This document shows, piece after piece, positions 1 to 64,000 of a stretch of DNA of 64,000 bases (position 1 is the stretch's first letter; every line of letters begins with the position of its first letter). The notes beneath the pieces were generated by a model. The model was not told the DNA's origin, did no database searches, and saw only the letters and a list, made by a program, of their open reading frames with translations. The stretch is from an uncultured delta proteobacterium (lineage in GTDB: Bacteria > Desulfobacterota > Desulfobulbia > Desulfobulbales > Desulfocapsaceae). The stretch spans positions 153,470 to 217,469 of the forward strand of contig CAWCTP010000012.1 of assembly GCA_963798425.1 (NCBI GenBank). The letters are read 5' to 3'. The position numbers and the translations under genes are program-made.

Positions 1-98
1 AGAGGCTGGATATTTTACTTGTAATGATTTTTGGAAGACAACTTCTTCGTAGCTGGAATATTGCCAAGACATTCAACACAACAACGTGGTAGGAAATC

Positions 99-1001
99 AT
101 GATTAAACCTTTTCTGAATGTTCCACCGTGCAATTCTTTTAGATTGCCTTTGATCACTGTTTTTTGGTTATTGATTGTTGCCCTAACGGGTATTGCTTCG
201 GCTGAGACAATCTCTGGGGCACCTGTGATGGAAATTACCTTTCAGGACAATTTGATTTCAGCCGAACTTGTAGATGTTCCACTTATTGATGTTCTTAAAC
301 GTATTAAGCAGGAGTTCGGGTTTAAAACACATTTTTATGGTGATCTCGGTGAATTGATTACTTTGTCGTTCAACGAGGTGCCTTTGGACAAATGTCTTCG
401 TCTATTGACAGCCAATCAATCCTTATCAGTTGCCTTTGTGCCGCCCCCGAAGTTGCCACAAACGACGAAGACTAAACAGATTGCAGAAATATGGGTGCTG
501 AGCCGCAGCAAGTCTCCTTACCCAAAGAATTTGGCCCCCGTGGCGCAGATACCATCGTCTGACGACTCTGATAGTGTCCTTAAAGCCAACGAGAATTCTT
601 CTGACCAGTCTCAAAGCGAACAGGTGGGAGCTGTCCCTTTGGATGAAAGAGCAAATCAGCCGGATACCGAAAAAACTAATCAGGAGCAAGCCGTCAAAGA
701 CTTAACTGAACTTAACGATTCTGCCTCTGTTGCGGCCATGGTCGACTTGTTGACCAGCATTCAGAACAAAGAAGATCGAATATTTTTGGTAAACGAAATA
801 GGTTCAATTCAGAATGAAGAGTCAACTCAAGTGCTAGCTCAAGTGTTCCGGCAAGACTCCGATCCTGAAATTCGCAAGACAGCAATACGTGCCTTAGGTC
901 AAAGAAAAAATGATAGTGTTGCTCGTGCTGTTCTGGAACAGGCACTGAACGATGATGATGATGAGGTTAAGGCTTTGGCAGACCAAATGCTTACGCAGTA
1001 A
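99..1001 (+). CDS. HEAT/PBS-lyase-like repeat protein with hydrophobic N-terminus
   Basis: 300-aa ORF. N-terminal hydrophobic segment (LPLITVFWLLIVALTGIASA). C-terminal tandem helical repeats (…EIRKTAIRALGQRKND…DDEVKALADQML) typical of HEAT-like repeats. Confidence 0.5.
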   Translation: MIKPFLNVPPCNSFRLPLITVFWLLIVALTGIASAETISGAPVMEITFQDNLISAELVDVPLIDVLKRIKQEFGFKTHFYGDLGELITLSFNEVPLDKCLRLLTANQSLSVAFVPPPKLPQTTKTKQIAEIWVLSRSKSPYPKNLAPVAQIPSSDDSDSVLKANENSSDQSQSEQVGAVPLDERANQPDTEKTNQEQAVKDLTELNDSASVAAMVDLLTSIQNKEDRIFLVNEIGSIQNEESTQVLAQVFRQDSDPEIRKTAIRALGQRKNDSVARAVLEQALNDDDDEVKALADQMLTQ

Positions 1002-1104
1002 TGCATTACCTTGGAATTGATGCTCGTACTAGCTGTTGCTTTTTGTACTCAGTCCTGTTTCTTTGTGTTTGTTGTCATCCATCCAATTTTAACGTTAATA
1101 TCGC

Positions 1105-2406
1105 GTGAATATCTTAATTATAGAGCCGTCTAGAATTTTTCAGTTAATGCTTGAAAGTATTTTTAGCGCGTATGCAACGAATATCTTTATTTCGAGTTCT
1201 GGAACTGAAGCAACAAATATTTATCAAAGTGTTACTATCGATCTGATTTGTATGTCGTTTTATCTTTCAGATATGGATGGTATTGAATTTGTCGCAGGAG
1301 TCAGAAAGCTTCAATTCGGCGAGACATTGCCAATTTTAATGATCACTTCGAAGAAGAGTCAAGAAACGACAGTAAAGAGCCTTAATGTCGGAGTCACAGA
1401 AATATTTCGAAAAAACAACCTGGATGAGCTTAAAAAATATTTAAAATTATTTGCAGAGCATGCGCGACAACAGGCACAAACCGAAGGAAATATTCTACTG
1501 ATTGATAGTGATCAGAAGCAGGCATCCGAGATTAGGTCTTTTTTTGAAGATACCCGACTGAATTTCATCCATTTCACAAGCGCAGAAGAGGCTGAACTGA
1601 TTGCAAGGTCTGCTGAGTTTGATCTGGTTATTACTAATGTTGTTTTAGGTGGAACTATGAGTGGTCTTGCCTTCATTCGTGAGATCCGAGAAATTAACGA
1701 CACTATGCATCGAGTTCCAATCCTCGCAATTTCTGCAATCTCAAATGTTTCGCAAAAAATTGAGCTTTTCCGAGCTGGTGCAAATGACTATATTCAAAAA
1801 CCGATTGTTCTTGAAGAATTAAGGGTTCGAATGAAAAACTTACTGCTCAGTAAGAAGCTTTTCGACCTCGTTGAGTCTCAAAAAGAACAATTGGAGATGT
1901 TGGCAATCCATGACCAGCTCACTGGGCTTTACAATAGGCATTATCTCATAGATATTGCTGAGAGAAATGTCAGTGAGTCCTGGCGATATAAGTATCCTCT
2001 GTCGATACTAGTGGTTGACCTTGATCACTTTAAGAAGGTCAATGATACACATGGTCACTTGATCGGAGATGTTGTATTGAAAGCTATCGCGGCGCTTTTA
2101 TTGGAAATGTTCAGAAAGAGCGATACTGTCGTTCGGTTTGGTGGAGAAGAATTTGTAATTCTTCTACCACACTGTAATGGAGAACAAGCTACAGCCCGGG
2201 CGGAATCCCTTCGATTACAGATCAGCGCGCTTTGTCCTCATTCAATACCAATTACGGCAAGCATTGGGGGTTCGCAAACATCTCCAACAAGTCAAATCGG
2301 ATTTGAAGAACTTTTCGCGGCAGCAGACAAAGCTGTTTATGCTGCAAAAGCTAATGGCCGAAATTGCATTATTTTCTATGATAGTTGCGGTGAGGTGACC
2401 GCGTAG
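1105..2406 (+). CDS. response-regulator receiver domains fused to GGDEF diguanylate cyclase
   Basis: 433-aa ORF. Two REC-like regions followed by a GGDEF domain with an RFGGEEF active-site motif. An RKSD (RxxD I-site) lies 5 residues upstream, and the DHFKKVND motif is typical of diguanylate cyclases. Confidence 0.8.
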   Translation: MNILIIEPSRIFQLMLESIFSAYATNIFISSSGTEATNIYQSVTIDLICMSFYLSDMDGIEFVAGVRKLQFGETLPILMITSKKSQETTVKSLNVGVTEIFRKNNLDELKKYLKLFAEHARQQAQTEGNILLIDSDQKQASEIRSFFEDTRLNFIHFTSAEEAELIARSAEFDLVITNVVLGGTMSGLAFIREIREINDTMHRVPILAISAISNVSQKIELFRAGANDYIQKPIVLEELRVRMKNLLLSKKLFDLVESQKEQLEMLAIHDQLTGLYNRHYLIDIAERNVSESWRYKYPLSILVVDLDHFKKVNDTHGHLIGDVVLKAIAALLLEMFRKSDTVVRFGGEEFVILLPHCNGEQATARAESLRLQISALCPHSIPITASIGGSQTSPTSQIGFEELFAAADKAVYAAKANGRNCIIFYDSCGEVTA

Positions 2407-2470
2407 AGCAATCTTGCTACTCACTCTACATGGTCACGTGATGTGTGTGCAGCACCTATAGCATGAGCCT

Positions 2471-2668
2471 TTATTCCCCTGGCTCAAAACCGATCTTACT
2501 GATGGCAGTTCTAATCTGTTCCCGAGTGACACCCTCGTTTTCAAAGGAGGCTTCTCCTGCGTCCAGATTGACTGTGACCTGCGAGAGGCCGGAGATGTCT
2601 TCAAGGACTTTTTTCACCGAGCCAACACAATGCTGGCAGCTCATTCCTTTTATTTTAATACTGTCCAT
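2471..2668 (-). CDS. copZ: copper chaperone CopZ (HMA domain)
   Basis: 65-aa protein MDSIKIKGMSCQHCVGSV… with a GMxCxxC heavy-metal-associated motif. The second ATG is preferred as start because GGAGGT lies just upstream; the ORF track starts 4 codons earlier. Confidence 0.8.
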   Translation of the reverse strand: MDSIKIKGMSCQHCVGSVKKVLEDISGLSQVTVNLDAGEASFENEGVTREQIRTAISKIGFEPGE

Positions 2669-2892
2669 TCTTACCTCCATAGTGAATAACTGAGTTTTTA
2701 GTGTGAGCTATAATAACCATTTATTGCATGATTGCTAGAGCTTGATGTCCTAACCGCCACTTATCCCATCAACGTATGTTGACCCCCAAAAGAGATCGAG
2801 ACTTTATTTGATTTTTGCTGTGGGAGAAAAAAAATTCAATACTATTGCCACAATGTAGTATCTGGTATATTGTAAAAATATCAGGTGAGACT

Positions 2893-3309
2893 ATGCGAAT
2901 ATTTTTCTATACTACCATTGCTTTTTTATTCACTATCCTGGCTGCTGGAATAAGTTCCGCACAGATGAGGGATCACTCTTGTTGTGAGGCTGAACAGACA
3001 ATTGGCGCCATGGATATGGCAAAATGCAACCACACGGAAGGGCCACGAGTCTGGAGTACAAATTCGGGCCGAGACACCCTTGTCGGTGATTGTTGTTGTA
3101 AGTCTGAACCCTGTAGGGATTTGCTCATTCCAAAAGAAGTTGTTCCCGGTTCAACTATCTCTCTTGTTGACTTTTTCGGGATGGTTCAGGAGCAATCCTT
3201 TTTTCAACCGATACCGCTTGTATTATTCGGTGCTAATAGAACCGGGTCTGCGCCACCGCGATTATTCTCCACACCAGCATACCTCCGACATTGCTCCTTT
3301 CTCATTTGA
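2893..3309 (+). CDS. hypothetical small secreted Cys-rich protein
   Basis: The internal ATG of ORF 2815..3309 is preceded by AGGTGAG. The N-terminus is a classic signal peptide (MRIFFYTTIAFLFTILAAGISSAQ). The mature part has CC…C…CCC…C clusters. It sits between copZ and the cus genes, so it is a possible metal-binding periplasmic protein. Confidence 0.3.
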   Translation: MRIFFYTTIAFLFTILAAGISSAQMRDHSCCEAEQTIGAMDMAKCNHTEGPRVWSTNSGRDTLVGDCCCKSEPCRDLLIPKEVVPGSTISLVDFFGMVQEQSFFQPIPLVLFGANRTGSAPPRLFSTPAYLRHCSFLI

Positions 3310-3734
3310 TATACTGCTCCAGGCGTATCTTGGTCTGAAATGGTCCAAATCCAGGACTAATTGACCAAAGTTTTACGGACATGGAGGAGTGTATTGTGGC
3401 GTTTCATTGCCAAATTTCCTCTTCGATACAATCCATTCATTTACCAATGTGTTTTTCTGGTCAGATCTCATGGTCAAATTGGGAGAAATGTTCCATTTGT
3501 TTGATATCATTTTTCCTAATAATTATAAAAAAAAATGAATATAATGTGACAATGACAGGTGTATTCTCGAGTTGTGAGTCAGGACAATTGTCGTCATATT
3601 TTAAGAAAAACTATATGCTTATCAAATGGTAAGACAGTTAGGAGTCTGGTCCCAGACAAAATATTCCAAATAGGGACAGGGTGTTTCGTTCACTCGTTAC
3701 TCTATCAAACAAGAAAACCAGAAAGGAGAATCCA

Positions 3735-4175
3735 ATGAAAAAATTTGTATTATTGTTTGCAGTTCTCAGCCTTGTTTTTGCCAGCAGTTCCATGGCGGCC
3801 ATGGAAGGAATGAACCATGGCGACACCACCGAAAATGGAACTTTTACTCATTCAGCCATGGCTGGTGATATCCACGCTGAATTTAAAATCATGGATCTTG
3901 CCAGTATGAATATGAAAGATCCGGATGGCAAGACTCATCATGTCATGGCAACGTTTAAGCGCAACGGTGAGATAATTACCAACATAGTCGCAAAACTGAA
4001 ACTGGTTTCTCCAAGCAAGAAGGAACAGATTGTTGACTTGAAAGATTTCGGAGGAGGTGTTTTTGCAGCAAAAGTCACTATTGACGAGCCAGGGAAATGG
4101 GGTGTTATCTGTGTGTTTAAAGATGACAAAGAAAAGCAGACGGTTAAGTTCTGGTACCCACACATGGCAATGTGA
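3735..4175 (+). CDS. periplasmic protein with Met/His-rich N-terminal region (possible Cu-binding)
   Basis: AAAGGAGAA RBS before ATG 3735. Signal peptide MKKFVLLFAVLSLVFASSSMA, followed by a Met/His-rich segment (MEGMNHGDT…HSAMAGDIH) and a beta-rich domain. It lies directly upstream of the cus genes. Confidence 0.45.
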   Translation: MKKFVLLFAVLSLVFASSSMAAMEGMNHGDTTENGTFTHSAMAGDIHAEFKIMDLASMNMKDPDGKTHHVMATFKRNGEIITNIVAKLKLVSPSKKEQIVDLKDFGGGVFAAKVTIDEPGKWGVICVFKDDKEKQTVKFWYPHMAM

Positions 4176-4291
4176 CTGTTCTCTTAAGCAGGCGCCGGTC
4201 ATAACCTTTAGAGTGGTGACCGGCCTTCCGACGCACTCTACGTTATCGAAGTTTATTTCGTTAGGTCTGTTTCACTCAAGGGGGGATTTTC

Positions 4292-5723
4292 GTGTCACAT
4301 ATAATCAGACAACCAATAGCTGCTTCCTCGGTTCGTTTTGTTTTTATCCAATTTATGTGCCTCATCGGACTATTATCATTTTTTGTCGGGGCGGCTCGGT
4401 CTGGAGACATCACACTCACCCTTGAGAAGGCTGTAAAAGCTGCACAACTCAATGATCCCTGGTTGGTCGGCAACCGACATTCTCAAGACGCAATCGAATC
4501 AATGAGTGTTGCTGCGGGAACACTGCCTGATCCACAAGTCTCTTTGGGGTTCGCAAACGTGCCCACCGACACCTTTGATTTTGGTCAGGAGCCAATGACG
4601 CAGTTTAAGGTAGGGGTGACGCAGATGTTTCCGCGTGGAGACAGCCTTGCGATTAAGCGGAAGCAACTCGAAACGGTTGGAAGTGAGTTTCCTTTCCAAC
4701 GGCTTGATCGCAGAGCAAAAATTGTCGTTACGGTCAGTCAGCTCTGGCTTGATGCATATAATGCCCAGGAAAGCATAGTATTAATTGAAAAAGATCGTCC
4801 ATTATTTAAACAACTGGCGGATATTGCAGAGGCCAGTTATTCGTCAGCATTCGGGAAAACCAGACAACAGGACATTATTCGTGCTCAATTGGAACTGACT
4901 AGGCTTGACGATCGACTCACCATGCTCAAACAGAAACAAGAGATGTTTCTGGAGAAGCTTTCTGAGTGGCTGAGTGAATACTTTCGTGAGGAATATAGCG
5001 ACAGCCTGACGTCTGAGACACCACTCCCCTGGTCGCGTCTGGAATTGGATAGAAGTCGTCCCAATATAAAGATGTTACGGGAGTCTCTCTATTTGGCGAG
5101 CAATGAAGCGGATCCTCAGAAACTCTATGAATACTTTTCAAAACACCCATCGCTGCTTGCCCTTGATCGGGAGATTGAGGCCAGTAAGGTTGGAGTTGAC
5201 CTCGCCCGTGAAAGCTACAAAATTGGCTTGGGGTGTCAATGCTAATTATGGCTATCGTGGTGAAGACAATAATGGAAAAAATCGAGCTGATTTCGTCTCC
5301 TTAGGCGTCAGTTTCGATCTGCCATATTTCACGAAGAACAGACAAGATAAGCAAGTCCAGGCTTCTGTATCTCAGGCTGAAGCGATAAAGACGAAAAAAT
5401 GGGCCATGGTGCGTAAAATGATAGCCGGTTTCGAAAAAACCAGAACGCAACTCAAAAGACTGAATGAGCGACAGTTGCTCTACCAGGCTCATCTCTTGCC
5501 ACAAATGAGTGAACAGGCCGAGGCCTCTCTTACCGCGTATACCAATGATGAAGGTGATTTCGCTGAAGTCGTCCGTGCCAGAATCGCTGAACTGAATGCG
5601 CAAATTGATGCATTGGGCATTGACGTGGAGAAACAGAAAAATATAATCCAGTTGAACTATTATTTCATGGAAAAACCCGATGATATCATAGCAAATAATA
5701 GCCTTGTGGGAGAAAAAAAATGA
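4292..5723 (+). pseudogene. cusC: CusC/CzcC-like outer-membrane efflux factor (TolC family) split by a frameshift
   Basis: The N-terminal 317-aa ORF (4292..5245) and the C-terminal ORF (homologous part from about 5215 to 5723) are both OEP/TolC-like but lie in different frames. The frame switch maps near the A-run at about 5216-5222. The joined length of roughly 470 aa is typical for this family. The stop overlaps the cusB start (ATGA). Confidence 0.7.
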
Positions 5724-7303
5724 AGAGATTTTCGAGTATACTGGCATTGCTCATCGTCGGGGCTGTCGTTGGTTCCTTTCTCACTTTTGTTGGATATCCC
5801 ATGTTGAGTGGCTATCTCAAACCACTTAAGTCAGTACAGAGCAGCGCTCCTGCAACCGCCAAGAAAAAGCCGTTATACTGGGTCGCCCCGATGGATCCCA
5901 ACTATAAAAGAGACAAGCCGGGCAAATCACCAATGGGTATGGATCTTATACCTTTTTATGGGGAAGATACCACCGGTTCGGATGTCGGCCCCGGTACGGT
6001 AAAAATTTCTCCCGATGTGATAAACAATCTGGGGGTGAGAACTGGCCCCGCTCGACTTGGTTTCTTGAAATCTGAAATTCAGACAGTCGGCTATGTTAAG
6101 TACGATGAAGATCAGATGGTGCATATCCATCCCAGAGTAAATGGATGGGTAGATACGCTTTATATTAAAGCCTCGGGCGATCCGGTAAAAAAAGGGGAAC
6201 CACTTTATAATCTCTATTCTCCGGAGCTGGTTAATGCCCAGGAAGAGTTGGTGATGGCTCTTGAGAGAAAGAACCCCCGGCTCATAAGGGCAGCAGAAGA
6301 ACGTTTAGCCTCTTTACGGGTACCCGCTACAGCAATCAATAAATTGAAAGAGTCCAGAGAGGTAAAACAAAATATCACCTTTTACGCGCCACAGAACGGG
6401 GTGATCGATAATTTAGATATTCGTCAGGGATTTTTCGTTAAACCTGGTACTACAATAATGTCGATTGCTTCCCTGGAACAGATGTGGGTGGAGGCTGAGG
6501 TGTTCGAGCGGCAGGTTGCTGGAGTTGCTATTGGACTCCCAGTTACAATGACCCTTGGTTATCTGCCGGGCAAAGAGTGGGATGGGGTTGTTGATTATAT
6601 ATATCCTTCCCTCAGTGCCAAAACTCGAACATTGAAAGTTCGTCTACGATTTGACAATTCCAAAAGACTCCTCAAGCCTGAAATGTTCGCCCAGGTTGAC
6701 ATCCATCTAAATATCACCAAAAAAAGTCTGCTTGTACCAAGAGAAGCGGTAATTCGCACCGGTCGTTCCAATCGGGTAGTTCTGGCTCTCGGAGAAGGTC
6801 GGTTCAAAGCGATAAATGTCGAAGTCGGACGTTTCGATGAGCAGTCAGCCGAGATTCTGTCAGGACTCGTTGAGGGGGAAAAAGTTGTCACTTCCGCGCA
6901 GTTCTTAATTGATTCAGAATCGAGCAAAACCTCTGATTTTAAGCGCATGGATCATAGTGAGAAGGCGCTCCCCGGGAGCGTTTGGGTTGAGGGCACTATC
7001 AATAGTTTAATGGCTGAACACCGGATGATCAACATATCGCACAAGGCAGTAAGTGCCTGGAATTGGCCGGAAATGACCATGGATTTCACGGTGGCAAAAG
7101 ATGTTGATTTTGCCTCACTTAAAGCCGGTATGACCTTGCAGGTAGAGATAACCAAAACACAGGATGGTAAGTATCGAATTACCAAAATCCACCTTCCCGG
7201 CGCTGACGACGCAAACATGAATCTTGATGACTTAAACATGGATGACATGACTCTTGATGATATGAGTCTCGATAAAAAGAAACCAACCGACCATAAGCAA
7301 TAG
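5720..7303 (+). CDS. cusB: RND periplasmic adaptor CusB/CzcB-like with C-terminal CusF-like metallochaperone domain
   Basis: The N-terminal motif YWVAPMDPNYKRDKPGKSPMGMDLIP is characteristic of CusB-family adaptors. It has a membrane-fusion core. The C-terminal roughly 90 aa (MAEHRMINISHKAVSAWNWPEMTMDFTV…) resembles CusF, followed by a DDANMNLDDLNMDDMTLDDMSLD tail. Confidence 0.85.
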   Translation: MKRFSSILALLIVGAVVGSFLTFVGYPMLSGYLKPLKSVQSSAPATAKKKPLYWVAPMDPNYKRDKPGKSPMGMDLIPFYGEDTTGSDVGPGTVKISPDVINNLGVRTGPARLGFLKSEIQTVGYVKYDEDQMVHIHPRVNGWVDTLYIKASGDPVKKGEPLYNLYSPELVNAQEELVMALERKNPRLIRAAEERLASLRVPATAINKLKESREVKQNITFYAPQNGVIDNLDIRQGFFVKPGTTIMSIASLEQMWVEAEVFERQVAGVAIGLPVTMTLGYLPGKEWDGVVDYIYPSLSAKTRTLKVRLRFDNSKRLLKPEMFAQVDIHLNITKKSLLVPREAVIRTGRSNRVVLALGEGRFKAINVEVGRFDEQSAEILSGLVEGEKVVTSAQFLIDSESSKTSDFKRMDHSEKALPGSVWVEGTINSLMAEHRMINISHKAVSAWNWPEMTMDFTVAKDVDFASLKAGMTLQVEITKTQDGKYRITKIHLPGADDANMNLDDLNMDDMTLDDMSLDKKKPTDHKQ

Positions 7304-7315
7304 GGGATAGACAAA

Positions 7316-10300
7316 ATGATTGCATCTATTATACGCTGGTCGGTTGGTAATCGCTTTTTCGTGTTACTGGCTACCATTATGCTGGTAGGCATTGGTCTAT
7401 ATTCGGTGAAGAACACACCTGTTGATGCCTTGCCGGACTTGTCAGACGTGCAGGTGATTATAAAAACATCGTACCCGGGACAGGCGCCTCAGGTGGTTGA
7501 AGACCAGGTGACCTATCCCTTGACGACCGCAATGCTTTCTGTACCGGGAGCGGTAACGGTTCGAGGGTATTCGTTTTTTGGGGATTCGTACGTCTATGTC
7601 ATTTTCAACGATAAAACAGATTTATATTGGGCCAGAAGCAGGGTGCTTGAGTACCTCAGTCAGGTTGCCCCATCACTCCCGGCCGAGGCCAGACCACAGT
7701 TGGGCCCGGATGCCACTGGAGTGGGTTGGGTTTATCTCTATGCCTTAGTGGACAAAACCGGAAAGCATGATATCAGCCAACTCCGATCGCTTCAGGATTG
7801 GTTTTTAAAATACGAACTGCAAACCGTCCCCGGCGTCTCAGAAGTTGCCACCGTGGGTGGTATGGTCAAACAATACCAGGTAATGGTGAACCCGGAAAAG
7901 CTGAGGGCTTTTGGTATCCCGCTGTCCAAAATACAAATGGCAATCAAGGCCGGAAACCAGGAAATCGGGGCATCGGTTGTGGAGATGGCTGAAGCCGAAT
8001 ACATGGTGCGGGCAACCGGCTATCTGCAGAATGCAAAAAATCTGGGCAATATACCGCTTGGGGTCACAGAAAACGGTATCCCACTGCTGTTAAAGGATGT
8101 TGCGGAAATAGGTACTGGCCCACAGATGCGACGGGGCGTCGCAGATTTGAACGGTGAAGGCGAAACCGTGGGTGGTATTATCATCATGCGTTTTGGCGAG
8201 AACGCCCAAACAACTATTGATAGTGTTAAGGCAAAACTTGAGGAACTAAAAGCCGGTCTTCCTGAAGGGGTTGAAATCATTCCGGTCTATGACCGAAGTG
8301 CCTTGATTGAACGTGCAGTCACCAATCTCTGGCACAAGCTGCTGGAAGAATTTGGTGTAGTCGCTTTGGTTTGCGTTGTCTTTCTCTTCCATATCCGTTC
8401 TTCCCTGGTGGCGATTATCAGCTTGCCAGTAGGGATCCTGGCCGCTTTTATTGTCATGCATATGCAGGGTCTCAATGCAAACATCATGTCGCTCGGTGGA
8501 ATCGCAATCGCAATTGGTGCAATGATTGACGGTGCAATAGTCATGATCGAAAACATGCACAAGCATATGGAGAAAACCCCGCTCACCAATGAGAACCGCT
8601 GGCAAATTGTCGCAGAGTCGGCAACTGAAGTAGGCCCTGCTTTGTTTTTCAGCCTGCTGATTATTACAGTCAGTTTTGTTCCTGTTTTTACCCTGGAAGC
8701 CCAGGAGGGACGGATGTTTTCCCCTCTGGCGTTTACCAAGACTTACTCCATGGCCGCCTCAGCCGCACTTTCAATCACGTTAATCCCTGTTTTAATGGGG
8801 TATTTTATTCGGGGCAAGGTGCTGCCGGAGCATAAGAATCCCCTCAACCGTTTGCTGATAGCCATTTACATGCCGCCGCTACGGATGGTCCTGCGCTTTC
8901 CCAAGGTGGTCCTGATCGGGGCTCTGATGGTGCTGGCCATAGGTCTCTGGCCGATCAACAGGATCGGCAGTGAATTTATCCCACCCCTGGATGAAGGAGA
9001 TCTAATGTACATGCCCACAACCTATCCTGGCATATCCATAGGAAAGGCGAGGGAGGTATTACAACAAACCGATAAACTGATCCGCACCGTGCCAGAGGTG
9101 CAGACAGTTTTCGGCAAGGTCGGCAGGGCAGAAACTGCTACAGATCCGGCCCCCCTCACCATGATCGAGACATTTATTCAACTGAAGCCAAAGGATCAGT
9201 GGCGTGCAGGGGTGACCACAGACAGCCTGAAAAAGGAATTGAACAATCTGGTCAAGATACCTGGTTTGACCAATGCCTGGGTGATGCCCATCAAGACGCG
9301 CATCGACATGCTGGCCACGGGAATCAAGACGCCGGTCGGCATCAAGGTAGCCGGCCCCGATTTGAAGGTAATCCAGAAAATTGGTCAGCAAATTGAAACC
9401 GTTATGAAGGATGTTCCTGGTACCGCTTCGGTTTATTCTGAAAGGGTCGCCGGAGGCCGCTATATCAAGGTTGACATTCAACGGGAAAAAGCGGCCAGGT
9501 ACGGCCTGAACATCGCTGATATCCAGCAGGTTGTCGCCTCGGCTATCGGCGGCATGAACGTTACCCAGACAGTCGAAGGCCTGGAGCGCTACCCGGTCAA
9601 TCTGCGTTATCCCCAAGACTATCGTAAGTCGCCGGAGCAACTCTCCCTGTTGCCGATTGTTACCATGGCCGGCCAACGGATTGCCCTGGCGGATGTTGCT
9701 AAAGTTTACATTGAAGACGGACCTCCGGCTATAAAAAGTGAAAATGCTCGTTTGAACGGCTGGACGTTCATCGACATCGAAGGGGTTGATGTAGGCAGCT
9801 ATGTGGAACAGGCTCAAAAGGTGGTTGCCGAAAAAATTCAACTGCCCGCCGGCTATTCCCTCAACTGGTCGGGACAATACGAGTATATGCTGCGGGCCAA
9901 GCAAAAGCTGAAGATGGTGGTGCCGACGACCTTGCTCGTCATCTTCATCCTGCTCTATCTCAATTTCAGGGATGTTACTGAAAGCATCATTGTTATGCTG
10001 TCAGTGCCCTTCGCTCTGACCGGGGGGCTGTGGCTGATCTACTGGCTGGGCTACAACATGAGTGTGGCGGTGGCCGTCGGCTTCATCGCCCTGGCCGGCG
10101 TGGCCGCAGAAACCGGAGTGGTGATGCTCCTCTATCTCGACATCTCCTACCTGAAGTACAAAACGAAGTATGGTCCGGCTTTCTCGAAACGCCACCTGAA
10201 CGAGGCGATCGAAGAGGGGGCAGCGCTCAGGGTCAGGCCGAAGATGATGACGGTAGTCGCCATTATGGCCGGACTTGCCCCGATCATGTGGGGCAGCGGT

Positions 10301-10498
10301 ACCGGCTCCGAGGTTATGAGGCGGATTGCCGCCCCGATGATCGGCGGGATGCTCAGCGCAACGATCTTGACCCTGGTGGTAATCCCGACCATCTATGCCA
10401 TTTGGAAAGGCTGGGGCCTGCCGAAGGAAAGTGAAGGAGCGGCTGGCCGGGCAGGACTCTCCATCGATGTAACCGAAGATCCCAACTCAACCCGATGA
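7316..10498 (+). CDS. cusA: heavy-metal efflux RND permease CusA/CzcA (HME family)
   Basis: 1060-aa, 12-TM RND protein with HME-family conserved blocks ([20 protein letters not shown], large periplasmic loops), directly after cusB. Confidence 0.9.
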
Positions 10499-10546
10499 AA
10501 AGAGAACTGGTAGCCCATATGCGTACGAGCATACTGCCTTGCAGAG

Positions 10547-10567
10547 AGGGCGGGTTAGAACCCGCCC
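10547..10567 (+). terminator. GC-rich hairpin downstream of cusA
   Basis: gggcggg-ttagaa-cccgccc, about 50 nt after the cusA stop. There is no T-tract, so assignment as an intrinsic terminator is tentative. Confidence 0.3.
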
Positions 10568-10616
10568 CCCTGCATACCTGTGCTGAAAGCGATCCTTAGT
10601 TATCCCAGTTCTCCTC

Positions 10617-11350
10617 GTGGCCTTGCTGGTACTTGTTGTCGGAATGTGGCCGATTGATAAAAACGCCCGCTTGAACGGCTGGTCTTTTATTGACATTGAA
10701 GGTGTCGATATTGGCAGCTATGTGGTTGAAGCACAGAAGGTCGTGGCGGAGGGGTCAAACTGCCGGCGGGGTATTCTCTCAACTGGTCGGGACAGTATGA
10801 GTACATGTTGCGGGCAAAAGAGAGACTGACCTATGTGGTTCCTCTGACGCTCACCATCATCATCATTTTACTGTATATGAATTTCCGAAATTTCGTGGAA
10901 GTTTCCATCATTATGGGCACCCTGCCCCTGGCGATGGTCGGCAGTATCTGGTTGATGTATCTTGGGGGATATAATTTCAGCGTTGCGGTGGGTGTCGGCT
11001 TTATAGCCCTTGCCGGAGTTACCGTTGAAATCGGTGTAATCATGCTCGTGTAACTTAATCAGTCCTATTACAAGATGCTCGCCGATACAAAGAATGAAGG
11101 CATTTCACCGGGCACAGAGGAATTATCTCTGGCCGTTCTGCATGGCGCCGGCATGCGTATACGGCCGATTATGATGACCGCTGCGGCAATCATCGCCGGA
11201 TTGCTGCCCATACTATTAGGCACCGGTACCGGTTCTGAGGTAATGAGCAGAATTGCTGCCCCAATGGTGGGTGGGATGGTCAGTTCTGTTGTGCTTACCT
11301 TACTGGTTCTTCCTGCGGTTTTCTTTTTGTGGCGTAAACGTTCGCTTTAG
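10617..11350 (+). pseudogene. decayed duplicate of the cusA 3' end (last ~250 codons)
   Basis: Three ORF fragments (10617..10829, 10805..11053, 11075..11350) align in order with the cusA C-terminus at roughly 65% identity ([20 protein letters not shown]…, MLRAKERL…, GTGTGSEVMSRIAAPMVGGM…). They carry one frameshift and one in-frame stop. No N-terminal 800 codons are present. Confidence 0.75.
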
Positions 11351-11357
11351 TACCTTA

Positions 11358-11391
11358 GAAAATCTTTCTCTGCTTTTTGAGAAAGATTTTC
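11358..11391 (+). terminator. perfect 13-bp stem hairpin after the cusA remnant
   Basis: gaaaatctttctc-tgcttttt-gagaaagattttc, 8 nt after the remnant's stop. Confidence 0.4.
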
Positions 11392-11405
11392 GTGAAGGTA
11401 CTTGT
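11379..11405 (+). repeat. left copy of an imperfect direct repeat (gAGAAAGAtTTTCGTGAAGGtACtTgT); the partner is at 27024..27049
   Basis: 22 of 26 core positions are identical between the two loci, with an extended similarity (ctttttgRg…) of about 35 nt. Each copy is followed by a short GC hairpin (cccgc…gcggg / ccccg…cgggg). Confidence 0.5.
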
Positions 11406-12365
11406 CCCGCGAATCTTTTGGGCGGGATTACCCCTTACTCCAGAATTTCTGTCACTCAGTTTAGTACCCCATTGAGGGGTGTAAAAAACAAAAAAGCTGC
11501 AACGTGTATTGAAATTATAAACTTGAATATACCTTATCCCGGTTTTCTTCCCGTTTGCCGGGGTTAGATATAAGGGGTAACACATAAGCAAAAATAAACC
11601 TGCCTACCTTGCAAACTTGGGTTAAATTGAAAGCATCAACCAACAACCCAGTGCCAAAATCAAGGAGGCAGGTCAAGGGAAAAAACAAATGTCACAAAAA
11701 CAGCTAATGCCTGAGAGATCGCAGGTTTATCCTGGGCAATAGCTCAGGCTCTTCCTAAAGAGCTATGGCTAAGCCATAGCAATAAAATTTTCATTTAACA
11801 ACTTAACCTTATAGGAGTGTTTAAAACCATTAACAGTGTTAACCATCTCAGTGCCTTAGGAATGAATTTTTGTTGGGAAAAGGCCGCAAAAACCCTTCCG
11901 GGCAACCACTACGTAATTCCACCTTCTTGAAAGCTGGCATTTGGCGACTGTGCCTTTTTCTTTAGGGTTCAATGCAGATTGTTCCAAATTGCCTTAAATT
12001 ATTTCTCTTTGTTATCTACCCACCCGACTTGATTCGAGAAAAATAAACATCTGGATTTGCCACGTTTCAAAGTTCCAGCCAACGCCACAAACTCGGTATT
12101 TTTCTTCAACCACTCAATAATTCAGTACTTCAAAGAATTGACAAAGCTTCTTTTGGAATTCCAAGATGCTGAAAACATAAGAAATGTCTTGACATAACGG
12201 TCAGAAAAGGCAATCACTGTCATGACAAAACGAAGCAGCGACATGTCAGAAGGTTAGATATCGTTTTATACATGAATTATGTCGGGGGAGTTGATGGCCG
12301 TGCTCGATTGCAACGTTTTTACTTAGACTTGCTTGCACCTGATATCTTGTCGTTTAAATTTCGGC

Positions 12366-12403
12366 TTTCTGTATAACACACATTTGTGAGTGTTATACAG
12401 AAA
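12366..12403 (+). promoter_or_regulatory. perfect 14-bp inverted repeat with 10-bp spacer (operator-like)
   Basis: tttctgtataacac-acatttgtga-gtgttatacagaaa. It ends 29 bp upstream of the ATG of ORF 12433. Confidence 0.45.
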
Positions 12404-12432
12404 CTGGTGATCCCCTTGTTAAATCTCTAAAA

Positions 12433-13227
12433 ATGAAACTTCATAAATTAACAGAAAGCTATAGGGTTAGACAAGAATCATACCTTTCAGAATTGAAGAA
12501 ATTTCCTTCGACTGAATTGAGAGTTAAAATTGAAATGAATCTATCAGTGTCAAACTTAGTGCTTGAAAATTTATTTAGTTTCTATGCTGCTTTGTCAGAA
12601 AATTTAGATGGGCTTCACAACAAAGGTCAAGAAATTGGGGAAAGGCTAAGATTAGTTATTGCTGAAAATTCTCCACACGAAATCAAGCGCAAAGTTGAAG
12701 AAATAAATCTTTCGAACAAAGCAGAAAAAGAGGAAGAATTACAAAGAATACTTTTACCAGTTAAGCTAGTTGAAAGATTAGGGGAACAAAATGCCTCAAT
12801 AAGTCAAATGCTTGATACTCTATTGAAATACCAAGAAGAATCTGAGAAACTAGTATTCAAAGTGTTTTCATTTAATAGAAAAGCAGAATTGAAAAATGGA
12901 TTGAAACTACTTTTTCGGTTTATTGCTACTCTAAATCCTTTTGTTTCGGGAGCAGATTCGATTTACCAATTAGTCAGGGAAAAGCAAATAAAATATTCAA
13001 CTGCAGATAAATGCATAAGAGAACTGAATGAATACTGGAATAATTGTTTTTCACTTGCTGTTACAGCGAAATATCTAGAAAAGGTTTTGTTAAGTTTTGT
13101 TAGATCACAATCTTCAGTATCAGTTGATGCAAAGAAATGTGTAGATGAAACCTACCAAAAACTTACGAGTCTGCAGACTGAATTTTATGAAGAAGTAATC
13201 AAGAAGATAAAAGAAATGAAAATTTAA
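12433..13227 (+). CDS. hypothetical protein (AT-rich orphan)
   Basis: 264-aa ORF of strongly AT-rich composition, in sharp contrast to the adjacent GC-rich cus genes. It is Lys/Glu-rich and helical, with no recognisable motif. A GC hairpin (gccgcg-aacag-cgcggc) follows it. Confidence 0.55.
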   Translation: MKLHKLTESYRVRQESYLSELKKFPSTELRVKIEMNLSVSNLVLENLFSFYAALSENLDGLHNKGQEIGERLRLVIAENSPHEIKRKVEEINLSNKAEKEEELQRILLPVKLVERLGEQNASISQMLDTLLKYQEESEKLVFKVFSFNRKAELKNGLKLLFRFIATLNPFVSGADSIYQLVREKQIKYSTADKCIRELNEYWNNCFSLAVTAKYLEKVLLSFVRSQSSVSVDAKKCVDETYQKLTSLQTEFYEEVIKKIKEMKI

Positions 13228-13299
13228 CAAATCGTTCCAGCGGAAGCCGCGAACAGCGCGGCTCCCGCTGAACTCCACGTTGAGCCTGTAGAAAAAGGT

Positions 13300-15100
13300 A
13301 TTTGGCCTTGTGAAATCAGAGAGTTATTGGTATATTTAGCTACATCAAATGGTAATCAACCGCTCAACTCTGCAGAAAGTCGGAAGCCATGGCCAAATAC
13401 AAGCCTTACTCCTACGCTCAAGGGCAGTTCATACCGGTATACTTCAACAAGCAGATCCAGAAAGGCACCTTCGAATACACACTCAACTATCTCATCGATC
13501 ATGAGCTTGATCTTGGAATTTTTGATAAGCGATTTCGTAACGATGAGACCGGTGCTCCTGCCTACGACCCCAGAATATTGCTAAAGATCATTCTTTTTGC
13601 CTATTCCCGCGGCATCACCTCAAGCCGTTCAATCGCCAGGTGTAGTGAGGAAAATGTGCTTTTCATGGCACTGTCGGCAAATAGCCGTCCCCACTTCACT
13701 ACCATTGCTGATTTCATATCGAGTATGGACAAAGCAGTGGTCAACCTCTTTCTCCAGATCCTTTTAGTCTGTGACCAGCAGAACCTTATTGGTAAGGAGA
13801 TGTTTGCCATCGATGGCTGCAAGCTGCCGAGTAATGCATCCAAGGAATGGAGTGGCACCAAGGAAGACCTGAAGCGTAAAGCGGAAAAGATGGAGAAGGC
13901 CCTGCACCGGATGATAATCCGTCACAAATGCATGGACGAGTCCAAGATTGAGCCGGAGGTGCAGGAAAGAGAAAAGAAGTACCAGGAAAAACTGAAGAAA
14001 AGTGCTGCCAAGATCAGGCAATGGCTTGGCGATAACGATGATCGTACAGGCAGCGGCGGCAAGGCGGTGAAATCGAATATCACCGACAACGAATCTGCGA
14101 AAATGGCGACGTCCAAAGGTGTGATCCAGGGATATGTTGGAGTTGCCTCGGTGGATAAGAAACACCAGGTGATTGTTGGCGCGGAAGCATATGGCCAGGG
14201 CCATGAAACCGATCTTCTGGTGCCTGCAGTGGAGACGATACAATCCAATCTTGCGAAAATCGGCGAATCGGATGCGTTGGATAATGCACAAATTGTGGCC
14301 GACAGTGGCTATCATTCCGAAAAGAATATGGAATATCTCTTTACGGAGAACATAGACGGCTATGTGGCGGACAAGCACTTTAGAAAAAGGGATCCCCGGT
14401 TTATCACCCAGGATAGATATAAAGATTTGCCAAGCTATTATGGCAGCACCAGGAATGGTAAGAAACGATTGTTCAGGCCGTCTGATTTTATCTTTGCCGA
14501 TGACTTGAGTCACGCCATCTGCCCGGCAGGTAAAAGGCTTTACCGTAGCGGCTCCCGTGCCAAGGTGAAAAACTATCTTGCCTACAAGTTCAAAGGAGCG
14601 AAACGGGATTGTCTTCCCTGCGAACTGCGTCGGGAGTGTCTCCGTCATCCAGAAAAAACCGAGATCCGCCAGCTTGCCTATTTAACAGGACGAAACCGCG
14701 CCGGCAAAGAACGATTCACTGAGAAGATGAAGCGCAAGATCGATACTGCTGTTGGCTGTGCGCTGTATGGCATGCGACTGGCTATTGGTGAGCCGCCCTT
14801 CGCGCATATACGCTCGGCAATAGGCCTGGATCGATTCAGCCTACGCGGCAAAAGGAAGGTTAACACGCAGTGGAATCTGTTCTGCATGGTCCATAACTTG
14901 AAGAAAGTGCATGCCTTTGGAACGATAGAGGTGTAAAAGCAGAGAGAAAAGTAGAAGAAGGCCGGAAATAAGCTGAAATGAAGCTCAGGAGAGCGCCAAT
15001 GACATAAGAAAAGGCAATTTATTGAATATTCGGTAAGTTTCAAGGTAACGCCTCAAATTTTGAAATTGAGAGGTAGTGGGAAACTCCGACTTTCAAAAAC
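13300..15100 (+). mobile_element. IS element (boundaries approximate)
   Basis: A single transposase gene flanked by short non-coding stretches. The terminal inverted repeats could not be defined by eye. Confidence 0.4.
13389..14936 (+). CDS. IS1182-family (IS5-like DDE) transposase
   Basis: 515 aa. The N-terminal DUF772-like block PAYDPRILLKIILFAYSRGITSSRSIARCSEENVLFMAL and the C-terminal DDE region match the IS1182/IS5 superfamily. A 294-aa antisense ORF overlaps it and is disregarded. Confidence 0.8.
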   Translation: MAKYKPYSYAQGQFIPVYFNKQIQKGTFEYTLNYLIDHELDLGIFDKRFRNDETGAPAYDPRILLKIILFAYSRGITSSRSIARCSEENVLFMALSANSRPHFTTIADFISSMDKAVVNLFLQILLVCDQQNLIGKEMFAIDGCKLPSNASKEWSGTKEDLKRKAEKMEKALHRMIIRHKCMDESKIEPEVQEREKKYQEKLKKSAAKIRQWLGDNDDRTGSGGKAVKSNITDNESAKMATSKGVIQGYVGVASVDKKHQVIVGAEAYGQGHETDLLVPAVETIQSNLAKIGESDALDNAQIVADSGYHSEKNMEYLFTENIDGYVADKHFRKRDPRFITQDRYKDLPSYYGSTRNGKKRLFRPSDFIFADDLSHAICPAGKRLYRSGSRAKVKNYLAYKFKGAKRDCLPCELRRECLRHPEKTEIRQLAYLTGRNRAGKERFTEKMKRKIDTAVGCALYGMRLAIGEPPFAHIRSAIGLDRFSLRGKRKVNTQWNLFCMVHNLKKVHAFGTIEV

Positions 15101-15152
15101 GGCTTTTTCTATAGACTCGTTATTAGGCATAAGAATCCGGGGGTGGCCGTAG

Positions 15153-16880
15153 ATGGCAAAGAAGAAAAAACTAAGCAATCCATTCTCCACCGGCGGTGGC
15201 GGCGTCCATTTTGAAGCGCATGTCCAAGCGTCCTTTGTCGCGCTGATGCTTACCGGCGGGCACGCTCCCTGTCTTCCCTGCTGGCCTATTGCGGAAATCA
15301 AACTTCAGGGCAAGATTGACGGCTTTGATACAGACGACCTTGTTGTTGTTGTAGAAAACGTGAACAGCAAGGAGCGGCGCAAACTTCTCGGGCAGGTCAA
15401 GCACACCATTGCCATCACGCAGGGCAGCACCCTATTTGGGGAGGTGATGCAGGCCGCCTGGAATGATTTCAAAAATCCTAAGGTGTTCACACGAGATAAG
15501 GATATTATTGCCCTGATCACAGGACCGCTCAGCGCAACCGATGCACACAACGTGCAATGGTTGCTAAACCAGGCGAGGCACACCAAAAACGTTGATGAGT
15601 TTTTCAGAAACGTCCATCAAGCGAATTTCAGCCCACCCAAGAGTGCCGAGAAACTGGAGGTCATTCAGCACCACCTAAAAGCAGCAAACGGTGGCAACGA
15701 CGTTTCAAGGGATGAACTCTATGACTTCCTTAACCACTTCCATCTGCTTGGTTACGATCTTGGTAACGAGTTCGGCGTTGTCCTGTCTCTGCTGCATTCC
15801 CACATTTCCCAATTCCAGCAGCATCAGCAGCAATGGGTCTGGTCACGGGTTGTCGATATTGTACAAACATGGAATCAAGATGCTGGTACGATCACGCCCG
15901 GCAAGTTGCCGGACGACCTTCTGGAAGCATTTAAGCAAAAGGCCGTGGCGGAAATGCCCGAGGAATTGAAGGCGGCACAGGAGAAACCTAAAACTGATTG
16001 GACTCAGCACCCTGACGCCACCTATCTGGCCTTGGCAGTTTTGATTGGCGCTTGGCAAGACAAAAGTCAATGCGACCTTGAGGCGATAACCCAACTGCTC
16101 GACATAAGTTATGACGAGTGGCTAAAGAAGGCGCGGGAAATATTACACTACCCTGACAGCCCGTTGGCTCTCAAAAACGGTATCTGGAAAGTTGTTAATC
16201 GAGCCGAGCTTTGGGGCCTGCTAGGATCGCGCATCCTTGATCAAAACCTTGATACTTTTAGGCCGCTTGCTGTTACCGTACTGAAGGAGCCAGACCCCGC
16301 TTTTGAACTGCCCGCCGAAGAGCGATACGCGGCAAGCATTCATGGCAAGGTGCTGAAATGTTCACATGTGTTGCGAAAAGGCATTGCCGAGGGTTTGGCC
16401 ATTCTGGGCAGCCAGCCAGAGTCGTGCCTTAACTGCTCGCAAGGGAAAGCTGAAGCAGCCTGCGCATTGGTAATACGTGAACTTCTGACCGATGCTGACT
16501 GGGTTTTGTGGGGCAGCCTGAACGGTTTGCTGCCCACTCTGGCCGAAGCCGCCCCGGGTGAATTTCTTGATGGTGTCGAAAAGACGATGCAGCTGACGCC
16601 CTGTCCTTTTGATGAGCTTTTCTCCCAGGAAGGCAACGGCATCACCGGCGGCAATTATTTAACCGGTCTACTCTGGGCGTTGGAAGGGCTGGCATGGGAT
16701 GAACAATATCTGGTTCGAGTCTGTGTTGCGCTTGGTGAACTTGCCAGTCATGACCCTGGCGGCCGGTGGGCCAATCGTCCATCCAATTCGCTTGCTACCA
16801 TTTTGCTGCCCTGGCTGCCACAGACGCTGGCATCTGTTGACAAACGCAAGGTGGCGGTGCGAACGATCCTTAATGAATGA
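15153..16880 (+). CDS. large hypothetical protein, N-terminal part (possible PD-(D/E)xK-like nuclease core)
   Basis: 575-aa ORF with no P-loop. It contains FDTDDLVVVVEN…GQVKH, a pattern compatible with a D-x(n)-E/QxK nuclease motif. It ends at TGA 16878-16880, but the same frame stays open into ORF 17046..18692. Confidence 0.55.
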   Translation: MAKKKKLSNPFSTGGGGVHFEAHVQASFVALMLTGGHAPCLPCWPIAEIKLQGKIDGFDTDDLVVVVENVNSKERRKLLGQVKHTIAITQGSTLFGEVMQAAWNDFKNPKVFTRDKDIIALITGPLSATDAHNVQWLLNQARHTKNVDEFFRNVHQANFSPPKSAEKLEVIQHHLKAANGGNDVSRDELYDFLNHFHLLGYDLGNEFGVVLSLLHSHISQFQQHQQQWVWSRVVDIVQTWNQDAGTITPGKLPDDLLEAFKQKAVAEMPEELKAAQEKPKTDWTQHPDATYLALAVLIGAWQDKSQCDLEAITQLLDISYDEWLKKAREILHYPDSPLALKNGIWKVVNRAELWGLLGSRILDQNLDTFRPLAVTVLKEPDPAFELPAEERYAASIHGKVLKCSHVLRKGIAEGLAILGSQPESCLNCSQGKAEAACALVIRELLTDADWVLWGSLNGLLPTLAEAAPGEFLDGVEKTMQLTPCPFDELFSQEGNGITGGNYLTGLLWALEGLAWDEQYLVRVCVALGELASHDPGGRWANRPSNSLATILLPWLPQTLASVDKRKVAVRTILNE

Positions 16881-18692
16881 CCGGATATCGCCTGGAATCT
16901 GATCATTCAGCTTCTTCCCGGTCAGCACCGGACCTCTTCTGGATCGCACAAACCAAGCTGGCGTAAGACCATCCCCGATGATTGGGAAAAAGGGATTACG
17001 CATCAGGAATACTGGCAGCAGGCATCTTTTTACGCGGAACTTGCGGTGGCTGCCGCAGGCCAAGATACTGTCCGGCTTTCCGCATTGATTGATCATTTTG
17101 ATAACCTACCTGAACCCGCTTTTAATCAACTTCTCCAGGTTCTTGCCTCCCAATCCATTTCAGAACTCTCCGAAGAACAACGACTTTCGATTTGGGACCA
17201 TCTCACGAAATTCACAAACAAACATCGGCGGTTCTCCGATGCGAAATGGTCATTGCCCGACGAACTGATTACCCGCATTGAACAAGTTGCCGAGCAACTC
17301 GCCCCCACCAGCCCGTTAAATTTATATCAGCACCTTTTTACAAATCGTGACTTTGATCTCTACGAAGAGAATGGCAATTGGGAAGAGCAGCGCAAGAAAC
17401 TCGAGACGCGACGTGAAACGGCCATTTTGGAAATCTTTCAGCAAGATGGCACTGAGGGTGTCATACGATTTGCCGAATCCGTTTCTTCACCAGGTCAGGT
17501 CGGGCATGCGCTTGGCATTATTGCCGATCCAGTCATTGAGCGAACCCTTTTGCCTCACTTCCTAGGTTCAGAAGACAACAGGCGCAGGGAATTGGTGAGC
17601 GGTTTTATCTGGCGGCGTTACTACCTAAAAGGCTGGGGGTGGTGCGACGACATCAATAAATCTGATTGGACTCCAGAGCAAGTAGCACAATTTCTGGCTT
17701 GTTTGCCGTTTACCAAGGAAACATGGGATCGCGCTTCTGAATGGCTCCAGGCCCACGAGAATGAATATTGGACCCGCACAGGCGCTAATGCCTATCAGGC
17801 CAATGGTGATCTTGCCATTGCCATTGAGAAACTGATTGAACATGGCAGACCACACGCGGCAATCAACTGCCTAGACAGGATGCGCCATGACAAGCAGCCA
17901 ATCGATAGTAATCAATGTGTTCGAGCGTTGCTCGCAGCACTTTCCTCCAGTGAGCCCAGCTACGCCATGGACGGGTACCACATCGTCGAACTGATCACGT
18001 TTCTTCAGGCAGAGCCTTCGGTTAGCCAAGACGACCTCTTTAGAGTCGAGTGGGCATATGTTCCCTTGCTCGACCGTCATAGAGGTGCCGCGCCCCAACT
18101 CCTTGAAAGCAGACTGGCCAATGACCCCGAGTTCTTTTGCGAGGTAATTCGACTGATCTACCGTTCCCAGAAAGAAGATCAGCCGTCGAGAGAACCCACC
18201 GAGGAATCAAAGGCAATCGCAACAAATGCCTGGCAATTGCTACATGAGTGGAAAACACCGCCTGGAACACAAAAAGATGGAACGTTCAGCGAAGAGCGCT
18301 TTACTGAATGGCTCCAAAGGGTAAAGGAAGTCTGTACGGAATCCGGCCACCTGGAAGTTGCACTCATCAATATTGGCGAAGTATTGATTCACACCCCACC
18401 CGATCCAGGCGACTTATGGATACGCCGCGCTGTCGCTGCCGCATTGAATGACCGCGAAGCTGATGACATGCGCGCCGGTTTCAGGACGGGGACATACAAC
18501 TCACGCGGTGTTCATTGGGTTGACCCAACCGGAAATCCGGAGAGAGAACTGGCTGAGCAGTTCCGGAGCAAAGCCGAGGAAATAGAGAACGCTGGGTTTC
18601 AGCGATTTGCAGTTACCTTGAGAGGTTTGGCGGACAGCTACGACCGCGAAGCTGAACGGATAATTAACGATAACAAAGACCGGGAAGATTAG
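16881..18692 (+). CDS. large hypothetical alpha-helical protein, C-terminal part (in-frame continuation of 15153..16880)
   Basis: The frame is continuous from 16881 with protein-like, Trp-rich translation (PDIAWNLIIQLLPGQH…). The first ATG is at 17046. The combined reading frame is about 1180 aa. Confidence 0.5.
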   Translation, partial: PDIAWNLIIQLLPGQHRTSSGSHKPSWRKTIPDDWEKGITHQEYWQQASFYAELAVAAAGQDTVRLSALIDHFDNLPEPAFNQLLQVLASQSISELSEEQRLSIWDHLTKFTNKHRRFSDAKWSLPDELITRIEQVAEQLAPTSPLNLYQHLFTNRDFDLYEENGNWEEQRKKLETRRETAILEIFQQDGTEGVIRFAESVSSPGQVGHALGIIADPVIERTLLPHFLGSEDNRRRELVSGFIWRRYYLKGWGWCDDINKSDWTPEQVAQFLACLPFTKETWDRASEWLQAHENEYWTRTGANAYQANGDLAIAIEKLIEHGRPHAAINCLDRMRHDKQPIDSNQCVRALLAALSSSEPSYAMDGYHIVELITFLQAEPSVSQDDLFRVEWAYVPLLDRHRGAAPQLLESRLANDPEFFCEVIRLIYRSQKEDQPSREPTEESKAIATNAWQLLHEWKTPPGTQKDGTFSEERFTEWLQRVKEVCTESGHLEVALINIGEVLIHTPPDPGDLWIRRAVAAALNDREADDMRAGFRTGTYNSRGVHWVDPTGNPERELAEQFRSKAEEIENAGFQRFAVTLRGLADSYDREAERIINDNKDRED

Positions 18693-18803
18693 TAATCTCA
18701 ATGCCTAACAACCGTATCAACTCAGACTGTCAATTCCGCTGCTCTCCATTACCAGCCGGTTATGCGGAGCGTTGGCCGTAGAAAGAATACTGGAGATATC
18801 GAA

Positions 18804-19223
18804 ATGAATGTTAAACCACATGATAGATTCAGCGCGGAATATTCTCTAACGCCGAAGAAGGTTGCCGATTATGCACTTTCAGTAGGTGATAAAAATCCAA
18901 TCCACCATGATCCTAATTTTGCGGCCAAAACACGATATGGCCGTCTAATAGCAAGTGGAACTCATACGACAGCTTTGATTCTTGGATTAACTGCATCTCA
19001 CTTTTCAAAAAAGACTTCGATGGTTGGACTTGATTATTGGGTCGGCTTTCAGCGTCCGATCTATGCAAATGAGACTATCAAATTGGAATGGCTAGTGGTC
19101 CGAGTGACTCCAAATAAAAAATTGAAAGGTAGTATCGTTGAACTCCGCGGACGAATTTTAGGACAGGATGGTAAAACGTCACTTGGTGCCAAAGGACGTT
19201 TGTTAATCACTGACAAATTATAA
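18804..19223 (+). CDS. MaoC-like (R)-hydratase hotdog-fold protein
   Basis: GGAGAT RBS before MNVKPHD. Contains the motif DKNPIHHDPNFAAKTRYGRLIASGTHT, typical of MaoC dehydratase. Confidence 0.75.
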   Translation: MNVKPHDRFSAEYSLTPKKVADYALSVGDKNPIHHDPNFAAKTRYGRLIASGTHTTALILGLTASHFSKKTSMVGLDYWVGFQRPIYANETIKLEWLVVRVTPNKKLKGSIVELRGRILGQDGKTSLGAKGRLLITDKL

Positions 19224-19447
19224 TGAATCAGAATTTTGCCAACCAGTCGTTTTGAGAATCGACGCGCAAAAAGCGCGTGTCTCAACTCCATGGTGGGGTG
19301 CCGATTATGAACTGGCAATTGAGAAGACGGGAAGTTAATTTATAACTGATAGAGGAAATAGATATCCATGCGTTTCAACTCAACCCCACGCAAAAAGACC
19401 GCCGACACACCACATCCTCAGAAGCTTGCTTTGAGGCACATGTCATT

Positions 19448-19740
19448 GGGGTCGGACCACGTTAAGTGTATGAATTAATTGTGTAATACCGGAAAGAAGT
19501 GGTAGTTTGCATTCTTGCAATGCCCTTTTGGGTGGAGAATAGGTAGCTTTAAGGAAAGTGTTTGTGGAAAATAGGGGACGTAGGAAATAGGGGACGTCCT
19601 TAAAAAATAAAATTAGTTGTCCTTTACTTTAGGGCTTGCCGGAGTAAACAGGAAATCATTCCAAGAATAGCCAGACTTGATAGCCCCCCGTGCCCCCCCC
19701 TTTTTGATCTCCCCATGGTTGTTGTTAAGGTCCGACCCCA
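19448..19740 (+). repeat. 12-bp inverted repeats (tggggtcggacc / ggtccgacccca) flanking a 270-bp segment with tandem 17-nt repeats and a C8 tract
   Basis: Arms lie at 19447-19458 and 19729-19740. Inside are ggaaaataggggacgta-ggaaataggggacgtcc (19566-19599), a C6 tract (19684-19689) and a C8 tract (19693-19700). Confidence 0.35.
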
Positions 19741-19825
19741 TTTGGATTTGGCTTCCATTCTCATTTGGCTTTGCGATCAATTTTTACGAAGGACAACACT
19801 GCTATACTACTTATCGGTTGCAATT

Positions 19826-19986
19826 TTTTCCTGTTTACAGGGAAAATAGATGAAATTCAGATCGGTTTGCTGTTCTTGAGGATTGTTTAGTTGTTTTTAC
19901 TCGTTTACAGGGAAAAAATGTTGACTATTGAATCTTGATTGCTATCATTTGAACATAACAGTTTATTTTCCCGTTAAACAGGGAGG
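19826..19986 (+). promoter_or_regulatory. hipB promoter region with three operator-like repeats spaced 70 bp apart
   Basis: TTTTCC-tgtttacag-GGAAAA is a perfect palindrome at 19826-19846. Related copies lie at 19896-19916 and 19966-19986; the last overlaps the RBS. A sigma70-like TTGACT-16-TATCAT lies at 19921-19948, and a GGGAGGAGG RBS sits before ATG 19991. Confidence 0.45.
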
Positions 19987-19990
19987 AGGC

Positions 19991-20242
19991 ATGGAGAGAC
20001 AGCTAGCACACATTATTAGATTTCACAGAAAACGCAGTGGATTGACTCAGCTTGAGCTCGCTGAAATGGCTGGTGTCGGGAAAAATCTGATTTATGAAGT
20101 CGAAAATGGCAAACTAAGTTTGCGCCTGGATAACTTACTGAAGGTTCTCCAGGTTCTAAATATCGATCTCAACTTTCAAAGTCCCCTTCGTGAGAGTTTT
20201 TTGAAGGAGTATCCTAATGCGGATAGCGGATGTGTTTTTTAA
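19991..20242 (+). CDS. hipB: HipB-like XRE-family HTH antitoxin/repressor
   Basis: MERQLAHIIRFHRKRSGLTQLELAEMAGVGKNLIYEVENG is a Cro/C1-type HTH. It is the first gene of a three-gene operon with overlapping starts and stops. Confidence 0.8.
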   Translation: MERQLAHIIRFHRKRSGLTQLELAEMAGVGKNLIYEVENGKLSLRLDNLLKVLQVLNIDLNFQSPLRESFLKEYPNADSGCVF

Positions 20243-20546
20243 AAATATTACGGCCGGACAGCTTACCCAGATGGATGAAGACGGGAAGTATTGTTTTCGT
20301 TATGCTCTGAACTACGCTGGCCCCCCGATTTCGGCGACAATGCCGGTACGGAGTGAGGCCTATCTATTTGATAGTTTCCCTCCTTTTTTTGACGGCTTAC
20401 TGCCGGAGGGATTTCAACTCGAAGCTCTTTTGCGCCAAAGAAAACTCGATCGGAACGACAGATTCGGGCAGCTACTTCAGGTTGGAGCTGATACCGTCGG
20501 TGCGGTAACAGTGAGTGAACATCTATTGGAAGAAAGGTGCAAATGA
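20217..20546 (+). CDS. hipS: HipS-like protein (HipA N-terminal subdomain as a separate polypeptide)
   Basis: 109 aa resembling HipA N-terminal subdomain 1. AAGGAG RBS upstream. Overlaps hipB by 26 bp and hipT by 10 bp. Confidence 0.75.
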   Translation: MRIADVFFKNITAGQLTQMDEDGKYCFRYALNYAGPPISATMPVRSEAYLFDSFPPFFDGLLPEGFQLEALLRQRKLDRNDRFGQLLQVGADTVGAVTVSEHLLEERCK

Positions 20547-21469
20547 ATCGATGTCCTCTCACCTATCAGCCCTGTGTCGGCGCATACTCCGAACAAGGTT
20601 TGAAACTTCTCTCCCGGCGCCTGATAGGACTAAAAGATTTACCGTTCACCGCCGAGGAGTTACGCCGGGAGGCAGCTGCTCGCTCTGAGAAAATGTCCAT
20701 CCAAGGTGTCCAGCCCAAATTGTCGGCAAAACTGAACATTAAAGAACAACAATTTGATTTTGTTGACAGGAGCGGTCTTTATATTCTCAAACCTCAAACT
20801 GCAGACTATCTGGAGGTGCCGGAGAATGAAGATCTCAGCATGCGATTTGCACGTGTAGCGGGCATTGAGGTGCCCCTGCATGGTCTGCTTTATGGACGGG
20901 ATCGACAGTTGAGTTATTTCATTCGCCGTTTTGACAGAGTCGGCCGTAACGACAAGGTTCATGTTGAGGATTTTGCTCAACTTGCCGGACTCTCACGTGA
21001 TACAAAATATCGATCCAGCATGGAACAAGTGGCAGGTTTGATAGACAGATACTGTACCTTTCCGGCTGTCGAGAGACTCAAATTATTTCGTCTGATTTTG
21101 TTCTGTTTTCTGATTGGCAATGAAGATATGCATCTGAAAAATTTTTCTATTATATACAGAGATGACGTTATAGGGCTGTCTCCGGCCTATGACCTCTTGA
21201 ATACAACCATCGCCTTGCCTCATCCAGAGGAAGAACTCGCCCTGCCGTTAAATGGTAAAAAGAACAAGCTGAAACGACAGGATTTGGTTGATTATTTCGG
21301 ACGGAATCGATTGCAGTTGACAAACCGGGTGATTGATAAGGTAATGCTGGAATTGAAGCAGGCACGTACGACTTGGGAACAATTACTAGCTGTTAGTTTC
21401 CTGTCAGAGCAAATGAAAGAGAAATATCTCAGTGTGCTGGAAGATCGATTTTTAAGACTGTATGGATAG
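20537..21469 (+). CDS. hipT: HipT-like Ser/Thr kinase toxin (HipA C-terminal kinase core lacking N-subdomain)
   Basis: Contains GVQPK and the catalytic GNEDMHLKNFS motifs of HipA-family kinases. The length (310 aa) and gene order match the HipBST tripartite type. Confidence 0.8.
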   Translation: MQMNRCPLTYQPCVGAYSEQGLKLLSRRLIGLKDLPFTAEELRREAAARSEKMSIQGVQPKLSAKLNIKEQQFDFVDRSGLYILKPQTADYLEVPENEDLSMRFARVAGIEVPLHGLLYGRDRQLSYFIRRFDRVGRNDKVHVEDFAQLAGLSRDTKYRSSMEQVAGLIDRYCTFPAVERLKLFRLILFCFLIGNEDMHLKNFSIIYRDDVIGLSPAYDLLNTTIALPHPEEELALPLNGKKNKLKRQDLVDYFGRNRLQLTNRVIDKVMLELKQARTTWEQLLAVSFLSEQMKEKYLSVLEDRFLRLYG

Positions 21470-21568
21470 GCGCACTACGATCAACCAAGACGAAGTTGAT
21501 TTTTAACCATTTATTATTTATCGCGGCAATTGGTGCCTGCCGTGTCAAGAATAAAGATTTGCTCCCTC

Positions 21569-22390
21569 TTATTTACTTCCCAGTAGATACACCTCCGTAA
21601 ATGTCGGATCAATATTATGATAAGACTCCAGCAAGACTAGAAATTTGCCACGTACTCGCGGGTATTTGTTCATGATTTTTTTGAACTTCTGCGGGTAGGT
21701 GAAGATCATGGCAGCGTATTCGTTGATATCGTTTTCGACGCTGGTTTGCGCGTATGTATCCATAAAGCCTTTTTCAAAATCGACCTCTGTCCCACCTAAA
21801 TGCGAGACGCTCTTGTATGTCTTTAGTGGATCCTTGGTTGTGTTGTATAAGTAGTCAAATTCCTTTGGATTATTTGCAGTCCAGAGATTGGTGTCAAATG
21901 AATTACGTTGCAACAAAAGGGAACTGAACTCATGATGAAAAGCGTATATACCATCATCATGAGCTTGGAATCCACTATCAATCAAATATATGCTCCTTTT
22001 CAAAGGATCATATAATGCTCCATAGTTAAACCCATTTTTTTTAGTGATTCTCCCAGCAAAATTAATAGTAGATAAATGGTTTTTGATTACTTGAACCGGA
22101 TACCTCTCTAATGCCGTTTGCAAGATATCAGCATAGCGAACTAGCACCCTAGGCCAAATCGGTTTGATGATGGGCGATTCTTCCCAAGCTGATAAAAAAT
22201 CCGCGTCAACCTTGTAGACAATCTTGATCCCATATTTGGATGTAATTGGTTCAAAACAAGCGTCAATTTCCTCTTTGGTATAGGTCGTATGAAGATAGAT
22301 GAAATACAATTTACCGCCGACAGCGAGCACCAGCAGAATTGCTAATAAATAGTTTACTACCTTGTTCATCGGTCTATATTTGATCATATC
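21569..22390 (-). CDS. hypothetical membrane-anchored protein (AT-rich)
   Basis: About 274-aa ORF with an N-terminal TM (VVNYLLAILLVLAVGG) and a soluble domain. Overlaps the end of the upstream LysM gene. The start codon is uncertain. Confidence 0.5.
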   Translation of the reverse strand, partial: DMIKYRPMNKVVNYLLAILLVLAVGGKLYFIYLHTTYTKEEIDACFEPITSKYGIKIVYKVDADFLSAWEESPIIKPIWPRVLVRYADILQTALERYPVQVIKNHLSTINFAGRITKKNGFNYGALYDPLKRSIYLIDSGFQAHDDGIYAFHHEFSSLLLQRNSFDTNLWTANNPKEFDYLYNTTKDPLKTYKSVSHLGGTEVDFEKGFMDTYAQTSVENDINEYAAMIFTYPQKFKKIMNKYPRVRGKFLVLLESYHNIDPTFTEVYLLGSK

Positions 22391-23360
22391 ACGCATCTGG
22401 ATATTCATGACGTTTTGGGTCAACGGAGTGTTTGAAAGACATAATTGAGGTCATTTCTCCTGGTCTAAATGTTGCTATGCGAATTGCTGGGAAAAAACGT
22501 GCGATAACCGTGATCGCTACCAAAGCGAAAATCGCAGTTAGATAGTCGTCCGTTTTGGTCACATCTACCGAGGTGGTTGGATCTAAAGCTCTAACATCCA
22601 CCGCCGCATTATCCCGAACCGGTGCTTTATTCACTCCCTTGGATCTTGGATGCATGATCACCTCAACTTTGAGCTCGATATCGGCGCTGAATTTGTATTT
22701 TACTCCCCTAACTTCCAAGGTGCCGTTGAGAGTTTGAGGCTTAATGAAGCCCGCCCAATGGATAGGGCTATCCTTCTGAACTTTTACCGTAAAGGGGCCA
22801 AGATTGGCCTCGGTCGCTAGAGGTGCCTTGATTTTGACTATGCCGGACTCGAACACCATCTCAGGTTTGGCCGTCAGGGCAGACAGGGCCGGGTCGTATG
22901 TCTTGTATAATTTTTGCTTGGCCTGTATGGGGTCTTTGCTTATGAGCAGTTCAAAGCCGTGTTGGCGCATGTTGTCGGACATGGTTTCGATGCTGATCTT
23001 GCCGCTTAACTCGGTTTTGACCGTGAAGTCAAGATAAGGACGGACGTATTTGATTTGTGGCGTGTCATGGCCGATTGAGTAGGTAACTTTCAGATCGAGT
23101 GGAATTGCTGATTTTCCACCTTCAACTTTGACGCCGGTTCCTGGTTGCAGATTTATTTTGCGTGCCGGCAGTACAATCGTCTGTCCCACATAAATCAGAT
23201 TTTCATTTACAATGGGAATCAGTGGGCGTTGCTGATGTTGCTTTGCGGCCTCTTTATTGTGTTCGTTGAAAATATCTGGCCATCTGGTGCCGCTACCCAA
23301 ATATTGGTAGGCCAAGCTCCATAGACTGTCTCCCTTTTTAACCAAATGATACAAAGGCAT
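22389..23360 (-). CDS. LysM domain protein
   Basis: The N-terminal LysM motif YHLVKKGDSLWSLAYQYLGSGTRWPDIFNEHN…GQTIVLP is followed by a beta-rich domain. The gene is AT-rich. Confidence 0.65.
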   Translation of the reverse strand: MPLYHLVKKGDSLWSLAYQYLGSGTRWPDIFNEHNKEAAKQHQQRPLIPIVNENLIYVGQTIVLPARKINLQPGTGVKVEGGKSAIPLDLKVTYSIGHDTPQIKYVRPYLDFTVKTELSGKISIETMSDNMRQHGFELLISKDPIQAKQKLYKTYDPALSALTAKPEMVFESGIVKIKAPLATEANLGPFTVKVQKDSPIHWAGFIKPQTLNGTLEVRGVKYKFSADIELKVEVIMHPRSKGVNKAPVRDNAAVDVRALDPTTSVDVTKTDDYLTAIFALVAITVIARFFPAIRIATFRPGEMTSIMSFKHSVDPKRHEYPDA

Positions 23361-24508
23361 TTTGCCTCCTTTTTAAGTTGTAACCCAACGGTGATTTAAT
23401 GTTTGGCTTTTTTATCTTTGACACTTTGCCAGCGTTATGACGACGTTCCTGCGTATCTAGATGGAATCTTGTTGCCAGGAGATCCTTTAGTCAAATGGGT
23501 CGCAGACTACTTATCCGTGTTGGATTTCACAACTTTTCCCTCCGTATAAAATTTTCTATTTCAACCCTGCCTTGGTAAGGGTTGACTGTAATCTTATATG
23601 CAAAATGTCCCAAGAAGCCAATTTTGCATAAGGTCATATACCTCCTGAATTTGAATTGTCCTCGCAGCAGAAGACTGTTTGGAAAAACTATCTTCAAGCC
23701 ATGAACACCAATAATGGGTCAAGCAAAGAGTAAACGTTCACCAGCAACCCATATGCTTGCGATGAACCCCCCTTGCATAGGAACGTTGTGTTTTTTCTCT
23801 ATCTGCTTTCTGATGCTCGACTCTTCTTCCAGATCCCTTTTTCCAAGGAGGGCCTTTATCTCTTCAACAAACCCGACACATCCTCTTGTATTCATGGAGT
23901 TGTGATAGCTTTGATATCTTATATTTTTCTTACATTTTTAAGGTTGATAGAGAAAAACGAGCTTGCTGGGGACGTCACATATCACGCTTTTGGATATTCT
24001 TGGAGTTTGGGGTCAATGAAATGCTCGAAAGACATAACCGAGGCTGTCGTTCTTGGTTGAAGTTGTATTTTACTCCACCGACCTCCACGGTGCCATTGAG
24101 AGTGGCAGACTTAATGGTGCCGGACATATGGTTGGGGCTCTCTTCACCTAATTGCCTTCTTTTAGGTCTTGATGAGGCCTCCCGCTTTGCTGAAGTTAGG
24201 GTGGTGATTGATGAGAAAATGGTTTCTTATCACAATCTTTCTCGGTCGCCAATCTTCCCAGTCCGAAACACCTGTGATATTAAATTCCCTTATGATTTCA
24301 TGAAGATTTGTAAACTCTGACAATTGCCACTTCATTTTCGAGATCGGGAGTTCTGAACCTGAAGTTCGGTTTGCACCGCATTGAGTTTCCGGGCACCTGT
24401 GTCTTTCGACAAGTATTTGGTGGCTGTTTATAATTGGAATGATTATCATAAATAGGGTAATGTAACATTGAAGTAAATACTTAAACACTCTACGGAATTC
24501 ACTCTGTT

Positions 24509-26782
24509 ATGGCTATAGAAAACATCGAAGCCAAAATTAAAGGTATGCATTGTGCGGCATGTTCCTCGCGCATTGAACGTGTGGTCGGTAACATGGAAGG
24601 GGTTACCGAATGTTCTGTGAATTTGGCTACAGAACGGGCTAAAATTGCATATGATCCAGTAGCAATTACCATCACCGCAATCGAACAGGCTATAGCCGGT
24701 CTGGGTTTTTCAGCTGAGGTTGCAACGGATGATTCAGACGATTCCGGTGATGCCCGAGAAGCGGCTGACCGCTTGGAGGCGATGAAGAATAGCCTGCTTC
24801 CAGCATTTGTCCTGGCATTGGCTATCATGTGTCTGTCAATGTCGGGAATGGTTGGAGTCACACTGCCGGAAATCGTACACCCCAATCATTCACCCTTCAC
24901 CTACGCGATAATCCAGTTTCTACTCCTTTTGCCAGTTCTCTATCTCGGCAGAAATTTTTATCTGAATGGCATTCCGGCACTTCTGCGTGGAGGGCCGAAC
25001 ATGGATAGTTTAATTGCTATGGGTACCGGCGCCGCTTTCATCTACTCCACCTGGAATCTGATTGAAATTGGACTTGGGATCAATCCTGTCGCTCGTGCCC
25101 ATGATCTCTATTTTGAATCGGCAGCCATGTTGATTGCTTTGGTTTCCTTGGGAAAATATCTGGAGGCCCGGTCAAAGTCCAGAACCACAGATGCTATAAA
25201 GCAACTGATGCAGCTTGCTCCTGAGACTGCCACGCTGCTCGACGGTAACGAACAGCGCCAGGTGGCGGTGTCTGAGATACAGATAAGTGATCGCATCCTG
25301 ATCCGACCTGGAGAAAGAATCCCGGTTGATGGGAAAATAACCGATGGGGAATCCGCAGTTGACGAATCAATGCTTACCGGTGAGAGCATGCCGGTGTTGA
25401 AAAGAAAGGGTGATGATCTTTTTGGTGGCACGTTGAACAAAAACGGCGCCTTGACCATGGAAGCGAAAAAAGTCGGACGTGATACAATGCTGGCCCGAAT
25501 TGTGAAACTTGTACAGGACGCACAAGGGACGAAGGCGCCGATAGCCAATCTTGCCGATCGTGTCAGCTTCTATTTTGTGCCAACCGTAATAGTAATTGCA
25601 TCGCTGGCAGGTTTGAGCTGGTTTTTCATTGGTGGTGCAGAGTTTAGTTTTGCTCTGCGTATTTTTATAGCTGTTTTGGTGATCGCTTGTCCTTGTGCCA
25701 TGGGTCTGGCCACGCCAACTTCTATCATGGTCGGAACTGGCCGTGGTGCACAGCTGGGGGTCCTGGTAAAAAGCGGAGCAATACTTGAGCTGGCCCAGAA
25801 GGTGAGTTGTGTGGTTTTTGATAAAACCGGCACGCTTACCCGCGGTAGACCTGAGGTCACCGATATTCGTCCTTTTTCCGATTATGATGAAAAAATGCTT
25901 TTGAGTCTTTCTGCCGGGGCGGAGAGTCACTCGGAGCATCCTCTAGCTGAAGCGATTATTACAGCAGCACGAAAAAGTGATTGTTCTATTCCCGAACCAC
26001 AATCTTTTTCGGCAACACTTGGTCGGGGTATTACATCGTCTCTACTGTTGGATGGTAATAACTATGAGGTACTCTTTGGCAACATCGAATTTCTCCGGGA
26101 AAATCACATTGAGGGTCTAACCGAGCAGGTTCAGAGGGAGGCAAGTGCGTTGTCTGATCAGGGGAAGACCGTTTTGTATCTCGCGGTTGGTAAAGCTTTG
26201 GCCGGTCTACTGGCCATTGCCGATCAATTGAAAGATGAGGCGAGGGATACAGTGAAACATCTTGAGGCGATGGGGATTAAAGTCGTGATGCTTACCGGGG
26301 ATAATGAGAAAACAGCAACCGCAATTGCTCGTGAGGCAGGGATAAAACGGGTTGTCGCCGATGTTCTGCCGGACAAGAAAGAAGAGGAAGTTGTTAGATT
26401 ACAGCAGGAAGGTGAGATCGTTGCCATGATCGGGGATGGAATCAATGATGCACCTGCACTGGCAAGGGCTGATGTCGGCATTGCCATGGGTACAGGAATT
26501 GATGTTGCTATGGAGTCGGCCGATATAGTTTTGATGACCGGCCATCTGTCCGGGGTCGGTCGGGCTATTGGCCTTAGTCGGGCGACCATGAGGAATATTC
26601 ACCAGAATCTTTTCTGGGCCTTTGCTTATAATGTGATAGGGATCCCTGTGGCGGCTGGAATCTTGGCCATCTTTGGTGGGCCAACCCTTAATCCGATGAT
26701 TGGCGGTGCTGCCATGGCACTTAGTTCTGTTTCCGTCGTTACTAATGCTCTGCGTCTCAGGTGGTATCAACCTGAAGTCTAG
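24509..26782 (+). CDS. copA: copper-translocating P1B-type ATPase CopA
   Basis: N-terminal HMA ([12 protein letters not shown]). TM motif [11 protein letters not shown] (CPC). DKTGTLT phosphorylation site. [10 protein letters not shown] hinge. 757 aa. Confidence 0.9.
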
Positions 26783-26834
26783 TAAGACCTGGCTTTAATG
26801 GTCTAAAAAAAATGATTTGGTTAAAAATGTTGTC

Positions 26835-26978
26835 TTAGAATTTTTTTTTGGTTCCGTACGTAGAATAGTTGAATTCCAGTAATTTCTTGAAAATATTTAT
26901 CAGGAAATCGTACCAGGCGGGCTGCTCTATTTCTGGATTCATTTCTTTGACCAGCTTGTTGGTATCTTCTACTGCCAT
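26835..26978 (-). CDS. possible small protein (47 aa)
   Basis: Reverse-strand ORF MAVEDTNKLVKEMNPEIEQPAWYDFLINIFKKLLEFNYSTYGTKKKF preceded by GAGGAGAGAC. It is below the 60-aa ORF-track threshold. The call is speculative. Confidence 0.2.
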   Translation of the reverse strand: MAVEDTNKLVKEMNPEIEQPAWYDFLINIFKKLLEFNYSTYGTKKKF

Positions 26979-27023
26979 TTAGTCTCTCCTCTTAGTGACT
27001 TAGGAAGTCTTTACCCGTTTTTG

Positions 27024-27049
27024 GGGAAAGAATTTCGTGAAGGAACGTA
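27024..27049 (+). repeat. right copy of the imperfect direct repeat (gGAAAGAaTTTCGTGAAGGaACgTaT)
   Basis: See the feature at 11379-11405. It lies about 240 nt downstream of the copA stop and 220 nt upstream of the flavodoxin gene. Confidence 0.5.
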
Positions 27050-27266
27050 TACCCATCAAGGGGGCATGAAACAGAGTCCCCGCACGTTACGGGGCAGAGT
27101 GAACTAGAAAGTATTTCCTTTACGAGTGCGACCCAGTATAATTACAATCGTTATATCTCACAAGCGTTTCTTTTCGTGAATTAACGGGGAGATTTAGATG
27201 TGGAGGATACGGTTATATCCCACTCACATTGAGCCCTAATCCGGACAACAGATAAATGAGAGTTCT

Positions 27267-28067
27267 ATGAAAATTAAAAAAATATGGCTCGTTTCTTTTT
27301 CACCGACCAGAACTTCCAAACACGGTATCGATGCAATTGCCTCGGGCCTTCAGGGCATCCCCTGTGAAACTCTCGACCTGACGTATCCTGATAAAATCGT
27401 AGAGACGGTACATTTTGCAGCAGACGAGCTGGTTATCATCGGCGTTCCTGTCTATGCCGGACGAGTTGCCCCCCTCGCGGTGAAGAGACTTGCGACAATA
27501 CAGGGAGTCGGCACTCCGGCGGTTTTAGTCGTCACTTATGGCAACAGAGCCTTCGAAGATGCCTTGTTAGAATTAAGAGATATTGCAGAAGGAGCTGCGT
27601 TCAAACCTATCGCAGCCTGTAGCTTTATTGGAGAGCACTCTTTCTCGGGAACCGAAACACCCATCGGTGCAAGCAGGCCTGATTCGGTGGATCTGGCCAT
27701 TGCCAAAGCATTTGGGGTGAAGATTATGGCGAAAATTGCAAACATTGAAAATTTGGAATCGGAACAGTGCCTGAAAGTGCCCGGGAATAGTCCTTATAAA
27801 GAAGGGATGGGATCACTCCCGTTTACTCCCGCAGTAGTCCACTCCAAATGTACGCAGTGTGCAGCTTGTATTACTACCTGTCCTGCCGGTGCGATTTCTC
27901 TGGTTTCGGAGATAGAAATCGATCAGAATAGTTGTATTTTTTGTTGTGCCTGCATCAAAAACTGTCCCGAGGATGCTATAGAGATTGAAGCCGAGCCCAT
28001 AAAACAAAAAAGACAATGGTTGTATGAAAATTATGTCGAGCGTAAAGAACCGGAACTTTATCTGTAA
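27267..28067 (+). CDS. flavodoxin-like domain fused to 2x[4Fe-4S] ferredoxin domain
   Basis: N-terminal flavodoxin-like fold (IIGVPVYAGRVAP…VVTYGNRAFEDAL). C-terminal CTQCAACITTCP and CIFCCACIKNCP cluster motifs. Confidence 0.7.
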   Translation: MKIKKIWLVSFSPTRTSKHGIDAIASGLQGIPCETLDLTYPDKIVETVHFAADELVIIGVPVYAGRVAPLAVKRLATIQGVGTPAVLVVTYGNRAFEDALLELRDIAEGAAFKPIAACSFIGEHSFSGTETPIGASRPDSVDLAIAKAFGVKIMAKIANIENLESEQCLKVPGNSPYKEGMGSLPFTPAVVHSKCTQCAACITTCPAGAISLVSEIEIDQNSCIFCCACIKNCPEDAIEIEAEPIKQKRQWLYENYVERKEPELYL

Positions 28068-28135
28068 TTAATATCTTAGAAATTCTTTCCCAAACAGTGG
28101 AACAAGAATTTCTAAGTCACTAAAAGGAGAGACCA

Positions 28136-28540
28136 GTGACAGCAGCTATTCAGGTTTTGAAAAGGGTGACACTTTCACTTATTCTTGGTAGCGCGGGCAG
28201 TGGACGAGAAAAATATAATCTATCCGATTCATCGGTACCTTTTGAATTTATCTATGGGGTAGCAAGTGTTGGACTTTGCCCATTCGAAAACGAACTGCAC
28301 GATAAACAAGTAGGTGAGAGCCTCACTTGCACTGTATCGAGTACCGAGGCACATGAATTTTTCGGCCATCTCTTTTTACCTTTACAGCAAGCACTGAGCT
28401 TACAGAATATCCCTGAAGTAATCACCCTGAAAATTGAGGTGATTGCGGTACAAGATGCCGAGAACAGAGAAATAGTGCAGTCGTTGGCTAAAGCATTGGC
28501 GCATGGTGGCTGTGGTGGATCCTGTGGTTGTGGTTGTTAA
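28136..28540 (+). CDS. SlyD-like FKBP-type protein with Cys-rich metal-binding tail
   Basis: GTG start after AAAGGAGA. The C-terminal half (LKIEVIAVQDAENREIV…AHGGCGGSCGCGC) resembles the SlyD IF/FKBP C-terminus and its Cys/His-rich tail. The N-terminus is divergent. Confidence 0.45.
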   Translation: MTAAIQVLKRVTLSLILGSAGSGREKYNLSDSSVPFEFIYGVASVGLCPFENELHDKQVGESLTCTVSSTEAHEFFGHLFLPLQQALSLQNIPEVITLKIEVIAVQDAENREIVQSLAKALAHGGCGGSCGCGC

Positions 28541-28566
28541 TTAAGGGTGTTATATAAACCTGCTGA

Positions 28567-29406
28567 TTAAAGATTCAACTCTCTTGGGGACTCAAAAGAC
28601 ATCTCAACCCCGGTGATAGGATCCCGAAACTCAATTTTACAGGACAGGAGTTGCAGAGGACGACAAAAATCGTCCGGCATTTCCTTCATAAGTGTTGGGT
28701 AATAACGGTCATTGACAATGGGAAAGCCAAGCCCACTTAGATGAATTCGAAGCTGGTGCTTTTTCCCGGTTATGGGGAAAAGCTGAAAGAGGGCTTGTGA
28801 TCCTACGACTTTGATCAGCCGAATTCGGGAACGGGCATTGATATCCCCCTCACTTGTCTGCATCCGGAACCAGGGGGTGCCCTGCTCAATTCGGTTTTCA
28901 ATAAGCCACTCAGTTTGCCCGGAATCAAACGGGAATTCCGTTACAGCCTGATATGTTTTTCGAACCAGCCCATCCATAAACATCTGCTGATACATCCCCC
29001 TGGTTTTTTTGTTAACCGATATCAGGACGAGGCCTGCAGTCCCTCGATCAATCCGATTGATGGGGGAAAGATCAAGGTTTGCCGTCTGCTCTTTCAGCCT
29101 GCCTATCAACGTTTCACGCACGAAGGGACCCCCAGGAGTTACAGGGAGGAAATGTGGTTTACAGGCCACCAGCAAATTATCGTCTTTGAACAGGATCTGC
29201 TCCTGAAAGGGTATCAGGCGTTCCGTTTCTACTTCCCTGAAATAGAAGAGCCGCTTGTTCGGCATATATGGGGTGTTCAAGGTGACAGGGGTACCCTCCT
29301 CGGTGAGCACCTTGCCTGTCGTAATGCGCTCTACCCACTTTTGTAATGATATCTTGGGAAACCGGCCGACGAGAAACGTAAGGAGCGTCGGATATGGCTT
29401 AGCCAT
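28567..29406 (-). CDS. RluA-family pseudouridine synthase
   Basis: NRIDRGTAGLVLIS matches the conserved RluA catalytic-Asp motif (HRLDxxTSG-like). The start is taken at MAKPYP…. Confidence 0.8.
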   Translation of the reverse strand: MAKPYPTLLTFLVGRFPKISLQKWVERITTGKVLTEEGTPVTLNTPYMPNKRLFYFREVETERLIPFQEQILFKDDNLLVACKPHFLPVTPGGPFVRETLIGRLKEQTANLDLSPINRIDRGTAGLVLISVNKKTRGMYQQMFMDGLVRKTYQAVTEFPFDSGQTEWLIENRIEQGTPWFRMQTSEGDINARSRIRLIKVVGSQALFQLFPITGKKHQLRIHLSGLGFPIVNDRYYPTLMKEMPDDFCRPLQLLSCKIEFRDPITGVEMSFESPRELNL

Positions 29407-29530
29407 ATCTGGCATGGACACTATCGAACAACCCGCTGAAATGCCCAATTATCAACTCCTTTCAAAATTTTTGGATTTCTGGTGGGCAGATTTACTGCCC
29501 ACCAGAGTTTTAATGTACACGCTCACCGTT

Positions 29531-31130
29531 TTACTTGCTTCCCTTCAGGTGTTTGGCGCCTCCAAGCTCTGCAAAACCTGTTTTCTGAAGGTCCGTCCAG
29601 AGGGTACCATCGCCAGCGTGGATGATATTCAGTTTCATAGCTGGATTCAAGGTATCAGCAAACCGCCACTTCGCGTATGCAACCGGGTCGTTGAAAACCT
29701 CGGTTTTCAGCTTAAGACCATTGGCCCTTTCACCGTCCACTTTTTGCAGGGCGGATGCGGTGGCCAGGCCGAGTACACGAACTTTGTCAGCAGATATTGC
29801 TGCGGTCAGTTTTTTGATTTCAGCTGCTTTTTTCAGTGTTTCCGCCTGAATCTGGGCGACTTGTTTTCCGAGATCGGCGGCGATTTCAGCCTTTATTTTT
29901 TCGGTCTCCTGTATAACTTGTTCGCCGCGTTGCTGTATAAGCGAAAGTTCGGTATTGAGTTCGGCTTGTTTACGGGCTGTATTCTGCCGTTCTTTGTTGG
30001 TCAGATCCTGTTCAATGGCAATGCTGGCCTGCTGGATAGGCGCACGAATTTCGTCCGGTACCTCTACATGACGAATGAGTGCATTGTAGACCTTGATATC
30101 CTTGGTGGTAAGCGTTTGCTCAAGAGATACGGTGAGGTCGTTCTGAAATTTTTCACGACCTTCGCCGACGATGAAGTCCTTTGCCCGATATTCTGACCCC
30201 TTGTTTCGCGAGATAGAGGTAATCTGCGGCATGATGATTTTATCGACCACTGCAGGCAGATCCCCGTATCGACGGAAAATATCGGCGATCTTGTCGGGCG
30301 AGAGTTCGAATTCAACGGTCATGTCGAGACTGATCTGAAAACCATCGCGGGATGGAAAACTGACAAGTTCGGTCAGGTTCATTTCCCCTTCTTCAAGCGA
30401 GGCTGGTGACATATTGGCCAGCGGGCGACCGGCATCAAATTCAACCTGCTCGCCGCTTTTGAATTTTTGTTCCTGGGCAGAGGAGGACCGTTTACTGAAA
30501 TAGTCCTGCCGTTTAGCTTCCTGTTTTTGAAGCACAGCCGACTGCAGCTCGTTCAGTGCTTCATTTTGACCAAGCTGTCTGGCCTTGGTGACGACCTTGC
30601 CACCGCTTCGGCCCAGTAAACGATACCTGATTGATGCCGATTTCGAGTACATCGACCTTATATTCCTTCGGATTGATATAGTAGAGACCAGGCTGCAGTA
30701 CGTCCTTGCGGACACCTTTTTGCTTTTGGTCCTGGCGAATTCCCCGCCCGCGGCAGGTTCGCCTGAGAGCGAGGTGATAACCCCGGCGTAGCCGATCGGG
30801 AATGCTGATGGCATCGACGATTTCAATATTGTAGCCGTATGGGTTCATTCGGTATTTCCCGGGGCCAAGAACACTGCGCCAAATACCTTTCTGGCCACGT
30901 TCAGCAATGAATTCCCCTTCGGCAAGCTTGTCTCCAACCTTGGAGGTGACCACTGCCACCTTGCCGGGTTGGACGAGGGTCACATTAACTATTTCCCATT
31001 CGTTAAAAACCGGATTGAGAAAATGACGACCCTCCCCGAGGGTTTCCTCCCGTATTCCTTTCTGACCCTCACGGGCGAGAATCTGTCCCGGTTCGAGAGG
31101 ATCACCTGTTTTTGCGGTAATAATGGCCAT
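29531..31130 (-). pseudogene. SPFH/band-7 paralog with N-terminal PGxxIAxxGQKGI…NPY repeats, split by a frameshift
   Basis: The 189-aa ORF (30561..31130) carries the repeat modules. The 431-aa ORF (29531..30826) carries the SPFH domain. Both are homologous, in that order, to the intact 512-aa neighbour, but lie in different frames with a 266-bp overlap. The first ~90 aa of the longer ORF read as out-of-frame sequence. Confidence 0.6.
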
Positions 31131-31231
31131 CTGGTTAGGCCCTACATAAAAGCGGCAGAATCCCCACTGCCAGACAAATTCAGCAAGTAGCAGAATTAAA
31201 AAGTGCTGAGTAGTATCTTAATGATTTTTTT

Positions 31232-32770
31232 TCATTTCGCACCTCCAGTTGCAGGAGCGAAGGTGCCGAATATCCCGCCCAACCCGTCCTTGGAATCACT
31301 GCTGAGTACAGAGAGCACTTGTGGCCCGACCTTTTCATAGAGGGTGTAACGCGCAAAATTATTGCCACCGCCAAAGGATGATACACGGTTTTTAAGGACG
31401 AACGCCTCGGCTTCGTTCTGCGCTTTGATGGCATCTTTTTGTCCATCTGCGGTTAAGATGATGGCTTCGGCCTGGAACAGCGCGGCATCATATTCAAGCT
31501 TGGCCACTTCCAGTTCCTTCTGTGCTGCGATCAATCGTACGCTTTGGTCCTGCTGTGCATCGATCACAGCGCGAATACGCTTGGTGTCGGCTTCGACCTT
31601 TTCCTTGCTCTGAACGGCCAGCATTTCCTGTTTGGTCAGTTCGGCTTTGGATTTGGCCTGGATAATCTGTTGCTCATACTTAGCGGCGTCCTGAACTGCC
31701 AGCTCACGGTCCCGGTTGATACTGGCAATCTCGTCCGGGACAATGATCTTGCGGACCAGTACCGATTTAATATCAATACCCCATCCTTTTGACTTGGCGC
31801 GCAAGTGGCTTTCCAGGTCACTCTGGAATTTTTGGCGAGTCTCACCGACAATAAAGTTGACGGCTGGATGCTTACTGCCTTCGATGCGGCTAAAGCCACG
31901 GGCTCGCGGAAGGATCAGTTTTTTGATGATGTCGTCCATGTCGCCGACCCGGTGCGTCAGAAAGGCAGCTTCCTCACGTTCGATTCCGAACTCGATAGTA
32001 CCTTCCACTGAAACGGAAAATCCATCCATGGTAAGGAAATTAATGACGTCATTACCGGACATCTCAAATCGCTGGCTCTGGGTGTTCACTTCTACTATGT
32101 TATACATATAGGGATTGAGATAGTGTGTGCCCGGATCGAGTAGCTGGCCAGAGACCCCTTTCAGCCCCTTGGTGACCATGAAGGTGTTTCGTTCATCTTG
32201 CGGGAGCTCGTTGTTGAGTACATCTTGTCCTGTCATTGCCGTCACAACACCAACGTGTCCGGGATTTATGTTGATCGCGTCGAAGAGGGCGACGTGGTAG
32301 GCGTAGGGATTGATGCGGTATTTACCGGGACGGAGAATTTCCTGCATAATGCCGCGCTGATTATTCTCAGCGATGATTTTGCCGGGAGGCAACTCTTCAC
32401 CGTAGAGACGCGTCATTACTCCAAGCTTACCCGCGGGAACATCGAGAATACGATGGATCTTCCAACTCCAGGTGTATGGATTTTTAAAGTATCGGCCCTC
32501 AGAAAGTACTTCCAGTTGAATCCCTTTCTGCCCCTCCTCAAGCGCTATAACCTGTCCCGGTTTGAGGTCTTGACCGGTCTTACGGATGAGTACAGCAATT
32601 TGACCAGCCTCGGGCTCGATCCGGCAGAAAAACCAGATGAAAGTTGAGGTCGCAAGAAGGGCTGTCACTATAAGCAATGGTAAGAATGGAAGTTTCGGTA
32701 GCTTCGGCAATGTCGGTATTCTCAACCCGAACTTCTTTTTTAACGGTACTAACTGCTTTGATTCTGTCAT
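31232..32770 (-). CDS. SPFH/band-7 (flotillin-like) membrane protein with N-terminal repeat modules
   Basis: N-terminal TM. Four roughly 30-aa repeats (KPGQVIALEEGQKGIQLEVLSEGRYFKNPY…). An SPFH domain and a C-terminal coiled coil. Confidence 0.75.
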   Translation of the reverse strand: MTESKQLVPLKKKFGLRIPTLPKLPKLPFLPLLIVTALLATSTFIWFFCRIEPEAGQIAVLIRKTGQDLKPGQVIALEEGQKGIQLEVLSEGRYFKNPYTWSWKIHRILDVPAGKLGVMTRLYGEELPPGKIIAENNQRGIMQEILRPGKYRINPYAYHVALFDAININPGHVGVVTAMTGQDVLNNELPQDERNTFMVTKGLKGVSGQLLDPGTHYLNPYMYNIVEVNTQSQRFEMSGNDVINFLTMDGFSVSVEGTIEFGIEREEAAFLTHRVGDMDDIIKKLILPRARGFSRIEGSKHPAVNFIVGETRQKFQSDLESHLRAKSKGWGIDIKSVLVRKIIVPDEIASINRDRELAVQDAAKYEQQIIQAKSKAELTKQEMLAVQSKEKVEADTKRIRAVIDAQQDQSVRLIAAQKELEVAKLEYDAALFQAEAIILTADGQKDAIKAQNEAEAFVLKNRVSSFGGGNNFARYTLYEKVGPQVLSVLSSDSKDGLGGIFGTFAPATGGAK

Positions 32771-32934
32771 GAAATCCTCTTTCGAATTGAGAGTACAGCC
32801 AATTAAATCGTTATAAACTCGGATTTACGAGCTTTCTTGAGCATACCTTTGACAGGTATTGTATTGCTTTTGTGAGAATTAATTCCAGTAAAGTTCAGTA
32901 TATGTAAAATCAAAAAAATCGCAAGAAAGACTCA

Positions 32935-33537
32935 TTAACGTAACAGAACGAGACCCGCCACCCAGGCAAGCTGGTCTGGTTCATCATGATCGTTGACTGT
33001 GAACAGATTGGTCGACCAACCGGCAGATTTCATCAGCTCACCAACATTTACTCCATAGCCGGACATTGACGTTCGTGCATGATCCGGATATCGACATTCT
33101 CCTCTTTCGGCTATCACTCTGCAATTTAGTTGATCATGACAAAAGCTCTCTTTACAGGAACCTCCTGCAAAACCGATGGATTCTGTAAACCCAAGCCGTT
33201 TCGCTTCAGTCTCGGTTTCAGCTGTAATTTCATGCAGAAGTCTCATCACTTCAGGTCGATCACTGCCATGCAGCGATGACGATTGGATCTCGATCCGGAT
33301 AACAATGGCATGTTGACATGACTGGAGCAGTCTCCGAAAGCCCTCAGGGCCGGAAACATATGGCGGACAACTTATTGATTGGCCATAATGAGGACATTTG
33401 GGATCTTGGCAAAATTCGGCCAATCTGTCTTCTACACAAACACTTTCAGGGGGGAGGCGTTTGGCCTTGGTTGCACCAATATGTTCTGCAAATTGCAAAA
33501 GCGATTCAATCTTTTTTTGGTCGTCATACTCAGTCAT
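32935..33537 (-). CDS. Cys-rich predicted metal-binding protein (DUF2284-like)
   Basis: CAGGAGAAA RBS before MTEYDD. Multiple CxxC/CxxxxC pairs (CQDPKCPHY…SCPPY…CKESFCHDQLNC). The family assignment is from memory. Confidence 0.4.
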   Translation of the reverse strand: MTEYDDQKKIESLLQFAEHIGATKAKRLPPESVCVEDRLAEFCQDPKCPHYGQSISCPPYVSGPEGFRRLLQSCQHAIVIRIEIQSSSLHGSDRPEVMRLLHEITAETETEAKRLGFTESIGFAGGSCKESFCHDQLNCRVIAERGECRYPDHARTSMSGYGVNVGELMKSAGWSTNLFTVNDHDEPDQLAWVAGLVLLR

Positions 33538-33909
33538 GCGATTTCTCCTGAAGCCCAATGATGGCTCCTGTTCAGGCAGCAGCTGGCAGTGGCACAATAT
33601 TTGGAGGTTTGAAAATATAAAAAGAACACACGATAGCACACCCAGAGTGTGTCGGGAACTATAAATGTGAAGTGTATATAATAGGATACTTTTCGCGAAG
33701 ATAACATGGATTTTTAATAAAAAAATACCAAAAGCCCTATGGTTTCTAGGTAGGGGGGCGAAAATATGTTGATTTGAGAAACCTCCTGATACTTCGGGCT
33801 TGAAGTTTAAAAATGTCGTGCATACCGTTAGTTATCTGCGGACTGATTGGCCACTAACAACAACGCAACAGGGTATCGCTGATCTCAACTGACCCGGGAG
33901 GAACAACTC

Positions 33910-34782
33910 ATGAGTAAACCGCGCTATTATCTACTGATGATGGTCTCTTTTCTCGCTCTCGTTTCCGGAGTGTGCGCACTTCTCTATGTTCCACTTCGCC
34001 AAGCATTTCTGGCCAATTGGGGATTTAATACGGTCATCCTTGGGGCATTGGTGATTGGAATTTTTCTTAACTTCCGCAGGGTGGTTGTTCTGAGGCCTGA
34101 AATAAGCTGGATCGAAATTTTTCGAACCGGCAGCTCGGGGTTGTCAGTGGCTGAAAGCCCGCATTTACTGAGGCCGCTGGCCAAGCATCTTGAGGGGTTG
34201 CATCGGGACCGTTTCAGCCTGTCTGCATTGTCACTTCAGACTGTTCTGGAGGGTATCCGAGGGCGGATGGATGAATCCCGGGAAATATCGAGGTATGTCA
34301 TCAGTCTGTTGGTTTTTCTTGGTCTGCTCGGTACTTTTTGGGGGCTGCTTGGGACCATCGGTGCGGTGAGCTCGGTGGTCGGTGGTCTCGAGGTCGGAAA
34401 CGGCGATTTCAACCAGATGTTTCAAACTATGAAAGTCGGTTTGCAGGAACCATTGAAGGGAATGGGAACGGCCTTCAGTTCTTCGCTCTTTGGTTTGGGA
34501 GGTTCACTTATCCTGGGATTTCTTGATATTCAGGCTAACCATGCTCAAAATCGTTTCTTTAACGAGCTTGAAGAGTGGCTTTCCGGTGTGACCCAGTTGG
34601 TCGAGAGAACGACGAAGGTTCAGCTTGAAGGGCAGGGCTCTATAGCACCCACGGGACCAGGCCAAGCACAGTTAGAAGCTTTGATTAGGGAGTTGCAGCG
34701 CACGAACAATTATCTGCAGGAAAAGTCCAGGGAAGAAATTGCAAAGTCAGCCGGTGATCCCGACGGGGATGATTGCCGCTAG
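33910..34782 (+). CDS. MotA/TolQ/ExbB-family proton-channel protein
   Basis: GGGAGGAACAACTC RBS. 290 aa with TM helices and the conserved C-terminal block LLGTFWGLLGTIGAV…MGTAFSSSLFGLGGSLILGF. Confidence 0.75.
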   Translation: MSKPRYYLLMMVSFLALVSGVCALLYVPLRQAFLANWGFNTVILGALVIGIFLNFRRVVVLRPEISWIEIFRTGSSGLSVAESPHLLRPLAKHLEGLHRDRFSLSALSLQTVLEGIRGRMDESREISRYVISLLVFLGLLGTFWGLLGTIGAVSSVVGGLEVGNGDFNQMFQTMKVGLQEPLKGMGTAFSSSLFGLGGSLILGFLDIQANHAQNRFFNELEEWLSGVTQLVERTTKVQLEGQGSIAPTGPGQAQLEALIRELQRTNNYLQEKSREEIAKSAGDPDGDDCR

Positions 34783-34790
34783 GAGAAAGT

Positions 34791-36068
34791 ATGTCCTCCA
34801 AATTTCGATCTTCTCAACAGTCACCAAGTATATGGCCGGGCTATGTTGATGCCTTGTCGGCTCTACTGATGGTGGTAATCTTTGTCCTGATGATATTTGC
34901 CTTTTCTCAATTCATTTTGAGTTATATCCTCTCCGGTCAAACCAGCGAATTGGCATCCCTTCATTCCCGTATCGCAGAAATAACCAAGTTACTGGGACTT
35001 GAAAAGAAGAGAAACAAGGAGATGGGGCAGCAGATAGCTTCTCTTTCAATCCAGGTTGAAGCACTGACCCTTGACCGAACGAAATTGCGCAGTAACGTCG
35101 ATGATCTGACCGCACAAAACGTCGCGGGAAAAAAAGAACAAGAACAGCAGTTACGAACCATTGCCAGCCTGCAGCAGGACATCGATGCCTTACAGGCTGT
35201 CCGTCGGGAGCTCGAAAAAAAGATCGCCAATGTGACGGCAGGTTTGGAGCAGGAACAACATCTGACTCTGTCACTGAGAGACCGAAGCAAAGCACTGGAG
35301 GCTCGCCTGGCTGACGAAGAGGAGAAGACACTGCTTGCTCAAAAGGATATTGACCAGCGCGATATCAGGATTCAGGCACTATCCGCATTGATCGGAGAGC
35401 AGCAGGAAAGTCTCGACAAAGAACAGCGCCTCACTGCCGACGCTAGAGCCGAGGTGGCATTGCTCAAGGAACAGTTGGTGCAGTTGCGGAGTCAACTGAG
35501 CGAAATTAACAAAGCTCTGAGTCTTTCTGAAGCGAAACGGACTGAACAAAAGGAAGAAATTCGTAATCTTGGTAATCGACTCAATATCGAGTTGGCGAGG
35601 AAAGTAAACGAACTGGAACGCTACCGTTCTGAATTTTTCGGTCGGTTGCGAAAGATTATCGGTGATAATCCGTTGATCCGTATAGAAGGCGATCGGTTTC
35701 TCCTGCAGGCTGAATTGCTTTTTGCCTCCGGGACAGCGGATTTGGGGGAGCAAGGGAAAAAACAGCTGCAACAGGTGGCGGCAGTACTGCTCAAGTTGAT
35801 ACCTTCCATCCCGAAGGACCTGCCATGGATTCTGCGGGTAGACGGCCATACTGACCGAGTGCCAATCCACTCGGCAAAGTTTGCTTCAAATTGGGAATTG
35901 TCCACCGCCAGAGCCGTCTCCGTTGTCCGGTATCTCGCTGAGCAGGGGATACCAGAGGCGCGGATGGCAGCTGCAGGATTCGGCAAATTCCATCCACTCG
36001 ACCCGGCTGATACCGAAGAGGCATATCGCAAAAACAGGCGCATTGAAATCAAGCTTACTTCCCGCTAA
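34791..36068 (+). CDS. MotB-like protein with ~250-aa coiled-coil linker and C-terminal OmpA-type peptidoglycan-binding domain
   Basis: The start overlaps the motA-like stop. MotB-like TM (WPGYVDALSALLMVVIFVLM). A long heptad-rich region. An OmpA-like C-terminus (GHTDRVPIHSAKFASNWELSTARAVSVVRYL). Confidence 0.75.
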   Translation: MSSKFRSSQQSPSIWPGYVDALSALLMVVIFVLMIFAFSQFILSYILSGQTSELASLHSRIAEITKLLGLEKKRNKEMGQQIASLSIQVEALTLDRTKLRSNVDDLTAQNVAGKKEQEQQLRTIASLQQDIDALQAVRRELEKKIANVTAGLEQEQHLTLSLRDRSKALEARLADEEEKTLLAQKDIDQRDIRIQALSALIGEQQESLDKEQRLTADARAEVALLKEQLVQLRSQLSEINKALSLSEAKRTEQKEEIRNLGNRLNIELARKVNELERYRSEFFGRLRKIIGDNPLIRIEGDRFLLQAELLFASGTADLGEQGKKQLQQVAAVLLKLIPSIPKDLPWILRVDGHTDRVPIHSAKFASNWELSTARAVSVVRYLAEQGIPEARMAAAGFGKFHPLDPADTEEAYRKNRRIEIKLTSR

Positions 36069-36258
36069 TTTTTGATTGTTGTTGAATTCCGTGGGAGTTT
36101 GATGCCTTTATCAGTTTCTCCATTTTTAAATCAAACAATTTTTTCCGGAAAATCAAGCCGTAAATGCGGAAAAGGCATTATCCAAAACTTCATTTTTCAG
36201 GTACGCATTTACTATTTTCTTAATATAAAACAAAACGATGAACAACTTGTATCGATAT

Positions 36259-36274
36259 TGGCTTGAAAATTGCT
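36259..36274 (+). promoter_or_regulatory. sigma54 (-24/-12) promoter candidate
   Basis: tTGGCttgaaaatTGCt: GG-N10-GC with TGGC and TTGC elements, about 210 bp upstream of the enhancer-binding protein (EBP) start. Confidence 0.5.
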
Positions 36275-36485
36275 TGTTTCAAACAGCACAAACCAACCGA
36301 GTTTTTGCAGTTCTTCAGTACAAATTGATCTACCCATTACCCATCAAGCTTATCTACTACAGCAAGAAAACTTGCATGGGTATAGTTCAGCTAAAGATTG
36401 TTATGCTGTCGTTCATAACACTTCTTTCTTAATTCTTAGGGCCGAAAAATGTCATAATAAAATCCCCATCGAGAGAGGACGCCTA

Positions 36486-37967
36486 ATGAGTCGTTTATCA
36501 CCACGCGTTTCCGAGAAAGTTGAAGCATCGATCATATTCCCTGATAAAAAAGAACGATCCGTTCCTTTGACGAATATCGGTTTAGGTGGCGTTTTTCTGG
36601 ATGTTAGCAAAGAAATTTCGGCTAAATGGTTCGCACCTCAAACAATTCACACTCTCCGCATCAGTACAAAGAAATTTGGCGAGTTGATGCTTGGTACAAT
36701 GGTTGTTAGAAATGGAGGGAAGGGTGTCGGTCTTGTTTTTTCTGCAATCAGTCATGGAGATCTTTTAAAAATATGGGACTTCATTCGCGAGCTTATAGCC
36801 GATAAAACACGATGCCCCTATTGCAATCACGCCTTCAAGGTATTTCCTGAAAACTGTCCCGGTTGTCAACGTAATCTGAATTTCGAAAACAAGGGATATC
36901 TCACCTACTGGAAAAAGAAAGCACTCCTCAATCAGGTAACCGACAGCTTGAGCAACCTTACTGTCAGTGAGTTACAAAGAGTCTCGCAATTCATTGAAAA
37001 GGACTCCCGGGCTATGAAGCAATTGCCTGTGTCTAGTGAAACTGAGGAATTTGTGGGTACGTGTCCAGCAATTATGAAAGTTTTTTCTTTAATCCGAAAG
37101 ATATCTCTCACCGATCTCCCCGTCGTCATCTTTGGAGAAAGTGGGACGGGTAAGGAATTGACCGTCCGCGCCATACATGAAAGAAGTCCAAGAAACAAAG
37201 GGCCTTTTGTTGCTATAAATTGTGCGGCAATACCTGAGTCACTTCTTGAATCTGAACTTTTTGGACATACTAAAGGAGCTTTTACAGGGGCTCACGAGAT
37301 CAAGAAAGGAAAATTTGAATTGGCCGATAAGGGAACGCTGTTTCTTGATGAAATTGGAGAAATTCCGCTTAATTTGCAGCCAAAACTCCTTCGAGTCCTG
37401 GAGACCCAGGTAATTGAGCCTATCGGTTCGCAGGAAACCAGAAAGGTGAACGTTCGAATTCTCGTCGCAACAAATGTTGATCTTGAGGAGGCCGTAGCTG
37501 CGGGTCGTTTCAGGCTGGATCTGTATTACCGGCTTAAGGTTTTCACCATTAACCTTCCTCCCCTGAGGGAACGAGGAGAAGACAAAGGCATCCTGGCACA
37601 ATATTTCCTAAAGAAGATCAAGCAGGAAAGTAACTGGGCATGTAAAGGTTTCACCCCGGAGACTATGGACGTGATCAGTAAGCACTCCTGGCCAGGTAAC
37701 GTAAGAGAGATGATCAACCGTATTAGACGAGCGGTAGTGGTTCAGGACGAATGGATCAGGCCGGAAGATATGGAACTCGATGTCGAACCCAACACAAAAA
37801 ATCAACCAAGACTCAAAGAAGCCAAGGAAAACCTCAAAGAAAAAATGATACAGAACGCCTTAGTAGAGAATGGGTACAACATTTCTCAAACCGCCAAATC
37901 TCTGGGGATCAGCCGTCAGCATCTCTATCTGCTCAAAAAGAAATTTTCTATCGAAGTCTCCCGGTAA
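36486..37967 (+). CDS. sigma54-dependent transcriptional activator with N-terminal PilZ domain, Zn-ribbon and C-terminal Fis-type HTH
   Basis: GAGAGAGGA RBS. PilZ motifs RLSPR and NIGLGG. CPYCN…CPGC ribbon. AAA+ core with GESGTGKEL and GAFTGA. C-terminal HTH (ISQTAKSLGISRQHLY). Confidence 0.85.
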   Translation: MSRLSPRVSEKVEASIIFPDKKERSVPLTNIGLGGVFLDVSKEISAKWFAPQTIHTLRISTKKFGELMLGTMVVRNGGKGVGLVFSAISHGDLLKIWDFIRELIADKTRCPYCNHAFKVFPENCPGCQRNLNFENKGYLTYWKKKALLNQVTDSLSNLTVSELQRVSQFIEKDSRAMKQLPVSSETEEFVGTCPAIMKVFSLIRKISLTDLPVVIFGESGTGKELTVRAIHERSPRNKGPFVAINCAAIPESLLESELFGHTKGAFTGAHEIKKGKFELADKGTLFLDEIGEIPLNLQPKLLRVLETQVIEPIGSQETRKVNVRILVATNVDLEEAVAAGRFRLDLYYRLKVFTINLPPLRERGEDKGILAQYFLKKIKQESNWACKGFTPETMDVISKHSWPGNVREMINRIRRAVVVQDEWIRPEDMELDVEPNTKNQPRLKEAKENLKEKMIQNALVENGYNISQTAKSLGISRQHLYLLKKKFSIEVSR

Positions 37968-38230
37968 GGAACATACACGACACCTGTCATATAGGTGTTA
38001 CATTTCTGTTTGTTTTACTGTTTTCAATAGTTTAAACGACTATTTGGTCCCAGTTTGTAATATTTACCTTACAATTGAGGACGTATTTTTTTGTGTTGTT
38101 TTGCAATAACGACCAGTTAGGTTTGTGGCATGGTTTTTGTATATTTAGACACAAACGTACGGATATGAAACTTACGCTGAGCCAAGAGAACGTTCGAACG
38201 AAAACTATTCAAACAATAAGGAGGGTTCTT

Positions 38231-38620
38231 GTGAAAAAATATGTTTTGAATATTCTCATTATTGCCCTCCTTTTCATTTCAAACATAGCACTCGGTCAAG
38301 AAAGCAATCCGACGGTCCCTCAATTTCTTGAAACCAGCCAATTTTGCCAAGACTGTTTAACTGATGCCACGGTTGAGAAGTCCCATAAAACGATTGCTAC
38401 CAAGGAGCTTTCCTCTGAAGAACTTGACCGGATTATTGGAGAGGGACCAGCAAGTTTTATATTTCAAAATGACAACCAATCAAAAAAAAGGAGCCTGGCT
38501 GAGGTTATTCTCTGGGATGAAATCTCAAAACGAAGGAATGCCTCCATCGCGAGCAGTATCGCATTGAAGAGTGGAGGATCTTTAATGCATGGTGTCCAGG
38601 TAAACGGGGTTATCAAGTGA
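38231..38620 (+). CDS. small secreted hypothetical protein
   Basis: AAGGAGG followed by a GTG start. Signal peptide (KKYVLNILIIALLFISNIALG). The start codon is uncertain. Confidence 0.4.
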   Translation: MKKYVLNILIIALLFISNIALGQESNPTVPQFLETSQFCQDCLTDATVEKSHKTIATKELSSEELDRIIGEGPASFIFQNDNQSKKRSLAEVILWDEISKRRNASIASSIALKSGGSLMHGVQVNGVIK

Positions 38621-38747
38621 ACTATTCCATAGGAAGGATAAAGCCATAAGTGAAACAGCACAAAACAAAGAGCAAAGGGCGCCTTGAAGATCAAAAAACA
38701 AGGTTAGCAAAACGGAAAAAATTGACAAGAAAGGAGGTGGAAGAAAG

Positions 38748-39302
38748 ATGAGAAAATATTTGATCTTATTTCTAGCGTTCGCTTTCATGCAATCACCCCT
38801 TGCCTGGGGAAAGTCATCGAGTCTGACGGATGATGAGATGGAAGGGATATACGCCACAGGTGTGGATATAAGTGGAGGCACCCTGGTAGGCGTTCAAGAC
38901 ACAGTCATTGGTAGCGACGGTGCCATTGCGGTGGCCAATGCAACCGATAGCGCAATTGCCAATGACAAATCGTCTTCGGTGGCCAATACAAATGATAGCG
39001 CTGTACAGGTTGGTGTCAATAATAGGGAAAACGGCCAAAATCAAATGGATAATGCTGGATCCACAGTACAAGGAGGAGATTCGACGGTGGTCAATGTGGA
39101 CGGAGATAACAGAGATCAAAACAACCTGAATAAAACCGTTCAAGTCAATGATGAAGGTCAATCGAATAATCAAGGAATTATTGCCAACTTGTCACAAGGG
39201 ATTTTCGTACAGCCGGTTAATAGTGTGTCGCTGGCGAATGCGTCAATGAACAGTGACATCTCTCAACACAATACGGTTACAATCATGACAGTCAACTATT
39301 AA
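38748..39302 (+). CDS. secreted Asn/Asp-rich low-complexity protein, paralog family member 1
   Basis: AAAGGAGG RBS. Signal peptide, then the shared motif SLTDDEMEGIYATGV. Imperfect repeats (VANATDSAIAND / VANTNDSAVQVG). No Cys. Confidence 0.6.
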   Translation: MRKYLILFLAFAFMQSPLAWGKSSSLTDDEMEGIYATGVDISGGTLVGVQDTVIGSDGAIAVANATDSAIANDKSSSVANTNDSAVQVGVNNRENGQNQMDNAGSTVQGGDSTVVNVDGDNRDQNNLNKTVQVNDEGQSNNQGIIANLSQGIFVQPVNSVSLANASMNSDISQHNTVTIMTVNY

Positions 39303-39321
39303 ACTTTAGAAGGAGGACATT

Positions 39322-41058
39322 ATGAAAGGATTTAAGGTATACATGAGCTCACTCGCTTTGGTAGGGTTTCTGGTGTCTCCAGCATGGTCGACCCAGACCG
39401 CGCTCTCAGATTCGGACATGGATGGGGTTTATGCCCAGGGAATCACCATTTCGAACACCTACAACGATAACGATACTTTCAACAACACAACTACCCAGAA
39501 AAGTTCAAACTCCCTGAAGAGCAATCAAGCCAACCTGGCAAGCAATAATGCCCAAGCCGCGGCTTTAGGTAGCGGCGGGGATGCAAAGGGTGAAGCGGAG
39601 ACTGAAGGTAATAACAATGCCAACGGCGGCGATGGCGGTACCGGTGGTGCCGGTGGGCCTGGTTTTGGTCTTGGTCTTGGTCTTGGTGACAGTGGCGGCA
39701 ACACCGGCACCGGTAGCGGCACCGGCGGCAACGCTGGTGGCGGCGGTGGTGGCGGCACCGGTGGTCTCGCCGGTAATTTAGTCCCCGGTGGAAATGCTTT
39801 CGGCGGACCGGGCCTGGCTGGATCTGGAGCAGGGGTCCTGAATCCTAATGCTAACATTGATCCTGATATTCCAATTAGCGCCAATGTAGCGGCCACCCTG
39901 CAAACGTCTTTGGGTCTTAATGTCCAGGTTATTGCAGATATTAATGCAGCAGACAATGGTTCAGTTGCTATCGATGATATTGACGACTCAGCCGTCGCCA
40001 ATCTTAGTTCTATAGCCAATCGTAACAATAAAGGAAATTACCAAGCAGCAATTAATGGAGACAATGTCTTCAACAACTTGCAAAATCAGATCAGTCTGGA
40101 CGACAGCACCGTCTTTGGCAATGAATCACCGTCAATTAATACAGTTATTGGAAATGTGGCTGCGCCGAAAGCAGTGGCATTTGGTTCTGCGTACTCTGGG
40201 CCAGCCTTTGCCGGTGCGTCTAACAAAAGTGATCAGTTTAATGTTCCGGTTGCGGTCAGTGCAGCAACGAACGTTGGGCTGACGGATGCATATGGCAGGA
40301 CTTATGCCGATGCTGATGGTGGCGATGCACTGCAAGTTCCAATTGCTGCATCAGCCAACTTGGGTAAAGCCGATGCTGATGCTGACGGCGGTGCCTCTTT
40401 TGCAGCTGACGGAGCACTTGGCTTAACAGGTGCCGGCAGTGCTGCCTTTAATCCTAGCGGTAATGCTGCTGGACTCGCCGGCGCTACAGGCGGAGTCGGC
40501 GGCAATGGCGGGGACGGCAATGATGGTAATGCTCTGGCCGCCGCACTCGCTAGGGGTGGCAGTGACAACGATGCTCTAAGCGCTGCACTTGCTGCTCAGG
40601 GATTTGATCAGAAGGCTAAAGCCGGCGATGCCAATGGTGGTACAGCTGATGCTTATAACGACCAGAGCAATAAAAATTCTGCCGCTGCAATTGCGGATAC
40701 CAGTGGAAAAGCGCTGGCAGCTTCGGATGTAAAAGCAATCAACGAGCAGTACGCCAAGTCCGATGAAGCTAAGGCAGAAGGGGAAAATTATGCCAAGCAG
40801 GAAAATGATGTCAATGCAAAAAGCACCGCTACAAACCTGACCGCCGCTGATGCAAGTGGCACAGTAGCTGTCGTGACTGTTGATCAGAACAATCTGGTAA
40901 AATCCCTCCAGGTAAGTGGGAGCAATGATAACAAAGGCAACGTATTCCTGTCAATTCAAAGTAGTGTGCAACAGCAGGTGAACAACGTTTCAACTTCTGG
41001 CTATTCATCACCTATAACCCAAGGCAATGCAGTGGCCGTGAATACTCTGTTCAATTAG
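39322..41058 (+). CDS. secreted Gly/Ala/Asn/Asp-rich low-complexity protein, paralog family member 2
   Basis: GAAGGAGG RBS. Signal peptide plus ALSDSDMDGVYAQGI. A long GGTGGAGGPGFGLGLGLGDSGG… tract. No Cys. 578 aa. A Pro-rich antisense ORF is disregarded. Confidence 0.65.
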   Translation: MKGFKVYMSSLALVGFLVSPAWSTQTALSDSDMDGVYAQGITISNTYNDNDTFNNTTTQKSSNSLKSNQANLASNNAQAAALGSGGDAKGEAETEGNNNANGGDGGTGGAGGPGFGLGLGLGDSGGNTGTGSGTGGNAGGGGGGGTGGLAGNLVPGGNAFGGPGLAGSGAGVLNPNANIDPDIPISANVAATLQTSLGLNVQVIADINAADNGSVAIDDIDDSAVANLSSIANRNNKGNYQAAINGDNVFNNLQNQISLDDSTVFGNESPSINTVIGNVAAPKAVAFGSAYSGPAFAGASNKSDQFNVPVAVSAATNVGLTDAYGRTYADADGGDALQVPIAASANLGKADADADGGASFAADGALGLTGAGSAAFNPSGNAAGLAGATGGVGGNGGDGNDGNALAAALARGGSDNDALSAALAAQGFDQKAKAGDANGGTADAYNDQSNKNSAAAIADTSGKALAASDVKAINEQYAKSDEAKAEGENYAKQENDVNAKSTATNLTAADASGTVAVVTVDQNNLVKSLQVSGSNDNKGNVFLSIQSSVQQQVNNVSTSGYSSPITQGNAVAVNTLFN

Positions 41059-41174
41059 TATTTTATTTGACCAAGAGTTAAATGAAAAGGAGAGGGGGCA
41101 CAGAATCAGACCGTGCCCCCTTCTCCTGTTTCTCGTTTCAATTCAGGTTGAATGAAATAAAGGAGATAGAAGAA

Positions 41175-41831
41175 ATGCTCGCTCAAAAGCCAATAAAAGT
41201 ACTTTTAATAATGGTACTCATAGTAGGGTTATTCCCTGTTATCGGGTGGGCAGGGCCAAGTCTACTGACTGATGATGATATGGATGGAATATACGCCAAG
41301 GGGATCTGGGTAAATTTTGAAATAAACATAGCGCTACCCGGAGGAAACACACTGTCAGTTCCCTTTTCCAATATGTCTAATATGGCCTCGCTAGGTAATA
41401 TAGGGGGGACGGGAGGTGGTGTTGAAAATGTAAGTGTATCTACCCCGTCGTCAACTTCTAATCCAGCCACCGGTCAAAGCACTCCGTCGGTGGTTTCTGC
41501 TCCAGCCACTGGTCAAAGCACTCCGTCTGTGCTTTCTGCTCCAGCTACTAGCCAAAGCACGCCGTCGGCTACTTCCGGAAATACCACAAGTTCTCCTGCT
41601 AATACGGCATCACCTGTTTATGAATATAGCTCTCCGGGATCAGGCTTTATTGTCACTGGCAATGCTATGCAGGGAAACAGTGGACTGATGATAAATGCAC
41701 CCAATTCTGCAGTCAGCATGACCATCAGTGTGGTGGTCCTGAATAACAGTACGGTTGGAGGGAATATTATTCAATCCTCGAATAGCTACCCTACTAACCT
41801 GTTCTTGTCACTTAAAAGCTATATGCAGTAA
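41175..41831 (+). CDS. secreted Ser/Thr/Pro-repeat protein, paralog family member 3
   Basis: AAGGAGA RBS before MLAQKPIKVLL. Signal peptide plus SLLTDDDMDGIYAKGI. Three near-identical ATGQSTPSV(V/L)SAP repeats. Confidence 0.6.
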   Translation: MLAQKPIKVLLIMVLIVGLFPVIGWAGPSLLTDDDMDGIYAKGIWVNFEINIALPGGNTLSVPFSNMSNMASLGNIGGTGGGVENVSVSTPSSTSNPATGQSTPSVVSAPATGQSTPSVLSAPATSQSTPSATSGNTTSSPANTASPVYEYSSPGSGFIVTGNAMQGNSGLMINAPNSAVSMTISVVVLNNSTVGGNIIQSSNSYPTNLFLSLKSYMQ

Positions 41832-42082
41832 GTAAAGCCATAATCCCAATTTGGGATAGATTCCTTTGGATCTTCTTGATCTTTTTGAATAAAGGTACTC
41901 ACTCTATCTCACTCTATTTGGGTTGTGGCTCGTTGAACTATGAATAATTTTGTGTCCGACTCGTTGAGGTCCCTGTTTTTTTATTTTATGAGGGAGGATT
42001 TTCCAACAAGCTGCCAAAAGGTTTCTTTGATTGTTTTTCCTGTGATAAAGAAACTGATTAAAAGAGGGAGGAAAGGGTTGAT

Positions 42083-42793
42083 ATGAAAAAAAGACTTATG
42101 ATGTTTCTGTCCGTTTTGTTGATGCTTCTGCTCTCTGGATGTGCAAAAACAGTCGGACCCAGAATAAGCATAGGCGGAGCAGGATTGGGACTGGTAGTCG
42201 CAATGCCGGTAAAGAGCGACCAGGAGATAAAATGGCAAAATGTCAAAAGGCAAAGTCTGGATATTAGTTGTGGACCGGCAGCCTTGTCCACTTTGATCAA
42301 CTACTATCTTGAAGATCAAGTATCGGAAATGGACATCATAAGCGGTATCCTGACGTCCAGCGACATCACCAAGATAAAAAAAATTCAAAAGAGACAGGCT
42401 TTCTCTTTGTTAGATTTGAAGAAATTTGCAAAATCCAGGGGGTATCAGGCTGCAGGATACAGAGTGGGTATTCAAGAACTGCTGGACTTTGCCAAGCCGG
42501 TTATAGTTCCTATCGAAACCATGGGGTATCGGCACTTTGTTGTGTTCAAGGGGATTAAGGGTGACCGGGTATACCTGGCTGACCCTGCTTTTGGTAACAG
42601 AACGATGCGCTATCCAAATTTTCTGTATGTCTGGAAGCAGCGGGTGGCTCTGGTAGTCAGTGCTCATGATGGAAAAGAAATTAAGAAGCATGATTTGAGT
42701 TTAGATGGTCAGCATGGGGTCTATGTGGAGGGTGGCATGCAGAGGATATTGAACCAGAGCTCTATAAATTTTATACCCTTGGGAGACTTCTAA
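42083..42793 (+). CDS. peptidase C39-like domain lipoprotein
   Basis: Lipobox LLSGC. C39 hallmarks: Cys in SLDISCGPAALSTLINYY, His in YRHFVVFKGIKGDRVYLADPAFG, then WKQRVALVV. Confidence 0.7.
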   Translation: MKKRLMMFLSVLLMLLLSGCAKTVGPRISIGGAGLGLVVAMPVKSDQEIKWQNVKRQSLDISCGPAALSTLINYYLEDQVSEMDIISGILTSSDITKIKKIQKRQAFSLLDLKKFAKSRGYQAAGYRVGIQELLDFAKPVIVPIETMGYRHFVVFKGIKGDRVYLADPAFGNRTMRYPNFLYVWKQRVALVVSAHDGKEIKKHDLSLDGQHGVYVEGGMQRILNQSSINFIPLGDF

Positions 42794-42891
42794 CAGAGTT
42801 CTCAGACAGAGTTATCAGTATGCTTGATTCGAAAAAATTAAGAAAAGGGTGTCTAGCCCTTTTCTTAATTTTTTCTTGTTGATTCAATCTG

Positions 42892-43929
42892 CTAGAATAA
42901 GTCAAAACGGAAAGGTACTGCCAGCTGGACGGTTACGTCGGGCGCATCCTCTGATAGTCCAATGGCGATGGAGAAATCGAGGTACCCACCTTTATCAAGA
43001 GCTAACACAGTCCCGAACTTGAGTGACGGAATGTTTTGATGGCTTCCGGAAATGGTTCCGGTTTTAATTCCGGCATTGTTATCGGGAAACTGGATATCCT
43101 CAACTGAACTTCTGAAGATAACTTGATGAGAATACTGCATATTTAAAGAAAAATCCGGACTCAATGCATAGGCAAATCCCAGCCCCCAATCTATGCTGTC
43201 GCCCGGATCATACTCTACATCTCCTACATTAACATCCGGTCCCAAATCTATCGTTCTTGAAATATTGTATGTATAGCCGATATTAGAAAAAACGACCACA
43301 GGGTCCATGGTTTTTATGGCGCTGAGAGTTCCATGGATTCCCCAGAAACCAGACCCCGTGGGGATCTCGTCATCATTCAGATCGAAGGGGTCCTTGCCTG
43401 TTCTGGTCTTTACCCTTACTGAGCCTACCAAGGCCGGTCTGCTGGCTTTTTCATTTAAAAATTGATAACTGAGGCCAGCCTCTATATCTCCAAAAGCTGT
43501 ATCAGTTGTTTTTGTTTCTTCACCGCTTTGGTACGAGATAATGTCGTTGGAATACCGCCATGGCACCATTACGTCCATTTGCAATTGGTTCCAAAGGCCA
43601 TATCGAAAAGTAAGGCTGGGTTCTACTATATTTCTTTCGACATCGGCCACATCAAAGGAACCTATAATAACCCCCGGAAGAACAGCCAAGCCATAAACGT
43701 ACAGGCGGTTGGTTGTTTGTAGTGAATAGCGGAGTTGAGGAGAGATCTCAAGCTGCCCCTGTTGGAGCAGGACGCCCCCTCTTTCGGCAACAGCTGGTGC
43801 AATTGAAAGTCTGATATCTTCAGGATTTTCAGCACCTTGTTGGGCGGACAAGGCTGTTTGGCCATTTCCAATGGTGCACAGGCCAAGAGTCATTACCATA
43901 ATAACACTCTTACAAATCGGCTTTTTCAT
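42892..43929 (-). CDS. outer-membrane beta-barrel protein
   Basis: AAGGGAGGA RBS before MKKPICK. Signal peptide. Alternating beta-strand pattern. Ends …VPFRFDLF (aromatic C-terminus). Convergent with the C39 gene. Confidence 0.6.
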   Translation of the reverse strand: MKKPICKSVIMVMTLGLCTIGNGQTALSAQQGAENPEDIRLSIAPAVAERGGVLLQQGQLEISPQLRYSLQTTNRLYVYGLAVLPGVIIGSFDVADVERNIVEPSLTFRYGLWNQLQMDVMVPWRYSNDIISYQSGEETKTTDTAFGDIEAGLSYQFLNEKASRPALVGSVRVKTRTGKDPFDLNDDEIPTGSGFWGIHGTLSAIKTMDPVVVFSNIGYTYNISRTIDLGPDVNVGDVEYDPGDSIDWGLGFAYALSPDFSLNMQYSHQVIFRSSVEDIQFPDNNAGIKTGTISGSHQNIPSLKFGTVLALDKGGYLDFSIAIGLSEDAPDVTVQLAVPFRFDLF

Positions 43930-44198
43930 CGTTCCTCCCTTGCTGCTCATATGAGCGATAACTATTAACAAATAGGTGTAAGGTGATGGGTGATATGTAG
44001 TCGTTTCTGTGCTTGTCTTGAGGTTTACCAGATATTTCTTTTCTCTTCCTGAGTTTTATTAAACCTATCGTATTTCTATATCTTTTTCTATGATTTTCGT
44101 AACTGTTCAGAAAAATAATATCGAAAAATCAATTCTGTCTGAGCAGAATCCAACTGCCTTTCAAATATACAATCAATCTATGCTCGATTACAGACATC

Positions 44199-44224
44199 AC
44201 ACGAAGGGATACCACGAAGGGATA
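44199..44224 (+). repeat. perfect tandem 13-bp direct repeat (cacgaagggatac x2)
   Basis: About 125 bp upstream of the helicase start. Candidate regulator binding site. Confidence 0.5.
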
Positions 44225-44347
44225 CGGCAGTGATAAAAGATATAGAAAATCAATAAAAACATCGATATTGGGCACTAAGTCAGGTAAACCTGAAATTGGG
44301 ACATAGCATAACTATTCAATAACACAATTCCATGATATTGGCATTAT

Positions 44348-47300
44348 ATGACCAGTGAAAGTCAGGATTTCCTTCGACAGTGCCTTCTTCTTGATATCGA
44401 GGTTAACGAAAAGAACGTTATTTATTCGATAGGTGGTGCTTTTCAGGGAGATTCTTTTCTGATCAAACCTGGGAAACAGATATCTTTTCAGCAGCTTCAG
44501 GAATTAGATAAATTCGGTCGTTCAGCGCAGTTTATTCTAGGTCATAATATCCTCAGTTATGATATTCCGCGCCTCAAGCAGATTGATCCTTCTCTGCAAC
44601 TCTTGAAAAAGCCGGCAATTGATACTCTGATTCTCTCTCCGCTTGCTTTCCCGGAAAATCCTTATCACCGATTGGTGAAAGATTATAAGCTCGTCCGGGA
44701 CAGCGTTAACGACCCGGTGCAGGATGCTCTTTTAGCCGGTAAAGTCTTTTCCGAGCAGTGGGATGCTTTTACCGGACAGATCGGCGCTGGCTCGGACGCA
44801 CCGATACTTTTCAGAAGTTTTCTGCACAATGATGGAAATCTGGGCGGAACCGCTGCAGCATTTGAGGCAATGAGTGTGCCTCTATTGAGAGGAGACGATC
44901 TTTACGAATCCTTTTGTTGGTTGGCACAAAAACATGGCTGCAGGACCAGTGCTGAAAATATTGTCGAGCAACTTATTAATGGAACGGTGAGTCATCCTCC
45001 GCTTGCCTATGTTACTGCCTGGTTGACAGTTGCTGGTGGAAATTCGGTTTTGCCGCCCTGGGTAAAACATCACTTTCCTGAAGTGCCTTTTTTACTCAAT
45101 CAACTTCGGCAGAATGGCTGCGGGGAGAGTAATTGCAGCTATTGCAGGGAGCACCATGATCCTCACCATTATCTGCAAAATTATTATGGTTTCCAGGATT
45201 TTCGGTTAGAGCCGGCTACAGAAGAAGGAAAAAGTTTACAGGCGGAAATTGTAGCAGCTGCCGCAAAAAATCTGTCACTTTTTGCCACGCTTCCGACTGG
45301 CGGCGGCAAATCGCTCTGCTATCTGCTTCCAGCCCTGATGCGCTACCAGCAACGCAATATGTTGACTATCGTCATTTCGCCCCTCCAGGCCTTGATGAAA
45401 GATCAGGTCGATAATTTCCTGAAACAGACGGGAACAAAGCTTGCGGTAGCTTTATACGGCATGCTGACCATGCCGGAGCGCGGAGAGATTATAGAGGGAG
45501 TTCGTCTTGGCGATGTCGGGATTCTGTTTGTCTCCCCCGAACAGCTTAGAAATCAATCGTTTATCAATACTATCAGTCAACGGGAAATTGGGGCCTGGGT
45601 TTTTGATGAGGCGCATTGTCTCTCTAAATGGGGCCATGACTTTCGGCCCGATTATCTCTACTCCATCCGGTTCATTCGTGAGTTTGCTCAAAAAGAAAAA
45701 ACCGGTATACCGCCTGTCCAGTGCTTTACCGCAACCGCTAAAAAAGATGTAAAAGCCGAAATAATTGACATCGTCCAGAGCGAACTCGGTTTGCGGCTGC
45801 ATCAATTTGAAGGCGGACACGAACGGACCAATCTGCATTATGAAGTGTGGCCTGTAGAAAAGCATGAAAAGAACCAGACAATTCTCGAATTACTCAGGGC
45901 GAGGTATCAGGGCAAAGGTAGCGTGGTTATTTATTGCGCGACGAGAAAAAATACCGAAATGTTATCGGAATTTCTCAATATGGCGGGATATACCGCTGAA
46001 GCCTTTCATGCAGGTCTAGACCCATCGTTGAAAAAACGTATCCAGGAAAATTTCATCGAGGGGGCAACCCCAGTTATTTGCGCCACCAACGCTTTTGGCA
46101 TGGGGATCGATAAGGACGACGTCCGTCTGGTAATTCATGCAGATATTCCCGGATCGCTGGAAAATTATCTCCAGGAGGCCGGTCGAGCAGGACGTGATCG
46201 CAGTGCCGCTGAGTGTATCCTCATATTTGCCGAGCAGGATATTGAAGGGCAATTTAGACTCAGCAGCAAATCCAGATTGACGCAGCGGGAAATTGCTCAG
46301 TTTCTTCGAGGGTTGCGATATGCTGCAAAAGGTGGAGATTCTGTGGTGCTGACAGCAGGGGAATTGCTGCGCCTCGACGTTGTGGACATCGATCCGGAGG
46401 AGCATCCAAATGCAGATACCCAGGTTCGCACCGCAGTCTCCTGGCTAGAACGTGCCGGTTTTCTTGAACGTAATGAAAATCACACCAGGGTCTTTCAGGG
46501 TAAGCCATTGGTCCGAAGCCTGGCGGAAGCGACCGAAAAAATGGGCAAACTTAATCTCTCTCAGAGGCAACAGGCCAGATGGCTGGCAATTTTAGCAGTT
46601 TTGATGGAGCGGCGACAGAATCAGTCCTTTAGTGCAGATGAACTGGCGGGGCAGTCAGCATTTACAACCACCCCTGAAGATCCGCCAAATGAAACAGAAA
46701 CCCTGCGTGTTATTCGTACTTTAAACGATATGGCCGAACAGGGCTTACTCTCAAAGGAAACGATCCTTTCAGCCTATGTCCGTTATAAAGTCTTGAAAAA
46801 TACAGAAAAACAACTGCAGCAGATAGTTATGCTGGAGCACGATTTCCTCCAGGTTTTACAGGAGACCGCACCGGAAATGGAGGTTGAGGCATTACTGGAG
46901 ATCGATCTTCGGCAAGTGAACCAGCTGTTACTGGAGAAGGGCCATAAAGAAAGCACCCCGCATATCCTGAAACTAATTCTGCATGGTTTATCCCGTGATG
47001 GCAAAGGGCTTGCGGGACAGCGTGGGAGTCTTTCGCTTAAAGCCAAAGGAAATAATAGATTTTCCCTGTGCCTGCATCGTGATTGGCAATCGCTGGTGCA
47101 AACGGTGCGTACTCGTCAATTGGCTGCTTCTGCCGCATTGAAGGTAATGCTTGGCACGATTGAGCCTTCTGCCAAGCCAAATGCAAGTCTGTTAGTCGAG
47201 TTCACCCTGGAAAAAATAATTGCCGGGTTAAAAACAGATTTACTTCTATTGCCAAAACTCCGGGACCCGCTTGCTGCGGCGGAACGTGCGCTGACTTTTA

Positions 47301-49513
47301 TGCATGAGCTGGGAATTATCGAATTACAGCAGGGACTGGCTGTTTTTCGTCAGGCCATGACCATCAAGATAAACCCGGAAGCAAAGCGAAGACGCTATTC
47401 CGGGACTGATTTCTCTCCTCTTAAAACCCACTATAACGAACGGAATTTCCAGATTCATGTGATGAACGAGTACGCGAGGCGGGCGCTGGAGAAGCTGAGT
47501 GTGGCAATGAATCTGGTCTCTTCGTATTTCAACGATGATAAAGACGACTTTATAAAACGGTTTTTTCCGGGGAAGAAGAAACATTTGGAAAGGGCGACCA
47601 GTGAGCAGTCGTATCTCAGGATAGTCGATGATTTGAAAAATGAAAGTCAACAAAGGATCGTTGCTGCGGAAACCGACCGCAATATGCTGGTTCTGGCCGG
47701 TCCTGGTTCGGGGAAGACAAGGGTTGTTGCTCATCGCGTGGCGTATCTGCTCCGGGTGAAACGGATAAAACCCGAGGCGATTCTGGTGCTCTGCTTTAAC
47801 CGCAGTGCGGTGATGAGTCTTCGGAGAAGAATTCGGGACCTGGTGGGGGACGACATGTTTGGGGTGACAACACTCACCTTTCATGGTTTGGCCTTGCGGC
47901 TGACCGGCAGGTCTTTGGTCACTGGAGAACAGAAAACTGGTCTCGATGAAATCGATTTTTCCATGGTTATCCAGGATGCTATCAGGTTGTTAAAAGGTGA
48001 GGAGGATGTCTTGGGTTTTGGTGATGTCCCTCCCAGATATACCCTGGTCGGCAAAATCAGCCATATCCTGGTCGATGAATATCAGGATATTGATGCCGAA
48101 CAGTATGAACTTGTCGCACTCCTGGCAGGTAAGACGCTGGAAGAAAAGGATCAGAAAATGACAATCCTTGCGGTAGGAGACGACGACCAGAACATCTACC
48201 GCTTCAGGGGGGCCAATGTCGGATTTATCCGAAAGTTCCATGAGGATTATAAGGCGGAAATTCACTACCTCATAGAAAACTACCGATCGACTGCACATAT
48301 AGTCTCTGCTGCAAACACTCTTATCAGCATGAATTCCGACCGGATGAAAATCGGTCATTCACTTCAGGTGAACCAGGCAAGGATTTCGTTGCCGCCTGGA
48401 GGAAACTGGCATTTGAATGATCCCCTAACAAAAGGTAGAGTACAGCGAATTGAAGTTGAGAACCAGCAGGATCAGGCCTGCGTGCTCTTACAAGAATTGC
48501 GACGTTTGCAGCGATTGCAGAATGGTTTTGCATTTGGCGAGTGTGCTGTTCTTGCCCGTGAGTGGAAAGGTCTTGATCTGGTTCGGGCTGTTTTGGAACA
48601 TGAAAAAATCCCGGTCAGTCTGAACTGGGGGCGTACGAATGCTTTTCCACGCATGTCGAAGATTAGGGAAAATTGCGTGCTTCTCGATCAATTACGGGAG
48701 ACAAGGTCGGAAATGAGAACAGCAAGTTCTCTCCTCACCTTTGTGCCGGTTGATATAAATCAAGATACTCTTTGGCACACTAATCTCAGGAGGTTGATAG
48801 CAGAATGGAGAGAGGAAACAAAGGATGTTCCACAGCCGGTGTCCCTTATTGAGGACTATTTTTACGAAGCACTCTCCGACCAGAGTCGGTCTAAAAATCT
48901 CTCTAACGGGATTTTTCTCTCCACTGTTCATTCTATAAAAGGTCTTGAATTCGACCATGTTTTTCTTCTCGGAGATGGTTGGCAGAAAAAACAGGGGATG
49001 GAAATGGAAGAGGAACGAAGGTTGTATTACGTCGGCATGTCGCGGGCGCGTGAGACGTTGCATCTCTTCAATCTTTCAGATAGTCCTAATCCACACGCAG
49101 AATCACTCACCGGCGACTTTCTGATCGCTCGAAAAGTGAAACCCGTAGAAAAATTCCAACCTTTAAATACACACTATGCCCTATTAGGTATGGGGGATCT
49201 TTTTCTCGATTACGCCGGACGAAAAAATGCGAGTCATCAGATTCGGGGAGCTTTGCAAAAATTACGGGCCGGAGACCGACTGCTGATAGAAGTGCGCAAT
49301 CGACAGTTAGAGCTGGTCAATGAACAAGGAATTTCAGTTGCTCGATTATCGAAAACTGCGCAGGCAGAGTGGGAAAATCGGGTGAGAGCGATCAGGGAAA
49401 TTCGGGTTATAGCAATGGTTCAGCGTTGTAAAAAGGATATCATTGATCAAACTTTCGGCAATCGATGTTCAGAAGAAAATTGGGAGGTTCCTATTGTCGA
49501 ATTTTGTTTTTAG
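44348..49513 (+). CDS. DEDDh-exonuclease / RecQ-like SF2 helicase / UvrD-like SF1 helicase triple-fusion protein
   Basis: 1721 aa. N-terminal DnaQ-like exonuclease (LLLDIEVNE…ILGHNILSYDIPRL). RecQ motifs (TGGGKSLCYLLPA, SPLQALMKDQV, DEAHCLSKWGHDFRPDY, ATNAFGMGIDKDDVR, QEAGRAGRD). C-terminal UvrD motifs (AGPGSGKTRV, ILVDEYQDID, VGDDDQNIYRFRGA, NYRST, VHSIKGLEFDHVFLL, VGMSRARE). Confidence 0.85.
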   Translation: MTSESQDFLRQCLLLDIEVNEKNVIYSIGGAFQGDSFLIKPGKQISFQQLQELDKFGRSAQFILGHNILSYDIPRLKQIDPSLQLLKKPAIDTLILSPLAFPENPYHRLVKDYKLVRDSVNDPVQDALLAGKVFSEQWDAFTGQIGAGSDAPILFRSFLHNDGNLGGTAAAFEAMSVPLLRGDDLYESFCWLAQKHGCRTSAENIVEQLINGTVSHPPLAYVTAWLTVAGGNSVLPPWVKHHFPEVPFLLNQLRQNGCGESNCSYCREHHDPHHYLQNYYGFQDFRLEPATEEGKSLQAEIVAAAAKNLSLFATLPTGGGKSLCYLLPALMRYQQRNMLTIVISPLQALMKDQVDNFLKQTGTKLAVALYGMLTMPERGEIIEGVRLGDVGILFVSPEQLRNQSFINTISQREIGAWVFDEAHCLSKWGHDFRPDYLYSIRFIREFAQKEKTGIPPVQCFTATAKKDVKAEIIDIVQSELGLRLHQFEGGHERTNLHYEVWPVEKHEKNQTILELLRARYQGKGSVVIYCATRKNTEMLSEFLNMAGYTAEAFHAGLDPSLKKRIQENFIEGATPVICATNAFGMGIDKDDVRLVIHADIPGSLENYLQEAGRAGRDRSAAECILIFAEQDIEGQFRLSSKSRLTQREIAQFLRGLRYAAKGGDSVVLTAGELLRLDVVDIDPEEHPNADTQVRTAVSWLERAGFLERNENHTRVFQGKPLVRSLAEATEKMGKLNLSQRQQARWLAILAVLMERRQNQSFSADELAGQSAFTTTPEDPPNETETLRVIRTLNDMAEQGLLSKETILSAYVRYKVLKNTEKQLQQIVMLEHDFLQVLQETAPEMEVEALLEIDLRQVNQLLLEKGHKESTPHILKLILHGLSRDGKGLAGQRGSLSLKAKGNNRFSLCLHRDWQSLVQTVRTRQLAASAALKVMLGTIEPSAKPNASLLVEFTLEKIIAGLKTDLLLLPKLRDPLAAAERALTFMHELGIIELQQGLAVFRQAMTIKINPEAKRRRYSGTDFSPLKTHYNERNFQIHVMNEYARRALEKLSVAMNLVSSYFNDDKDDFIKRFFPGKKKHLERATSEQSYLRIVDDLKNESQQRIVAAETDRNMLVLAGPGSGKTRVVAHRVAYLLRVKRIKPEAILVLCFNRSAVMSLRRRIRDLVGDDMFGVTTLTFHGLALRLTGRSLVTGEQKTGLDEIDFSMVIQDAIRLLKGEEDVLGFGDVPPRYTLVGKISHILVDEYQDIDAEQYELVALLAGKTLEEKDQKMTILAVGDDDQNIYRFRGANVGFIRKFHEDYKAEIHYLIENYRSTAHIVSAANTLISMNSDRMKIGHSLQVNQARISLPPGGNWHLNDPLTKGRVQRIEVENQQDQACVLLQELRRLQRLQNGFAFGECAVLAREWKGLDLVRAVLEHEKIPVSLNWGRTNAFPRMSKIRENCVLLDQLRETRSEMRTASSLLTFVPVDINQDTLWHTNLRRLIAEWREETKDVPQPVSLIEDYFYEALSDQSRSKNLSNGIFLSTVHSIKGLEFDHVFLLGDGWQKKQGMEMEEERRLYYVGMSRARETLHLFNLSDSPNPHAESLTGDFLIARKVKPVEKFQPLNTHYALLGMGDLFLDYAGRKNASHQIRGALQKLRAGDRLLIEVRNRQLELVNEQGISVARLSKTAQAEWENRVRAIREIRVIAMVQRCKKDIIDQTFGNRCSEENWEVPIVEFCF

Positions 49514-49546
49514 AGCCTTAGGTATAAAGTTTCAATAATAAAAATA

Positions 49547-50635
49547 TTATTGAAACTTTATATCCCAATTTTCTGAACAAATAAGTGATGTTCGGGTTAG
49601 CTGTCCTAATTCTTTTCGTACCTTGGCAAGGTAGTCAGGACCAATTTTCTTGCCCCACTCCTGCAGTACCGGTTCTGCCAACTTTTTCAGTTTATTTATA
49701 TCCGGGTCTGAAAGCTTGATGAATTCAACTCCCGCCTCTTTGGCTTTTGCCACTTCGGTATCATATTGTTGACGGGTCAGGGCACGGCTGCTCTTGCTTT
49801 CTTCGGTGATAACAGACAGCAGGATTTCCTGCAAATCCTTTGGTAATTTGTTCAGCCATCGTTTGTTGATGAAATGAACGAAGAGGCCCTGTGCATAATC
49901 GAGCTCGGTAAAGTATTTGGCTATGGTGAATTTTTTGGTGATATTACAGACAATTGCTGTGTGGTCCAGGCCGGTAATAACGCCTGTCTGCAGTGCCTGG
50001 GGAACATCCGGCCATGGCATCACTGTGAACTTTAATCCCCATGCCTTGTAGGTGTCGGTATTAACAGGAGCTTCAGCAATACGGAAGTTGGTGTTCTTTG
50101 CGTCTTCTATAGTTTTTACAGGAGTGGTGGTTGCCCATCCATAGGGGCCGTAACCGGTTACATCAGCTACGAGGAGGCCTTGCTTTTGAGCACCGTCGGC
50201 AAAGGGTTGCCAGAGCTGAGGAGTATTTCTGAATTTGTCAAGCTTGTCAAAAGTGTCGATTACGTAGGGAAGATTGACGATGCCAATGAGGTCCGAGACA
50301 TTTGCGGCGGCAACAGAAGAACTCATCATCCCTTGAATCGCACCTAACTTGAGCTTACTGATAACATCTTTTTCACCACCGAGCTGGCTCAAAGGACGAA
50401 AATCCACATAGAGGCGGCCACCCGATTTTTCCCATACTTTGTCGCGAATACGATATCCTACACCAACGCCTTCTATAACCGGGTGAGAGACGTTGGATAA
50501 AATATAAGTGTACTCAGCACCACTCGGATCAAATTTAGGCTGCCATGCCTCCAGCGGATTTTTCTTTGCTTCTGCGGCAAATACGACACCTGGCAAAGAG
50601 AGGGCAAGCAATAAAACGAGAAACAGTTTTTTCAT
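49547..50635 (-). CDS. TRAP-type transporter substrate-binding protein (DctP family), orphan
   Basis: AAGGAGA RBS before MKKLFLVLLL. Signal peptide. DctP-family blocks (LGGEKDVISKLKLGAIQGMMSSS…LPYVIDTFDKLDKF). No dctQ or dctM adjacent. Confidence 0.75.
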   Translation of the reverse strand: MKKLFLVLLLALSLPGVVFAAEAKKNPLEAWQPKFDPSGAEYTYILSNVSHPVIEGVGVGYRIRDKVWEKSGGRLYVDFRPLSQLGGEKDVISKLKLGAIQGMMSSSVAAANVSDLIGIVNLPYVIDTFDKLDKFRNTPQLWQPFADGAQKQGLLVADVTGYGPYGWATTTPVKTIEDAKNTNFRIAEAPVNTDTYKAWGLKFTVMPWPDVPQALQTGVITGLDHTAIVCNITKKFTIAKYFTELDYAQGLFVHFINKRWLNKLPKDLQEILLSVITEESKSSRALTRQQYDTEVAKAKEAGVEFIKLSDPDINKLKKLAEPVLQEWGKKIGPDYLAKVRKELGQLTRTSLICSENWDIKFQ

Positions 50636-51017
50636 GATGGGGTCTCCTTTTTTATGGATCAGATCAGAACTGAGGGAAATCATTTCGTCAGATATTTTGA
50701 GAAATGATTTGTCCTGTATTAATGCCCTTTTCAATAACATGAACGAGCAATGTTAGTAAACCATTTTGTTGAATCAAATGCGTCATTGTTCGCAAAACAG
50801 AGAATAGTCTTAGGTGTTTTGTCGTATTTGACTAATTTAATAATGGAAATATTGAATTACGATTAACTGGCTGGTGAAAGGTGAGGCGCATAACTGTTGT
50901 GTTATTAGATACTTATATGTGAGGGATCTATCGAATTATGTTGCATGTTCCTTGCAGCTTTCCGCTACCATACTCCTGGCAAATTAAGTCCGTACCTAAA
51001 AATAAAGGAGGGAGAGA

Positions 51018-52064
51018 ATGAGAACCATCAAAATGGCGACTTGGGTAATCATGATATTTGTGATTGGGAGTTTGGTAAGTGTTCCAGTATGGGGTGCAGA
51101 TGACCCTCTTGCCAAATGGCAACCCTCATTTGATCCTTCGGGAGCGAAATACGTGTATCTCCTTTCCTGTGTTGGACATCCGGCTATAGAAGGAGTGTCT
51201 GTTGGTTTTCGAATTAGAGATAGGGTCTGGCAGGAATCAAAAGGTCAGCTGTATGTCGATTTTAGACCTTTGAGTCAGCTTGGCGGTGAGAAAGATGTTA
51301 TCAGCAAGCTCAAGTTAGGTGCGATTCAGGGGATGATGAGTTCCTCTGTTGCCGCAGCCAATATTGCACCGGAGCTTGGGGTCGTCAACCTTCCTTATAT
51401 AGTCGATACCTTCGCAAAACTCGATAAATTCAGGGATACGCCGGAGCTATGGAGTCCGTTCCGCGATGCTGCGTTGTCAAAGGGACTCAAGGTTATTGAT
51501 TTTACGGGGTATGGCAGCTATGGTTGGGCAACCACCAGACCGGTCTCTACTCTTGCAGAGGCCAAAGGAGTAAACTTTCGAATTGCTGAGGCTCCTGTCA
51601 ATATTGATTCGTACAAAGCCTGGAAACTGAAATTTGCAGTTTTGCCATGGCCGGATGTTCCCCAGGCATTGCAGACAGGGGTAATCGACGGACTTGATCA
51701 TACCCCCATCGTTTGCAACATTTCTAAAAAATTTACCGTTGCAAAATACTATACCGAGCTTGATTATGCTCAGGGCTTATATGTCCATATCATTAACCAA
51801 AAATGGCTCCAACAGCTCCCTCAGGATTTGCAGCAGCTCCTCCTCAAGGTAGTAAAAGAAGAGAGTGCTGTCGCCAGGGCCCGGACAAAACAGCAGCAAC
51901 TAGAGCAGATCGCTGCGGCTAAGGCAGACGGAGTAGCTTTTCTACAACTGAAACCTGTTGATAAGGAAAAAATGGTAGCAGAAAGTGAAGAAGTATACGA
52001 CAAGTGGGGACCAAAGATCGGTCAGGAGTATCTGGACAAGGTGAGGAAGGTATTGCAGGAATAG
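51018..52064 (+). CDS. TRAP-type transporter substrate-binding protein (DctP family), paralog of 49547..50635, orphan
   Basis: AAGGAGGGAGAG RBS. About 70% identical to the divergently transcribed neighbour. Confidence 0.75.
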   Translation: MRTIKMATWVIMIFVIGSLVSVPVWGADDPLAKWQPSFDPSGAKYVYLLSCVGHPAIEGVSVGFRIRDRVWQESKGQLYVDFRPLSQLGGEKDVISKLKLGAIQGMMSSSVAAANIAPELGVVNLPYIVDTFAKLDKFRDTPELWSPFRDAALSKGLKVIDFTGYGSYGWATTRPVSTLAEAKGVNFRIAEAPVNIDSYKAWKLKFAVLPWPDVPQALQTGVIDGLDHTPIVCNISKKFTVAKYYTELDYAQGLYVHIINQKWLQQLPQDLQQLLLKVVKEESAVARARTKQQQLEQIAAAKADGVAFLQLKPVDKEKMVAESEEVYDKWGPKIGQEYLDKVRKVLQE

Positions 52065-52255
52065 TTTCTTCGTTGTAGAGGGCTAGAAATTATTTGCGAA
52101 TAATCGGAGTCAACGTTACGTTTCATTTTCCTCAGGCTCGGTATGTTGTTTGGTGAGCATACCGGGCCTGAGTTGCGTTTATCCGATGGAAGGCGTACAA
52201 TAACGCCTCATATTTTTAGTCCAAAAGTAAGACTTTGAAATCACACAGGAGACGT

Positions 52256-52957
52256 ATGCGAATTAACAATAGAAAATCCGATAGTCTGAGACCCATATCT
52301 GTTGAAAGAGGATTGCAGTATCAGGCGTATGGCTCGGTTCTTATCCGAATGGGCAATACCCATGTCATTTGCGGAGTATCAGTTGAAGAAAAGGTACCAC
52401 CATTTTTAAAAGATAAGGGGCAGGGGTGGATAACTGCCGAATACGGCATGCTCCCTTGTGCCACAAACAGTCGATACCGGCGTGAAACTAAAGGACAGTC
52501 TGGCAGAACCATGGAGATTCAACGTTTGATTGGTCGAAGCCTTCGGATGATGGTTGATCTTACTACCATCGGCGAAAGAACCATTCGGGTCGATTGCGAT
52601 GTTCTCAATGCCGATGGAGGAACCCGTACGGCATCAATTACTGGTGGAGCTCTGGCACTGAGAGATGCATTGCAAAAACTCGTAGCCGAAGGCCGACTGG
52701 ATATACTGCCGGTCATCATGCCGGTTGCAGCGATTTCCGCGGGAATATTGAACGGTGAAGCTCTTCTTGATCTAGATTATTCAGAAGACTCTTCTGCTGA
52801 AACCGATGCTAATTTTGTTATGGCAGGCGATGGTCGATGGATAGAAATTCAGGCGACAGCAGAAGGCAAGCCTTTTGCCGATGAATCATATCTGGCCATG
52901 GCAAGTTATGCCAAAAAGGGTATTGAAGAACTTTTCCTGCTCTGGCGGGATAGATGA
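52256..52957 (+). CDS. rph: ribonuclease PH
   Basis: AGGAG RBS before [16 protein letters not shown]. Conserved RNase PH blocks ([49 protein letters not shown]). Confidence 0.9.
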
Positions 52958-52974
52958 TTAACAAGTAAATCGCG

Positions 52975-53781
52975 ATGGCAGATGAAAGTACTGGGAAAAA
53001 GCCCATTCGTGGAACCCGGGAATGGGCGGTTGCAGAAATAAACTGCAGTTGGGGGTGTCCCCATGGATGTCGGTATTGTTACGCTCGTTTTGATTTAGTG
53101 GTAAAAAAGAGAACGCTTACTCCCGAGCAGTGGACGAGCTGTCGGATTTTAGATGATGAAGTTACCAAAAAGCAGCCGCTCTATCCAGGACAGGTAATGT
53201 TTCCATCTGCTCATGATATTGTGCCCGACAACCTTGAGGCTTGCCTGCGTGTCATAAGAAATCTTGTTGATGCAGGTAATAAGGTTCTGGTGGTATCCAA
53301 ACCACACTTTGAATGTATTAAACGACTCTGCTCAGATTTGTTAGATGCCCGGGAGCGACTCCTGTTTCGATTTACCATAACTGCCAGAGACAAGAACCTA
53401 CTGCAGCTATGGGAACCATCTGCACCCGGTTATATGGAACGAAAGGATTGCCTGGAATATGCCTTTAGTAAAGGCTTTGCTACCTCTGTCAGTGTAGAAC
53501 CGATGCTCGATACAACTGATGTTGTGGCCATGGTACACGAATTGCTACCCTTTATTACCCATTCGATCTGGTTGGGAAAGATGAACAGAATTGAGAGGCG
53601 GGTTGCTTGCGAGTCAATTGAGATGCAAAAAGCGATTGATCGAATTGAAAAGGGACAAAGCGAGCCGCGGATTGTCCAATTGTACCATGAGCTAGGCAAT
53701 ATTTCACTGGTACGGTGGAAGGAGTCGGTGAAGGAAGTTTTGGGGCATCGGCTGGCATCACAACCGGGACTGGATGTGTAA
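52975..53781 (+). CDS. radical SAM protein, SplB-like DNA-repair photolyase family
   Basis: CPHGCRYCYAR is a CxxxCxxC radical-SAM cluster in the context typical of the SplB-like COG1533 family. Confidence 0.6.
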   Translation: MADESTGKKPIRGTREWAVAEINCSWGCPHGCRYCYARFDLVVKKRTLTPEQWTSCRILDDEVTKKQPLYPGQVMFPSAHDIVPDNLEACLRVIRNLVDAGNKVLVVSKPHFECIKRLCSDLLDARERLLFRFTITARDKNLLQLWEPSAPGYMERKDCLEYAFSKGFATSVSVEPMLDTTDVVAMVHELLPFITHSIWLGKMNRIERRVACESIEMQKAIDRIEKGQSEPRIVQLYHELGNISLVRWKESVKEVLGHRLASQPGLDV

Positions 53782-53808
53782 AATATTGCAAATTAATCAG
53801 GAAAAGAG

Positions 53809-54390
53809 ATGCAAGAAAAAAATTATAAGAACAATGAGATAAAGGAAATCGAAAATATCCTGGGGAGGGGAAGGGTTGGCCGACTGGCGACACTTGGTGA
53901 AGATGGCTATCCCTATATAACTCCGGTCAATTATGTCTATTGGCATGGGTCCGTTTATTTTCATTGCAGCCTGAAAGGGGAGAAGCTCGACAACATCAGA
54001 CGTCATGGAAAGGTTTGTTTTGAAGTGGATTTTCCCCTTGCCTATCTTGATACCGCTTATGATAAGACCATGCCTGTCTGTGATGTGGGCCAATTCTACC
54101 AGTCTGTGATCATCCGCGGTCAAGCAGAAATTATCGTGGATTTGGTCGAAAAGATTGATGCGCTGAATGCTCTGATGGCAAGTCATGAAAATGTTGCCCA
54201 GTTCACGGGTATTACATCCCAAACTCCGGCTGTGAAATTATGTGAAGTGGTGGCAGTACGGGTTGAATCCTTTTCAGCGAAAGCGAACCTGGGACAGAAA
54301 AAATCTGAAGAAGAGAAAAGCAAGATCCGAGCCTATCTGCAGGAAAGAAACCTCCCTGGTGACAACGAAGCGGCAGCACTGATCCGATAA
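53809..54390 (+). CDS. pyridoxamine 5'-phosphate oxidase-like FMN-binding split-barrel protein
   Basis: GRVGRLATLGEDGYPYITPVNYVYWHGSVYFHC is typical of the PNPOx/NimA-like family. Confidence 0.7.
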   Translation: MQEKNYKNNEIKEIENILGRGRVGRLATLGEDGYPYITPVNYVYWHGSVYFHCSLKGEKLDNIRRHGKVCFEVDFPLAYLDTAYDKTMPVCDVGQFYQSVIIRGQAEIIVDLVEKIDALNALMASHENVAQFTGITSQTPAVKLCEVVAVRVESFSAKANLGQKKSEEEKSKIRAYLQERNLPGDNEAAALIR

Positions 54391-54421
54391 AAAGATATAT
54401 TTGCAATACATTGGAGGGAAA

Positions 54422-57127
54422 ATGCACCTGATTCTCGGTTTGTTGTTCGGTTTTTTAGGAGCCGTGCAATTTGAAGTGAGTGGAGTTGTGTTAGGATTTA
54501 CTCTAGGAGCTCTGATTGGCATTTTGGGAGCAGAGGTTTTGTCGCTTCGCAAAAGATTAGGTTTACTCGAAAGGGCTAAAACACCTCAACAGGTGCCGAT
54601 AAAAAAGACTGCGGTCGTTCCGGAGGAAGTCGTCTTTCGGCCAGCAACTGCCGAATCTGCCCCTGACCGCATACCTCGAAAACAGGCGAGCACTTCAAGC
54701 AGGGTGCTGCCGGATAGAGGGATAAAGGTGATGGAACCGGTCGGTCAGGATACCGGCATCGATCGTTTTTTCGCTGATATCGGTGGTAGTGCTTCAAAAC
54801 TCGCAACAATGCTCAGACATTTTTTCACCAGCGGTAATGTGGTACTGAAGGTTGGTATCATCATCCTGTTTTTCGGAGTGGCGTTCCTCCTGAAATATGC
54901 AGCTCAGCGCAATATGGTTCCCATCGAGTTCCGCCTCATCGGAGTTGCCTTCAGCGGGATGGTTATACTTGGGATCGGCTGGTGGTTGAGGCGGACCAAG
55001 GCTGGTTATGGTCTTGCGATGCAGGGAGGCGGGGTTGGTATCTTTTATCTTGTGGTTTTTGCCGCCGCCAAAATCTATAATTTTCTGCCGATGACCTTAT
55101 CGCTCGCGGTGATGATTAGCCTTGTCGCTTTTTCATGTATGCTTGCGGTGTTGCAGGACTCCAAGTCTCTTGCCGTTTTTGGTATAGTCGGTGGTTTTCT
55201 TGCCCCGGTGCTTATGTCCACAGGCGACGGCAGTCACGTTATGCTTTTTTCTTATTATGCACTCCTCAATGCGGGGATTCTCGGTATCGCCTGGTTTAAA
55301 TCCTGGCGGGAACTGAACCTGATAGGTTTTATTTTTACCTTTGCCATTGGTACACTCTGGGGCAGCACTGGTTATCAGCCGGAATATTTTCGCTCAACGG
55401 AGCCTTTTTTGGTTCTCTTTTTTGTTTTTTACGTTTTGATTTCGGTTCTTTTTGCCCACCGTCAACCTGTTAATCTCCGTGGTTTTATAGACGGGCCACT
55501 GGTCTTTGGTTTGCCTCTGATTGTATCCGGGCTCCAGTATTTTCTGGTTAAGGATTTTCACTATGGCATGGCGTTTTCAGCCTTGGCTCTAGGTATTTTC
55601 TATCTGACCCTGGCAACTACCTTGTGGCGCAGGCTTGTCCTGTCCATGCATCTTTTGTGTGAGGCCTTTCTTGCTTTGGGGGTAGTGTTCGGCAGTTTGG
55701 CTATTCCACTAGCCCTGGACGGACATTGGTCTGCATCGATCTGGGCCCTCGAGGGTGCTGGAATGGTTTGGGTCGGTGTACGGCAACGACGGGTTGTTGC
55801 CCGCCATTTCGGACTATTTTTGCAATTGTCAGCAGCTTACATCTTTCTGGACTCGGTCTGGTATCCATTCAATGCTTTACCTTTTGCCAATCAATATTTT
55901 TTTGGTTGCCTCTTTTTGTCCCTTGCTGCTCTCTTCTCAAGTTATTGGTTGGACAGATACAGCACTGAATTGAAAAAATGGGAGCGATTTTTTCCCTTGC
56001 CGCTCATGATGCTAGGACTTATCTGGTGGTATATTGGCGGTTTGCGGGAGATTGATAATCAGATTGCACATTCGGAGGCGGAAAACGGTTTTCTCTTGTT
56101 CTGTAGTGCCAGTTCGATTCTCATGGGGATAGCCATAAAAAAGCTGAATTGGCCGCGTTTTGGGTTGTCTTTATATCTGCAATTGCCGGCAATGGTTCTT
56201 CTACTGAGCGTGAGTTTGCTTGGTTCTCATTTCAGATCTCATCTTCTCGACGGTTGGGGGGCGGTTGCCTGGACTGTAGCCTTTGTCGTTCAATATCGTA
56301 TATTGTATCTCTTTGCAGGGGAATGGCCCAATCGAAACATGGTGGCCTGGCATCTCGGCACCCTGTGGTTGCTGTTTTTTGTTCTAAGCGAAGAAGCCGC
56401 GTGGGCGATCGGTCAATTGTCCGGACTGGGTGAGATCTGGACGATGATCTGCTGGGCTCTTATTCCAAGCTGCGGGCTTCTGGTACTCCTGCATCTGGGA
56501 AGAGGAGTTTCCTGGCCAGTTGGGAAATATACGTCTTCTTATCTGGGAGTGGGTGGTACTCTTCCTGCATTTGGTCTTTTGCTTTGGACGATACTATCGT
56601 TTGGTGCAGCCGGAGATCCAGCCCCTCTGCATTATATTCCTCTCTTTAATCCTGTTGAACTGTCCGGACTGGTCGTGGTTATTACTCTTTTTCTGTGGGT
56701 GCTTTTTCGGAAGAACAACGGCTACTCCCTTACATATCTTCCGGAAAAGCATTGTTTTTGGGCCATTGCCGTGCTTTTTTTCTTATGGATAAACAGTGTG
56801 GTTGCTCGTACGGTACATTTTTATGTCGGCATCCCGTATCATCCGGAATCGCTCTATCGTTCTGTTATTTTTCAGGCGGCAATTGCCTCACTCTGGGGCT
56901 TTGGTGCACTGGCTATAACTATCTGGGCAGGGAGGAAGGGGAGTCGGCCACTTTGGGGAGTTGGTGCCATTTTACTTGGCATGGTGGTCCTGAAACTTTT
57001 TGTCGTCGATCTTTCCGGTACTGGAACTATAGCTCGAATTATTTCCTTTTTGATTGTTGGAGTTCTAATGCTCGTGATCGGTTATTTCTCTCCATTGCCT
57101 CCGAAAAAAGAGGAGAAAATTCTATGA
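54422..57127 (+). CDS. large polytopic membrane protein (DUF2339-like)
   Basis: GGAGGG RBS before the second ATG. About 900 aa, with a soluble N-terminal segment followed by more than 20 predicted TM helices. The family assignment is from memory. Confidence 0.65.
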   Translation: MHLILGLLFGFLGAVQFEVSGVVLGFTLGALIGILGAEVLSLRKRLGLLERAKTPQQVPIKKTAVVPEEVVFRPATAESAPDRIPRKQASTSSRVLPDRGIKVMEPVGQDTGIDRFFADIGGSASKLATMLRHFFTSGNVVLKVGIIILFFGVAFLLKYAAQRNMVPIEFRLIGVAFSGMVILGIGWWLRRTKAGYGLAMQGGGVGIFYLVVFAAAKIYNFLPMTLSLAVMISLVAFSCMLAVLQDSKSLAVFGIVGGFLAPVLMSTGDGSHVMLFSYYALLNAGILGIAWFKSWRELNLIGFIFTFAIGTLWGSTGYQPEYFRSTEPFLVLFFVFYVLISVLFAHRQPVNLRGFIDGPLVFGLPLIVSGLQYFLVKDFHYGMAFSALALGIFYLTLATTLWRRLVLSMHLLCEAFLALGVVFGSLAIPLALDGHWSASIWALEGAGMVWVGVRQRRVVARHFGLFLQLSAAYIFLDSVWYPFNALPFANQYFFGCLFLSLAALFSSYWLDRYSTELKKWERFFPLPLMMLGLIWWYIGGLREIDNQIAHSEAENGFLLFCSASSILMGIAIKKLNWPRFGLSLYLQLPAMVLLLSVSLLGSHFRSHLLDGWGAVAWTVAFVVQYRILYLFAGEWPNRNMVAWHLGTLWLLFFVLSEEAAWAIGQLSGLGEIWTMICWALIPSCGLLVLLHLGRGVSWPVGKYTSSYLGVGGTLPAFGLLLWTILSFGAAGDPAPLHYIPLFNPVELSGLVVVITLFLWVLFRKNNGYSLTYLPEKHCFWAIAVLFFLWINSVVARTVHFYVGIPYHPESLYRSVIFQAAIASLWGFGALAITIWAGRKGSRPLWGVGAILLGMVVLKLFVVDLSGTGTIARIISFLIVGVLMLVIGYFSPLPPKKEEKIL

Positions 57128-57239
57128 GATATCTTTTAGCGCCTTACAGATTATTTTCGTTCCAAAAAAACAAGAAAAATAACCGGCGAAAGGCTCTTAT
57201 ACTCGGCAGAGAGGTACTAAACCGAGTCCCCTTTGTGGG

Positions 57240-58646
57240 GTGCTGGCAGCGATGATTTTGATTTTTTCGATTGGGCAATCAATGGCTGCGGATATTACCT
57301 CCAAGGATTTTGCTGCGGGATATTACCTTGAAGTGGACAATAAAAGTGCGGTCTATTCCTTGGAGCTACCAGAGGATGTCTATCATATGGTGAGGAGTGC
57401 GGATCTAAGAGATGTGAGGGTCTTTAACGGTTCAGGTGAGGTCGTGCCCCACGAGTTTCGGACTGTTCAAACAGACCAGACAACCCTGCGGGACAAAAAA
57501 ACTCTCCCTTTCTTTCCTCTTTTTCTCGCTAGTATGCCAAGTAATATGAAAGGAATTTCACTCGAGGTTTCGCGTGATACAGCTGGGGCTATTGTCAATA
57601 TTAAATCCGATCCGGCTGGAGATAAGGATCAGCAGGAAATCACCGGCTATCTGCTTGATCTCAGCGGTTTGAAACAGGCAGTAGCAGAGCTTGAGTTTCA
57701 CTGGAAAAAAGACATGGACTCCTCTGTTTTTACAGTGAATATTGAACAGAGTGACGATCTCGTGCGATGGACACCCCTTGTGTATAAAGCAACTCTCGCC
57801 GATTTGCAGTTTGGTGGGCAAGAGGTTGAAAAACGAACCATCGAGCTGCCGCGACAACCTTTGAAGTACCTGAAGTTGACTTGGCAAGAGTCTCGTTGGC
57901 CACTGAAGTTAACCGAAGTTGCGAGTTTTTTTCGTAGTGTGGCTGCACCTGGAAAGCACCGATGGGTATCTGTTGAAAATGGAAATCTCCGGGAAGAAAA
58001 CGGTCAGTTTATGGTGGATTTCGAAACCAGCTATCGGCTTCCAACCACCAGTGCACAGATACATTTTTCTGAAACGAACTCCATAGCCAGGCTATCGATA
58101 CAATCCCGGCCCTCAATCGACACGGCTTGGAGCACACGTTGTGAGCAAGTTTTTCACGATCTGAGTTATAAGGATGCAACTCTACAAAATGAACCTTGCG
58201 AATTTCAATCTACATCTGACCCCTTATGGCGGGTAGTGATTAAACAGGATGGGGCCGGTTTGGGATCTGGAAAGAGGTTGGCAGCTTTACAACTTGGCTG
58301 GCAACCGAGTGAATTGCTGTTTATGGGTAGGGGGACGCCTCCTTATTTGCTGGCTTTTGGGAGCGGCAAGCTTGCGCAAGGTAATCAGGATTCTTCTGCT
58401 GGAATGCTCTTAATGGCGATGCAGGTGAAAAAATCTGGACCGGAGATAGCTCAGGCTAAACTCGGAAAAAGGATTGACCTTGGTGGCGATTTGGCTCTAC
58501 GAACTCCGGCCAAACCTACTCCGTGGAAAACGTGGCTGCTCTGGCTCGTTTTGGTTATGGGGGTAGGTCTGGTAGCTTTAATGACCCGTAGTCTTTTAAA
58601 AGAAATGAAATTGACTGAAGAAAAAAATGTGCCTGGAGAGAGATAA
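57240..58646 (+). CDS. secreted/membrane-anchored protein (DUF3999-like), partner of the preceding membrane protein
   Basis: Signal-like N-terminus, a beta-rich body and a C-terminal TM (WKTWLLWLVLVMGVGLVALM). This family is usually found next to DUF2339. Confidence 0.5.
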   Translation: MLAAMILIFSIGQSMAADITSKDFAAGYYLEVDNKSAVYSLELPEDVYHMVRSADLRDVRVFNGSGEVVPHEFRTVQTDQTTLRDKKTLPFFPLFLASMPSNMKGISLEVSRDTAGAIVNIKSDPAGDKDQQEITGYLLDLSGLKQAVAELEFHWKKDMDSSVFTVNIEQSDDLVRWTPLVYKATLADLQFGGQEVEKRTIELPRQPLKYLKLTWQESRWPLKLTEVASFFRSVAAPGKHRWVSVENGNLREENGQFMVDFETSYRLPTTSAQIHFSETNSIARLSIQSRPSIDTAWSTRCEQVFHDLSYKDATLQNEPCEFQSTSDPLWRVVIKQDGAGLGSGKRLAALQLGWQPSELLFMGRGTPPYLLAFGSGKLAQGNQDSSAGMLLMAMQVKKSGPEIAQAKLGKRIDLGGDLALRTPAKPTPWKTWLLWLVLVMGVGLVALMTRSLLKEMKLTEEKNVPGER

Positions 58647-59165
58647 AAGATTATGGTTTTCCGCTTGTGTATTTAGCTCCAGATTATCCTGCTAACCAGC
58701 AGGCAGTTTATAGAATTTTCCAGGAAGGATTGTGGATGTTTCGATCGTTTCATAAGAGTAAGAGATGGTCCCTCTGGGCTTACAGAGGTGGGGGTTGTTT
58801 TGTTGGTGGCTTTGTTTCGATGGGGGGCGAAATCTCACTGAAAAGATAATGACCAAAGCGTGTCACTGTGTCACTCTTAAATCGAGAAATAAAGTGAAGA
58901 ATTTCTAGGGGAATTGTGTTAGTTGTGGCTGATTAATTGTTTTCTAGTTTGTAAGCTATCAGGTGTGTTACTGAAAAAAAGTATCAGGAATAAGTTTAGT
59001 AAAAGCTCTTAAATACCCAAGGGGGTATTTTAAAATGCCCGTTCCTCAGGATTAGGTTCCAGTTTATACTGTAGATGTAATGGAAAAAACCTGATTCTGC
59101 GGAGTGATGAATGATAGAAGTGTTGATATTTATCAACTACTTGTTGACTATAAAGAGGTAACAAT

Positions 59166-59930
59166 ATGGAACCGGTAAATGTTGTTTGCATTAAGTGGGG
59201 AACTAAATTTGGTCCTGAGTATGTTAACAACTTATATCATATGGTGCGACGCAATATTACTTTGCCATTTCGTTTTATATGTTTAACAGAGATATCTAAT
59301 GGGTTTAATGATGCCATTGATGTTTTGCCTTTACCAATTTTTAAAGAGCCACCGCCTGAATATTTAAAGAAATGTTTGTGCTGGCGTAAACTAGCCTTGT
59401 TAGGTGAACAATACCATGATATTAAAGGGAAAGTTTTTCTTTTGGATCTTGATGTTGTGATTGTTGACAATATTGATTGTTTTTTTACTTACTCTGACAA
59501 ATTATGTATGGCTGAAAATTGGTCTCAACCAAATCGGATGATAGGACAAGGTTCTGCTATATTTTTTGAGATGGGAAAATACAGTCAGTTATTAAAGCAG
59601 TGGGAACAAGACGCCGCTTCCGTTTATCAAAACTATCGAACGGAACAGGTCTATTTGCCGCAGGCTCTTGGAAAAGAAAATTGTGAATGGTTTCCAGTCG
59701 AATGGATTCGAAGCTTTAAGGCTCACTGTATGCCCGGTGGCATCTTGAATAGCTTCGTAACTCCCACAAAAGACAAAATTCCCAAAGGCACAAAAATCGT
59801 TGCTTTTCATGGTGATCCAAATCCTGCCGAAGCTATGGAAGGGGTGTGGGGTTCAGCTGTGCCATGGTACAAGAGGTGGTATAAAACAGTAAAACCAACA
59901 AAATGGATTGCTGAATATTGGTGTGAATAG
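59166..59930 (+). CDS. hypothetical protein, possible GT-A-like glycosyltransferase (DxD)
   Basis: 254-aa AT-rich ORF. FLLDLDVVIVDN contains a DxD-like motif. The assignment is weak. Confidence 0.35.
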   Translation: MEPVNVVCIKWGTKFGPEYVNNLYHMVRRNITLPFRFICLTEISNGFNDAIDVLPLPIFKEPPPEYLKKCLCWRKLALLGEQYHDIKGKVFLLDLDVVIVDNIDCFFTYSDKLCMAENWSQPNRMIGQGSAIFFEMGKYSQLLKQWEQDAASVYQNYRTEQVYLPQALGKENCEWFPVEWIRSFKAHCMPGGILNSFVTPTKDKIPKGTKIVAFHGDPNPAEAMEGVWGSAVPWYKRWYKTVKPTKWIAEYWCE

Positions 59931-60069
59931 ACGTGTCTGCCCCGGTTTCATTCCAATGATTGTTTTCTGATGAGCTGCAAGTGCTACTTGCAACGGGTGA
60001 GGATGACTTGCCGGAGATCACTCCATGGGTGCATATCCTCACCCTATCATTAATTGATTATTACGAATC

Positions 60070-61188
60070 TCACCTTGTGGAAAGCTGTCTGCTTTTGAGA
60101 ATAAACAGTATAAATCGAGCTGTTACAGGATATGCCGAGGCAAGACCACGTAACCTGCTCCAGCCAAATCTGTGTCCTAGGGCCGGTACACCAGCCAATG
60201 CTGTGTGGAACTGGAATTGCCTGGCTGCAAGGCGAAAATCTTCTATATTTTTAATAGGCAAATCACTAAGTGACGCTAAAAGAGATGGCATGCAACATGC
60301 CGGCAGTTCATGACGTTTCCAGCCTCCTGGCAACCGCATGAAAAAGCGAATCCCACTACGTTGCACCCTGTTGCCCATAACTACTTGGTGAGGAATTGCA
60401 TTTGTGGGAATTGGTGGCCGTGAAAAATCAATTATCGTTGCTGTTTCTGGAATTTTATGGTGCAGACGACAGTCCATAAAATCCTTTCCTCTGGGGAGAA
60501 GATTAATAACAAAGTCTACTTCGCCTAGCTGCAGATTTGCAGCTTCTTCATCTGTTAACCGAACATCCCCTTTTCTGGTATATCTGACACCAACCATAGA
60601 CATCCGATAACCATTAGCACCAAGATGCTGCTCCAGTTGATCTGCGAGCAAACCTCCTCCAACAACTGCAACTGAAATATTCCAGGGTTCTTTCTTTGAA
60701 GTGCTTACCAGATGACTAACTGCCTTTTGAATGCTGAAAATATTGCCGAAGGTGCTGCTGTAAAAAGGATGCTCCATTGAAAAGCCATGGCGTTTTTCGA
60801 ATATTGGACCGAGCTGTCCTGCCAAGCCTATTGTCTGTGCACCGGAAAGTTTTTGAACCCAGAGCATGCGCTTTATAATAGTCTCGACTGTAGGGCGATT
60901 TTTTTTAAGCATCAGTTCTAAAGATGAGTTTGGGATTACGAGATATATCCCGAGGGGACGCCATCCCTTCATTATGAGTCCAGCCGGCGTCGGTCGGCCC
61001 GAAAAAAAATTCCGTAACCATTTTATATTAGGGCAAAAGTCAAGACATTCCGAACTGTCCGTTGGGTATATGAGAAAAAGAGTTTTGAACAGTTGTATTC
61101 GACCGAAAAACCAAATCAGTATCCAGATAGGCCATCGCAGTAGAAAAGCATAGAGTAGAAAGATAAACTGGCGCATGAATTTGTCCAT
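60070..61188 (-). CDS. hypothetical protein with N-terminal TM and possible Rossmann-like segment
   Basis: 372-aa ORF. TM (FIFLLYAFLLRWPIWILIWFF). VAVVGGGLLADQL resembles a GxGxxA dinucleotide-binding motif. Confidence 0.35.
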   Translation of the reverse strand: MDKFMRQFIFLLYAFLLRWPIWILIWFFGRIQLFKTLFLIYPTDSSECLDFCPNIKWLRNFFSGRPTPAGLIMKGWRPLGIYLVIPNSSLELMLKKNRPTVETIIKRMLWVQKLSGAQTIGLAGQLGPIFEKRHGFSMEHPFYSSTFGNIFSIQKAVSHLVSTSKKEPWNISVAVVGGGLLADQLEQHLGANGYRMSMVGVRYTRKGDVRLTDEEAANLQLGEVDFVINLLPRGKDFMDCRLHHKIPETATIIDFSRPPIPTNAIPHQVVMGNRVQRSGIRFFMRLPGGWKRHELPACCMPSLLASLSDLPIKNIEDFRLAARQFQFHTALAGVPALGHRFGWSRLRGLASAYPVTARFILFILKSRQLSTR

Positions 61189-61433
61189 TTTGTTCTCCTT
61201 GAATGATTTTGTTAACCAGAGCTCAGTGCAGCTAGGGTGAGGGGAAAAACTTTTGATTATTCTTTATCGGCGATTTGCAAGAGAAGTATTATGTGTTCGT
61301 GAAATTATAAAAATCGCGATTCCAACATGGTGATGTCGTCTGTGATCTTGGATATTTATGGGAATAAAAAAAGGCCGCATTATCTTGAGATAGTGCGGCC
61401 CGAGTACAACAAAAATAAATTTTAATGTTAGCT

Positions 61434-63341
61434 TTAACCAGTAAGAACCTCGTTGATTATTGTAATTATCTCTGCCAGCCCGTAAGGCTTCTTGATATAG
61501 CTGTGCACGCCAAGCTCCAGAGCTTTCTTGACGCGATCAGTCTCAGAATAACCACTTACGATAACTACTTTCTGGTCCGGCCGGATTTCAAGAATACGTT
61601 GATATGTATCCAAACCATCCATGCCGGGTTCCATGATCATATCAATGAGAATAAGATCAACGGTTTTTTCTCTTAGAAATGCTATGGCCTCTTCACCACT
61701 GGAAACAGTTTCTATCCTGTAGCCCAGAGTAGAAAGGATGTTTTCTCCAAGTGATCTCTGTTCCAGGTCGTCATCGACCAGCAAAATTGTTTCTCCATTG
61801 CCCTGTTTGATTGATAGTGATATCGGTTTTGTGGTGATCGACTGGTTGTGGTCATTTTTTTGAACAGGGAGAAACACCGTTATGGTAGTGCCCTTTTCTG
61901 GAGAACTTTCTACATCCAAATATCCATCATGGTCTTTGACAGCACCCCATACCACAGTCATACCCAGGCCGGTACCGCTGCGGCCCATAATTTTGCTGGT
62001 ATAAAATGGTTCAAATATCTTGCTCAGCTTATCTTGAGATATGCCCATTCCGTTGTCACGGATTGTAAAAACCACATAATTTCCGGGGATGGTGGTGTCG
62101 TATCCTCTGATCGGAGTATCTACATATCTGTTTTCCGTAACCAGTAAAACGCTGCCTTCTTTTTCTATTGCTTCAAAGCTGTTCATCAAAAGATTCATGA
62201 CAGCCTTTTCCAAATGAACCGGAGATGCGGATAAGTATTGCAAGTCAGGAGCGAGATGTGTTTCTACAGTCACATCGGGATAAATCTTCTGTAAATTGAT
62301 GAATTCGGGGCTTTGCAGATGGGCTCTGATGATATCATTGAGTTGTACCTTTTCTCTGGTCGTGATTCCCCTGCGCGCTAAAGTCAATAGGTCCTGGACA
62401 ATTACCGCGGCACGTTTTCCAGCACGACGTATGTTTTCCAGAGGCACGCGCATATCACTGTTCGGTGATAACTTATGCAGTAACAAGTCGGGATAGCTGA
62501 CGAGACCAGACAAAACATTGTTGAGGTCATGTGCTACACCACCGGCCAGCCGCCCAAGAAGTTCCATCTTCTCTCCCCTGACCAGTTCAGACTTCAGTCG
62601 TAACTGTTCCTGTTGCGCCCATTTTCGTTCTTCGATTTCAAGCCGTAATTTTCTGTTAGCCTCTTCCAATTCCGAAGTTCTCAGTGTGACACGTTGTTCA
62701 AGTTGATTTCTGGATTCTTCCAGTTCTTTTTCTTTGTCCCGTAGCTCGTTTATGGTTCTGGCTAGGATTTGTTGTTCGTCCAACAATGCGTCACGGCTCC
62801 CAGAGCGACTCTTTTCAACTAGAAAAGCTAAAACACAGACGAGGAGATAGGAGGGAATAAAACGAATAGCAAAATCTTTGCTGTATACATTGATATTGTC
62901 GGATTGCAGATCGAAGAGGAGAAACCCTGTACAAAAACAGAAAAGGAGCCCTGTGACCCACATGCCTTGCCGTAATCCAAGCAGATAAAGAGATATAAGC
63001 GGGAAGGTGTAGAGCCACATGAAGGAAGTCGTGTGTACCCCTCCAAGAAAAAACAGATAACTAAAAAAAAGGAGGAGGATAAAAATGCCGAAACGGGAGG
63101 CAATAGGTTCGTTTCCGGTTCGGTGCAGATAGAAAAGAATCATGAAGAGAGCGCTGGCAACGATAAAATCAGCGATGCCTAGAAGTAGAGCACTTTGTAG
63201 CAGAGCAATACCTCCCATGAACAAGAGAAGGATAGCACCAAGAAATAGAAAAATATTTAACATAATAATTTTTCTTACGGTCTCACTATCCTTGCCGTCA
63301 CGGACTCCCTTGTAGAGAAAAGAATGCATCTGTGTCCCCAA
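61434..63341 (-). CDS. hybrid sensor histidine kinase (multi-TM sensor, HisKA, HATPase, C-terminal receiver)
   Basis: Six or more N-terminal TM helices. Coiled coil. H-box (VAHDLNNVLSG). Response-regulator receiver at the C-terminus (ILLVDDD…LILIDMIMEPGMDG…SGYSE). Confidence 0.85.
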   Translation of the reverse strand: MGTQMHSFLYKGVRDGKDSETVRKIIMLNIFLFLGAILLLFMGGIALLQSALLLGIADFIVASALFMILFYLHRTGNEPIASRFGIFILLLFFSYLFFLGGVHTTSFMWLYTFPLISLYLLGLRQGMWVTGLLFCFCTGFLLFDLQSDNINVYSKDFAIRFIPSYLLVCVLAFLVEKSRSGSRDALLDEQQILARTINELRDKEKELEESRNQLEQRVTLRTSELEEANRKLRLEIEERKWAQQEQLRLKSELVRGEKMELLGRLAGGVAHDLNNVLSGLVSYPDLLLHKLSPNSDMRVPLENIRRAGKRAAVIVQDLLTLARRGITTREKVQLNDIIRAHLQSPEFINLQKIYPDVTVETHLAPDLQYLSASPVHLEKAVMNLLMNSFEAIEKEGSVLLVTENRYVDTPIRGYDTTIPGNYVVFTIRDNGMGISQDKLSKIFEPFYTSKIMGRSGTGLGMTVVWGAVKDHDGYLDVESSPEKGTTITVFLPVQKNDHNQSITTKPISLSIKQGNGETILLVDDDLEQRSLGENILSTLGYRIETVSSGEEAIAFLREKTVDLILIDMIMEPGMDGLDTYQRILEIRPDQKVVIVSGYSETDRVKKALELGVHSYIKKPYGLAEIITIINEVLTG

Positions 63342-63526
63342 GTTTTCTGGTGGGCTCTAGTGTTACAAAGTGGAGTGTCAGTCTGTTATGTCGGTTTAAT
63401 TCCTAACTGTATTATACTATATACATAATTTAATGTCATTCCAGTGCCGGAATAGTTCTACTCAACCACATAAGAATTGAACGAATAAGATTTTAATTTT
63501 CAATCAATGTCTCGATAGATCGGCTA

Positions 63527-64000
63527 TTAAGCAACTGATGGCATAACGTAAAATAAAATCGCAAAAAAATGTGCAGCGCTGCCGGCAACCACAAAAAGAT
63601 GCCAGATGGCATGGTGATAGGAAAGAGCTTTCCATACATAAAAGACGACACCAAGTGTATAGAGTAGACCGCCGATCAGGAGAAGGATGACACCGTTAGG
63701 TGCGAGAGATAAAAGGAGAGGACGCAGGGCAATCACAAGCAGCCAGCCCATTCCAAGGTAGAGTGTGAGAGACAACCATCGAATTTGTTTTTTTATAACC
63801 AATTCAAGAATCAATCCACCAAGAGCAAGTCCCCATACCAGACCAAAGAGGGTCCACCCCCAAGTTCCACGTAATGTTATTAAAGTCAAAGGAGTGTAGG
63901 TTCCTGCAATGAGAACATAAATGAGAGAATGGTCGAATCGCTTGAAAAGCCTCTTCAGGTTAGGAGAGGAAAACAGGTGATAGAGTGTGGAGGCCAAATA
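63527..64000 (-). CDS. hemolysin-III/PAQR-family membrane protein (5' end beyond window edge)
   Basis: The C-terminal HlyIII blocks (RFDHSLIYVLIAGTYTP…HAIWHLFVVAGSAAHFFAI) are present. The ORF runs to the window end, so it is probably N-terminally incomplete. Confidence 0.65.
   Translation of the reverse strand, partial: YLASTLYHLFSSPNLKRLFKRFDHSLIYVLIAGTYTPLTLITLRGTWGWTLFGLVWGLALGGLILELVIKKQIRWLSLTLYLGMGWLLVIALRPLLLSLAPNGVILLLIGGLLYTLGVVFYVWKALSYHHAIWHLFVVAGSAAHFFAILFYVMPSVA

Follow-up and report, generated by a model that had tools for sequence, protein, structure and literature searches.

Short modular palindromic repeats beside an accessory insert between cusA and copA in a Desulfocapsaceae genome

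Gene content and repeat copies of the cusA-copA region

The window, i.e. the whole 64-kb stretch of DNA analysed, carries between cusA and copA a segment of mosaic composition, with a GC content ranging from 34% to 54% over 11.5-24.5 kb. Its gene content, as well as its mosaic character, had been correctly recognised in an earlier sequence-only reading: an AT-rich ORF-free stretch is followed by an orphan ORF, an IS1182-family element, an interrupted large ORF, MaoC, HipBST and a peptidase/LysM pair, and then by copA (Table 1).

Three copies of a repeat, hereafter H, are present in the window. The first two had been noticed as direct repeats at 11379-11405 and 27024-27049; the pair is real, but its length was understated, since the two copies are alike over 62 nt with 76% identity (11347-11408 vs. 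26992-27053), and both the palindrome and the third, inverted copy were missed. Within this pair, GAAAGAWTTTCGTGAAGGWAC has exactly two matches in the window (11381-11401 and 27026-27046), both of them on the plus strand, for a chance expectation of 0.01. Copy 3 is 82% complementary to copy 2 over 55 nt. The short GC hairpins reported after each direct repeat were also found, at 11407-11427 for copy 1 and at 27052-27064 and 27078-27094 for copy 2. On the plus strand, copy 1 reads TTAGTACCTTAGAAAATCTTTCTC-loop-GAGAAAGATTTTCGTGAAGGTACTTGT and folds with an energy of -31.8/-32.9 kcal/mol (z about -8). As for the other two copies, z is -3.2/-4.4 for copy 3 and 0.4 for copy 2, the latter folding no better than shuffled sequence.

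Concerning their location, the native cusA 3' remnant has its stop codon, the TAG at 11348-11350, inside copy 1, so that this remnant, described earlier as abutting the left repeat, in fact ends within it. Copy 2 lies in the 5' UTR of a conserved 47-aa ORF (26835-26978, minus strand), immediately upstream of its RBS, and is probably transcribed, being downstream of a conserved promoter-like site, TTGTGA-17-TATACT (27163-27135, minus strand). Copy 3 takes up the 68 nt that separate the Fer4 stop codon (28065-28067) from the RBS/GTG (28136) of a 134-aa ORF. Together with the additional modules found at 11443-11563, copy 1 forms a mixed-orientation, BIME-like cluster.

Table 1. Coordinates of the repeat modules, genes and segments in the window
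Feature	Position	Strand	Remarks
3' two-thirds of cusA, imported, with 56 nt of flanking DNA downstream	7980-10554	+	recent
Native cusA 3' end, decayed remnant	10660-11350	+	frameshift and internal stop
Repeat copy 1, module H (long AT-rich hairpin)	11347-11405	-	nhmmer 59.8 bits
Module G1, short GC hairpin TAATCCCGCCCAAAAGATTCGCGGGACAAGT, joined to copy 1	11400-11430	-	ends at or near the last base shared with L033 (~11430-11435)
Accessory segment, ~13 kb	11431-24403		missing in L033; blastn and junction alignment
Partial H right arm and G3, left edge of insert	11443-11486	+	
Module G5, left edge of insert	11532-11563	-	
Orphan ORF	12433-13227		
IS1182-family element	13282-15118	+	16-nt terminal inverted repeats, GTT on both flanks
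IS1182-family transposase	13389-14936		
Large ORF with one in-frame TGA	15153-18692		inactivated by nonsense mutation
Decayed duplicate of the peptidase/LysM pair	about 23978-24142		
copA, core by gene order	24509-26782	+	syntenic in all relatives; conserved upstream region 24404-24508
Repeat copy 2, module H, degraded hairpin	26992-27050	-	nhmmer 57.2 bits
G3-like module joined to copy 2	27045-27076	-	
G2-like GC hairpin joined to copy 2	27078-27094	-	
Repeat copy 3, module H alone, inverted vs. copies 1 and 2	28068-28123	+	nhmmer 43.3 bits

Anatomy, distribution and placement of the repeat family

Module H is an AT-rich palindromic hairpin of ~56 nt, of which each direct repeat represents one arm plus the loop; it reads TTAGTRMCTTAGAAATTCTTTCYC, an 8-nt loop and GRGAAAGAATTTC(GTG)AAGGWACTTAT. 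It is mostly joined to a short GC hairpin, of which there are at least five kinds (G1 to G5), the five variants being found upstream of a conserved ATAAGTWCCTTCAC junction. The G+H units are found alone, in tandem, nested and in clusters of mixed orientation: two 85-nt G4+H units are in tandem in L009, four 47-nt G1 units in tandem precede H in L002, and the H loop contains two nested G3-like hairpins in L033. The solo H of L001 has perfect terminal inverted repeats, TTAGTACCTTAGAAATTCTTTCCC and its complement. Over 37 distinct copies, the inner 13-bp helix is 91.7% paired, with changes on both sides at four pairs, while the outer stem has two mismatches in about half of the copies (GTTCC/GTCAC subfamily). 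Because of these mismatches and of the poor folding of copy 2, a structural role of H would not be uniform across copies. No Rfam family matches the repeat, and no terminator-type T tract is present at it.

A strict 45-nt pattern, searched in 185,579 species genomes, matched 32 loci in eight Desulfobulbales genomes, at least 13 of them in CAVSJK01 alone, and gave no match in viral contigs. In these motif-selected loci and the window, 58 distinct sites were found with nhmmer and the core profile. In loci retrieved through a protein instead of the motif, nhmmer found about eight H sites in about 210 kb, which suggests, by extrapolation and as an order of magnitude, ~100 or more H copies per genome, the number in the source organism being likewise extrapolated. 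The hosts belong to the Desulfocapsaceae (Desulfopila, Desulforhopalus and related MAGs).

Most sites are intergenic, only 5 of the 58 falling inside an ORF according to crude ORF calls; same-direction ORF pairs flank 35 of them, convergent pairs 11 and divergent pairs 3. In 18 cases among 53 H termini, a neighbouring ORF of at least 100 codons terminates with the TAG that occupies positions 2-4 of TTAGTRMC; another in-element TAG has this role at only 2 of the H termini examined. At cusA, the gene ends with ...KRSL-TAG, directly followed by TACC, where the element is present (window and L033), vs. ...KRSL-TAA where it is absent (Desulfopila IMCC35006, i.e. L041, and the relic in L038). No clean target-site duplication was readable, this cusA pair being the one filled/empty stop-codon pair compared. 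The genes neighbouring H sites are functionally unrelated to each other. Orthologous copies are retained between species in L011/L019, in L010/L029 and in the window, L033 and L037.

The empty site and the accessory insert

The closest relative found, L033 (~86% nucleotide identity), is one of the five relatives examined for the copA block (L033-L037). Its gene order is cusCBFA, a 240-nt spacer, copA, the 47-aa ORF and Fer4; it has no island, and yet possesses all three H copies at orthologous sites. None of the relatives examined has the empty site predicted earlier, in which the flavodoxin/Fer4 gene would come directly after cusCBA. Copy 1 has its orthologue in L033; copy 2 is found in L033, L037 and, diverged, in L036, with one arm only in L035 and none in L034; copy 3 is present in L033, where it carries a G2 module, and absent from L034, L035 and L037. 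A block composed of copA, the 47-aa ORF, Fer4, the 134-aa ORF and an RluA-type gene is conserved in all five relatives (the 134-aa ORF, whose counterparts measure 127 and 124 aa in two of them, is uncalled in L036), while the genes upstream of copA differ in every one. Given this conservation, copA, previously counted as island cargo, is judged from gene order to be a core gene lying outside the accessory segment.

In blastn alignments, L033 6983-7030 matches window 11380-11430, and the junction at L033 7030/7035 corresponds to window 11430/24404; the boundary is thus defined against this one close relative, the others having different genes upstream of copA. A mosaic accessory segment missing in L033 does lie downstream of cusA, as had been proposed, but it spans ~13 kb rather than the ~15.6 kb to 27049 claimed for it. 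On the left it begins ~30 nt away from the left repeat, at the outer margin of the repeat cluster that follows cusA; its right junction shows neither homology nor duplication. Its ends have no terminal direct or inverted repeats, and the ends of its IS1182-family element are unrelated to the H arms. A screen of ORFs of 11-24 kb and 32-44 kb with Pfam or NCBIfam yielded no integrase, of which a distant copy had been envisaged, and the window has no tRNA or tmRNA gene.

Just upstream of copy 1, L033 6208-6926 aligns to window 10660-11378 with 85% identity (blastn), covering the cusA remnant, which is split into three ORFs (10617-10829, 10805-11053 and 11075-11350) and matches positions 945-1019 of Pfam ACR_tran. 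The present 3' part of cusA is, over ~2.5 kb, 97-100% identical to the Desulforhopalus MAG L038 vs. 64-87% to L033 (sliding identity), and the 98% amino acid identity of P0122 supports the import. The native 3' end was thus displaced by a ~2.5-kb foreign segment, through a one-sided exchange that was homologous at the left crossover and illegitimate at the right end.

Nature of the repeats and history of the locus

These repeats very probably form a Desulfocapsaceae family of short, modular palindromes in intergenic DNA, older than the island and not bounding it. The family, apparently undescribed so far, is of an ordinary REP/BIME- or MITE-like kind, adjoining a recombination hot spot. The initial proposal, att-like direct repeats bounding a ~15.6-kb island that includes copA and was integrated between cusCBA and the flavodoxin/Fer4 gene, drew on a same-orientation pair of imperfect repeats on either side of mosaic DNA with an IS, a toxin-antitoxin and orphan genes, as in integrase islands. 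It has next to no chance of being right, and is refuted by the empty site of L033, where both repeats are already present. The motif is also dispersed in many copies per genome, a third and inverted copy lies outside the segment, copA belongs to the syntenic core, homology breaks at 24403, so that the right repeat stands 2.6 kb past the real junction, and neither an integrase among the screened ORFs nor a tRNA target in the window was seen. A metagenome-assembly artefact joining Desulfocapsaceae populations could be invoked for the cusA chimera, the duplicated cusA 3' end and the insert, as all nearest relatives are MAGs and a 2.5-kb stretch nearly identical to a MAG from another sample has flanks at about 75-85%; it is nevertheless highly improbable, since the import has native-type sequence on both sides, the frameshift and stop of the native remnant are not producible by a chimeric join, chimeric cusA has an intact ORF of full length vs. 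Pfam, and the source contig measures 573 kb.

A host-encoded element under selection at each site, either a cis-acting RNA hairpin (mRNA stabiliser, modulator of translation termination or initiation) or a palindrome for a global DNA-binding protein, is an unlikely alternative, although distinctly less so than the two preceding ones. The persistence of orthologous copies across species and the compensatory double changes in the inner stem would also fit a host-selected function, as would the stereotyped placement on stop codons or just upstream of an RBS and the probable transcription of copy 2. However, the adjoining genes are unrelated in function, presence or absence varies among close relatives with unchanged flanking genes, Rfam and T-tract searches were negative, and the tandem unit duplications, loop nesting and G-module swaps at one orthologous site resemble the dynamics of repeat elements, not of operators or riboswitch-like leaders. 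The regulatory or sRNA element offered as a fallback by the sequence-only reading was closer to the truth in being conserved and distinct from att sites, its regulatory role not being favoured. Compatible with a repeat family, and a real if minority possibility, is that the repeats served as dispersed homology in island acquisition, DNA from a related donor being anchored in the H/G cluster after cusA and joined illegitimately at the other end (homology-facilitated illegitimate recombination). The left junction lies no more than 5 nt from where G1 ends, the insert is made up over its first 130 nt of additional family modules in other orientations, the right junction is free of homology or duplication, the adjacent cusA import is equally one-sided, and the region upstream of copA is different in every relative. 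On the other side, no donor was found to carry the island beside such a repeat, the extra modules could stem from a local expansion of the cluster, and the insert, itself mosaic with its IS and internal duplicated fragment, may have built up in several steps.

Among known systems, the repeat family can be compared with REP sequences and BIMEs, and with the REPINs that RAYT transposases mobilise (PMC2817692, PMC3116915, PMC3733652). Shared features are a short imperfect palindrome in many copies within a narrow clade, its occurrence as singles, as mosaic clusters or as inverted pairs that fold into a longer hairpin, its probable transcription into RNA hairpins and, as in PMC3733652, an extragenic placement, for the most part behind genes and between ORFs that are convergent or point the same way. 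Differences are that the H and G modules lack the GTAG or CGTC tag defining the two REP super-families, that H, AT-rich and with about 56 nt and arms of 24 bp, exceeds the 20-40 bp of a REP, and that arrays are mostly direct tandems (L002, L009), not regularly alternating orientations. The Correia/NEMIS element of Neisseria is a bacterial MITE with a TA target duplication, terminal inverted repeats and co-transcribed hairpins. H resembles it by its small size, the perfect termini in L001, its presence/absence polymorphism at orthologous sites, its position in transcribed spacers and its T-TA-G...C-TA-A ends, compatible with insertion at TA; it differs in that no target-site duplication is demonstrable, no parent IS with H ends was found, and the modular G+H build and tandem G arrays are untypical of MITEs. 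With the BOX elements of Streptococcus pneumoniae, which are modular interspersed repeats, the family has in common a variable number of an internal module, a few related host species, extensive secondary structure with a likely effect on co-transcribed genes, and a slow strain-to-strain turnover (PMC3049150). BOX elements belong to an unrelated host phylum, and the modules of the H/G family, unlike theirs, are themselves hairpins. To our knowledge, frequent stop-codon overlap has not been described for BOX.

At this locus, the ancestral order was probably cusCBFA, [H+G1], copA, 47-aa ORF, [G+H], Fer4, [H], 134-aa ORF. The horizontally mobile cargo came in at the outer margin of the H+G1 cluster, the recombination of the foreign 3' segment into cusA being a separate event. 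The repeats themselves would be elements of the REP/BIME, REPIN or MITE kind, either mobile in a non-autonomous way or recombinogenic. As no transposase, RAYT or parent IS with ends matching H was found (for RAYT, in a search below genome scale), we infer their mobility only from copy number, presence/absence polymorphism, nesting and tandem arrays. They would be tolerated at harmless sites, after stop codons or in untranslated leaders, with a possible targeting of TA or of stop codons; an element inserted on a stop codon would supply the TAG with its own TTAG, so that the protein remains unchanged. When transcribed, such a repeat would place a strong hairpin on a stop codon or near a ribosome-binding site, and could thereby affect mRNA stability or translation.

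A modular hairpin repeat of the Desulfobulbales

The two direct repeats which the sequence-only reading had placed at the ends of a copA-carrying island (11379-27049) do exist. Their degenerate core, GAAAGAWTTTCGTGAAGGWAC, was found at 11381-11401 and 27026-27046 (chance expectation in the window, 0.01) and at no other site of the 64-kb window, even with three mismatches. What had been missed is their palindromic nature and a third, inverted copy at 28068-28123. With a repeat finder, copies 1 and 2 proved similar over 62 nt (11347-11408 vs. 26992-27053; 76% identity) and every copy was itself palindromic, while copy 3 is 82% complementary to copy 2 over 55 nt. As for their folding, copy 1 forms a 21-bp interrupted stem of -32 kcal/mol with z about -8, copy 3 also has a good fold (z of -3 to -4) and copy 2 is degraded (z about 0).

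The distribution of the repeat was analysed with an indel-free 45-nt pattern common to all three copies, oriented GAAAWTCTTTCYC-N20-CTAAGKYACTAA. A scan of 185,579 species, one genome each, returned 32 loci in eight genomes, with at least 13 loci in one of them. All eight are Desulfobulbales: Desulfopila sp. IMCC35006 (Desulfopila is a member of the Desulfocapsaceae), a Desulforhopalus MAG, and MAGs named "delta proteobacterium" or Desulfobulbales. Concerning a phage origin of the motif, this was rejected, the strict pattern being unmatched in 2.9 million viral contigs. None of the 32 loci showed synteny with the window around 4-30 kb, and loci anchored on protein homologues were used for the comparisons instead. 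In the window and these protein-anchored loci, the density of the long hairpin is about one per 20-26 kb, which extrapolates to a copy number on the order of 100 or more per genome.

Alignment of the instances showed a composite element of 56-85 nt, in which a long AT-rich hairpin (H, 56 nt, behaving as an inverted doublet) is usually preceded by a GC hairpin of 13-26 nt. At least five types of the latter (G1-G5) precede H, linked to it via a conserved ATAAGTWCCTTCAC; the conserved flanks are GGGATAAGT on the G modules and TTAGTRMC on H. The modules combine in various ways, with two perfect tandem 85-nt G4+H units at one locus (L009) and H preceded by a tandem array of four 47-nt G1 units at another (L002). 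In L033, the locus of the closest relative found, the loop of the orthologous H hairpin (6920-6982) differs from that of the window by a ~52-nt block of two nested G3-like hairpins; as the two genomes are ~86% identical at the nucleotide level, this shows that the turnover of modules is rapid in evolutionary terms. In the window, a profile built from many H copies matched only copies 1-3, and repeat modules are confined to the three clusters listed in the table.

The inner 13-bp helix of H is 91.7% paired among 37 distinct copies, with changes on both sides at four pairs, and about half of these copies have two mismatches in the outer helix; in one case (L001) complementarity between the two 24-nt arms is perfect. 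Only 5 of 58 H sites lie in ORFs as crudely called, and by their neighbours 35 of the 58 sites are in same-direction, 11 in convergent and 3 in divergent contexts. Rfam 15 gave no match at the gathering threshold over the whole window, and a miRNA-hairpin hit to copy 1 in an E-value Rfam search of 11300-11620 was spurious (27.5 vs. a threshold of 86 bits). A role as intrinsic terminator was also rejected: the hairpins lack a T tract, the AT-rich H being followed by GTCCCGCG, and none is terminator-like in 11000-12500. A G2-like hairpin at 27094-27078 (-) is the only one which passes a loose terminator scan. As a whole, the element is an intergenic, hairpin-forming repeat of modular build, present in many copies and restricted to one clade, which shows presence/absence polymorphism and occurs tandemly duplicated and nested.

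The accessory insert and its surroundings

Features of the window and their counterparts in related loci (L033, closest relative found; L034, further relative; L038, Desulforhopalus MAG)
Feature	Window position (strand)	Counterpart	Description
cusC to cusA	3597-10137	L033 36-6604	blastn
CusB-CusF fusion	5720-7303		one 527-aa ORF
cusA import	7980-10554	L038 10665-13239	3' two-thirds of cusA and 56 nt downstream
Native cusA 3' end	10660-11378	L033 6208-6926	blastn
Module cluster 1	11347-11563		H, G1, partial arm and G3 in other orientation, G5
H right arm and G1	11380-11430	L033 6983-7030	blastn
Large ORF	15153-18692		~1180 codons
3' end of peptidase-like gene	21559-21757	L034 15578-15776	199 nt, 87% identical
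copA and its upstream region	24404-26782	L033 7035-9413	blastn
47-aa ORF to RluA-type gene	26834-29503	L033 9594-12307	blastn
47-aa ORF	26835-26978 (-)		strong RBS; divergent from Fer4 gene
Module cluster 2	26992-27094		H, G3, G2-like hairpin
Promoter-like element	27135-27163 (-)		TTGTGA-17-TATACT, highly conserved, upstream of 47-aa ORF
Module cluster 3	28068-28123		H alone
Band_7/SPFH genes	29503-32912		two genes
Second variable region	36068-44095		absent from L033 and L034

The repeats had been read as att-like island ends; they are ordinary dispersed elements and not att sites, so that a real observation had been misread. The closest Fer4 homologue with genomic context (78% amino-acid identity) is that of L033, where the order is cusC, cusB, cusF, cusA, a 240-nt spacer, copA, the 47-aa ORF (-), Fer4, a 134-aa ORF and the RluA-type gene (-). 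L033 lacks 11431-24403, yet a repeat sits at each of the three orthologous positions, one following the cusA stop, one preceding the 47-aa ORF and one following the Fer4 gene, and hence the repeat pair does not occur only with the island. Nor is the repeat specific to island ends, given its third copy and its many loci elsewhere. The only enzyme of this kind near the ends is an IS1182-family DDE transposase, no integrase or recombinase being found with Pfam/NCBIfam among the ORFs screened in 11-24 and 32-44 kb, and ARAGORN detected no tRNA gene in the 64-kb window. The predicted empty site, with cusCBA beside the flavodoxin gene, was not seen in the relatives. On both points named beforehand as able to refute att-like ends, the outcome went against them: the motif is dispersed in many copies, and L033, which has no island, keeps the repeats at the orthologous sites.

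The gene inventory and the compositional mosaic of the earlier description were confirmed, GC ranging from 34% to 54%. Its accessory segment also exists, with a different extent: the blastn correspondences between L033 and the window delimit the segment absent from L033 to ~11431-24403, and since homology resumes at 24404, the right boundary shifts by 2.6 kb from 27049. This insert adjoins the repeat cluster and leaves out copA, which had been counted as island cargo and is conserved with the 47-aa ORF, Fer4 and the RluA-type gene in L033 and in the further relatives L034-L037. In the alignment of the L033 and window junctions, no duplication or inverted repeat was found at the ends of the insert.

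These four genes stay together in all of L034-L037, where the genes upstream of copA differ in each case. The 47-aa ORF, which has no family match, is in the same place in four of five relatives (its site is called as 67 aa in L036) and is probably a real small protein. The ORF after Fer4 has 127-134 aa in three of the four loci L034-L037 and is uncalled in L036. The repeats of L034-L037 are variously present, absent, halved or provided with a different G module. The spacer between the 47-aa ORF and Fer4 is filled in the window, L033, L036 and L037, half-filled in L035 and empty in L034; that between Fer4 and the 134-aa ORF is filled only in the window and L033. As for the cusA stop, the element occupies it in the window and L033, and the site is empty in L041 (Desulfopila IMCC35006). 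Further downstream, the two Band_7/SPFH genes are kept in the window and L034-L036 and missing from L033, which therefore has a deletion there. In the second variable region lie genes for a sigma-54 activator, a protein with a C39 peptidase domain and an outer-membrane beta-barrel protein, together with four ORFs that gave no Pfam hits; a Pfam/NCBIfam screen of the 32-44 kb ORFs found no integrase.

The ~13-kb insert starts at most 5 nt from the outer end of G1, and additional modules of the H/G family make up its first 130 nt. Its cargo looks horizontally mobile and partly decayed. It carries HipB, HipS and HipT, and an element of the IS1182 family whose terminal repeats are 16 nt long and which has GTT on either flank; no match to this element was found in the plasmid collection. 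At its right end lies a truncated duplicate of the peptidase/LysM junction. The 3' end of the island's peptidase-like gene has its L034 counterpart at a different variable spot, which suggests that a relic of this gene family moves around these genomes.

Concerning the large ORF, no Pfam, NCBIfam or PADLOC match was obtained, and PADLOC found no defence system among the island ORFs. Its first 575 codons have homologues in very different phyla, at 48-92% identity; these proteins, of ~1000 aa, were found in Deltaproteobacteria, Gammaproteobacteria, Cyanobacteria, Bacteroidetes, Ignavibacteria and a Methanosarcinaceae MAG. In one locus (L040) the homologue comes after an Abi_alpha gene; the orphan ORF at 12433-13227 was rejected as its counterpart, not being homologous to it. 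The large ORF may be an uncharacterised defence-type gene. It is interrupted by a single TGA (16878-16880). Selenocysteine was rejected for this codon, as the intact homologue P0243 has Trp there within a 92%-identical stretch; the TGA is a TGG-to-TGA nonsense mutation, by which the ORF is inactivated.

Recombination in the cus operon

The intact cusA ORF (1060 aa) shares 98% identity with a protein of Desulforhopalus MAG OY781976, whose Fer4 orthologue is only 68% identical to that of the window. Sliding identity showed that 3716-~7950 is L033-like, mostly at 86-96% but falling in places to 72-81% at the 5' end, whereas from 7980/~8000 to 10554 the window is 97-100% identical to L038 and 64-87% to L033. 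Elsewhere in the cus operon, identity to the L038 genome is only 72-87%, and that to L033 mostly 86-96%. These profiles show a ~2.5-kb import, whose left crossover is homologous and lies inside cusA and whose right end is illegitimate; the cusA segment is a very recent inter-lineage recombinational import into the copper-efflux gene. The "cusA 3' remnant" is the native end of cusA, 690 nt of which remain as a frameshifted relic downstream of the import. Behind the stop codon of its own cusA, L038 retains 77 nt of an older cusA 3' end as a relic. CusB and CusF are fused in the window as in L038 and three other loci (L039, L041, L042), unlike in L033, where they are called as two overlapping genes.

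A single event for the cusA patch and the 13-kb insert, such as a Campbell-type integration via cusA homology, was rejected because the native cusA remnant and repeat copy 1 sit between the two. The import and the insert are alike in having one end in homology and the other without. We take this as suggesting homology-facilitated illegitimate recombination, in a copper-resistance neighbourhood that is plastic and where the repeat cluster may have served as an anchor.

Stop codons and affinities of the repeat

The TAG at positions 2-4 of the H terminus TTAGTRMCTTAG is the stop of an ORF of at least 100 codons in 18 of 53 termini (two of the 18 belonging to orthologous pairs), and the other in-element TAG, in a different frame, is used in only 2 of the 53. 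The cusA remnant of the window, with 98 open codons, is a further case. In the window and L033, the filled site reads ...K-R-S-L-TAG|TACCTTAG...., and in L041 and the L038 relic, both without the element, cusA ends ...K-R-S-L-TAA. In this single filled/empty comparison the protein end is the same and TAA becomes TA plus the G of the element, which fits insertion at TA and, as one case, proves no target rule. An H end also lies 0-25 nt upstream of an RBS for window copies 2 and 3 and at three motif loci (L003, L006, L018). We tentatively suggest that H may insert at TA in stop codons and, with similarly low confidence, that its transcribed stem over a stop codon or beside an RBS might alter termination, initiation or mRNA decay. 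REP hairpins near stop codons reportedly lower expression through ribosome stalling, in work attributed to Liang, Rudd and Deutscher (Mol Cell 2015).

Among known repeats, the REP/BIME/REPIN elements (PMC2817692, PMC3116915, PMC3733652) are closest in behaviour, in size and extragenic context and, by extrapolation, in abundance. REPs are short imperfect palindromes of 20-40 bp, comparable to the G hairpins, with H being longer; both kinds are extragenic, mostly in same-direction or convergent contexts, here with frequent stop-codon overlap. REP/BIMEs typically exceed 100 copies per genome, a number reached here by extrapolation beyond the at least 13 strict-pattern loci of one genome. Associated RAYT (Y1 transposase) genes flanked by the repeats are a further mark of REP/BIMEs. 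However, REP super-families carry an unpaired GTAG or CGTC tag at one palindrome end (PMC3733652), and membership is not claimed since this defining tag is absent from both the G modules and H. MITE-like features are the perfect inverted arms of L001, the small size without coding capacity, and insertion polymorphism between related genomes; the H ends, T-TA-G...C-TA-A, are compatible with a TA duplication, as judged from the proximal flank of one filled/empty pair. The IS1182-family element was rejected as parent of H, its terminal inverted repeat GAGCCTGTAGAAAAAG being unrelated, and in the ~0.36 Mb of loci scanned no pair of H termini was spaced wider than one H element (~56 nt). The modularity also recalls the pneumococcal BOX elements (PMC3049150). 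Overall, we class the H/G repeats with the small interspersed palindromic repeats in general, as new to that kind. The family looks undescribed, as no Rfam match was obtained and no paper describing it was found in the literature searched, including that on Desulfobulbaceae and Desulfopila repeats.

With moderate confidence, the repeat would spread, or have spread, either in the manner of a non-autonomous element or through recombination among its copies, and would persist at neutral sites. A more far-reaching reading, which as a whole we hold to be unlikely, would make H a new kind of miniature mobile element with a preference for the TA of TAA/TAG stops. It would be mobilised by a putative Desulfocapsaceae transposase; its terminal G would regenerate TAG and so spare the protein, and the stop inside the 21-24-bp stem would let the host, or the element, act on translation termination and the decay of the mRNA.

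Nothing is conceptually new in the repeat family or the locus history; that host genes so often have the TAG of the element itself as their stop is the sole feature that might repay further work. For short repeats flanking accessory DNA, genome-wide multiplicity should be checked before an att-site label is given: here this check shifts the island boundary and returns copA to the core genome. The H/G repeats could be of use as a marker in typing or annotating Desulfocapsaceae and, because of their frequent stop-codon overlap and their position beside RBSs, they are candidate modulators of gene expression. Finally, the cusA-copA spacer stands out in its copper-resistance neighbourhood as a local hot spot of recombination, and the very recent cusA import has a bearing on the diversification of metal-resistance loci among sulfate reducers of sediments.

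Follow-up and report, generated by a model that had tools for sequence, protein, structure and literature searches.

An integron gene cassette carrying a stop-interrupted gene for a putative anti-phage sensor-effector in an uncultured delta proteobacterium

Organization of the locus

The window analysed here, that is, the whole stretch of 64,000 nucleotides, contained only two attC sites, both on the forward strand and each belonging to one of two cassettes separated by an insertion sequence (IS). The upstream cassette harboured an AT-rich ORF of 264 amino acids (12433..13227, +) of no recognisable family and with no Pfam or PADLOC match, directly followed on its 3' side by an attC-type site (13222..13281, +) which was recognised by reading and folding the sequence (ATTTAAC, an imperfect palindrome, GTT). 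The bottom strand of this site folded at -19.6 kcal/mol (z = -6.3 with respect to shuffles), with bulged bases; the site was not detected by a narrow covariance model (R1). The IS (13282..15118, +; 1837 bp) was located in the GTT core between the two cassettes, was delimited by terminal inverted repeats (13282-13297 and 15103-15118), and encoded a transposase (ORF 13389-14936) with DUF772, DDE_Tnp_1_6 and DDE_Tnp_1 domains. Since its flanks read ...CCACGTT[IS]GTTATTAGGC, GTT is probably a 3-bp target duplication of the element. The second cassette, described below, contained a large gene interrupted by a stop codon. No integrase was present among the ORFs scanned near the island; “integrase-less” refers here to the 64 kb examined.

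One gene with a single internal stop codon

Positions 15153-18692 (+) translated into 1179 codons, of which a single internal one was a stop (...RTILNE*PDIAWNLIIQLLPGQHRTSSGSHKPSW...): the ORF 15153..16880 (575 amino acids, ATG start, TGA stop at 16878-16880) and the ORF 17046..18692 were in the same frame. The continuation of the frame past the TGA was not due to chance, because both halves had hundreds of homologs each at E = 0, and because the downstream half aligned, in an exhaustive search, with residues ~575-1175 of dozens of intact representatives (1165-1195 amino acids). The match was single and uninterrupted in 75 of 80 relatives from reference genomes, and the close homologs read RTILNEWPDIAWNL across the TGA site. 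The two reading frames are one gene, as anticipated in the preliminary description, which had proposed a large gene of ~1180 amino acids with a single in-frame TGA; the relatives were single ORFs of that size. The arrangement that would have contradicted it (homologs present as separate genes, divided by a conserved stop and the second with its own start) was looked for; the relatives proved to be undivided ORFs in which a sense codon occupies this site, namely TGG in 42 of the 80 and TGA in none.

The TGA (codon 576; 16878..16880, +; context UGA-C) differed from TGG (Trp) by a G-to-A transition. It left an untranslated remainder of 603 codons plus TAG (16881..18692, +), still open in frame and with an excess of private substitutions. 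No Shine-Dalgarno-like sequence was found upstream of the first in-frame restart codons (GTG 17046 and TTG 17085).

A 3.65-kb integron cassette

Nucleotide homology (blastn, 86-91% identity) to copies from other phyla started at 15120-15123 and ended at 18772/18777, with nothing outside 15120-18777. Copies at this level of identity occurred across Pseudomonadota, Desulfobacterota, Chlorobiota, Chloroflexota, Planctomycetota, Cyanobacteria and others; at the amino acid level, the close clade showed 72-91% identity and extended over many phyla. The common unit ended in GTTAGGC (G|TTAGGC) on one side and GCCTAAC...G|TT on the other, and in attC-bearing loci the flanks diverged immediately outside: unrelated sequence was followed by the common GTTAGGCAT (or GTTAGGT/GTTAGAC). 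In the window, the GTTAGGCAT... core known from other genomes was altered, the 5' boundary and leader (15119..15152, +) reading GTTATTAGGCATAAGAATCCGGGGGTGGCCGTAG.

Directly 3' of the gene, a covariance model identified an attC site (18703..18777, +; 83.1 bits, E = 1.6e-17), with R'' GCCTAAC at 18703-18709, R' G|TTGGCC at 18771-18777 and the crossover after 18771. The consensus hairpin had 24 pairs, 13 of them with compensatory changes across attC variants. The window site folded at only -9.2 kcal/mol (z = +0.3), versus -21 to -22 kcal/mol in two other copies (L004 and L054); its stem mutations were non-compensatory and R' was one base off RRR. Of the 80 reference loci, 16 had an attC after the gene, as did one further copy (L001), and same-strand arrays of seven (L072, one site abutting the gene start), four (L054) and two sites (L018) were observed. 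The stretch 15120-18771 is an integron gene cassette of 3.65 kb with a single gene, a size that is long with respect to typical cassettes. It resembled the defence-carrying integron cassettes (BRiCs; sedentary chromosomal integrons) in having a single ORF, a ~30-nt leader and a 3' attC with R''/R' and an imperfect hairpin, and integron cassettes in its boundaries at G|TTRRRY and in the same-strand attC arrays of other genomes.

Origin of the stop codon

The preliminary description considered a nonsense mutation, an assembly error or a recoding event. The first was the best supported: the gene at 15153-18692 is best interpreted as a pseudogene generated by a TGG to TGA nonsense mutation at codon 576. 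Recoding was unsupported, because TGA is an ordinary stop in the window, relatives differ in the residue aligned here and the TGA is not followed by a SECIS. TGA terminated 8 of the 38 long ORFs of the window, including a full-length AcrB/CusA-type gene, and the frame of the interrupted gene used TGG 37 times and TGA once, against what a genome-wide UGA=Trp/Gly code would imply. Selenocysteine could be suggested by the Cys aligned in 7 of the 80 relatives and by a modest hairpin that can form downstream of the TGA, but the position was highly variable (13 kinds of residue: W, C, S, V, Q, F and others) and outside any redox motif, and the RNA fold after the UGA was not exceptional as a whole (z = -1.9, 7 of 200 shuffles equally good). 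No convincing SECIS was found 3' of the TGA by comparison with these 200 shuffles, no Rfam family matched at gathering level between 10000 and 25000, and a 5-bp hairpin previously noticed at 16909-16922 was absent from the minimum-free-energy fold. Programmed recoding, as a selenoprotein or otherwise, was effectively refuted.

A sequencing or assembly error, with an intact TGG in the organism, was less likely than a true mutation, because private substitutions were in excess downstream of the stop and the attC had decayed in parallel. Changes private to the window copy at otherwise invariant columns amounted to 9 of 219 downstream of the stop versus 1 of 253 upstream (Fisher p = 0.007), a modest excess, given that some intact copies also evolved faster in their C-terminal half, though private changes were balanced between halves in the closest intact copies. 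Among these changes was G1087D, in the near-invariant DPxGLWI motif. This distribution favours, at the level of sequence comparison, a real mutation over an error; the TGA site was not a homopolymer (AATGAATGACCGG), the attC had independently lost its stem pairing, and the altered 5' core with the abutting IS fitted a locus that is truly decaying. The sequence is nevertheless one base away from the codon of all closest relatives, the frame remained open over the following 603 codons, dN/dS downstream of the TGA (0.16-0.23) was still well below 1, and a homopolymer-length frameshift in copy L001 shows that the gene is subject to artefacts or mutations of this kind. An error is an unlikely explanation, though one with some weight. 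More improbable still would be a leaky nonsense allele, in which low-level read-through of the UGA by tRNA-Trp would restore Trp and yield a little full-length product of a potentially toxic gene, together with the 575-amino acid truncated product. The UGA-C context, reported by Poole, Brown and Tate (1995) to terminate least efficiently in E. coli, would favour it, as would the insertion of Trp, the ancestral residue here, by near-cognate decoding of UGA, and the upstream 575 codons were nearly free of private change (1 of 253); yet the lack of a TGA at this site in all 80 relatives argues against a conserved regulatory device, no stimulatory structure was found after the stop, and constraint was relaxed in the downstream part, so that any read-through would be incidental and not programmed.

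With the nonsense mutation as the preferred reading, gene, recombination site and neighbourhood all appeared to be decaying, as indicated by the nonsense codon, the loss of the attC stem and the IS in the core. The cassette copy in the window is probably inactivated and immobile, and the locus reads best as the integrase-less remainder of an integron, in which an IS sits where the two cassettes meet and one attC has decayed.

Nuclease-like head and helical module

The N-terminal head (amino acids 1-~321; 15153..16115, +) was assigned to a Cap4/LmuA-type PD-(D/E)xK nuclease fold from its AlphaFold model, Foldseek matches and conserved columns. The model (mean pLDDT 89.6) displayed an alpha-beta-beta-beta-alpha-beta core at amino acids 17-123 (H17-33, E45-51, E63-68, E75-83, H93-107 and E118-123, with pLDDT above 90), and its best structural matches were LmuA (9hr5_C, E = 2.5e-5) and the CBASS nuclease Cap4 (6wan_F, E = 4.7e-4), with a probability of 1.00; Avs3 (8dgc) was also among the matches. 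Across 82 sequences, residues E21, D61/D62, Q81 and K83 showed either no variation or a conservation of at least 90%, K77 was also conserved, and E21, D61/D62 and Q81-x-K83 were placed in the model at the expected motif positions, with Gln at the third acidic position. The PD-(D/E)xK core suspected in the preliminary description was in this way borne out at the level of fold. Neither the Pfam models for the Cap4 nuclease/DUF4297 nor the PADLOC models for LmuA/Cap4 matched the head at E <= 1, and a PDB profile search gave no match; for this reason, the head is Cap4-like by predicted fold and not a member of the Pfam family.

The rest of the protein (amino acids ~322-1179; 16116..18689, +; interrupted by the TGA) was modelled as an alpha-solenoid of ~860 amino acids, a proposed sensor/scaffold, delimited from the models and the alignments of relatives. 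The module began at DWTQHPDATYLALAVLIGAW, where the alignment of relatives with other heads also began. The model was all-helical (pLDDT 88-90), its structural matches were only generic (HEAT/ARM/karyopherin), and it had no Pfam, NCBIfam, PADLOC or PDB sequence match; indeed, no Pfam, NCBIfam or PADLOC model recognised either half of the gene. Searches of the gene product for NTPases revealed no Walker A/B or hhhhD[DE] motif and no Pfam NTPase match, and together with the all-helical models they agreed with the earlier reading of this region as helical and free of NTPase motifs.

The solenoid defined a family of 4763 representatives (50% clustering, E <= 0.001) in bacteria and archaea, in which it carried different heads: SIR2, TIR, Schlafen (SLFN), DUF4062, SMEK, HEPN-like, phosphoesterase (Metallophos) or GT4-conflict. 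The heads of relatives matched pAgo-SIR2 (1e-101; the SIR2-headed P0244), ThsB (6e-22) and Aga_REase (2.5e-39; the SMEK-headed P0368). Heads are swapped on a common solenoid. Head-less forms (863-879 amino acids) also existed, and distant plasmid relatives had a helix-turn-helix (HTH) head by annotation; both architectures demonstrate that the module can do without a killing effector. The family had a patchy distribution driven by horizontal gene transfer (HGT), and inactivation by IS, frameshift or nonsense mutation was frequent.

Putative function and relation to known systems

Family copies were embedded between HsdM/HsdS and HsdR in type I restriction-modification (R-M) operons and between PglX and BrxL in BREX, and one plasmid copy adjoined Abi and superinfection-exclusion genes; no conserved partner genes were found around family copies in the loci examined. 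From context and architecture, the family can be proposed as a putative single-polypeptide anti-phage sensor-effector. The solenoid would keep the nuclease head inactive and recognise a ligand of phage origin, most probably a protein; it would then drive oligomerisation, through which the heads would pair to form an active site for DNA cleavage, with destruction of the DNA of the infected cell or of the phage. That the family acts against phages, that the solenoid is the sensor and that oligomerisation activates the heads are all inferred, the last by analogy with the Cap4 head of LmuA, which is inactive as a monomer and active upon tetramerisation (PMC12663957).

LmuA and Cap4 shared with the family protein the predicted core fold, in which the family has candidate catalytic acidic residues and a Lys, and a head N-terminal to the regulatory domain, and the alternative heads of LmuA (Cap4, Sir2, SMEK and others; PMC12663957) overlapped those found on the solenoid. 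They differed in the lack of sequence-level similarity, in the regulatory part (a ~860-amino acid solenoid, and neither the LmuA CTD docking on the SMC-like LmuB/LmuC nor the SAVED nucleotide sensor) and in the absence of conserved partner genes for the family. DSR2 and DSR1 (SIR2 plus a large helical C-terminal sensor of phage proteins) were similar in general organization: one polypeptide of ~1000-1200 amino acids, free of any NTPase, that joins an effector at the N-terminus to a long stretch of helical repeats, and P0244 even carries a SIR2 head. The window protein had neither the SIR2 head nor a homologous C-terminal sensor, and was not assigned to this group. The STAND receptors (Avs/bNACHT) likewise combine swappable N-terminal effectors, including Cap4-type nucleases, with a sensor made of C-terminal repeats, and oligomerisation activates them, as proposed here for the family; the window protein did not belong to them, since it lacked the central P-loop NTPase (neither the motifs nor a Pfam NTPase match, and helical-repeat models). 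The effectors of short prokaryotic Argonautes (SIR2-, TIR- and REase/SMEK-APAZ) draw on the same pool of heads, but the matches ended at the head, with no APAZ/PIWI region and no Argonaute partner nearby.

The solenoid might instead be a scaffold or regulatory module of housekeeping or mobile-element function, with a head for recombination/repair. The HTH head annotated on distant plasmid relatives, the head-less forms, the absence of conserved partner genes and the lack of a match to any validated defence model all suit such a role. It seems improbable nonetheless: the alternative heads form a typical set of prokaryotic immune effectors, with very strong pAgo-, Thoeris- and Lamassu-type matches, copies were repeatedly inserted within type I R-M and BREX operons, the distribution is patchy and HGT-driven with frequent inactivation (IS, frameshift or nonsense), and the gene travels on integron cassettes. 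The earlier designation as a defence-island protein was supported as to the protein, with effector swapping and R-M/BREX embedding in its favour; for the surroundings, the decayed remains of an integron, with two cassettes and an IS, are a better description than a generic island. Taken as a whole, the locus is probably a 3.65-kb integron cassette with a TGG to TGA pseudogene, which once encoded a Cap4/LmuA-type head on an NTPase-free solenoid, a putative anti-phage sensor-effector, in a decaying setting. More tentatively, and with somewhat more doubt than confidence, the solenoid may represent a large family, as yet without a name, of bacterial and archaeal immune receptors that consist of one polypeptide and lack an NTPase, a new phage-sensing module with at least nine heads (the Cap4-like included), whose nuclease-headed clade has spread across phyla as the 3.65-kb cassette.

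The window copy alone, as a dead gene, would be ordinary debris of little interest. The interesting part is the family, which is very large and taxonomically broad, is covered by no model of Pfam, NCBIfam or PADLOC and by no solved structure, and displays the architecture and contexts of an immune sensor-effector; testing would be cheap, since only one gene is involved and cultured strains such as Desulfogranum japonicum DSM 18378 and Thiorhodococcus drewsii AZ1 have intact copies. Defence systems are already known from integron cassettes (bioRxiv 10.1101/2024.07.02.601719), and cassette size matters for recombination (preprint 10.64898/2026.03.17.712381); the family was not found among the named cassette-borne systems in these two works. 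The new element is that, in its close clade, the gene forms an integron cassette of 3.65 kb with G|TTAGGC and an attC as its limits, and the movement of a defence-type gene of this size across phyla in such a form, of which this is a clear case, extends a recent observation, the stockpiling of defence genes by integrons. The state of the window corresponded to the integrase-less small clusters termed CALIN/SALIN (bioRxiv 10.1101/2022.09.11.507474), and may offer a snapshot of cassette death outside an active integron, with a nonsense mutation, decay of the attC stem and an IS in the recombination core.

The gene and its internal stop

The reading frames 15153..16880 and 17046..18692 in the window ORF list shared one frame, and translation of 15153-18692 (+) gave 1179 codons (37 TGG, one TGA) in which the TGA at 16878-16880 was the sole internal stop. 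The preliminary description had read the two frames as one gene with a single internal TGA; this observation was confirmed, the surrounding translation being identical to that quoted, and its overall interpretation was supported. Protein searches returned strong homologs in the hundreds for each half, and the closest homologs read RTILNEWPDIAWNL across the position of the stop. The downstream 603 residues, used as query in an exhaustive HMMER search (E <= 0.001), matched 4763 representatives, dozens of which were 1165-1195 aa long with the query aligned at their residues ~575-1175, and thus had the same architecture as the window's read-through product. A genome scan (one genome per species, best 80 of 340 relatives examined) gave an uninterrupted single tblastn match in 75 of the 80, and the codon aligned to the window TGA was TGG in 42/80, TGA in 0/80 and one of assorted sense codons in the remainder. 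Relatives therefore did not show two genes separated by a conserved stop, the arrangement that would speak against the preliminary reading. The alignment points to an origin of the stop from TGG via a single G-to-A transition. A single gene with a TGG-to-TGA change was considered virtually certain, and the window copy an ordinary pseudogene.

An alternative genetic code or selenocysteine insertion was ruled out by the use of TGA as a stop, the variability of the site and the lack of a SECIS element. TGA terminated 8 of the 38 long window ORFs, among them an AcrB/CusA-type gene covered end to end by its Pfam model, and 13 different residue identities were found at the TGA-aligned position across relatives. 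The RNA 3' of the UGA, where the preliminary description had proposed to look for a SECIS, contained none that was convincing (fold z = -1.9, with 7/200 shuffles folding as well), and an Rfam scan of window 10-25 kb gave no meaningful match. As an indirect substitute for reads in separating mutation from sequencing error, private changes were counted at alignment columns showing no variation among 20 close intact homologs: the window copy had 1/253 upstream of the stop and 9/219 downstream (Fisher p = 0.007), including G1087D in the near-invariant DPxGLWI motif, whereas the closest intact copies were balanced (upstream/downstream, 0/1, 1/1, 2/2 and 3/1). The dN/dS against intact relatives was 0.10-0.16 upstream and 0.16-0.23 downstream. 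The C-terminal half also changed more quickly in some more distant intact copies, so that the private-change signal was suggestive rather than decisive; the downstream excess accords with the independent decay of the adjoining attC (the cassette recombination site). A real nonsense mutation was judged highly probable and a sequencing error improbable. Trace, unprogrammed read-through of the UGA, restoring Trp, was conceivable, as the stop context was UGA-C, a weak terminator in E. coli.

An integron cassette

Nucleotide homology to other copies (86-91%; Pseudomonadota, Desulfogranum, Chlorobium, Anaerolinea, Synechococcus and others) was restricted to window ~15120-18777. At the 5' end, a shared GTTAGGCAT... 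start (variants GTTAGGT and GTTAGAC) lay ~30 nt before the ATG and was preceded by unrelated sequence (reference loci L004, L005, L008, L010, L013, L014, L016, L018, L021, L022, L065 and L072). At the 3' end of attC-bearing copies, the stop codon preceded GCCTAAC, then an imperfect palindrome and finally G|TT, beyond which divergence resumed. Judged by their motifs, these are the RYYYAAC (inverse-core) and GTTRRRY (core) boxes of integrons, and the break falls at the established crossover point. For L004 and L054, the attC bottom strand had folding energies of -21 to -22 kcal/mol; the consensus hairpin, drawn from four variants behind the same gene, comprised 24 pairs, of which 13 showed compensatory double changes. 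In a census with a narrow covariance model built from these sites, the window attC (18703-18777) scored 83 bits, and an attC was found directly 3' of the gene in 16 of the 80 reference loci and in the metagenome contig L001; none was detected beside the remaining copies, operon-embedded ones included. Same-strand attC arrays contained 7 sites in L072, 4 in L054 and 2 in L018.

That the unit carrying the gene (15120-18771) is an integron cassette, a new finding, was near-certain, and by its mobility the gene belongs with integron cassettes. The carriage of defence genes on cassettes is established (bioRxiv 10.1101/2024.07.02.601719); cassette size has a bearing on recombination, and IS insertion has been inferred to immobilise a cassette (10.64898/2026.03.17.712381).

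Nuclease head and its replacement among relatives

The protein was modelled as two separate halves rather than full-length. For residues 1-575, AlphaFold gave a confident model (mean pLDDT 89.6), which placed in order a helix (17-33), three strands (45-51, 63-68 and 75-83), a helix (93-107) and a strand (118-123), a predicted PD-(D/E)xK core of the kind that the preliminary description had guessed for the N-terminus. E21 was located in the first helix, D61/D62 preceded the second strand and Q81-x-K83 closed the third; across 82 sequences, each of these residues was either invariant or conserved to at least 90%. The top Foldseek match in the PDB was the Lamassu nuclease LmuA (9hr5_C, E = 2.5e-5), followed by CBASS Cap4 (6wan_F, E = 4.7e-4, probability 1.00); Avs3 was also among the matches of this half. 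The head (aa 1-~321) was thus alike by fold to LmuA and Cap4, and is termed Cap4-like by fold only, since Pfam, PADLOC and PDB profiles gave no sequence-level match to either.

The ~860-aa alpha-helical remainder (aa ~322-1179), hereafter the solenoid, is the constant part of the family, and the heads vary among relatives. Pfam identified TIR (protein relative P0192, TIR_2, 1.4e-13; P0226, precomputed TIR families listed), Schlafen/AlbA_2 (P0201, P0252), SIR2 (P0244), DUF4062 (P0282), SMEK (P0368), GT4-conflict glycosyltransferase (P0255, 4.7e-80), calcineurin-like phosphoesterase (P0333) and, weakly, HEPN-like DUF4145 (P0155, E = 0.031) heads. Distant plasmid relatives had an HTH regulator head by annotation only, and forms of 863-879 aa consisted of the module with no head. 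PADLOC matches identified relatives' heads as immune effectors (pAgo-associated SIR2, 1e-101; Thoeris ThsB, 6e-22; pAgo-associated REase, 2.5e-39); all of them stopped at the head, and no PADLOC model covered the solenoid. In Paenibacillus sp. DMB5 (L073), two family paralogs were located ~7 kb apart (660-3314 and 10001-13528), one full and nuclease-headed and the other matching the solenoid only (query residues 283-1169). The nuclease-headed metagenome protein P0158 (1047 aa) had lost ~130 residues, in frame, where the solenoid begins (...EILAEADWVTWGSLN...) and was otherwise open as far as the normal C-terminus.

Genomic context and turnover of the family

No conserved partner gene was found across the 80 loci. 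In subsets of these, the gene lay within type I R-M operons, flanked by HsdM/HsdS and HsdR, or within BREX operons, flanked by PglX and BrxL; RhuM and Schlafen-ATPase genes occurred nearby. In a Shewanella baltica copy, carried by a conjugative plasmid, genes for Abi and superinfection exclusion preceded it. The gene was repeatedly disrupted: by an IS630-type insertion (Methylomonas), an ISL3-type insertion (Chamaesiphon), a frameshift within a C-run (L001 copy), internal stops (loci L021 and L070) and a further frameshift (L031). The Chamaesiphon minutus homolog split by the ISL3 transposase (L003; CP003600, 1186841-1209075) was found amid Tn7-like genes (TnsA-like, TniB and TniQ fragments) adjoining a pPIWI_RE system, another defence-island context. 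Full-length nuclease-headed copies with 58-64% identity were present in Methanocalculus (L042), Methanoperedens (L056) and Methanosarcinaceae (L063), and such copies in methanogenic/methanotrophic archaea point to inter-domain transfer of the family.

Word-indexed protein searches returned no member longer than 1056 aa and several IS- or frameshift-disrupted copies. The idea that all members are broken was refuted by the exhaustive search, in whose library intact 1165-1418-aa members were abundant, and by the genome scan: intact genes of ~1180 aa were the norm, and the apparent breakage thus reflected a database limit and the selection of short entries. Long proteins seem under-represented in the word index used, which can give a family a fragmented look.

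Putative immune role

Because of the head swapping, the R-M, BREX and plasmid contexts and the recurrent turnover, the family was read as immune, and a defence function was considered reasonably likely. The Cap4 head of LmuA is inactive as a monomer and active upon oligomerisation (PMC12663957); by analogy, the Cap4-like head would be inactive in the monomeric protein, and the solenoid would sense a phage component and drive oligomerisation, pairing two heads and switching on DNA cleavage. This specific mechanism was held with less confidence than the defence function itself. The window protein was alike in logic to DSR2 and to Avs/bNACHT receptors but had neither the SIR2-specific sensor region of the former nor the NTPase of the latter, and was assigned to neither group. 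The family was rated as belonging with single-protein effector-sensor immunity, a kind already known. It had no name in Pfam, NCBIfam release 20 or PADLOC 2.0, and no paper naming it was found in the literature searched, which is not proof of absence. The combined statement (single gene with a TGG-to-TGA change, cassette, defence function and activation mechanism) was considered probable. The interest lies in the family and its cassette-borne spread, not in the window copy.

The window cassette cluster and its neighbours

The attC stem of the window copy carried two non-compensatory changes (TGGCAAT/ATTGCCA to TGTCAAT/ATTACCA) and its fold (-9.2 kcal/mol) was indistinguishable from shuffles; the 5' core read GTTATTAGGC. 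Abutting this core was an IS of 1837 bp (13282-15118; 16-nt inverted repeats at 13282-13297 and 15103-15118) encoding a 515-aa DDE-type transposase (DUF772 and DDE_Tnp_1_6). The plasmid collection contained no element closely matching this IS. Its position coincided exactly with the GTT core separating two cassettes, GTT being present at each flank, and it may have landed in an attC core. At its left flank was a second, well-formed attC-type site of 60 nt (13222-13281; -19.6 kcal/mol, z = -6.3), whose R'' box overlapped the stop codon of an AT-rich orphan ORF (12433 onward, 264 aa, no Pfam or PADLOC match); ORF and site together formed a cassette (12433-13281). Neither a covariance-model search nor a pattern-plus-folding scan revealed any attC in the window beyond these two. 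Given the decayed attC, the altered 5' core, the abutting IS and the second attC, the "island" of the preliminary description is better described as an integrase-less cluster of two cassettes whose recombination core is occupied by an IS, a decayed version of the cassette arrangement. Integrase-less clusters are known as CALIN/SALIN, and cassette insertion outside integrons has been described (bioRxiv 10.1101/2022.09.11.507474).

A MaoC-like dehydratase gene (18772-19223; start probably ATG 18804) began directly after the G|TT crossover of the cassette. As no attC was found after it in the window, it may represent the chromosomal flank of the insertion, the G|TT agreeing with the GWT "attG" consensus. 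The cassette/IS/HipA region was located between a CusB/CusA-type copper efflux operon (5720-10498) and a copper-type P-type ATPase (24509-26782), and was thus mobile material inserted in a metal-resistance region. At 19928-21469, an HTH gene (PADLOC HTH_VI and capH-like matches), a small ORF and a HipA_C kinase occurred in succession, consistent with the HipBST-type module proposed earlier; the HipA_C protein also showed a weak match to the PADLOC candidate PDC-M03A.

Follow-up and report, generated by a model that had tools for sequence, protein, structure and literature searches.

A candidate HipBST toxin-antitoxin cassette of the Legionella type in a Desulfobacterota-like chromosome

The HipBST system of Legionella pneumophila (Lpg2368-Lpg2369-Lpg2370) has been described both structurally and functionally (PDB 7VKB, 7VKC, 7WCF, 8EZR, 8EZS and 8EZT; Zhen et al. 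2022, PMC9325769; Lin et al. 2023, PMC10653801). In this system, HipB alone does not neutralize the toxin and acts as an operator-binding regulator (PMC9325769, PMC10653801). HipS is the antitoxin; in its complex with HipT, for which a Kd of 42 nM was reported, the P-loop of HipT is ejected or disordered in such a way that ATP cannot bind (PMC9325769, PMC10653801). The H199A variant of Legionella HipT is non-toxic, and the binding of HipS is abolished or severely reduced in the D133A, R134A, E144A, R154A, K157A and K201A variants (PMC9325769). The P-loop of the Legionella toxin carries the motif SVQ/SIQ (PMC10653801), and an SIQ group of HipT proteins has been defined by the P-loop (Baerentsen et al., PMC10627512). 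In the EMSA experiments of Lin et al., HipB(Lp) bound three 18-nt operators separated by gaps of 53 bp, and HipT(Lp), with or without HipS, joined HipB on the DNA (PMC10653801).

A second HipBST system is that of enteropathogenic Escherichia coli O127:H6 (PDB 7AB3-7AB5; Vang Nielsen et al. 2019; Baerentsen et al. 2023, PMC10627512). It falls into a subclade, HipBST(Ec), apart from that of HipBST(Lp), and operator motifs of the Legionella type were reported to be absent from the O127 promoter.

We analyzed a 64-kb stretch of DNA (hereafter the window) that contains three overlapping ORFs, hipB-hipS-hipT, on the plus strand (Table 1). The ORF check of the window placed them at 19991-21469, exactly to the base where an earlier sequence-only reading had put a HipBST module. 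There was no further Hip homologue in the 64-kb window. The locus would seem to be a functional, self-contained type II tripartite HipBST toxin-antitoxin (TA) cassette of the Legionella-type SIQ subclade in a Desulfobacterota-like chromosome; we put the probability of this interpretation at roughly 0.9. Toxicity, neutralization, DNA binding and autophosphorylation are proposed here by analogy with what experiments showed in Legionella and in E. coli O127.

Table 1. Positions in the window of the three genes, their control region, selected HipT motifs and neighboring elements.
Feature	Position	Strand	Remarks
cusCBA-like efflux operon	4292-10498		Upstream side of the cassette
Fragment of a second cusA	10617-11350		Frameshifted
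Candidate terminal repeats of the IS1182-family element	13282-97 and 15103-18		
IS1182-family transposase	13389-14936		
Conserved cassette	19781-21511	+	Extent of DNA similarity: operators, promoter, hipB, hipS, hipT and about 35-40 nt past the stop codon
O3, distal operator-like box	19828-19845	+	TTCCTGTTTACAGGGAAA; 18-nt imperfect palindrome
O2, middle operator-like box	19898-19915	+	TACTCGTTTACAGGGAAA; 18-nt imperfect palindrome; 5 nt between its end and the -35 hexamer
Predicted sigma-70-like promoter	19921-19948	+	TTGACT-16 nt-TATCAT, extended TG; 10/12 consensus match; assigned by consensus match alone
O1, proximal operator-like box	19967-19984	+	TTTCCCGTTAAACAGGGA; 18-nt imperfect palindrome; 6 nt between its end and the hipB ATG
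hipB	19991-20242	+	ATG start, 83 aa; XRE/Cro-type HTH
hipS	20217-20546	+	ATG start, 109 aa; homologue of HipA N-subdomain 1
hipT	20543-21469	+	ATG start, 308 aa; HipA_C Ser/Thr kinase core
HipT P-loop (Gly-rich loop)	20690-20722	+	K50-M-S52-I-Q54-G-V-Q-P-K59-L; from alignment to Lp and O127 HipT
HipT catalytic loop	21116-21148	+	G192-NEDMHLKNF-S202 with D195, H197, K199 and N200; from Lp residue mapping
HipT D217	21191-21193	+	Asp of the motif SPAYD that binds Mg2+; equivalent to Lp D219 and to D332 of E. coli HipA
Copper P-type ATPase gene	24509-26782		Downstream side of the cassette

The start codon of hipB is preceded by GGAGG at a distance of 4-5 nt, and that of hipS by GGAG at a distance of 7 nt. 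The hipB and hipS genes overlap by 26 nt, and hipS and hipT by 4 nt (ATGA). The N-subdomain is encoded as a separate ORF, which is closed by the hipS stop codon at 20544-20546. HipT had earlier been given 310 aa. An ORF of that length does exist and opens with a GTG codon at 20537, but the 308-aa protein that starts from the ATG at 20543 is the likelier product. Since the alignment to L. pneumophila HipT pairs this Met with Met1, and since 308 aa is the most frequent HipT length in 77 related loci and the length of most of the closest database relatives, the ATG was taken as the start. The same ATG forms the ATGA overlap with the hipS stop codon.

The identity of the three proteins was examined by profile searches. 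HipB, which had been read as an 83-aa XRE HTH protein, indeed matched HTH_3 in Pfam (6.7e-12) and TIGR03070 (couple_hipB) in NCBIfam with 77.1 bits, above the cut-off. HipS matched Couple_hipA (PF13657, the HipA N-terminal domain) from end to end (1.3e-24), and TIGR03071 was matched as well. HipT matched HipA_C (PF07804, 3.8e-47) in Pfam, and no Couple_hipA domain was found in HipT in the Pfam and NCBIfam profile search. For the comparison with known structures, the sequences were searched against all PDB sequences. The top match of all three proteins was to the L. pneumophila HipBST proteins. HipT matched HipT(Lp) (8EZR/7VKB/7WCF) over residues 1-306 with E=3e-106, 358 bits and about 55% identity; HipS matched HipS(Lp) (7VKB_B) with 3.5e-30, 108 bits and about 55% identity; HipB matched HipB(Lp) (8EZT) with E=7e-20. 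The O127 proteins gave 1.7e-29 and 106 bits for HipT (residues 9-238) and 1.3e-11 and 48 bits for HipS. E. coli K-12 HipA matched weakly (E of about 1e-5 to 1e-4); its C-terminal part aligned to HipT and its residues 8-103 to HipS (3.7e-5).

These facts bear out the earlier description of the middle ORF as the N-terminal subdomain of HipA and of the third as a HipA-like kinase core that lacks this subdomain. Two deficiencies that the sequence-only reading had named as telling against itself, a HipS without similarity to the HipA N-terminus and a HipT without its catalytic residues, were looked for, and neither was found. The HipBST architecture that it had proposed is present in the gene order, in the profile matches of HipS and HipT, and in HipT's catalytic Asp and His together with its Mg-binding Asp. 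The locus has the marks of the HipBST family, namely this gene order, a stand-alone HipS, a HipT core with catalytic residues and an XRE-type HipB, and N-subdomain 1 is not fused to the kinase as it is in bipartite HipBA. The marks of the SIQ group are also found: the P-loop is S-psi-Q with a single Ser, the proteins are closer by bit score to the Lp than to the O127 proteins, the operator layout agrees, and the HipS-binding residues are present. The two marks of the O127 subclade, an S-psi-S P-loop and Trp65 of HipS, are both absent. On sequence grounds, then, the locus is a HipBST member of the Legionella-type SIQ subclade and not of the O127 subclade.

The residues of HipT were further compared with those of the Legionella toxin. 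D195, H197, K199 and N200 map onto Lp D197, H199, K201 and N202, and these four residues and D217 are invariant in 78 aligned homologues. The motifs GVQPK and GNEDMHLKNFS, which had been picked out from the translation in the first reading, correspond to residues 55-59 and 192-202. The six positions at which substitution impairs the binding of HipS in Legionella are kept as D131, R132, E142, R152, K155 and K199, again invariant in the 78 homologues. On the HipS side, the positions of the Legionella contacts are changed from E58 to D, K73 to Q, Q90 to A, I65 to F and M66 to Q. Phe66 of HipS, followed by Gln67, aligns with Trp65 of E. coli O127 HipS. In 74 of the 78 sequences this column holds one of its six commonest residues (I, F, V, Y, A and M), to which Trp does not belong. 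By analogy with the two characterized systems, free HipT, a Ser/Thr kinase of the HipA fold, would arrest growth by phosphorylating an essential cellular protein. HipS would bind the N-lobe of HipT and push the P-loop out of the ATP site, and the toxin would thereby be neutralized.

The P-loop of HipT contains one serine, in the tripeptide S52-I53-Q54. S52 corresponds to Lp S54, which is autophosphorylated, and Q54 to Lp Q56, and G55 and K59 are also present. S52, Q54 and K59 do not vary in the 78 homologues. The tripeptide is SIQ in 66 of the 78 homologues. An inspection of this Gly-rich loop for autophosphorylation serines, which the sequence-only reading had suggested, therefore gave a candidate serine but not a pair of the O127 type, Gln54 being aligned with O127 Ser59. 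From the correspondence with the Legionella toxin, we infer that S52 is the autophosphorylation site and that HipT probably phosphorylates itself there. This modification need not inactivate the kinase. Since both S54A and S54D of Legionella HipT stay toxic (PMC10653801), autophosphorylation probably does not switch a HipT of the SIQ clade off.

The first reading had also attached to the locus a description of the family in which HipT phosphorylates TrpS. According to this explanation, the locus would be a HipBST system of the O127 type, in which HipT acts on translation, inhibiting it through the phosphorylation of tryptophanyl-tRNA synthetase (TrpS). The tripartite architecture is indeed common to both systems, both HipT and HipS have significant similarity to their O127 counterparts, and the known targets of Hip kinases are all aminoacyl-tRNA synthetases (PMC10653801). 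HipT is, however, far nearer to the Legionella protein, with SIQ in place of O127 S57-I-S59, and HipS has Phe in place of Trp65. In addition, TrpS, GltX, PheST and other phosphoproteomic candidates did not relieve the toxic effect of HipT(Lp), for which neither an ASKA library screen nor phosphoproteomics yielded a validated target (PMC10653801). We found no newer substrate for the HipT(Lp) clade in the later literature. Since the locus belongs to the Lp/SIQ subclade, where neither TrpS nor GltX rescued and which is separate from that of HipBST(Ec), the TrpS assignment is not transferable. The target of this HipT is probably not TrpS, and we consider an O127-type system acting through TrpS to be quite improbable here.

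The control region upstream of hipB contains three operator-like boxes (Table 1). They are the sole matches to the box in the 64 kb (three with at most 3 mismatches), against 0.09 expected by chance. The start-to-start spacing of O3, O2 and O1 is 70/71 nt, which leaves gaps of about 52-53 bp. The predicted promoter lies between O2 and O1, and O1, which starts at -24, overlaps the Shine-Dalgarno region of hipB. An intrinsic terminator was not found 3' of hipT. The arrangement is consistent with a single promoter that would drive hipB-hipS-hipT as a translationally coupled operon. Dimers of HipB would bind the three evenly spaced operators, which lie on either side of the promoter and extend over the ribosome-binding site. 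As in Legionella, HipT would join HipB on the DNA with or without HipS, and repression would be tuned in this manner.

A comparable layout was observed in related loci. In 76 of them, GC-containing palindromes were 3.8 times commoner than in shuffled sequences, with peaks at about -20, -90 and -160. In 47 of 75 loci the best box-to-box offset was 69-73 nt, and in a further 13 it was 61 nt, one helical turn shorter. Boxes of the Legionella-like form TTACTG...CAGTAA were found in loci of Ignavibacteria and Bacteroidota, and boxes of the form TTCCC...GGGAA in loci of Desulfobacterota. Because the palindrome peaks and the regular offsets recur across the related loci, the three-operator design is, by sequence comparison, a property of the whole subclade beyond Legionella.

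With E<=1e-20 as the threshold, HipT has at least 7,996 matching proteins. The closest relatives of HipT are 94% identical and come from MAGs of uncultured 'delta proteobacterium' and of Desulfobacterales/Desulfobulbales. No exact match to the HipS sequence was found in public assemblies. Related genome loci numbered 80, and in 77 of them the genes follow one another as hipB-hipS-hipT. Two of the three exceptions (L035 and L039) are on short contigs and have no match to hipB upstream, and the third (L045) has a truncated match to hipT, with hipS and hipB unmatched. The ATGA overlap of hipS and hipT is present in 58 of the 77 loci. Against five relatives, dN/dS was 0.05-0.23 for hipB, hipS and hipT, with values of 0.07-0.17 for hipB, and the genes are under purifying selection.

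These values bear on another explanation, namely that the locus is a decaying, non-functional TA remnant in a region that accumulates gene fragments. The neighborhood does contain the frameshifted cusA fragment, partial copies of a LysM gene and an IS, and the hipT of the related locus L045 is broken. The three ORFs of the window are, however, intact and have ribosome-binding sites, and the catalytic and interface residues are kept. The low dN/dS and the retention of the operators and promoter in the closest relatives also speak against decay. A remnant is thus highly improbable.

The cassette is located between the cusCBA-like efflux operon and the copper P-type ATPase gene. The same interval contains ORFs of 264, 575 and 548 aa without family matches, a gene for a MaoC-like dehydratase, a metallopeptidase-like gene and the LysM gene, the partial copies of which lie nearby. 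There was no tRNA gene in the window that could mark an integration site and no Rfam match in the whole window. The module had been described as located in an island next to an IS. An island is a plausible description of this segment, in which gene fragments, an IS and orphan ORFs are found between two copper-resistance loci. The adjacency to the IS did not hold, however: the IS1182-family element ends about 4.9 kb upstream of the cassette, and three genes lie between them. The gene content of the window, which includes sigma-54 activators, Fe-S proteins, proteins of TRAP transporters and DUF2284, agrees with a Desulfobacterota chromosome; the Desulfobacterota-like host is deduced from this content and from the closest MAGs.

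The edges of the cassette were delineated by comparison with its two closest relatives, L001 and L002. In blastn, the similarity to L001 (92.6% identity) was confined to positions 19781-21502 of the window and that to L002 (88.5% identity) to positions 19823-21511. It begins just before O3 in both cases. No similarity to L001 or L002 was found in the flanks, though 2-4 kb of flank was compared. In L001 the cassette is flanked by an HI1420-type antidote gene and by flaG; in L002 it is flanked by trkA/usp and by the gene of a glycogen-debranching enzyme. Since the similarity has sharp edges and the flanks are unrelated, the cassette behaves, as judged from these alignments, as a horizontally exchanged unit of 1.7 kb, its own control region included. 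The ORFs tested on the flanks of L001 and L002 comprised no transposase. A 515-aa ORF beside the L002 cassette, identical in length to the IS1182 transposase of the window, was considered as a copy of that transposase and rejected; it encodes an unrelated TrkA/Usp protein.

Horizontal mobility could also be taken as a sign of phage defense. The cassette would then serve primarily in abortive infection, not in addiction or persistence, with infection freeing HipT and leading to the shutdown of the cell. Phage defense is now known for many TA systems, the present cassette is mobile and lies in a variable region, and the catalytic region of HipT weakly matches the PADLOC candidate-defense family PDC-M03A (2e-7). 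This match, however, spans just about 40 residues of the common kinase catalytic loop. The products of six neighboring genes were tested against PADLOC and gave no match to a defense family, and no published phage phenotype of HipBST was found in the HipBST literature cited here. We therefore regard a primarily anti-phage cassette as unlikely. An anti-phage role would in any case be compatible with the TA mechanism and not opposed to it.

As a TA cassette, the locus adds one member to a very large clade that is already structurally characterized, and by itself it changes little for the field. The related loci give it a wider meaning. The three-operator architecture was first described in Legionella alone and is kept across Desulfobacterota, Bacteroidota, Ignavibacteria and others; the operator spacing keeps its helical phase (about 71 or 61 nt) while the half-sites diverge. 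The sharp edges of the cassette in near-identical copies at unrelated sites document the movement of the module. We would tentatively extend these observations to a broader hypothesis, to which we give somewhat less than an even chance. It holds that HipT of the SIQ clade hits a substrate other than GltX, TrpS and LysS, that the autonomous 1.7-kb cassette spreads between phyla, and that the operators and HipB co-diversify as a pair, with TTCCYG...CAGGGAA in Desulfobacterota and TTACTG...CAGTAA in Legionella, Bacteroidota and Ignavibacteria. The question of the substrate is no easier to test at this locus than in the Legionella system.

In comparison with E. coli K-12 HipBA (PDB 3DNT, 3TPB and others), HipS and HipT jointly make up one whole HipA fold. 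HipT has the catalytic Asp, the Mg-binding Asp and the P-loop Ser in common with K-12 HipA; HipB is an HTH autoregulator in K-12 and a putative one in the present locus. In K-12, unlike in the present locus, HipA is a single chain of 440 aa, HipB is the antitoxin, the target is GltX and the operators consist of 5-nt repeats. The O127 HipBST system resembles the present locus in being tripartite, with a HipS antitoxin derived from HipA N-subdomain 1 and a HipA-like kinase HipT, and its neutralization through an ejected Gly-rich loop is common with the mechanism that we propose here. The present proteins are, however, distant from those of O127 and have neither the two autophosphorylated serines S57 and S59 nor Trp65 of HipS, and the target of O127 HipT is TrpS.

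The closest agreement is with Legionella HipBST. The gene order, the translational coupling, the S-psi-Q P-loop with its single Ser, the catalytic D, H, K, N and D of HipT and the residues needed for the binding of HipS are the same. HipS has no Trp at the position of E. coli W65 in either system, and the upstream region of both contains three imperfect palindromes of 18 nt, operators in Legionella and operator-like here, that are about 52-53 bp apart. There are also differences. The host of the present locus is a Desulfobacterota-like anaerobe, HipB has 83 aa against 72 aa in Legionella, the overlap of hipB and hipS is 26 nt against 4 nt, and HipS carries F66/Q67 in place of I65/M66. The operator half-sites are TTCCYG...CAGGGAA in the window and TTACTG...CAGTAA in Legionella. 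We considered an equal position of O1 in the two systems and rejected it: the published oligonucleotides put the end of Legionella O1 (TTACTGCTATAACAGTAA) 24 nt before the start codon (Lin et al., PMC10653801), 18 nt away from its place in the window, where the distance from O1 to the start codon is 6 nt. With O1 closer to the start codon and with half-sites of a different sequence, the geometry of repression may differ from that in Legionella.

A second CusA-like RND pump is represented in the window by a C-terminal fragment. In a DNA comparison within the window, positions 9741-10137 matched positions 10660-11055 at 69% identity. This match suggests that the fragment is a decayed tandem copy or a replaced copy. 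The partial copies of the LysM-domain gene, which lie about 1.5 kb from it and show 76-80% identity, are a further sign of regional rearrangement.

Features of the window and of the related locus L002 (window positions unless stated)
Feature	Position	Remark
Intact cusA	7316-10498	
C-terminal fragment, second CusA-like RND pump	10617-11350	frameshifted; immediately follows intact cusA
Short repeat, ~55-63 nt	11347-11401; 26992-27046; 28079-28133 (reverse); L002 5445-5506	
IS1182-family element	13282-15118	
Candidate terminal inverted repeats of the element, 16 nt	13282-13297; 15103-15118	
IS1182-family transposase, 515 aa	13389-14936	NF033551
Two neighbouring large ORFs, 575 and 548 aa	15153-16880; 17046-18692	between IS and MaoC gene
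LysM-domain gene	22389-23360	
Short partial LysM-gene copies, 66-85 nt	22385-22772; 23978-24142	
ORF with two helicase modules in one polypeptide, 1721 aa	44348-49513	

The transposase of the IS1182-family element scored 254 bits against its model, slightly below the cut-off of 270 bits. The two large ORFs beside the element, both with a GC content of about 0.51, gave no significant match in Pfam, NCBIfam or PADLOC; they are possible cargo of this variable region. In the 1721-aa ORF two helicase modules are fused, one of the DEAD/Helicase_C (SF2) kind and one UvrD-type (SF1).

The copies of the short repeat, 78-86% identical, are intergenic and close to gene ends; the copy in L002, a related MAG locus, lies about 500 nt downstream of hipT. 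This repeat could represent a REP-like or MITE-like element. A tandem direct repeat, two units of AATAGGGGACGT(A/C), was also observed at 19571-19600, within the 557-nt non-coding stretch from the MaoC gene to the left edge of the cassette.

In the upstream regions of the 80 related loci, the half-sites of the operator boxes varied with lineage, TTCCC...GGGAA in Desulfobacterota and TTACTG...CAGTAA in Ignavibacteria and Bacteroidota, and the three-box spacing was retained despite this difference. The box spacing was 61 nt in a minority class of these loci, in place of about 71 nt. The Legionella half-sites, TTACTG...CAGTAA, are like those of the Ignavibacteria and Bacteroidota loci and unlike those of the Desulfobacterota loci.

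Follow-up and report, generated by a model that had tools for sequence, protein, structure and literature searches.

The locus described here lies within a 64-kb stretch of DNA, hereafter the window, and comprises a regulatory gene, a short intergenic spacer and a cluster of genes coding for secreted proteins and their export machinery. The regulatory gene (36486..37967, plus strand) codes for an activator of 493 aa in which domain scans, AF2 models and homologue alignment distinguish, from the N- to the C-terminus, a PilZ domain, a zinc ribbon, a two-helix linker, a sigma54-type AAA+ domain followed by its lid, and an HTH_8 domain. The open reading frame called mechanically runs from 36270 to 37967; the real start is the ATG at 36486, preceded by GAGAGAGGA, because the 40 aligned homologues all begin with M-x-R-[LF]-S-P-R.

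The C-terminal part of the protein is that of a transcriptional activator. The sigma54-interaction AAA+ domain (37053..37550; PF00158, Sigma54_activat, 2.6e-69) bears Walker A (GESGTGKE) and Walker B (DE) motifs that are invariant in the aligned homologues, as well as a GAFTGA loop (37275-37292, residues 264-269) whose F, T, G and A are found in all 41 sequences, and it is followed by a match to AAA_lid_14 in the Pfam scan and by a Fis-type HTH (37842..37928; PF02954, 1.9e-6). On the N-terminal side of this core, a Cys4 zinc ribbon (36813..36866; C110-P-Y-C113 and C124-P-G-C127) matches the zinc ribbon of ribosomal protein L32 when its profile is compared with the PDB (E=0.008), and its four cysteines are invariant in 41 of 41 sequences. 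Two long helices predicted by AF2 (residues 138-156 and 160-178; 36897..37019) then link the sensor module to the AAA+ domain and end in a disordered hinge at residues 177-187. The zinc ribbon, GAFTGA-bearing core and Fis-type HTH that the original prediction had placed after the N-terminus are thus all present. Its sequence strongly supports the assignment of the activator to the sigma54 enhancer-binding proteins (EBPs) of the NtrC/AAA+ family, and ATP-dependent activation of the sigma54-RNA polymerase is predicted. The top NCBIfam match, a PEP-CTERM-box response regulator (363 bits, with the cut-off at 502.6), spans the core and HTH only; this identity was rejected because the match omits the N-terminus and the activator has no REC domain. 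The AF2 model of the full-length protein predicts each domain with confidence but leaves their mutual arrangement uncertain (pTM 0.49). Since no contact of the sensor with the AAA+ core is confidently predicted, a gating mechanism finds no support in this model.

The family to which the activator belongs is small. An exhaustive profile search over 1.84 billion representatives retrieved about 70 clusters (50% identity), and this search was used to size the family instead of the word-indexed homologue search, which returned only 4 proteins for the N-terminal profile. A scan of contigs with the full-length alignment gave at least 80 loci, all of them aligned from residue ~130 onward; these are generic EBPs, and the scan was unusable.

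The N-terminal domain (residues 1-104, 36486..36797) contains R3xxxR7 and N30-I-G32-L-G-G35, that is, the RLSPR (residues 3-7) and NIGLGG (residues 30-35) motifs from which the presence of a PilZ domain had been anticipated. Scanned alone, the N-terminal 110 aa match PF07238 over profile positions 3-100 of 102 (E=1.1e-4) and score 22.9 bits, just above the cut-off of 22.5, whereas longer constructs score 20.8-20.9 bits, under the cut-off, and the match is missing from the full-length scan; a precomputed PF07238 match exists for about half of the homologues. Structure prediction agrees with the motifs. The AF2 model of the domain (pLDDT 89.2) consists of six strands followed by a C-terminal helix (residues 90-103), and each of its best 41 Foldseek matches in the PDB is a PilZ domain, in most cases from a c-di-GMP-bound structure. 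These matches include Alg44, PA0012, BcsA, MapZ, MotI and YcgR (target TM 0.7-0.83), with rmsd values of 2.1-2.8 Å for Alg44, PA0012 and MapZ. At the level of sequence, the family profile retrieves MotI (E=0.028), whose RxxxR and NISAGG motifs align onto R3..R7 and N30..G35, and generic PilZ proteins are also among the matches of the exhaustive family-profile search (1e-8 to 1e-6). A genuine PilZ fold is therefore strongly supported by modelling for the N-terminal 104 residues.

In the homologue alignment, R3 is kept in 40 of 41 sequences and R7 in all of them; position 30 is D or N in 36, a hydrophobic residue always follows at position 31 and G35 is universal. Besides the start methionine, R7 and G35 are the only invariant residues of the barrel, and W97 of the C-terminal helix is invariant as well. 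The second motif, [D/N]hSxxG, is nevertheless incomplete, as it keeps D/N, the hydrophobic residue and the last glycine but replaces serine with glycine in the activator (Gly32) and in most of its relatives (G in 34 sequences, S in 6, C in 1). In MapZ, the corresponding residue, Ser37, contacts c-di-GMP (bioRxiv 10.1101/814665). This substitution, together with the borderline Pfam score, the existence of PilZ proteins that do not bind the ligand, MXAN_2902 among them (PMC8844925; PMC8316039), and four cysteines conserved as strictly as the residues of the PilZ motifs, would fit an activator of the same architecture and with the same target in which a degenerate PilZ domain serves protein-protein contacts or dimerisation, while the signal arrives through a partner or through redox or metal sensing by the Cys4 ribbon. 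We hold this reading to be rather unlikely. R3, R7 and G35 persist in 40-41 of 41 sequences while the rest of the barrel diverges down to ~25% identity, a pattern that is hard to account for without a role in ligand binding; moreover, six family members retain the serine, PilZ domains with one substituted motif residue can still bind, as in PA2989 (bioRxiv 10.1101/814665), and Pseudomonas offers an established case of an EBP through which c-di-GMP regulates Fap (PMC13101488). The ligand of the N-terminal module would most likely be c-di-GMP, and direct sensing of c-di-GMP by the activator is plausible. The cyclase pointed out earlier in the same window is a real gene (1105-2406), which codes for a REC-REC-GGDEF protein with an intact GGEEF and an RxxD I-site, but it lies 34 kb away and does not argue for a specific link to the activator.

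Downstream of the activator and in the same orientation, four genes code for putatively secreted products. The first (38231..38620) specifies a 129-aa protein with a signal peptide and an internal LSSEELDRIIGEG motif; it has no family match in Pfam or NCBIfam, and its counterpart likewise opens the cluster in L001-L004, L086 and L087. It is followed by a secreted 184-aa subunit (38748..39302) with orthologues in L002 and L004, and by a secreted Gly/Ala/Asn-rich subunit of 578 aa (39322..41058), the probable major subunit, with a hairpin 3′ of its gene at 41093-41121. The next secreted subunit is listed as an open reading frame starting at 41082, yet orthologues beginning with MLAQKP or MLTQKT place its start at the ATG 41176, which gives 218 aa (41176..41831). 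A stand-alone C39 peptidase (42083..42793, plus strand; Pfam Peptidase_C39, 3.8e-17) resembles FapD (NCBIfam C39_FapD, 1.1e-33, 116 bits against an equivalog cut-off of 330) and, slightly better, FilB (5.4e-38, likewise under the equivalog cut-off). Convergent with these genes, and separated from them by a terminator with a 20-bp stem (42831-42875), an outer-membrane beta-barrel protein is encoded on the minus strand (42892..43971, probable start ATG 43929). It matches NCBIfam FapF (4.1e-45) and Pfam Phenol_MetA_deg; the FapF score of 154 bits is far under the equivalog cut-off of 700, which points to a homologue of FapF and not to an equivalog.

The cargo of this machinery differs from that of known Fap systems. 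Neither Pfam nor NCBIfam reveals any FapB/FapC similarity in the 184-, 578- and 249-aa secreted proteins, and hhalign of the window subunits against the FapBC-type subunits of L086 and L087 gives a probability of 1.5%; on these grounds, FapB/C homology of the window subunits was ruled out. FapA and FapE are likewise missing among the window proteins according to NCBIfam, the same library that detects FapE in Aeromonas (L093). A fibre or amyloid nature of the cargo in the clade of the window is putative, and we refer to a fibre operon in this sense.

The association between activator and cluster extends well beyond the window. In L001, L002/L003, L004, L086, L087 and L088, a small gene, secreted subunits, a C39 peptidase and a FapF-like outer-membrane protein likewise come after the activator; the genes 5′ of the activator vary from locus to locus. 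FapB/FapC-type subunits occur in the more distant loci L086 and L087, and in L086 the individual genes match FapB, FapC, FapD (6e-53) and FapF (5e-61). The view that the activator heads a secreted-protein cluster is hence borne out by a conserved cassette beside the activator in six other loci.

The 263-bp spacer between the activator gene and the first cluster gene contains a promoter and two candidate upstream activating sequences (UAS). For the fibre operon, the predicted sigma54 promoter is TGGCATGGTTTTTGTA (38126..38141, plus strand); it matches the -24/-12 consensus with correct spacing but has GT at -12 instead of the hallmark GC; a match of this quality has P≈0.003 inside the spacer. 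The form TGGYAYG-N4-TTGTA has its sole match in the 64-kb window at this site, where 0.05 are expected. Counterparts of the form TGG(C/T)A(C/T)G-N4-TTGT occur in L001, L002, L004 and L089, and variants are found in L087 (TGGCATA-N4-TTGT), in L086 and L091 (TTGA, hence GA at -12) and in the Geotalea locus L088 (TTGC).

Upstream of this promoter, a distal dyad TGTCA-N8-TTACA (37985..38002) and a proximal dyad TGTAA-N8-TTACA (38056..38073) are centred at about -159 and -88 from the predicted start site. Exact dyads of the pattern TGTMA-N8-TKACA number 2 in the 64 kb against 0.20 expected, and both fall inside the spacer. At the position of the proximal dyad, an exact dyad lies 70-74 nt 5′ of the TGG in L001, L002, L004 and L086, and 83 nt 5′ of it in L089, and the counterpart in L087 has one mismatch; the distal dyad is partly kept in L001 and L004. 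The pairing of dyad and promoter with conserved spacing therefore recurs in six other loci (L001, L002, L004, L086, L087 and L089), and the comparison strongly supports 38126-38141 as a conserved sigma54 promoter accompanied by conserved upstream candidate UAS dyads. The second near-consensus element expected 5′ of the first secreted gene thus turns out to be a conserved promoter, which ends at 38141 and carries GT at -12. A search for UAS before 38231, 38748 and 39322 was answered in part, with the two exact dyads before 38231 and none paired with a promoter before the other two genes. Neither a further sigma54 promoter nor a further UAS precedes 38748, 39322 or the genes of the C39 peptidase and the outer-membrane protein in the window, and a one-mismatch dyad at 39241 is without a promoter partner. 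Binding of the activator to the two dyads and sigma54 dependence of the cluster in vivo are predicted.

The same spacer bears on a different interpretation, in which the activator would be a general regulator lying beside the cluster by coincidence and the dyads would belong, for instance, to the terminator of the activator gene or to another factor. A weak hairpin followed by Ts does overlap the distal dyad, and one relative of the activator, in a Desulforhopalus MAG (L085), has no such cluster next to it. However, it is the half-sites that are conserved and not the hairpin, the proximal dyad stays in phase with the promoter, and the cassette accompanies the activator, in two gene orders, into the different genomic surroundings of six other independent metagenomic or genomic loci, so that incidental adjacency appears very improbable.

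The region 5′ of the activator gene is less clear. A sigma54-like -24/-12 element, TGGCTTGAAAATTGCT (36259..36274, plus strand), was recognized by consensus match 212 nt 5′ of the activator ATG, and its status is uncertain. Its presence and distance agree with the element foreseen about 210 bp upstream, although its spacing is TGGC-N7-TTGC (canonical GG-N10-GC) and not the N8 given originally. It fits 10 of 12 consensus positions and, on the correct strand, has P≈0.006 within the 417-bp intergenic region; sites of this quality nonetheless number 7 in the whole 64-kb window against 3.5 expected. One may picture it as a working promoter with a leader of ~200 nt, which would make the activator gene itself sigma54-dependent, driven either by another EBP or, in a positive feedback, by the activator looping from the dyads 1.7 kb downstream. 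Such a reading gains from a similar site in L091 (TGGCACGTTTCCTGCC, 10/12, 256 nt 5′ of the ATG), from a weaker one in L002, and from the stretch 35900-38400, where no sigma70-like site is found against 4.3 expected. It is weakened by the lack of a comparable element in 7 of 9 other loci (L001, L004, L085, L086-L088 and L089/L090), including the closest relatives with available upstream sequence, L089/L090, whose activator protein is 77% identical. Furthermore, the leader of the putative promoter (~205 nt) folds no better than shuffled sequences (z = -0.55), and Rfam yields no match between 35500 and 44500 at E≤1. An autoregulatory UAS 5′ of the activator gene was ruled out, as dyads with at most one mismatch are missing between 28063 and 37985. 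The idea of a sigma54 promoter of the activator's own thus did not hold up under comparison; a working promoter at 36259 is doubtful, and the conserved system probably does not include this element.

Sequence analysis, structure prediction and locus comparison establish the domain identities, the gene cassette and the conservation of promoter and dyads. On this basis, the reading that we favour, and regard as probable with some reserve, is that 36486-37967 codes for a sigma54 activator devoted to the Fap-like fibre secretion operon next to it (from 38231), with c-di-GMP as the likeliest signal through the PilZ module. The Fis-type HTH would bind the two TGTMA-N8-TKACA dyads, whose centres lie ~88 and ~159 bp 5′ of the predicted start site, whereupon the AAA+ ring would assemble and its GAFTGA loop would remodel the sigma54-RNA polymerase on TGGCATG-N4-TTGTA (38126-38141). 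The resulting transcript would span the genes of the secreted subunits as well as the small gene ahead of them, and the FapD-like C39 peptidase and FapF-like outer-membrane channel would complete the export system. Gating would fall to the N-terminal module, formed by the PilZ domain, the Cys4 zinc ribbon and the two-helix linker, with c-di-GMP bound via R3xxxR7 and N30-h-G-x-x-G35, so that high c-di-GMP would switch on the production of fibres (biofilm matrix).

What this arrangement may mean can be stated at several levels. It defines a testable regulatory unit, made of two dyads and a promoter whose conserved GT at -12 is unusual, in a matrix-fibre system of anaerobic relatives of sulfate reducers, in which biofilm regulation has been little studied, and it draws attention to a Fap-like export machine with unrelated cargo. 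If the PilZ domain binds c-di-GMP, the activator would provide a clean, modular second-messenger input to sigma54 transcription through a classical receptor fold, in contrast with the idiosyncratic AAA+ or REC-like c-di-GMP sites of FleQ and VpsR. A bolder proposal, to which we give somewhat less than an even chance, is that this small Desulfobacterota family represents the first case of a sigma54 activator whose intact GAFTGA AAA+ core receives c-di-GMP input directly from a bona fide PilZ domain. It would have solved independently the task that BrfA/VpsR-type EBPs fulfil for gammaproteobacterial Fap amyloid, with the receptor swapped and the wiring (from c-di-GMP via EBP and sigma54 to fibre export) kept, and the FapD/FapF-type machinery would export a new, non-FapB/C fibre family in the clade of the window. 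The motif L[ST]D[DS][ED]M[ED]G[IV]YA.G of this fibre family, which resembles a double-glycine leader, may be cut by the periplasmic C39 peptidase.

Among known systems, MrkH of Klebsiella pneumoniae is a PilZ-containing activator of type 3 fimbriae in which PilZ couples c-di-GMP to the transcription of a surface-fibre operon. MrkH structures (5ejl and 5kgo) are among the Foldseek matches of the PilZ model; unlike the window activator, MrkH has a PilZN-PilZ organization, is itself the DNA-binding protein and acts with sigma70, devoid of any AAA+/sigma54 machinery. In overall architecture, the fusion of PilZ to a sigma54 EBP has a precedent in MXAN_2902 of Myxococcus xanthus (PMC8316039; PMC8844925). 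This protein, the sole PilZ-EBP met in the literature consulted, lacks c-di-GMP-binding motifs (PMC8844925), whereas the window family keeps RxxxR and [D/N]hGxxG, adds a Cys4 ribbon and has a defined neighbouring target. Other EBP-type regulators bind c-di-GMP, namely FleQ, VpsR and Nla24 (PMC12564702; PMC6158489; PMC8844925), and share with the proposed mechanism the theme of c-di-GMP acting directly on an NtrC-family regulator of biofilm matrix genes. In FleQ, however, c-di-GMP acts on the AAA+ domain and matrix genes are regulated without sigma54, and VpsR lacks the sigma54-contact residues, while the window activator combines a separate canonical PilZ receptor fold with an intact GAFTGA activator.

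The closest parallel is the BrfA-RpoN/fapA-F system of Pseudomonas fluorescens. In Pseudomonas, fapA-E is transcribed from an RpoN -24/-12 promoter and requires the adjacent EBP BrfA (PMC9207406), which, according to a report cited in PMC13101488, senses c-di-GMP directly (Guo 2024, Microbiol Res 287:127864). As in the window, the EBP adjoins a C39 peptidase (FapD), an outer-membrane channel (FapF) and secreted subunits, and a -24/-12 promoter precedes the first gene of the cluster; c-di-GMP is, by that same cited report, the input in Pseudomonas. The window system departs from this one in having its activator gene ahead of the operon, GT at -12 and a cargo that is not FapB/C-like. In Aeromonas caviae, the fap-adjacent EBP (L093) has an N-terminal VpsR-type domain (PF20161) and neither PilZ nor zinc ribbon, which suggests that BrfA, too, may have a sensor other than PilZ. 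If the PilZ domain of the window activator binds c-di-GMP, the comparison with this Aeromonas regulator would show that related fibre-export systems of distant phyla combine one and the same type of activator with c-di-GMP sensors of separate origin. The regulatory logic, in which an EBP and RpoN act on fap genes, is known from Pseudomonas, and it is probably the sensor domain that is different here.

The gene at 36486-37967 (+) is best read as encoding a dedicated sigma54 activator of the Fap-like fibre export operon that begins at 38231. Its ORF was listed as 36270-37967; since M-x-R-[LF]-S-P-R forms the N-terminus of 40/40 aligned homologues, the start is placed at ATG 36486, preceded by GAGAGAGGA, which yields a protein of 493 aa. 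Pfam matches to Sigma54_activat (2.6e-69), AAA_lid_14 and HTH_8, invariant Walker A, Walker B and GAFTGA motifs (the last at 37275-37292), and a zinc ribbon formed by C110, C113, C124 and C127, all invariant across the family, bear out the Zn-ribbon, AAA+ core and Fis-type HTH of the original prediction. The family is rare, 72 clusters at E≤1e-10 being all that emerges when 1.84 billion representatives are searched exhaustively, and a literature search found no paper on a PilZ-zinc ribbon activator family.

The N-terminus, previously proposed to be a PilZ domain, is indeed one as a fold, judging from structural modelling and profile searches. PF07238 is absent from the Pfam results for the full-length protein; when residues 1-110 are scanned alone, it gives an end-to-end match (E=1.1e-4; 22.9 bits, cut-off 22.5). 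In an AlphaFold2 model of residues 1-185, computed from an alignment of 35 sequences (mean pLDDT 89.2), an N-terminal loop leads into six strands and a C-terminal helix (90-103), after which come the zinc ribbon and a pair of long helices. The best 41 Foldseek matches of the N-terminal model in the PDB are all PilZ domains, including Alg44, BcsA, PA0012, MapZ, MotI, YcgR, MrkH and PA4608 (target-normalised TM 0.7-0.83, rmsd 2.1-2.8 Å). Likewise, the family profile picks up MotI (E=0.028) and PA0012 among PDB sequences, with RxxxR and N-I-S-A-G-G of MotI opposite R3..R7 and N30..G35 of the activator, and generic PilZ proteins are retrieved at 1e-8 to 1e-6 in an exhaustive profile search.

PilZ motifs are defined as RxxxR and [D/N]hSxxG, and MapZ contacts c-di-GMP through Arg9, Arg13, Asp35 and Ser37 (bioRxiv 10.1101/814665). 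R3, R7, N30, I31 and G35 of the activator fit this pattern, as had been noted for RLSPR and the second motif, but the Ser position is occupied by Gly32, so that the motifs are nearly canonical only. Among 41 homologues, R3 is kept in 40, R7 and G35 in all and D/N30 in 36; every sequence has a hydrophobic residue at position 31, and at position 32 there are 34 with G, six with S and one with C. Apart from the start Met, no barrel residues but the motif arginines (with the single exception at R3) and the motif glycine are invariant in a module that diverges down to ~25% identity, which argues for a retained ligand site, while the Ser-to-Gly change argues for caution. A putative direct c-di-GMP input through this domain is slightly favoured, on account of the conserved arginines and a Pseudomonas precedent, the substitution weakening the case. 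The cyclase reported at 1105-2406, 34 kb from the activator, is real: this REC-REC-GGDEF protein has its GGEEF intact, with an RxxD I-site five residues before it, and is probably an active, product-inhibited diguanylate cyclase.

The claim that the activator heads a secreted-protein cluster stands, as among the loci compared for relatives at 44-77% identity the same gene set lies beside the activator in L001, L002/L003, L004 and L086-L088. Downstream of the activator, L001, L002/L003, L004 and the Geotalea locus L088 encode one small and two or three larger secreted proteins, then a stand-alone C39 peptidase and, at the end, a convergent outer-membrane barrel; L086 and L087 have the barrel gene relocated beside the activator in divergent orientation. 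Since no two compared loci share the genes upstream of it, the activator travels together with the cluster; one relative, in a Desulforhopalus MAG (L085), has no such cluster at its locus. The window's C39 peptidase (42083-42793) matches C39_FapD (1.1e-33) and FilB (5.4e-38), and its barrel (42892-43971, -) matches FapF (4.1e-45), all below the NCBIfam equivalog cut-offs. Neighbours in L086 match FapB, FapC, FapD (6e-53) and FapF (5e-61) and bear classic GIVGVNQSAGNLNNQAN repeats. Neither Pfam nor NCBIfam assigns a family to the window's secreted proteins (184, 578 and ~218 aa), and there is no profile similarity between them and the FapB/C-type subunits of L086/L087 (hhalign probability 1.5%). 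By sequence comparison, therefore, this clade combines Fap-like export machinery with cargo that is not recognisably FapB/C.

In each of the three larger secreted proteins (38748-39302, 39322-41058 and 41176-41831) the signal peptide is immediately followed by a shared motif, L[ST]D[DS][ED]M[ED]G[IV]YA.G, and the small first gene (38231-38620) encodes LSSEELDRIIGEG mid-protein (LSAEELDNITAGG, MSQEELEAMTGKG and VSAADLATMHGKG in orthologues; the motif was also noted for L004, L086 and L087). It resembles the double-glycine leader (LSxxELxxIxGG) of C39 substrates and, in a cluster with a stand-alone periplasmic FapD-like C39, may be a processing site. Directly after the gene for the 578-aa Gly/Ala/Asn-rich subunit, a GC-rich hairpin (AGGGGGCAC...GTGCCCCCT, 11-bp stem) and then a T-rich tract (41088-41135) resemble a terminator or attenuator within the operon, which would determine the ratio of the subunits; the true start of the following gene is ATG 41176, not 41082. 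The C39 peptidase and FapF-like genes converge on a perfect 20-bp-stem hairpin (42831-42875) that looks like a bidirectional terminator.

Cross-locus alignment of the spacer between activator and first cluster gene (mean identity only 40%) reveals three conserved islands, one promoter element and two dyads. The near-consensus element originally predicted at 38126 was confirmed and is conserved across loci: TGGCATGGTTTTTGTA (38126-38141) is the only match to TGG(C/T)A(C/T)G-N4-TTGTA in the 64-kb window (0.05 expected; P≈0.003 for this quality within the spacer). The promoters of this cassette keep the -24 GG and -13 G, whereas at -12 they conserve T (or A) rather than the hallmark C: the window, L001, L002, L004, L087 and L089 read TTGT, L086 and L091 read TTGA, and only Geotalea has the canonical TTGC. 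In L087 such promoters precede both divergent genes. No sigma70-like promoter was found between 35900 and 38400 (4.3 expected). The suggested scan for activating sites upstream of 38231 returned dyads at 37985 and 38056, the only two exact matches to TGTMA-N8-TKACA in 64 kb (0.20 expected). The proximal dyad is exact in L001, L002, L004, L086 and L089, with one mismatch in L087, and lies 70-74 nt upstream of the TGG, except in L089, where the distance of 83 nt is longer by roughly a helical turn. With the -12 position at 38140, transcription is predicted to start near 38152, which puts the dyad centres at ~-88 and ~-159, a placement typical of EBP upstream activating sites. An invariant AATAAC ~15 nt upstream of -24, between proximal dyad and promoter (38104-38112; aligned in L001-L004), could be a bending-protein (IHF-like) or other contact site.

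The activator's "own" sigma54 promoter fared worse. The element TGGCTTGAAAATTGCT (36259-36274) is present with canonical GG-N10-GC spacing and a 10/12 match, although as TGGC-N7-TTGC rather than the N8 first described. Sites of this quality number seven in the window (3.5 expected), and one on the right strand of the 417-bp upstream region has P≈0.006. Comparison speaks against it: no comparable element occurs in L089/L090 (77% identical protein), L001, L004, L085 or L086-L088, L002 has a weak site, and in L091 TGGCACGTTTCCTGCC stands 256 nt ahead of the ATG. No dyad was found upstream of the element, and the putative 200-nt leader neither matches Rfam nor folds in an unusual way. Its predicted role as the activator's promoter is possible but doubtful.

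Directly upstream of the activator (33910-36068) lie a MotA/ExbB-like gene and a gene whose 431-aa product joins a long coiled coil to an OmpA/MotB domain at the C-terminus, neither conserved beside the activator elsewhere. A 1721-aa protein with DEAD/Helicase_C and UvrD-type helicase domains (44348-49513) is encoded just past the FapF-like gene. The window also holds a DDE transposase gene and heavy-metal export genes (5720-10498, 24509-26782, 13389-14936), the latter encoding a CusB-like protein that includes a CusF domain, an RND pump of the AcrB/CusA type and an HMA-domain P-type ATPase.

In the proposed mechanism, the activator would act from the two conserved dyads on the conserved promoter with its atypical -12. 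Such a system would be a variation on an established regulatory design, not a new kind of system. In P. fluorescens, the fapA-E operon, with its RpoN-dependent -24/-12 promoter, requires the adjacent EBP BrfA (PMC9207406), which is reported as a direct c-di-GMP sensor in a passage of PMC13101488 citing Guo et al. (2024). In Aeromonas caviae (NZ_AP026896.1), fapBCDEF adjoins a divergent gene (2706-4004, -) for a 433-aa EBP, which its adjacency and size suggest is BrfA-like; an IS4 transposase is inserted between this gene and fapB. In place of PilZ, this EBP has an N-terminal VpsR-type domain (PF20161). The PilZ-EBP architecture itself is already catalogued in M. xanthus MXAN_2902 (PMC8316039; PMC8844925), which lacks the c-di-GMP motifs that the window's family has largely kept.
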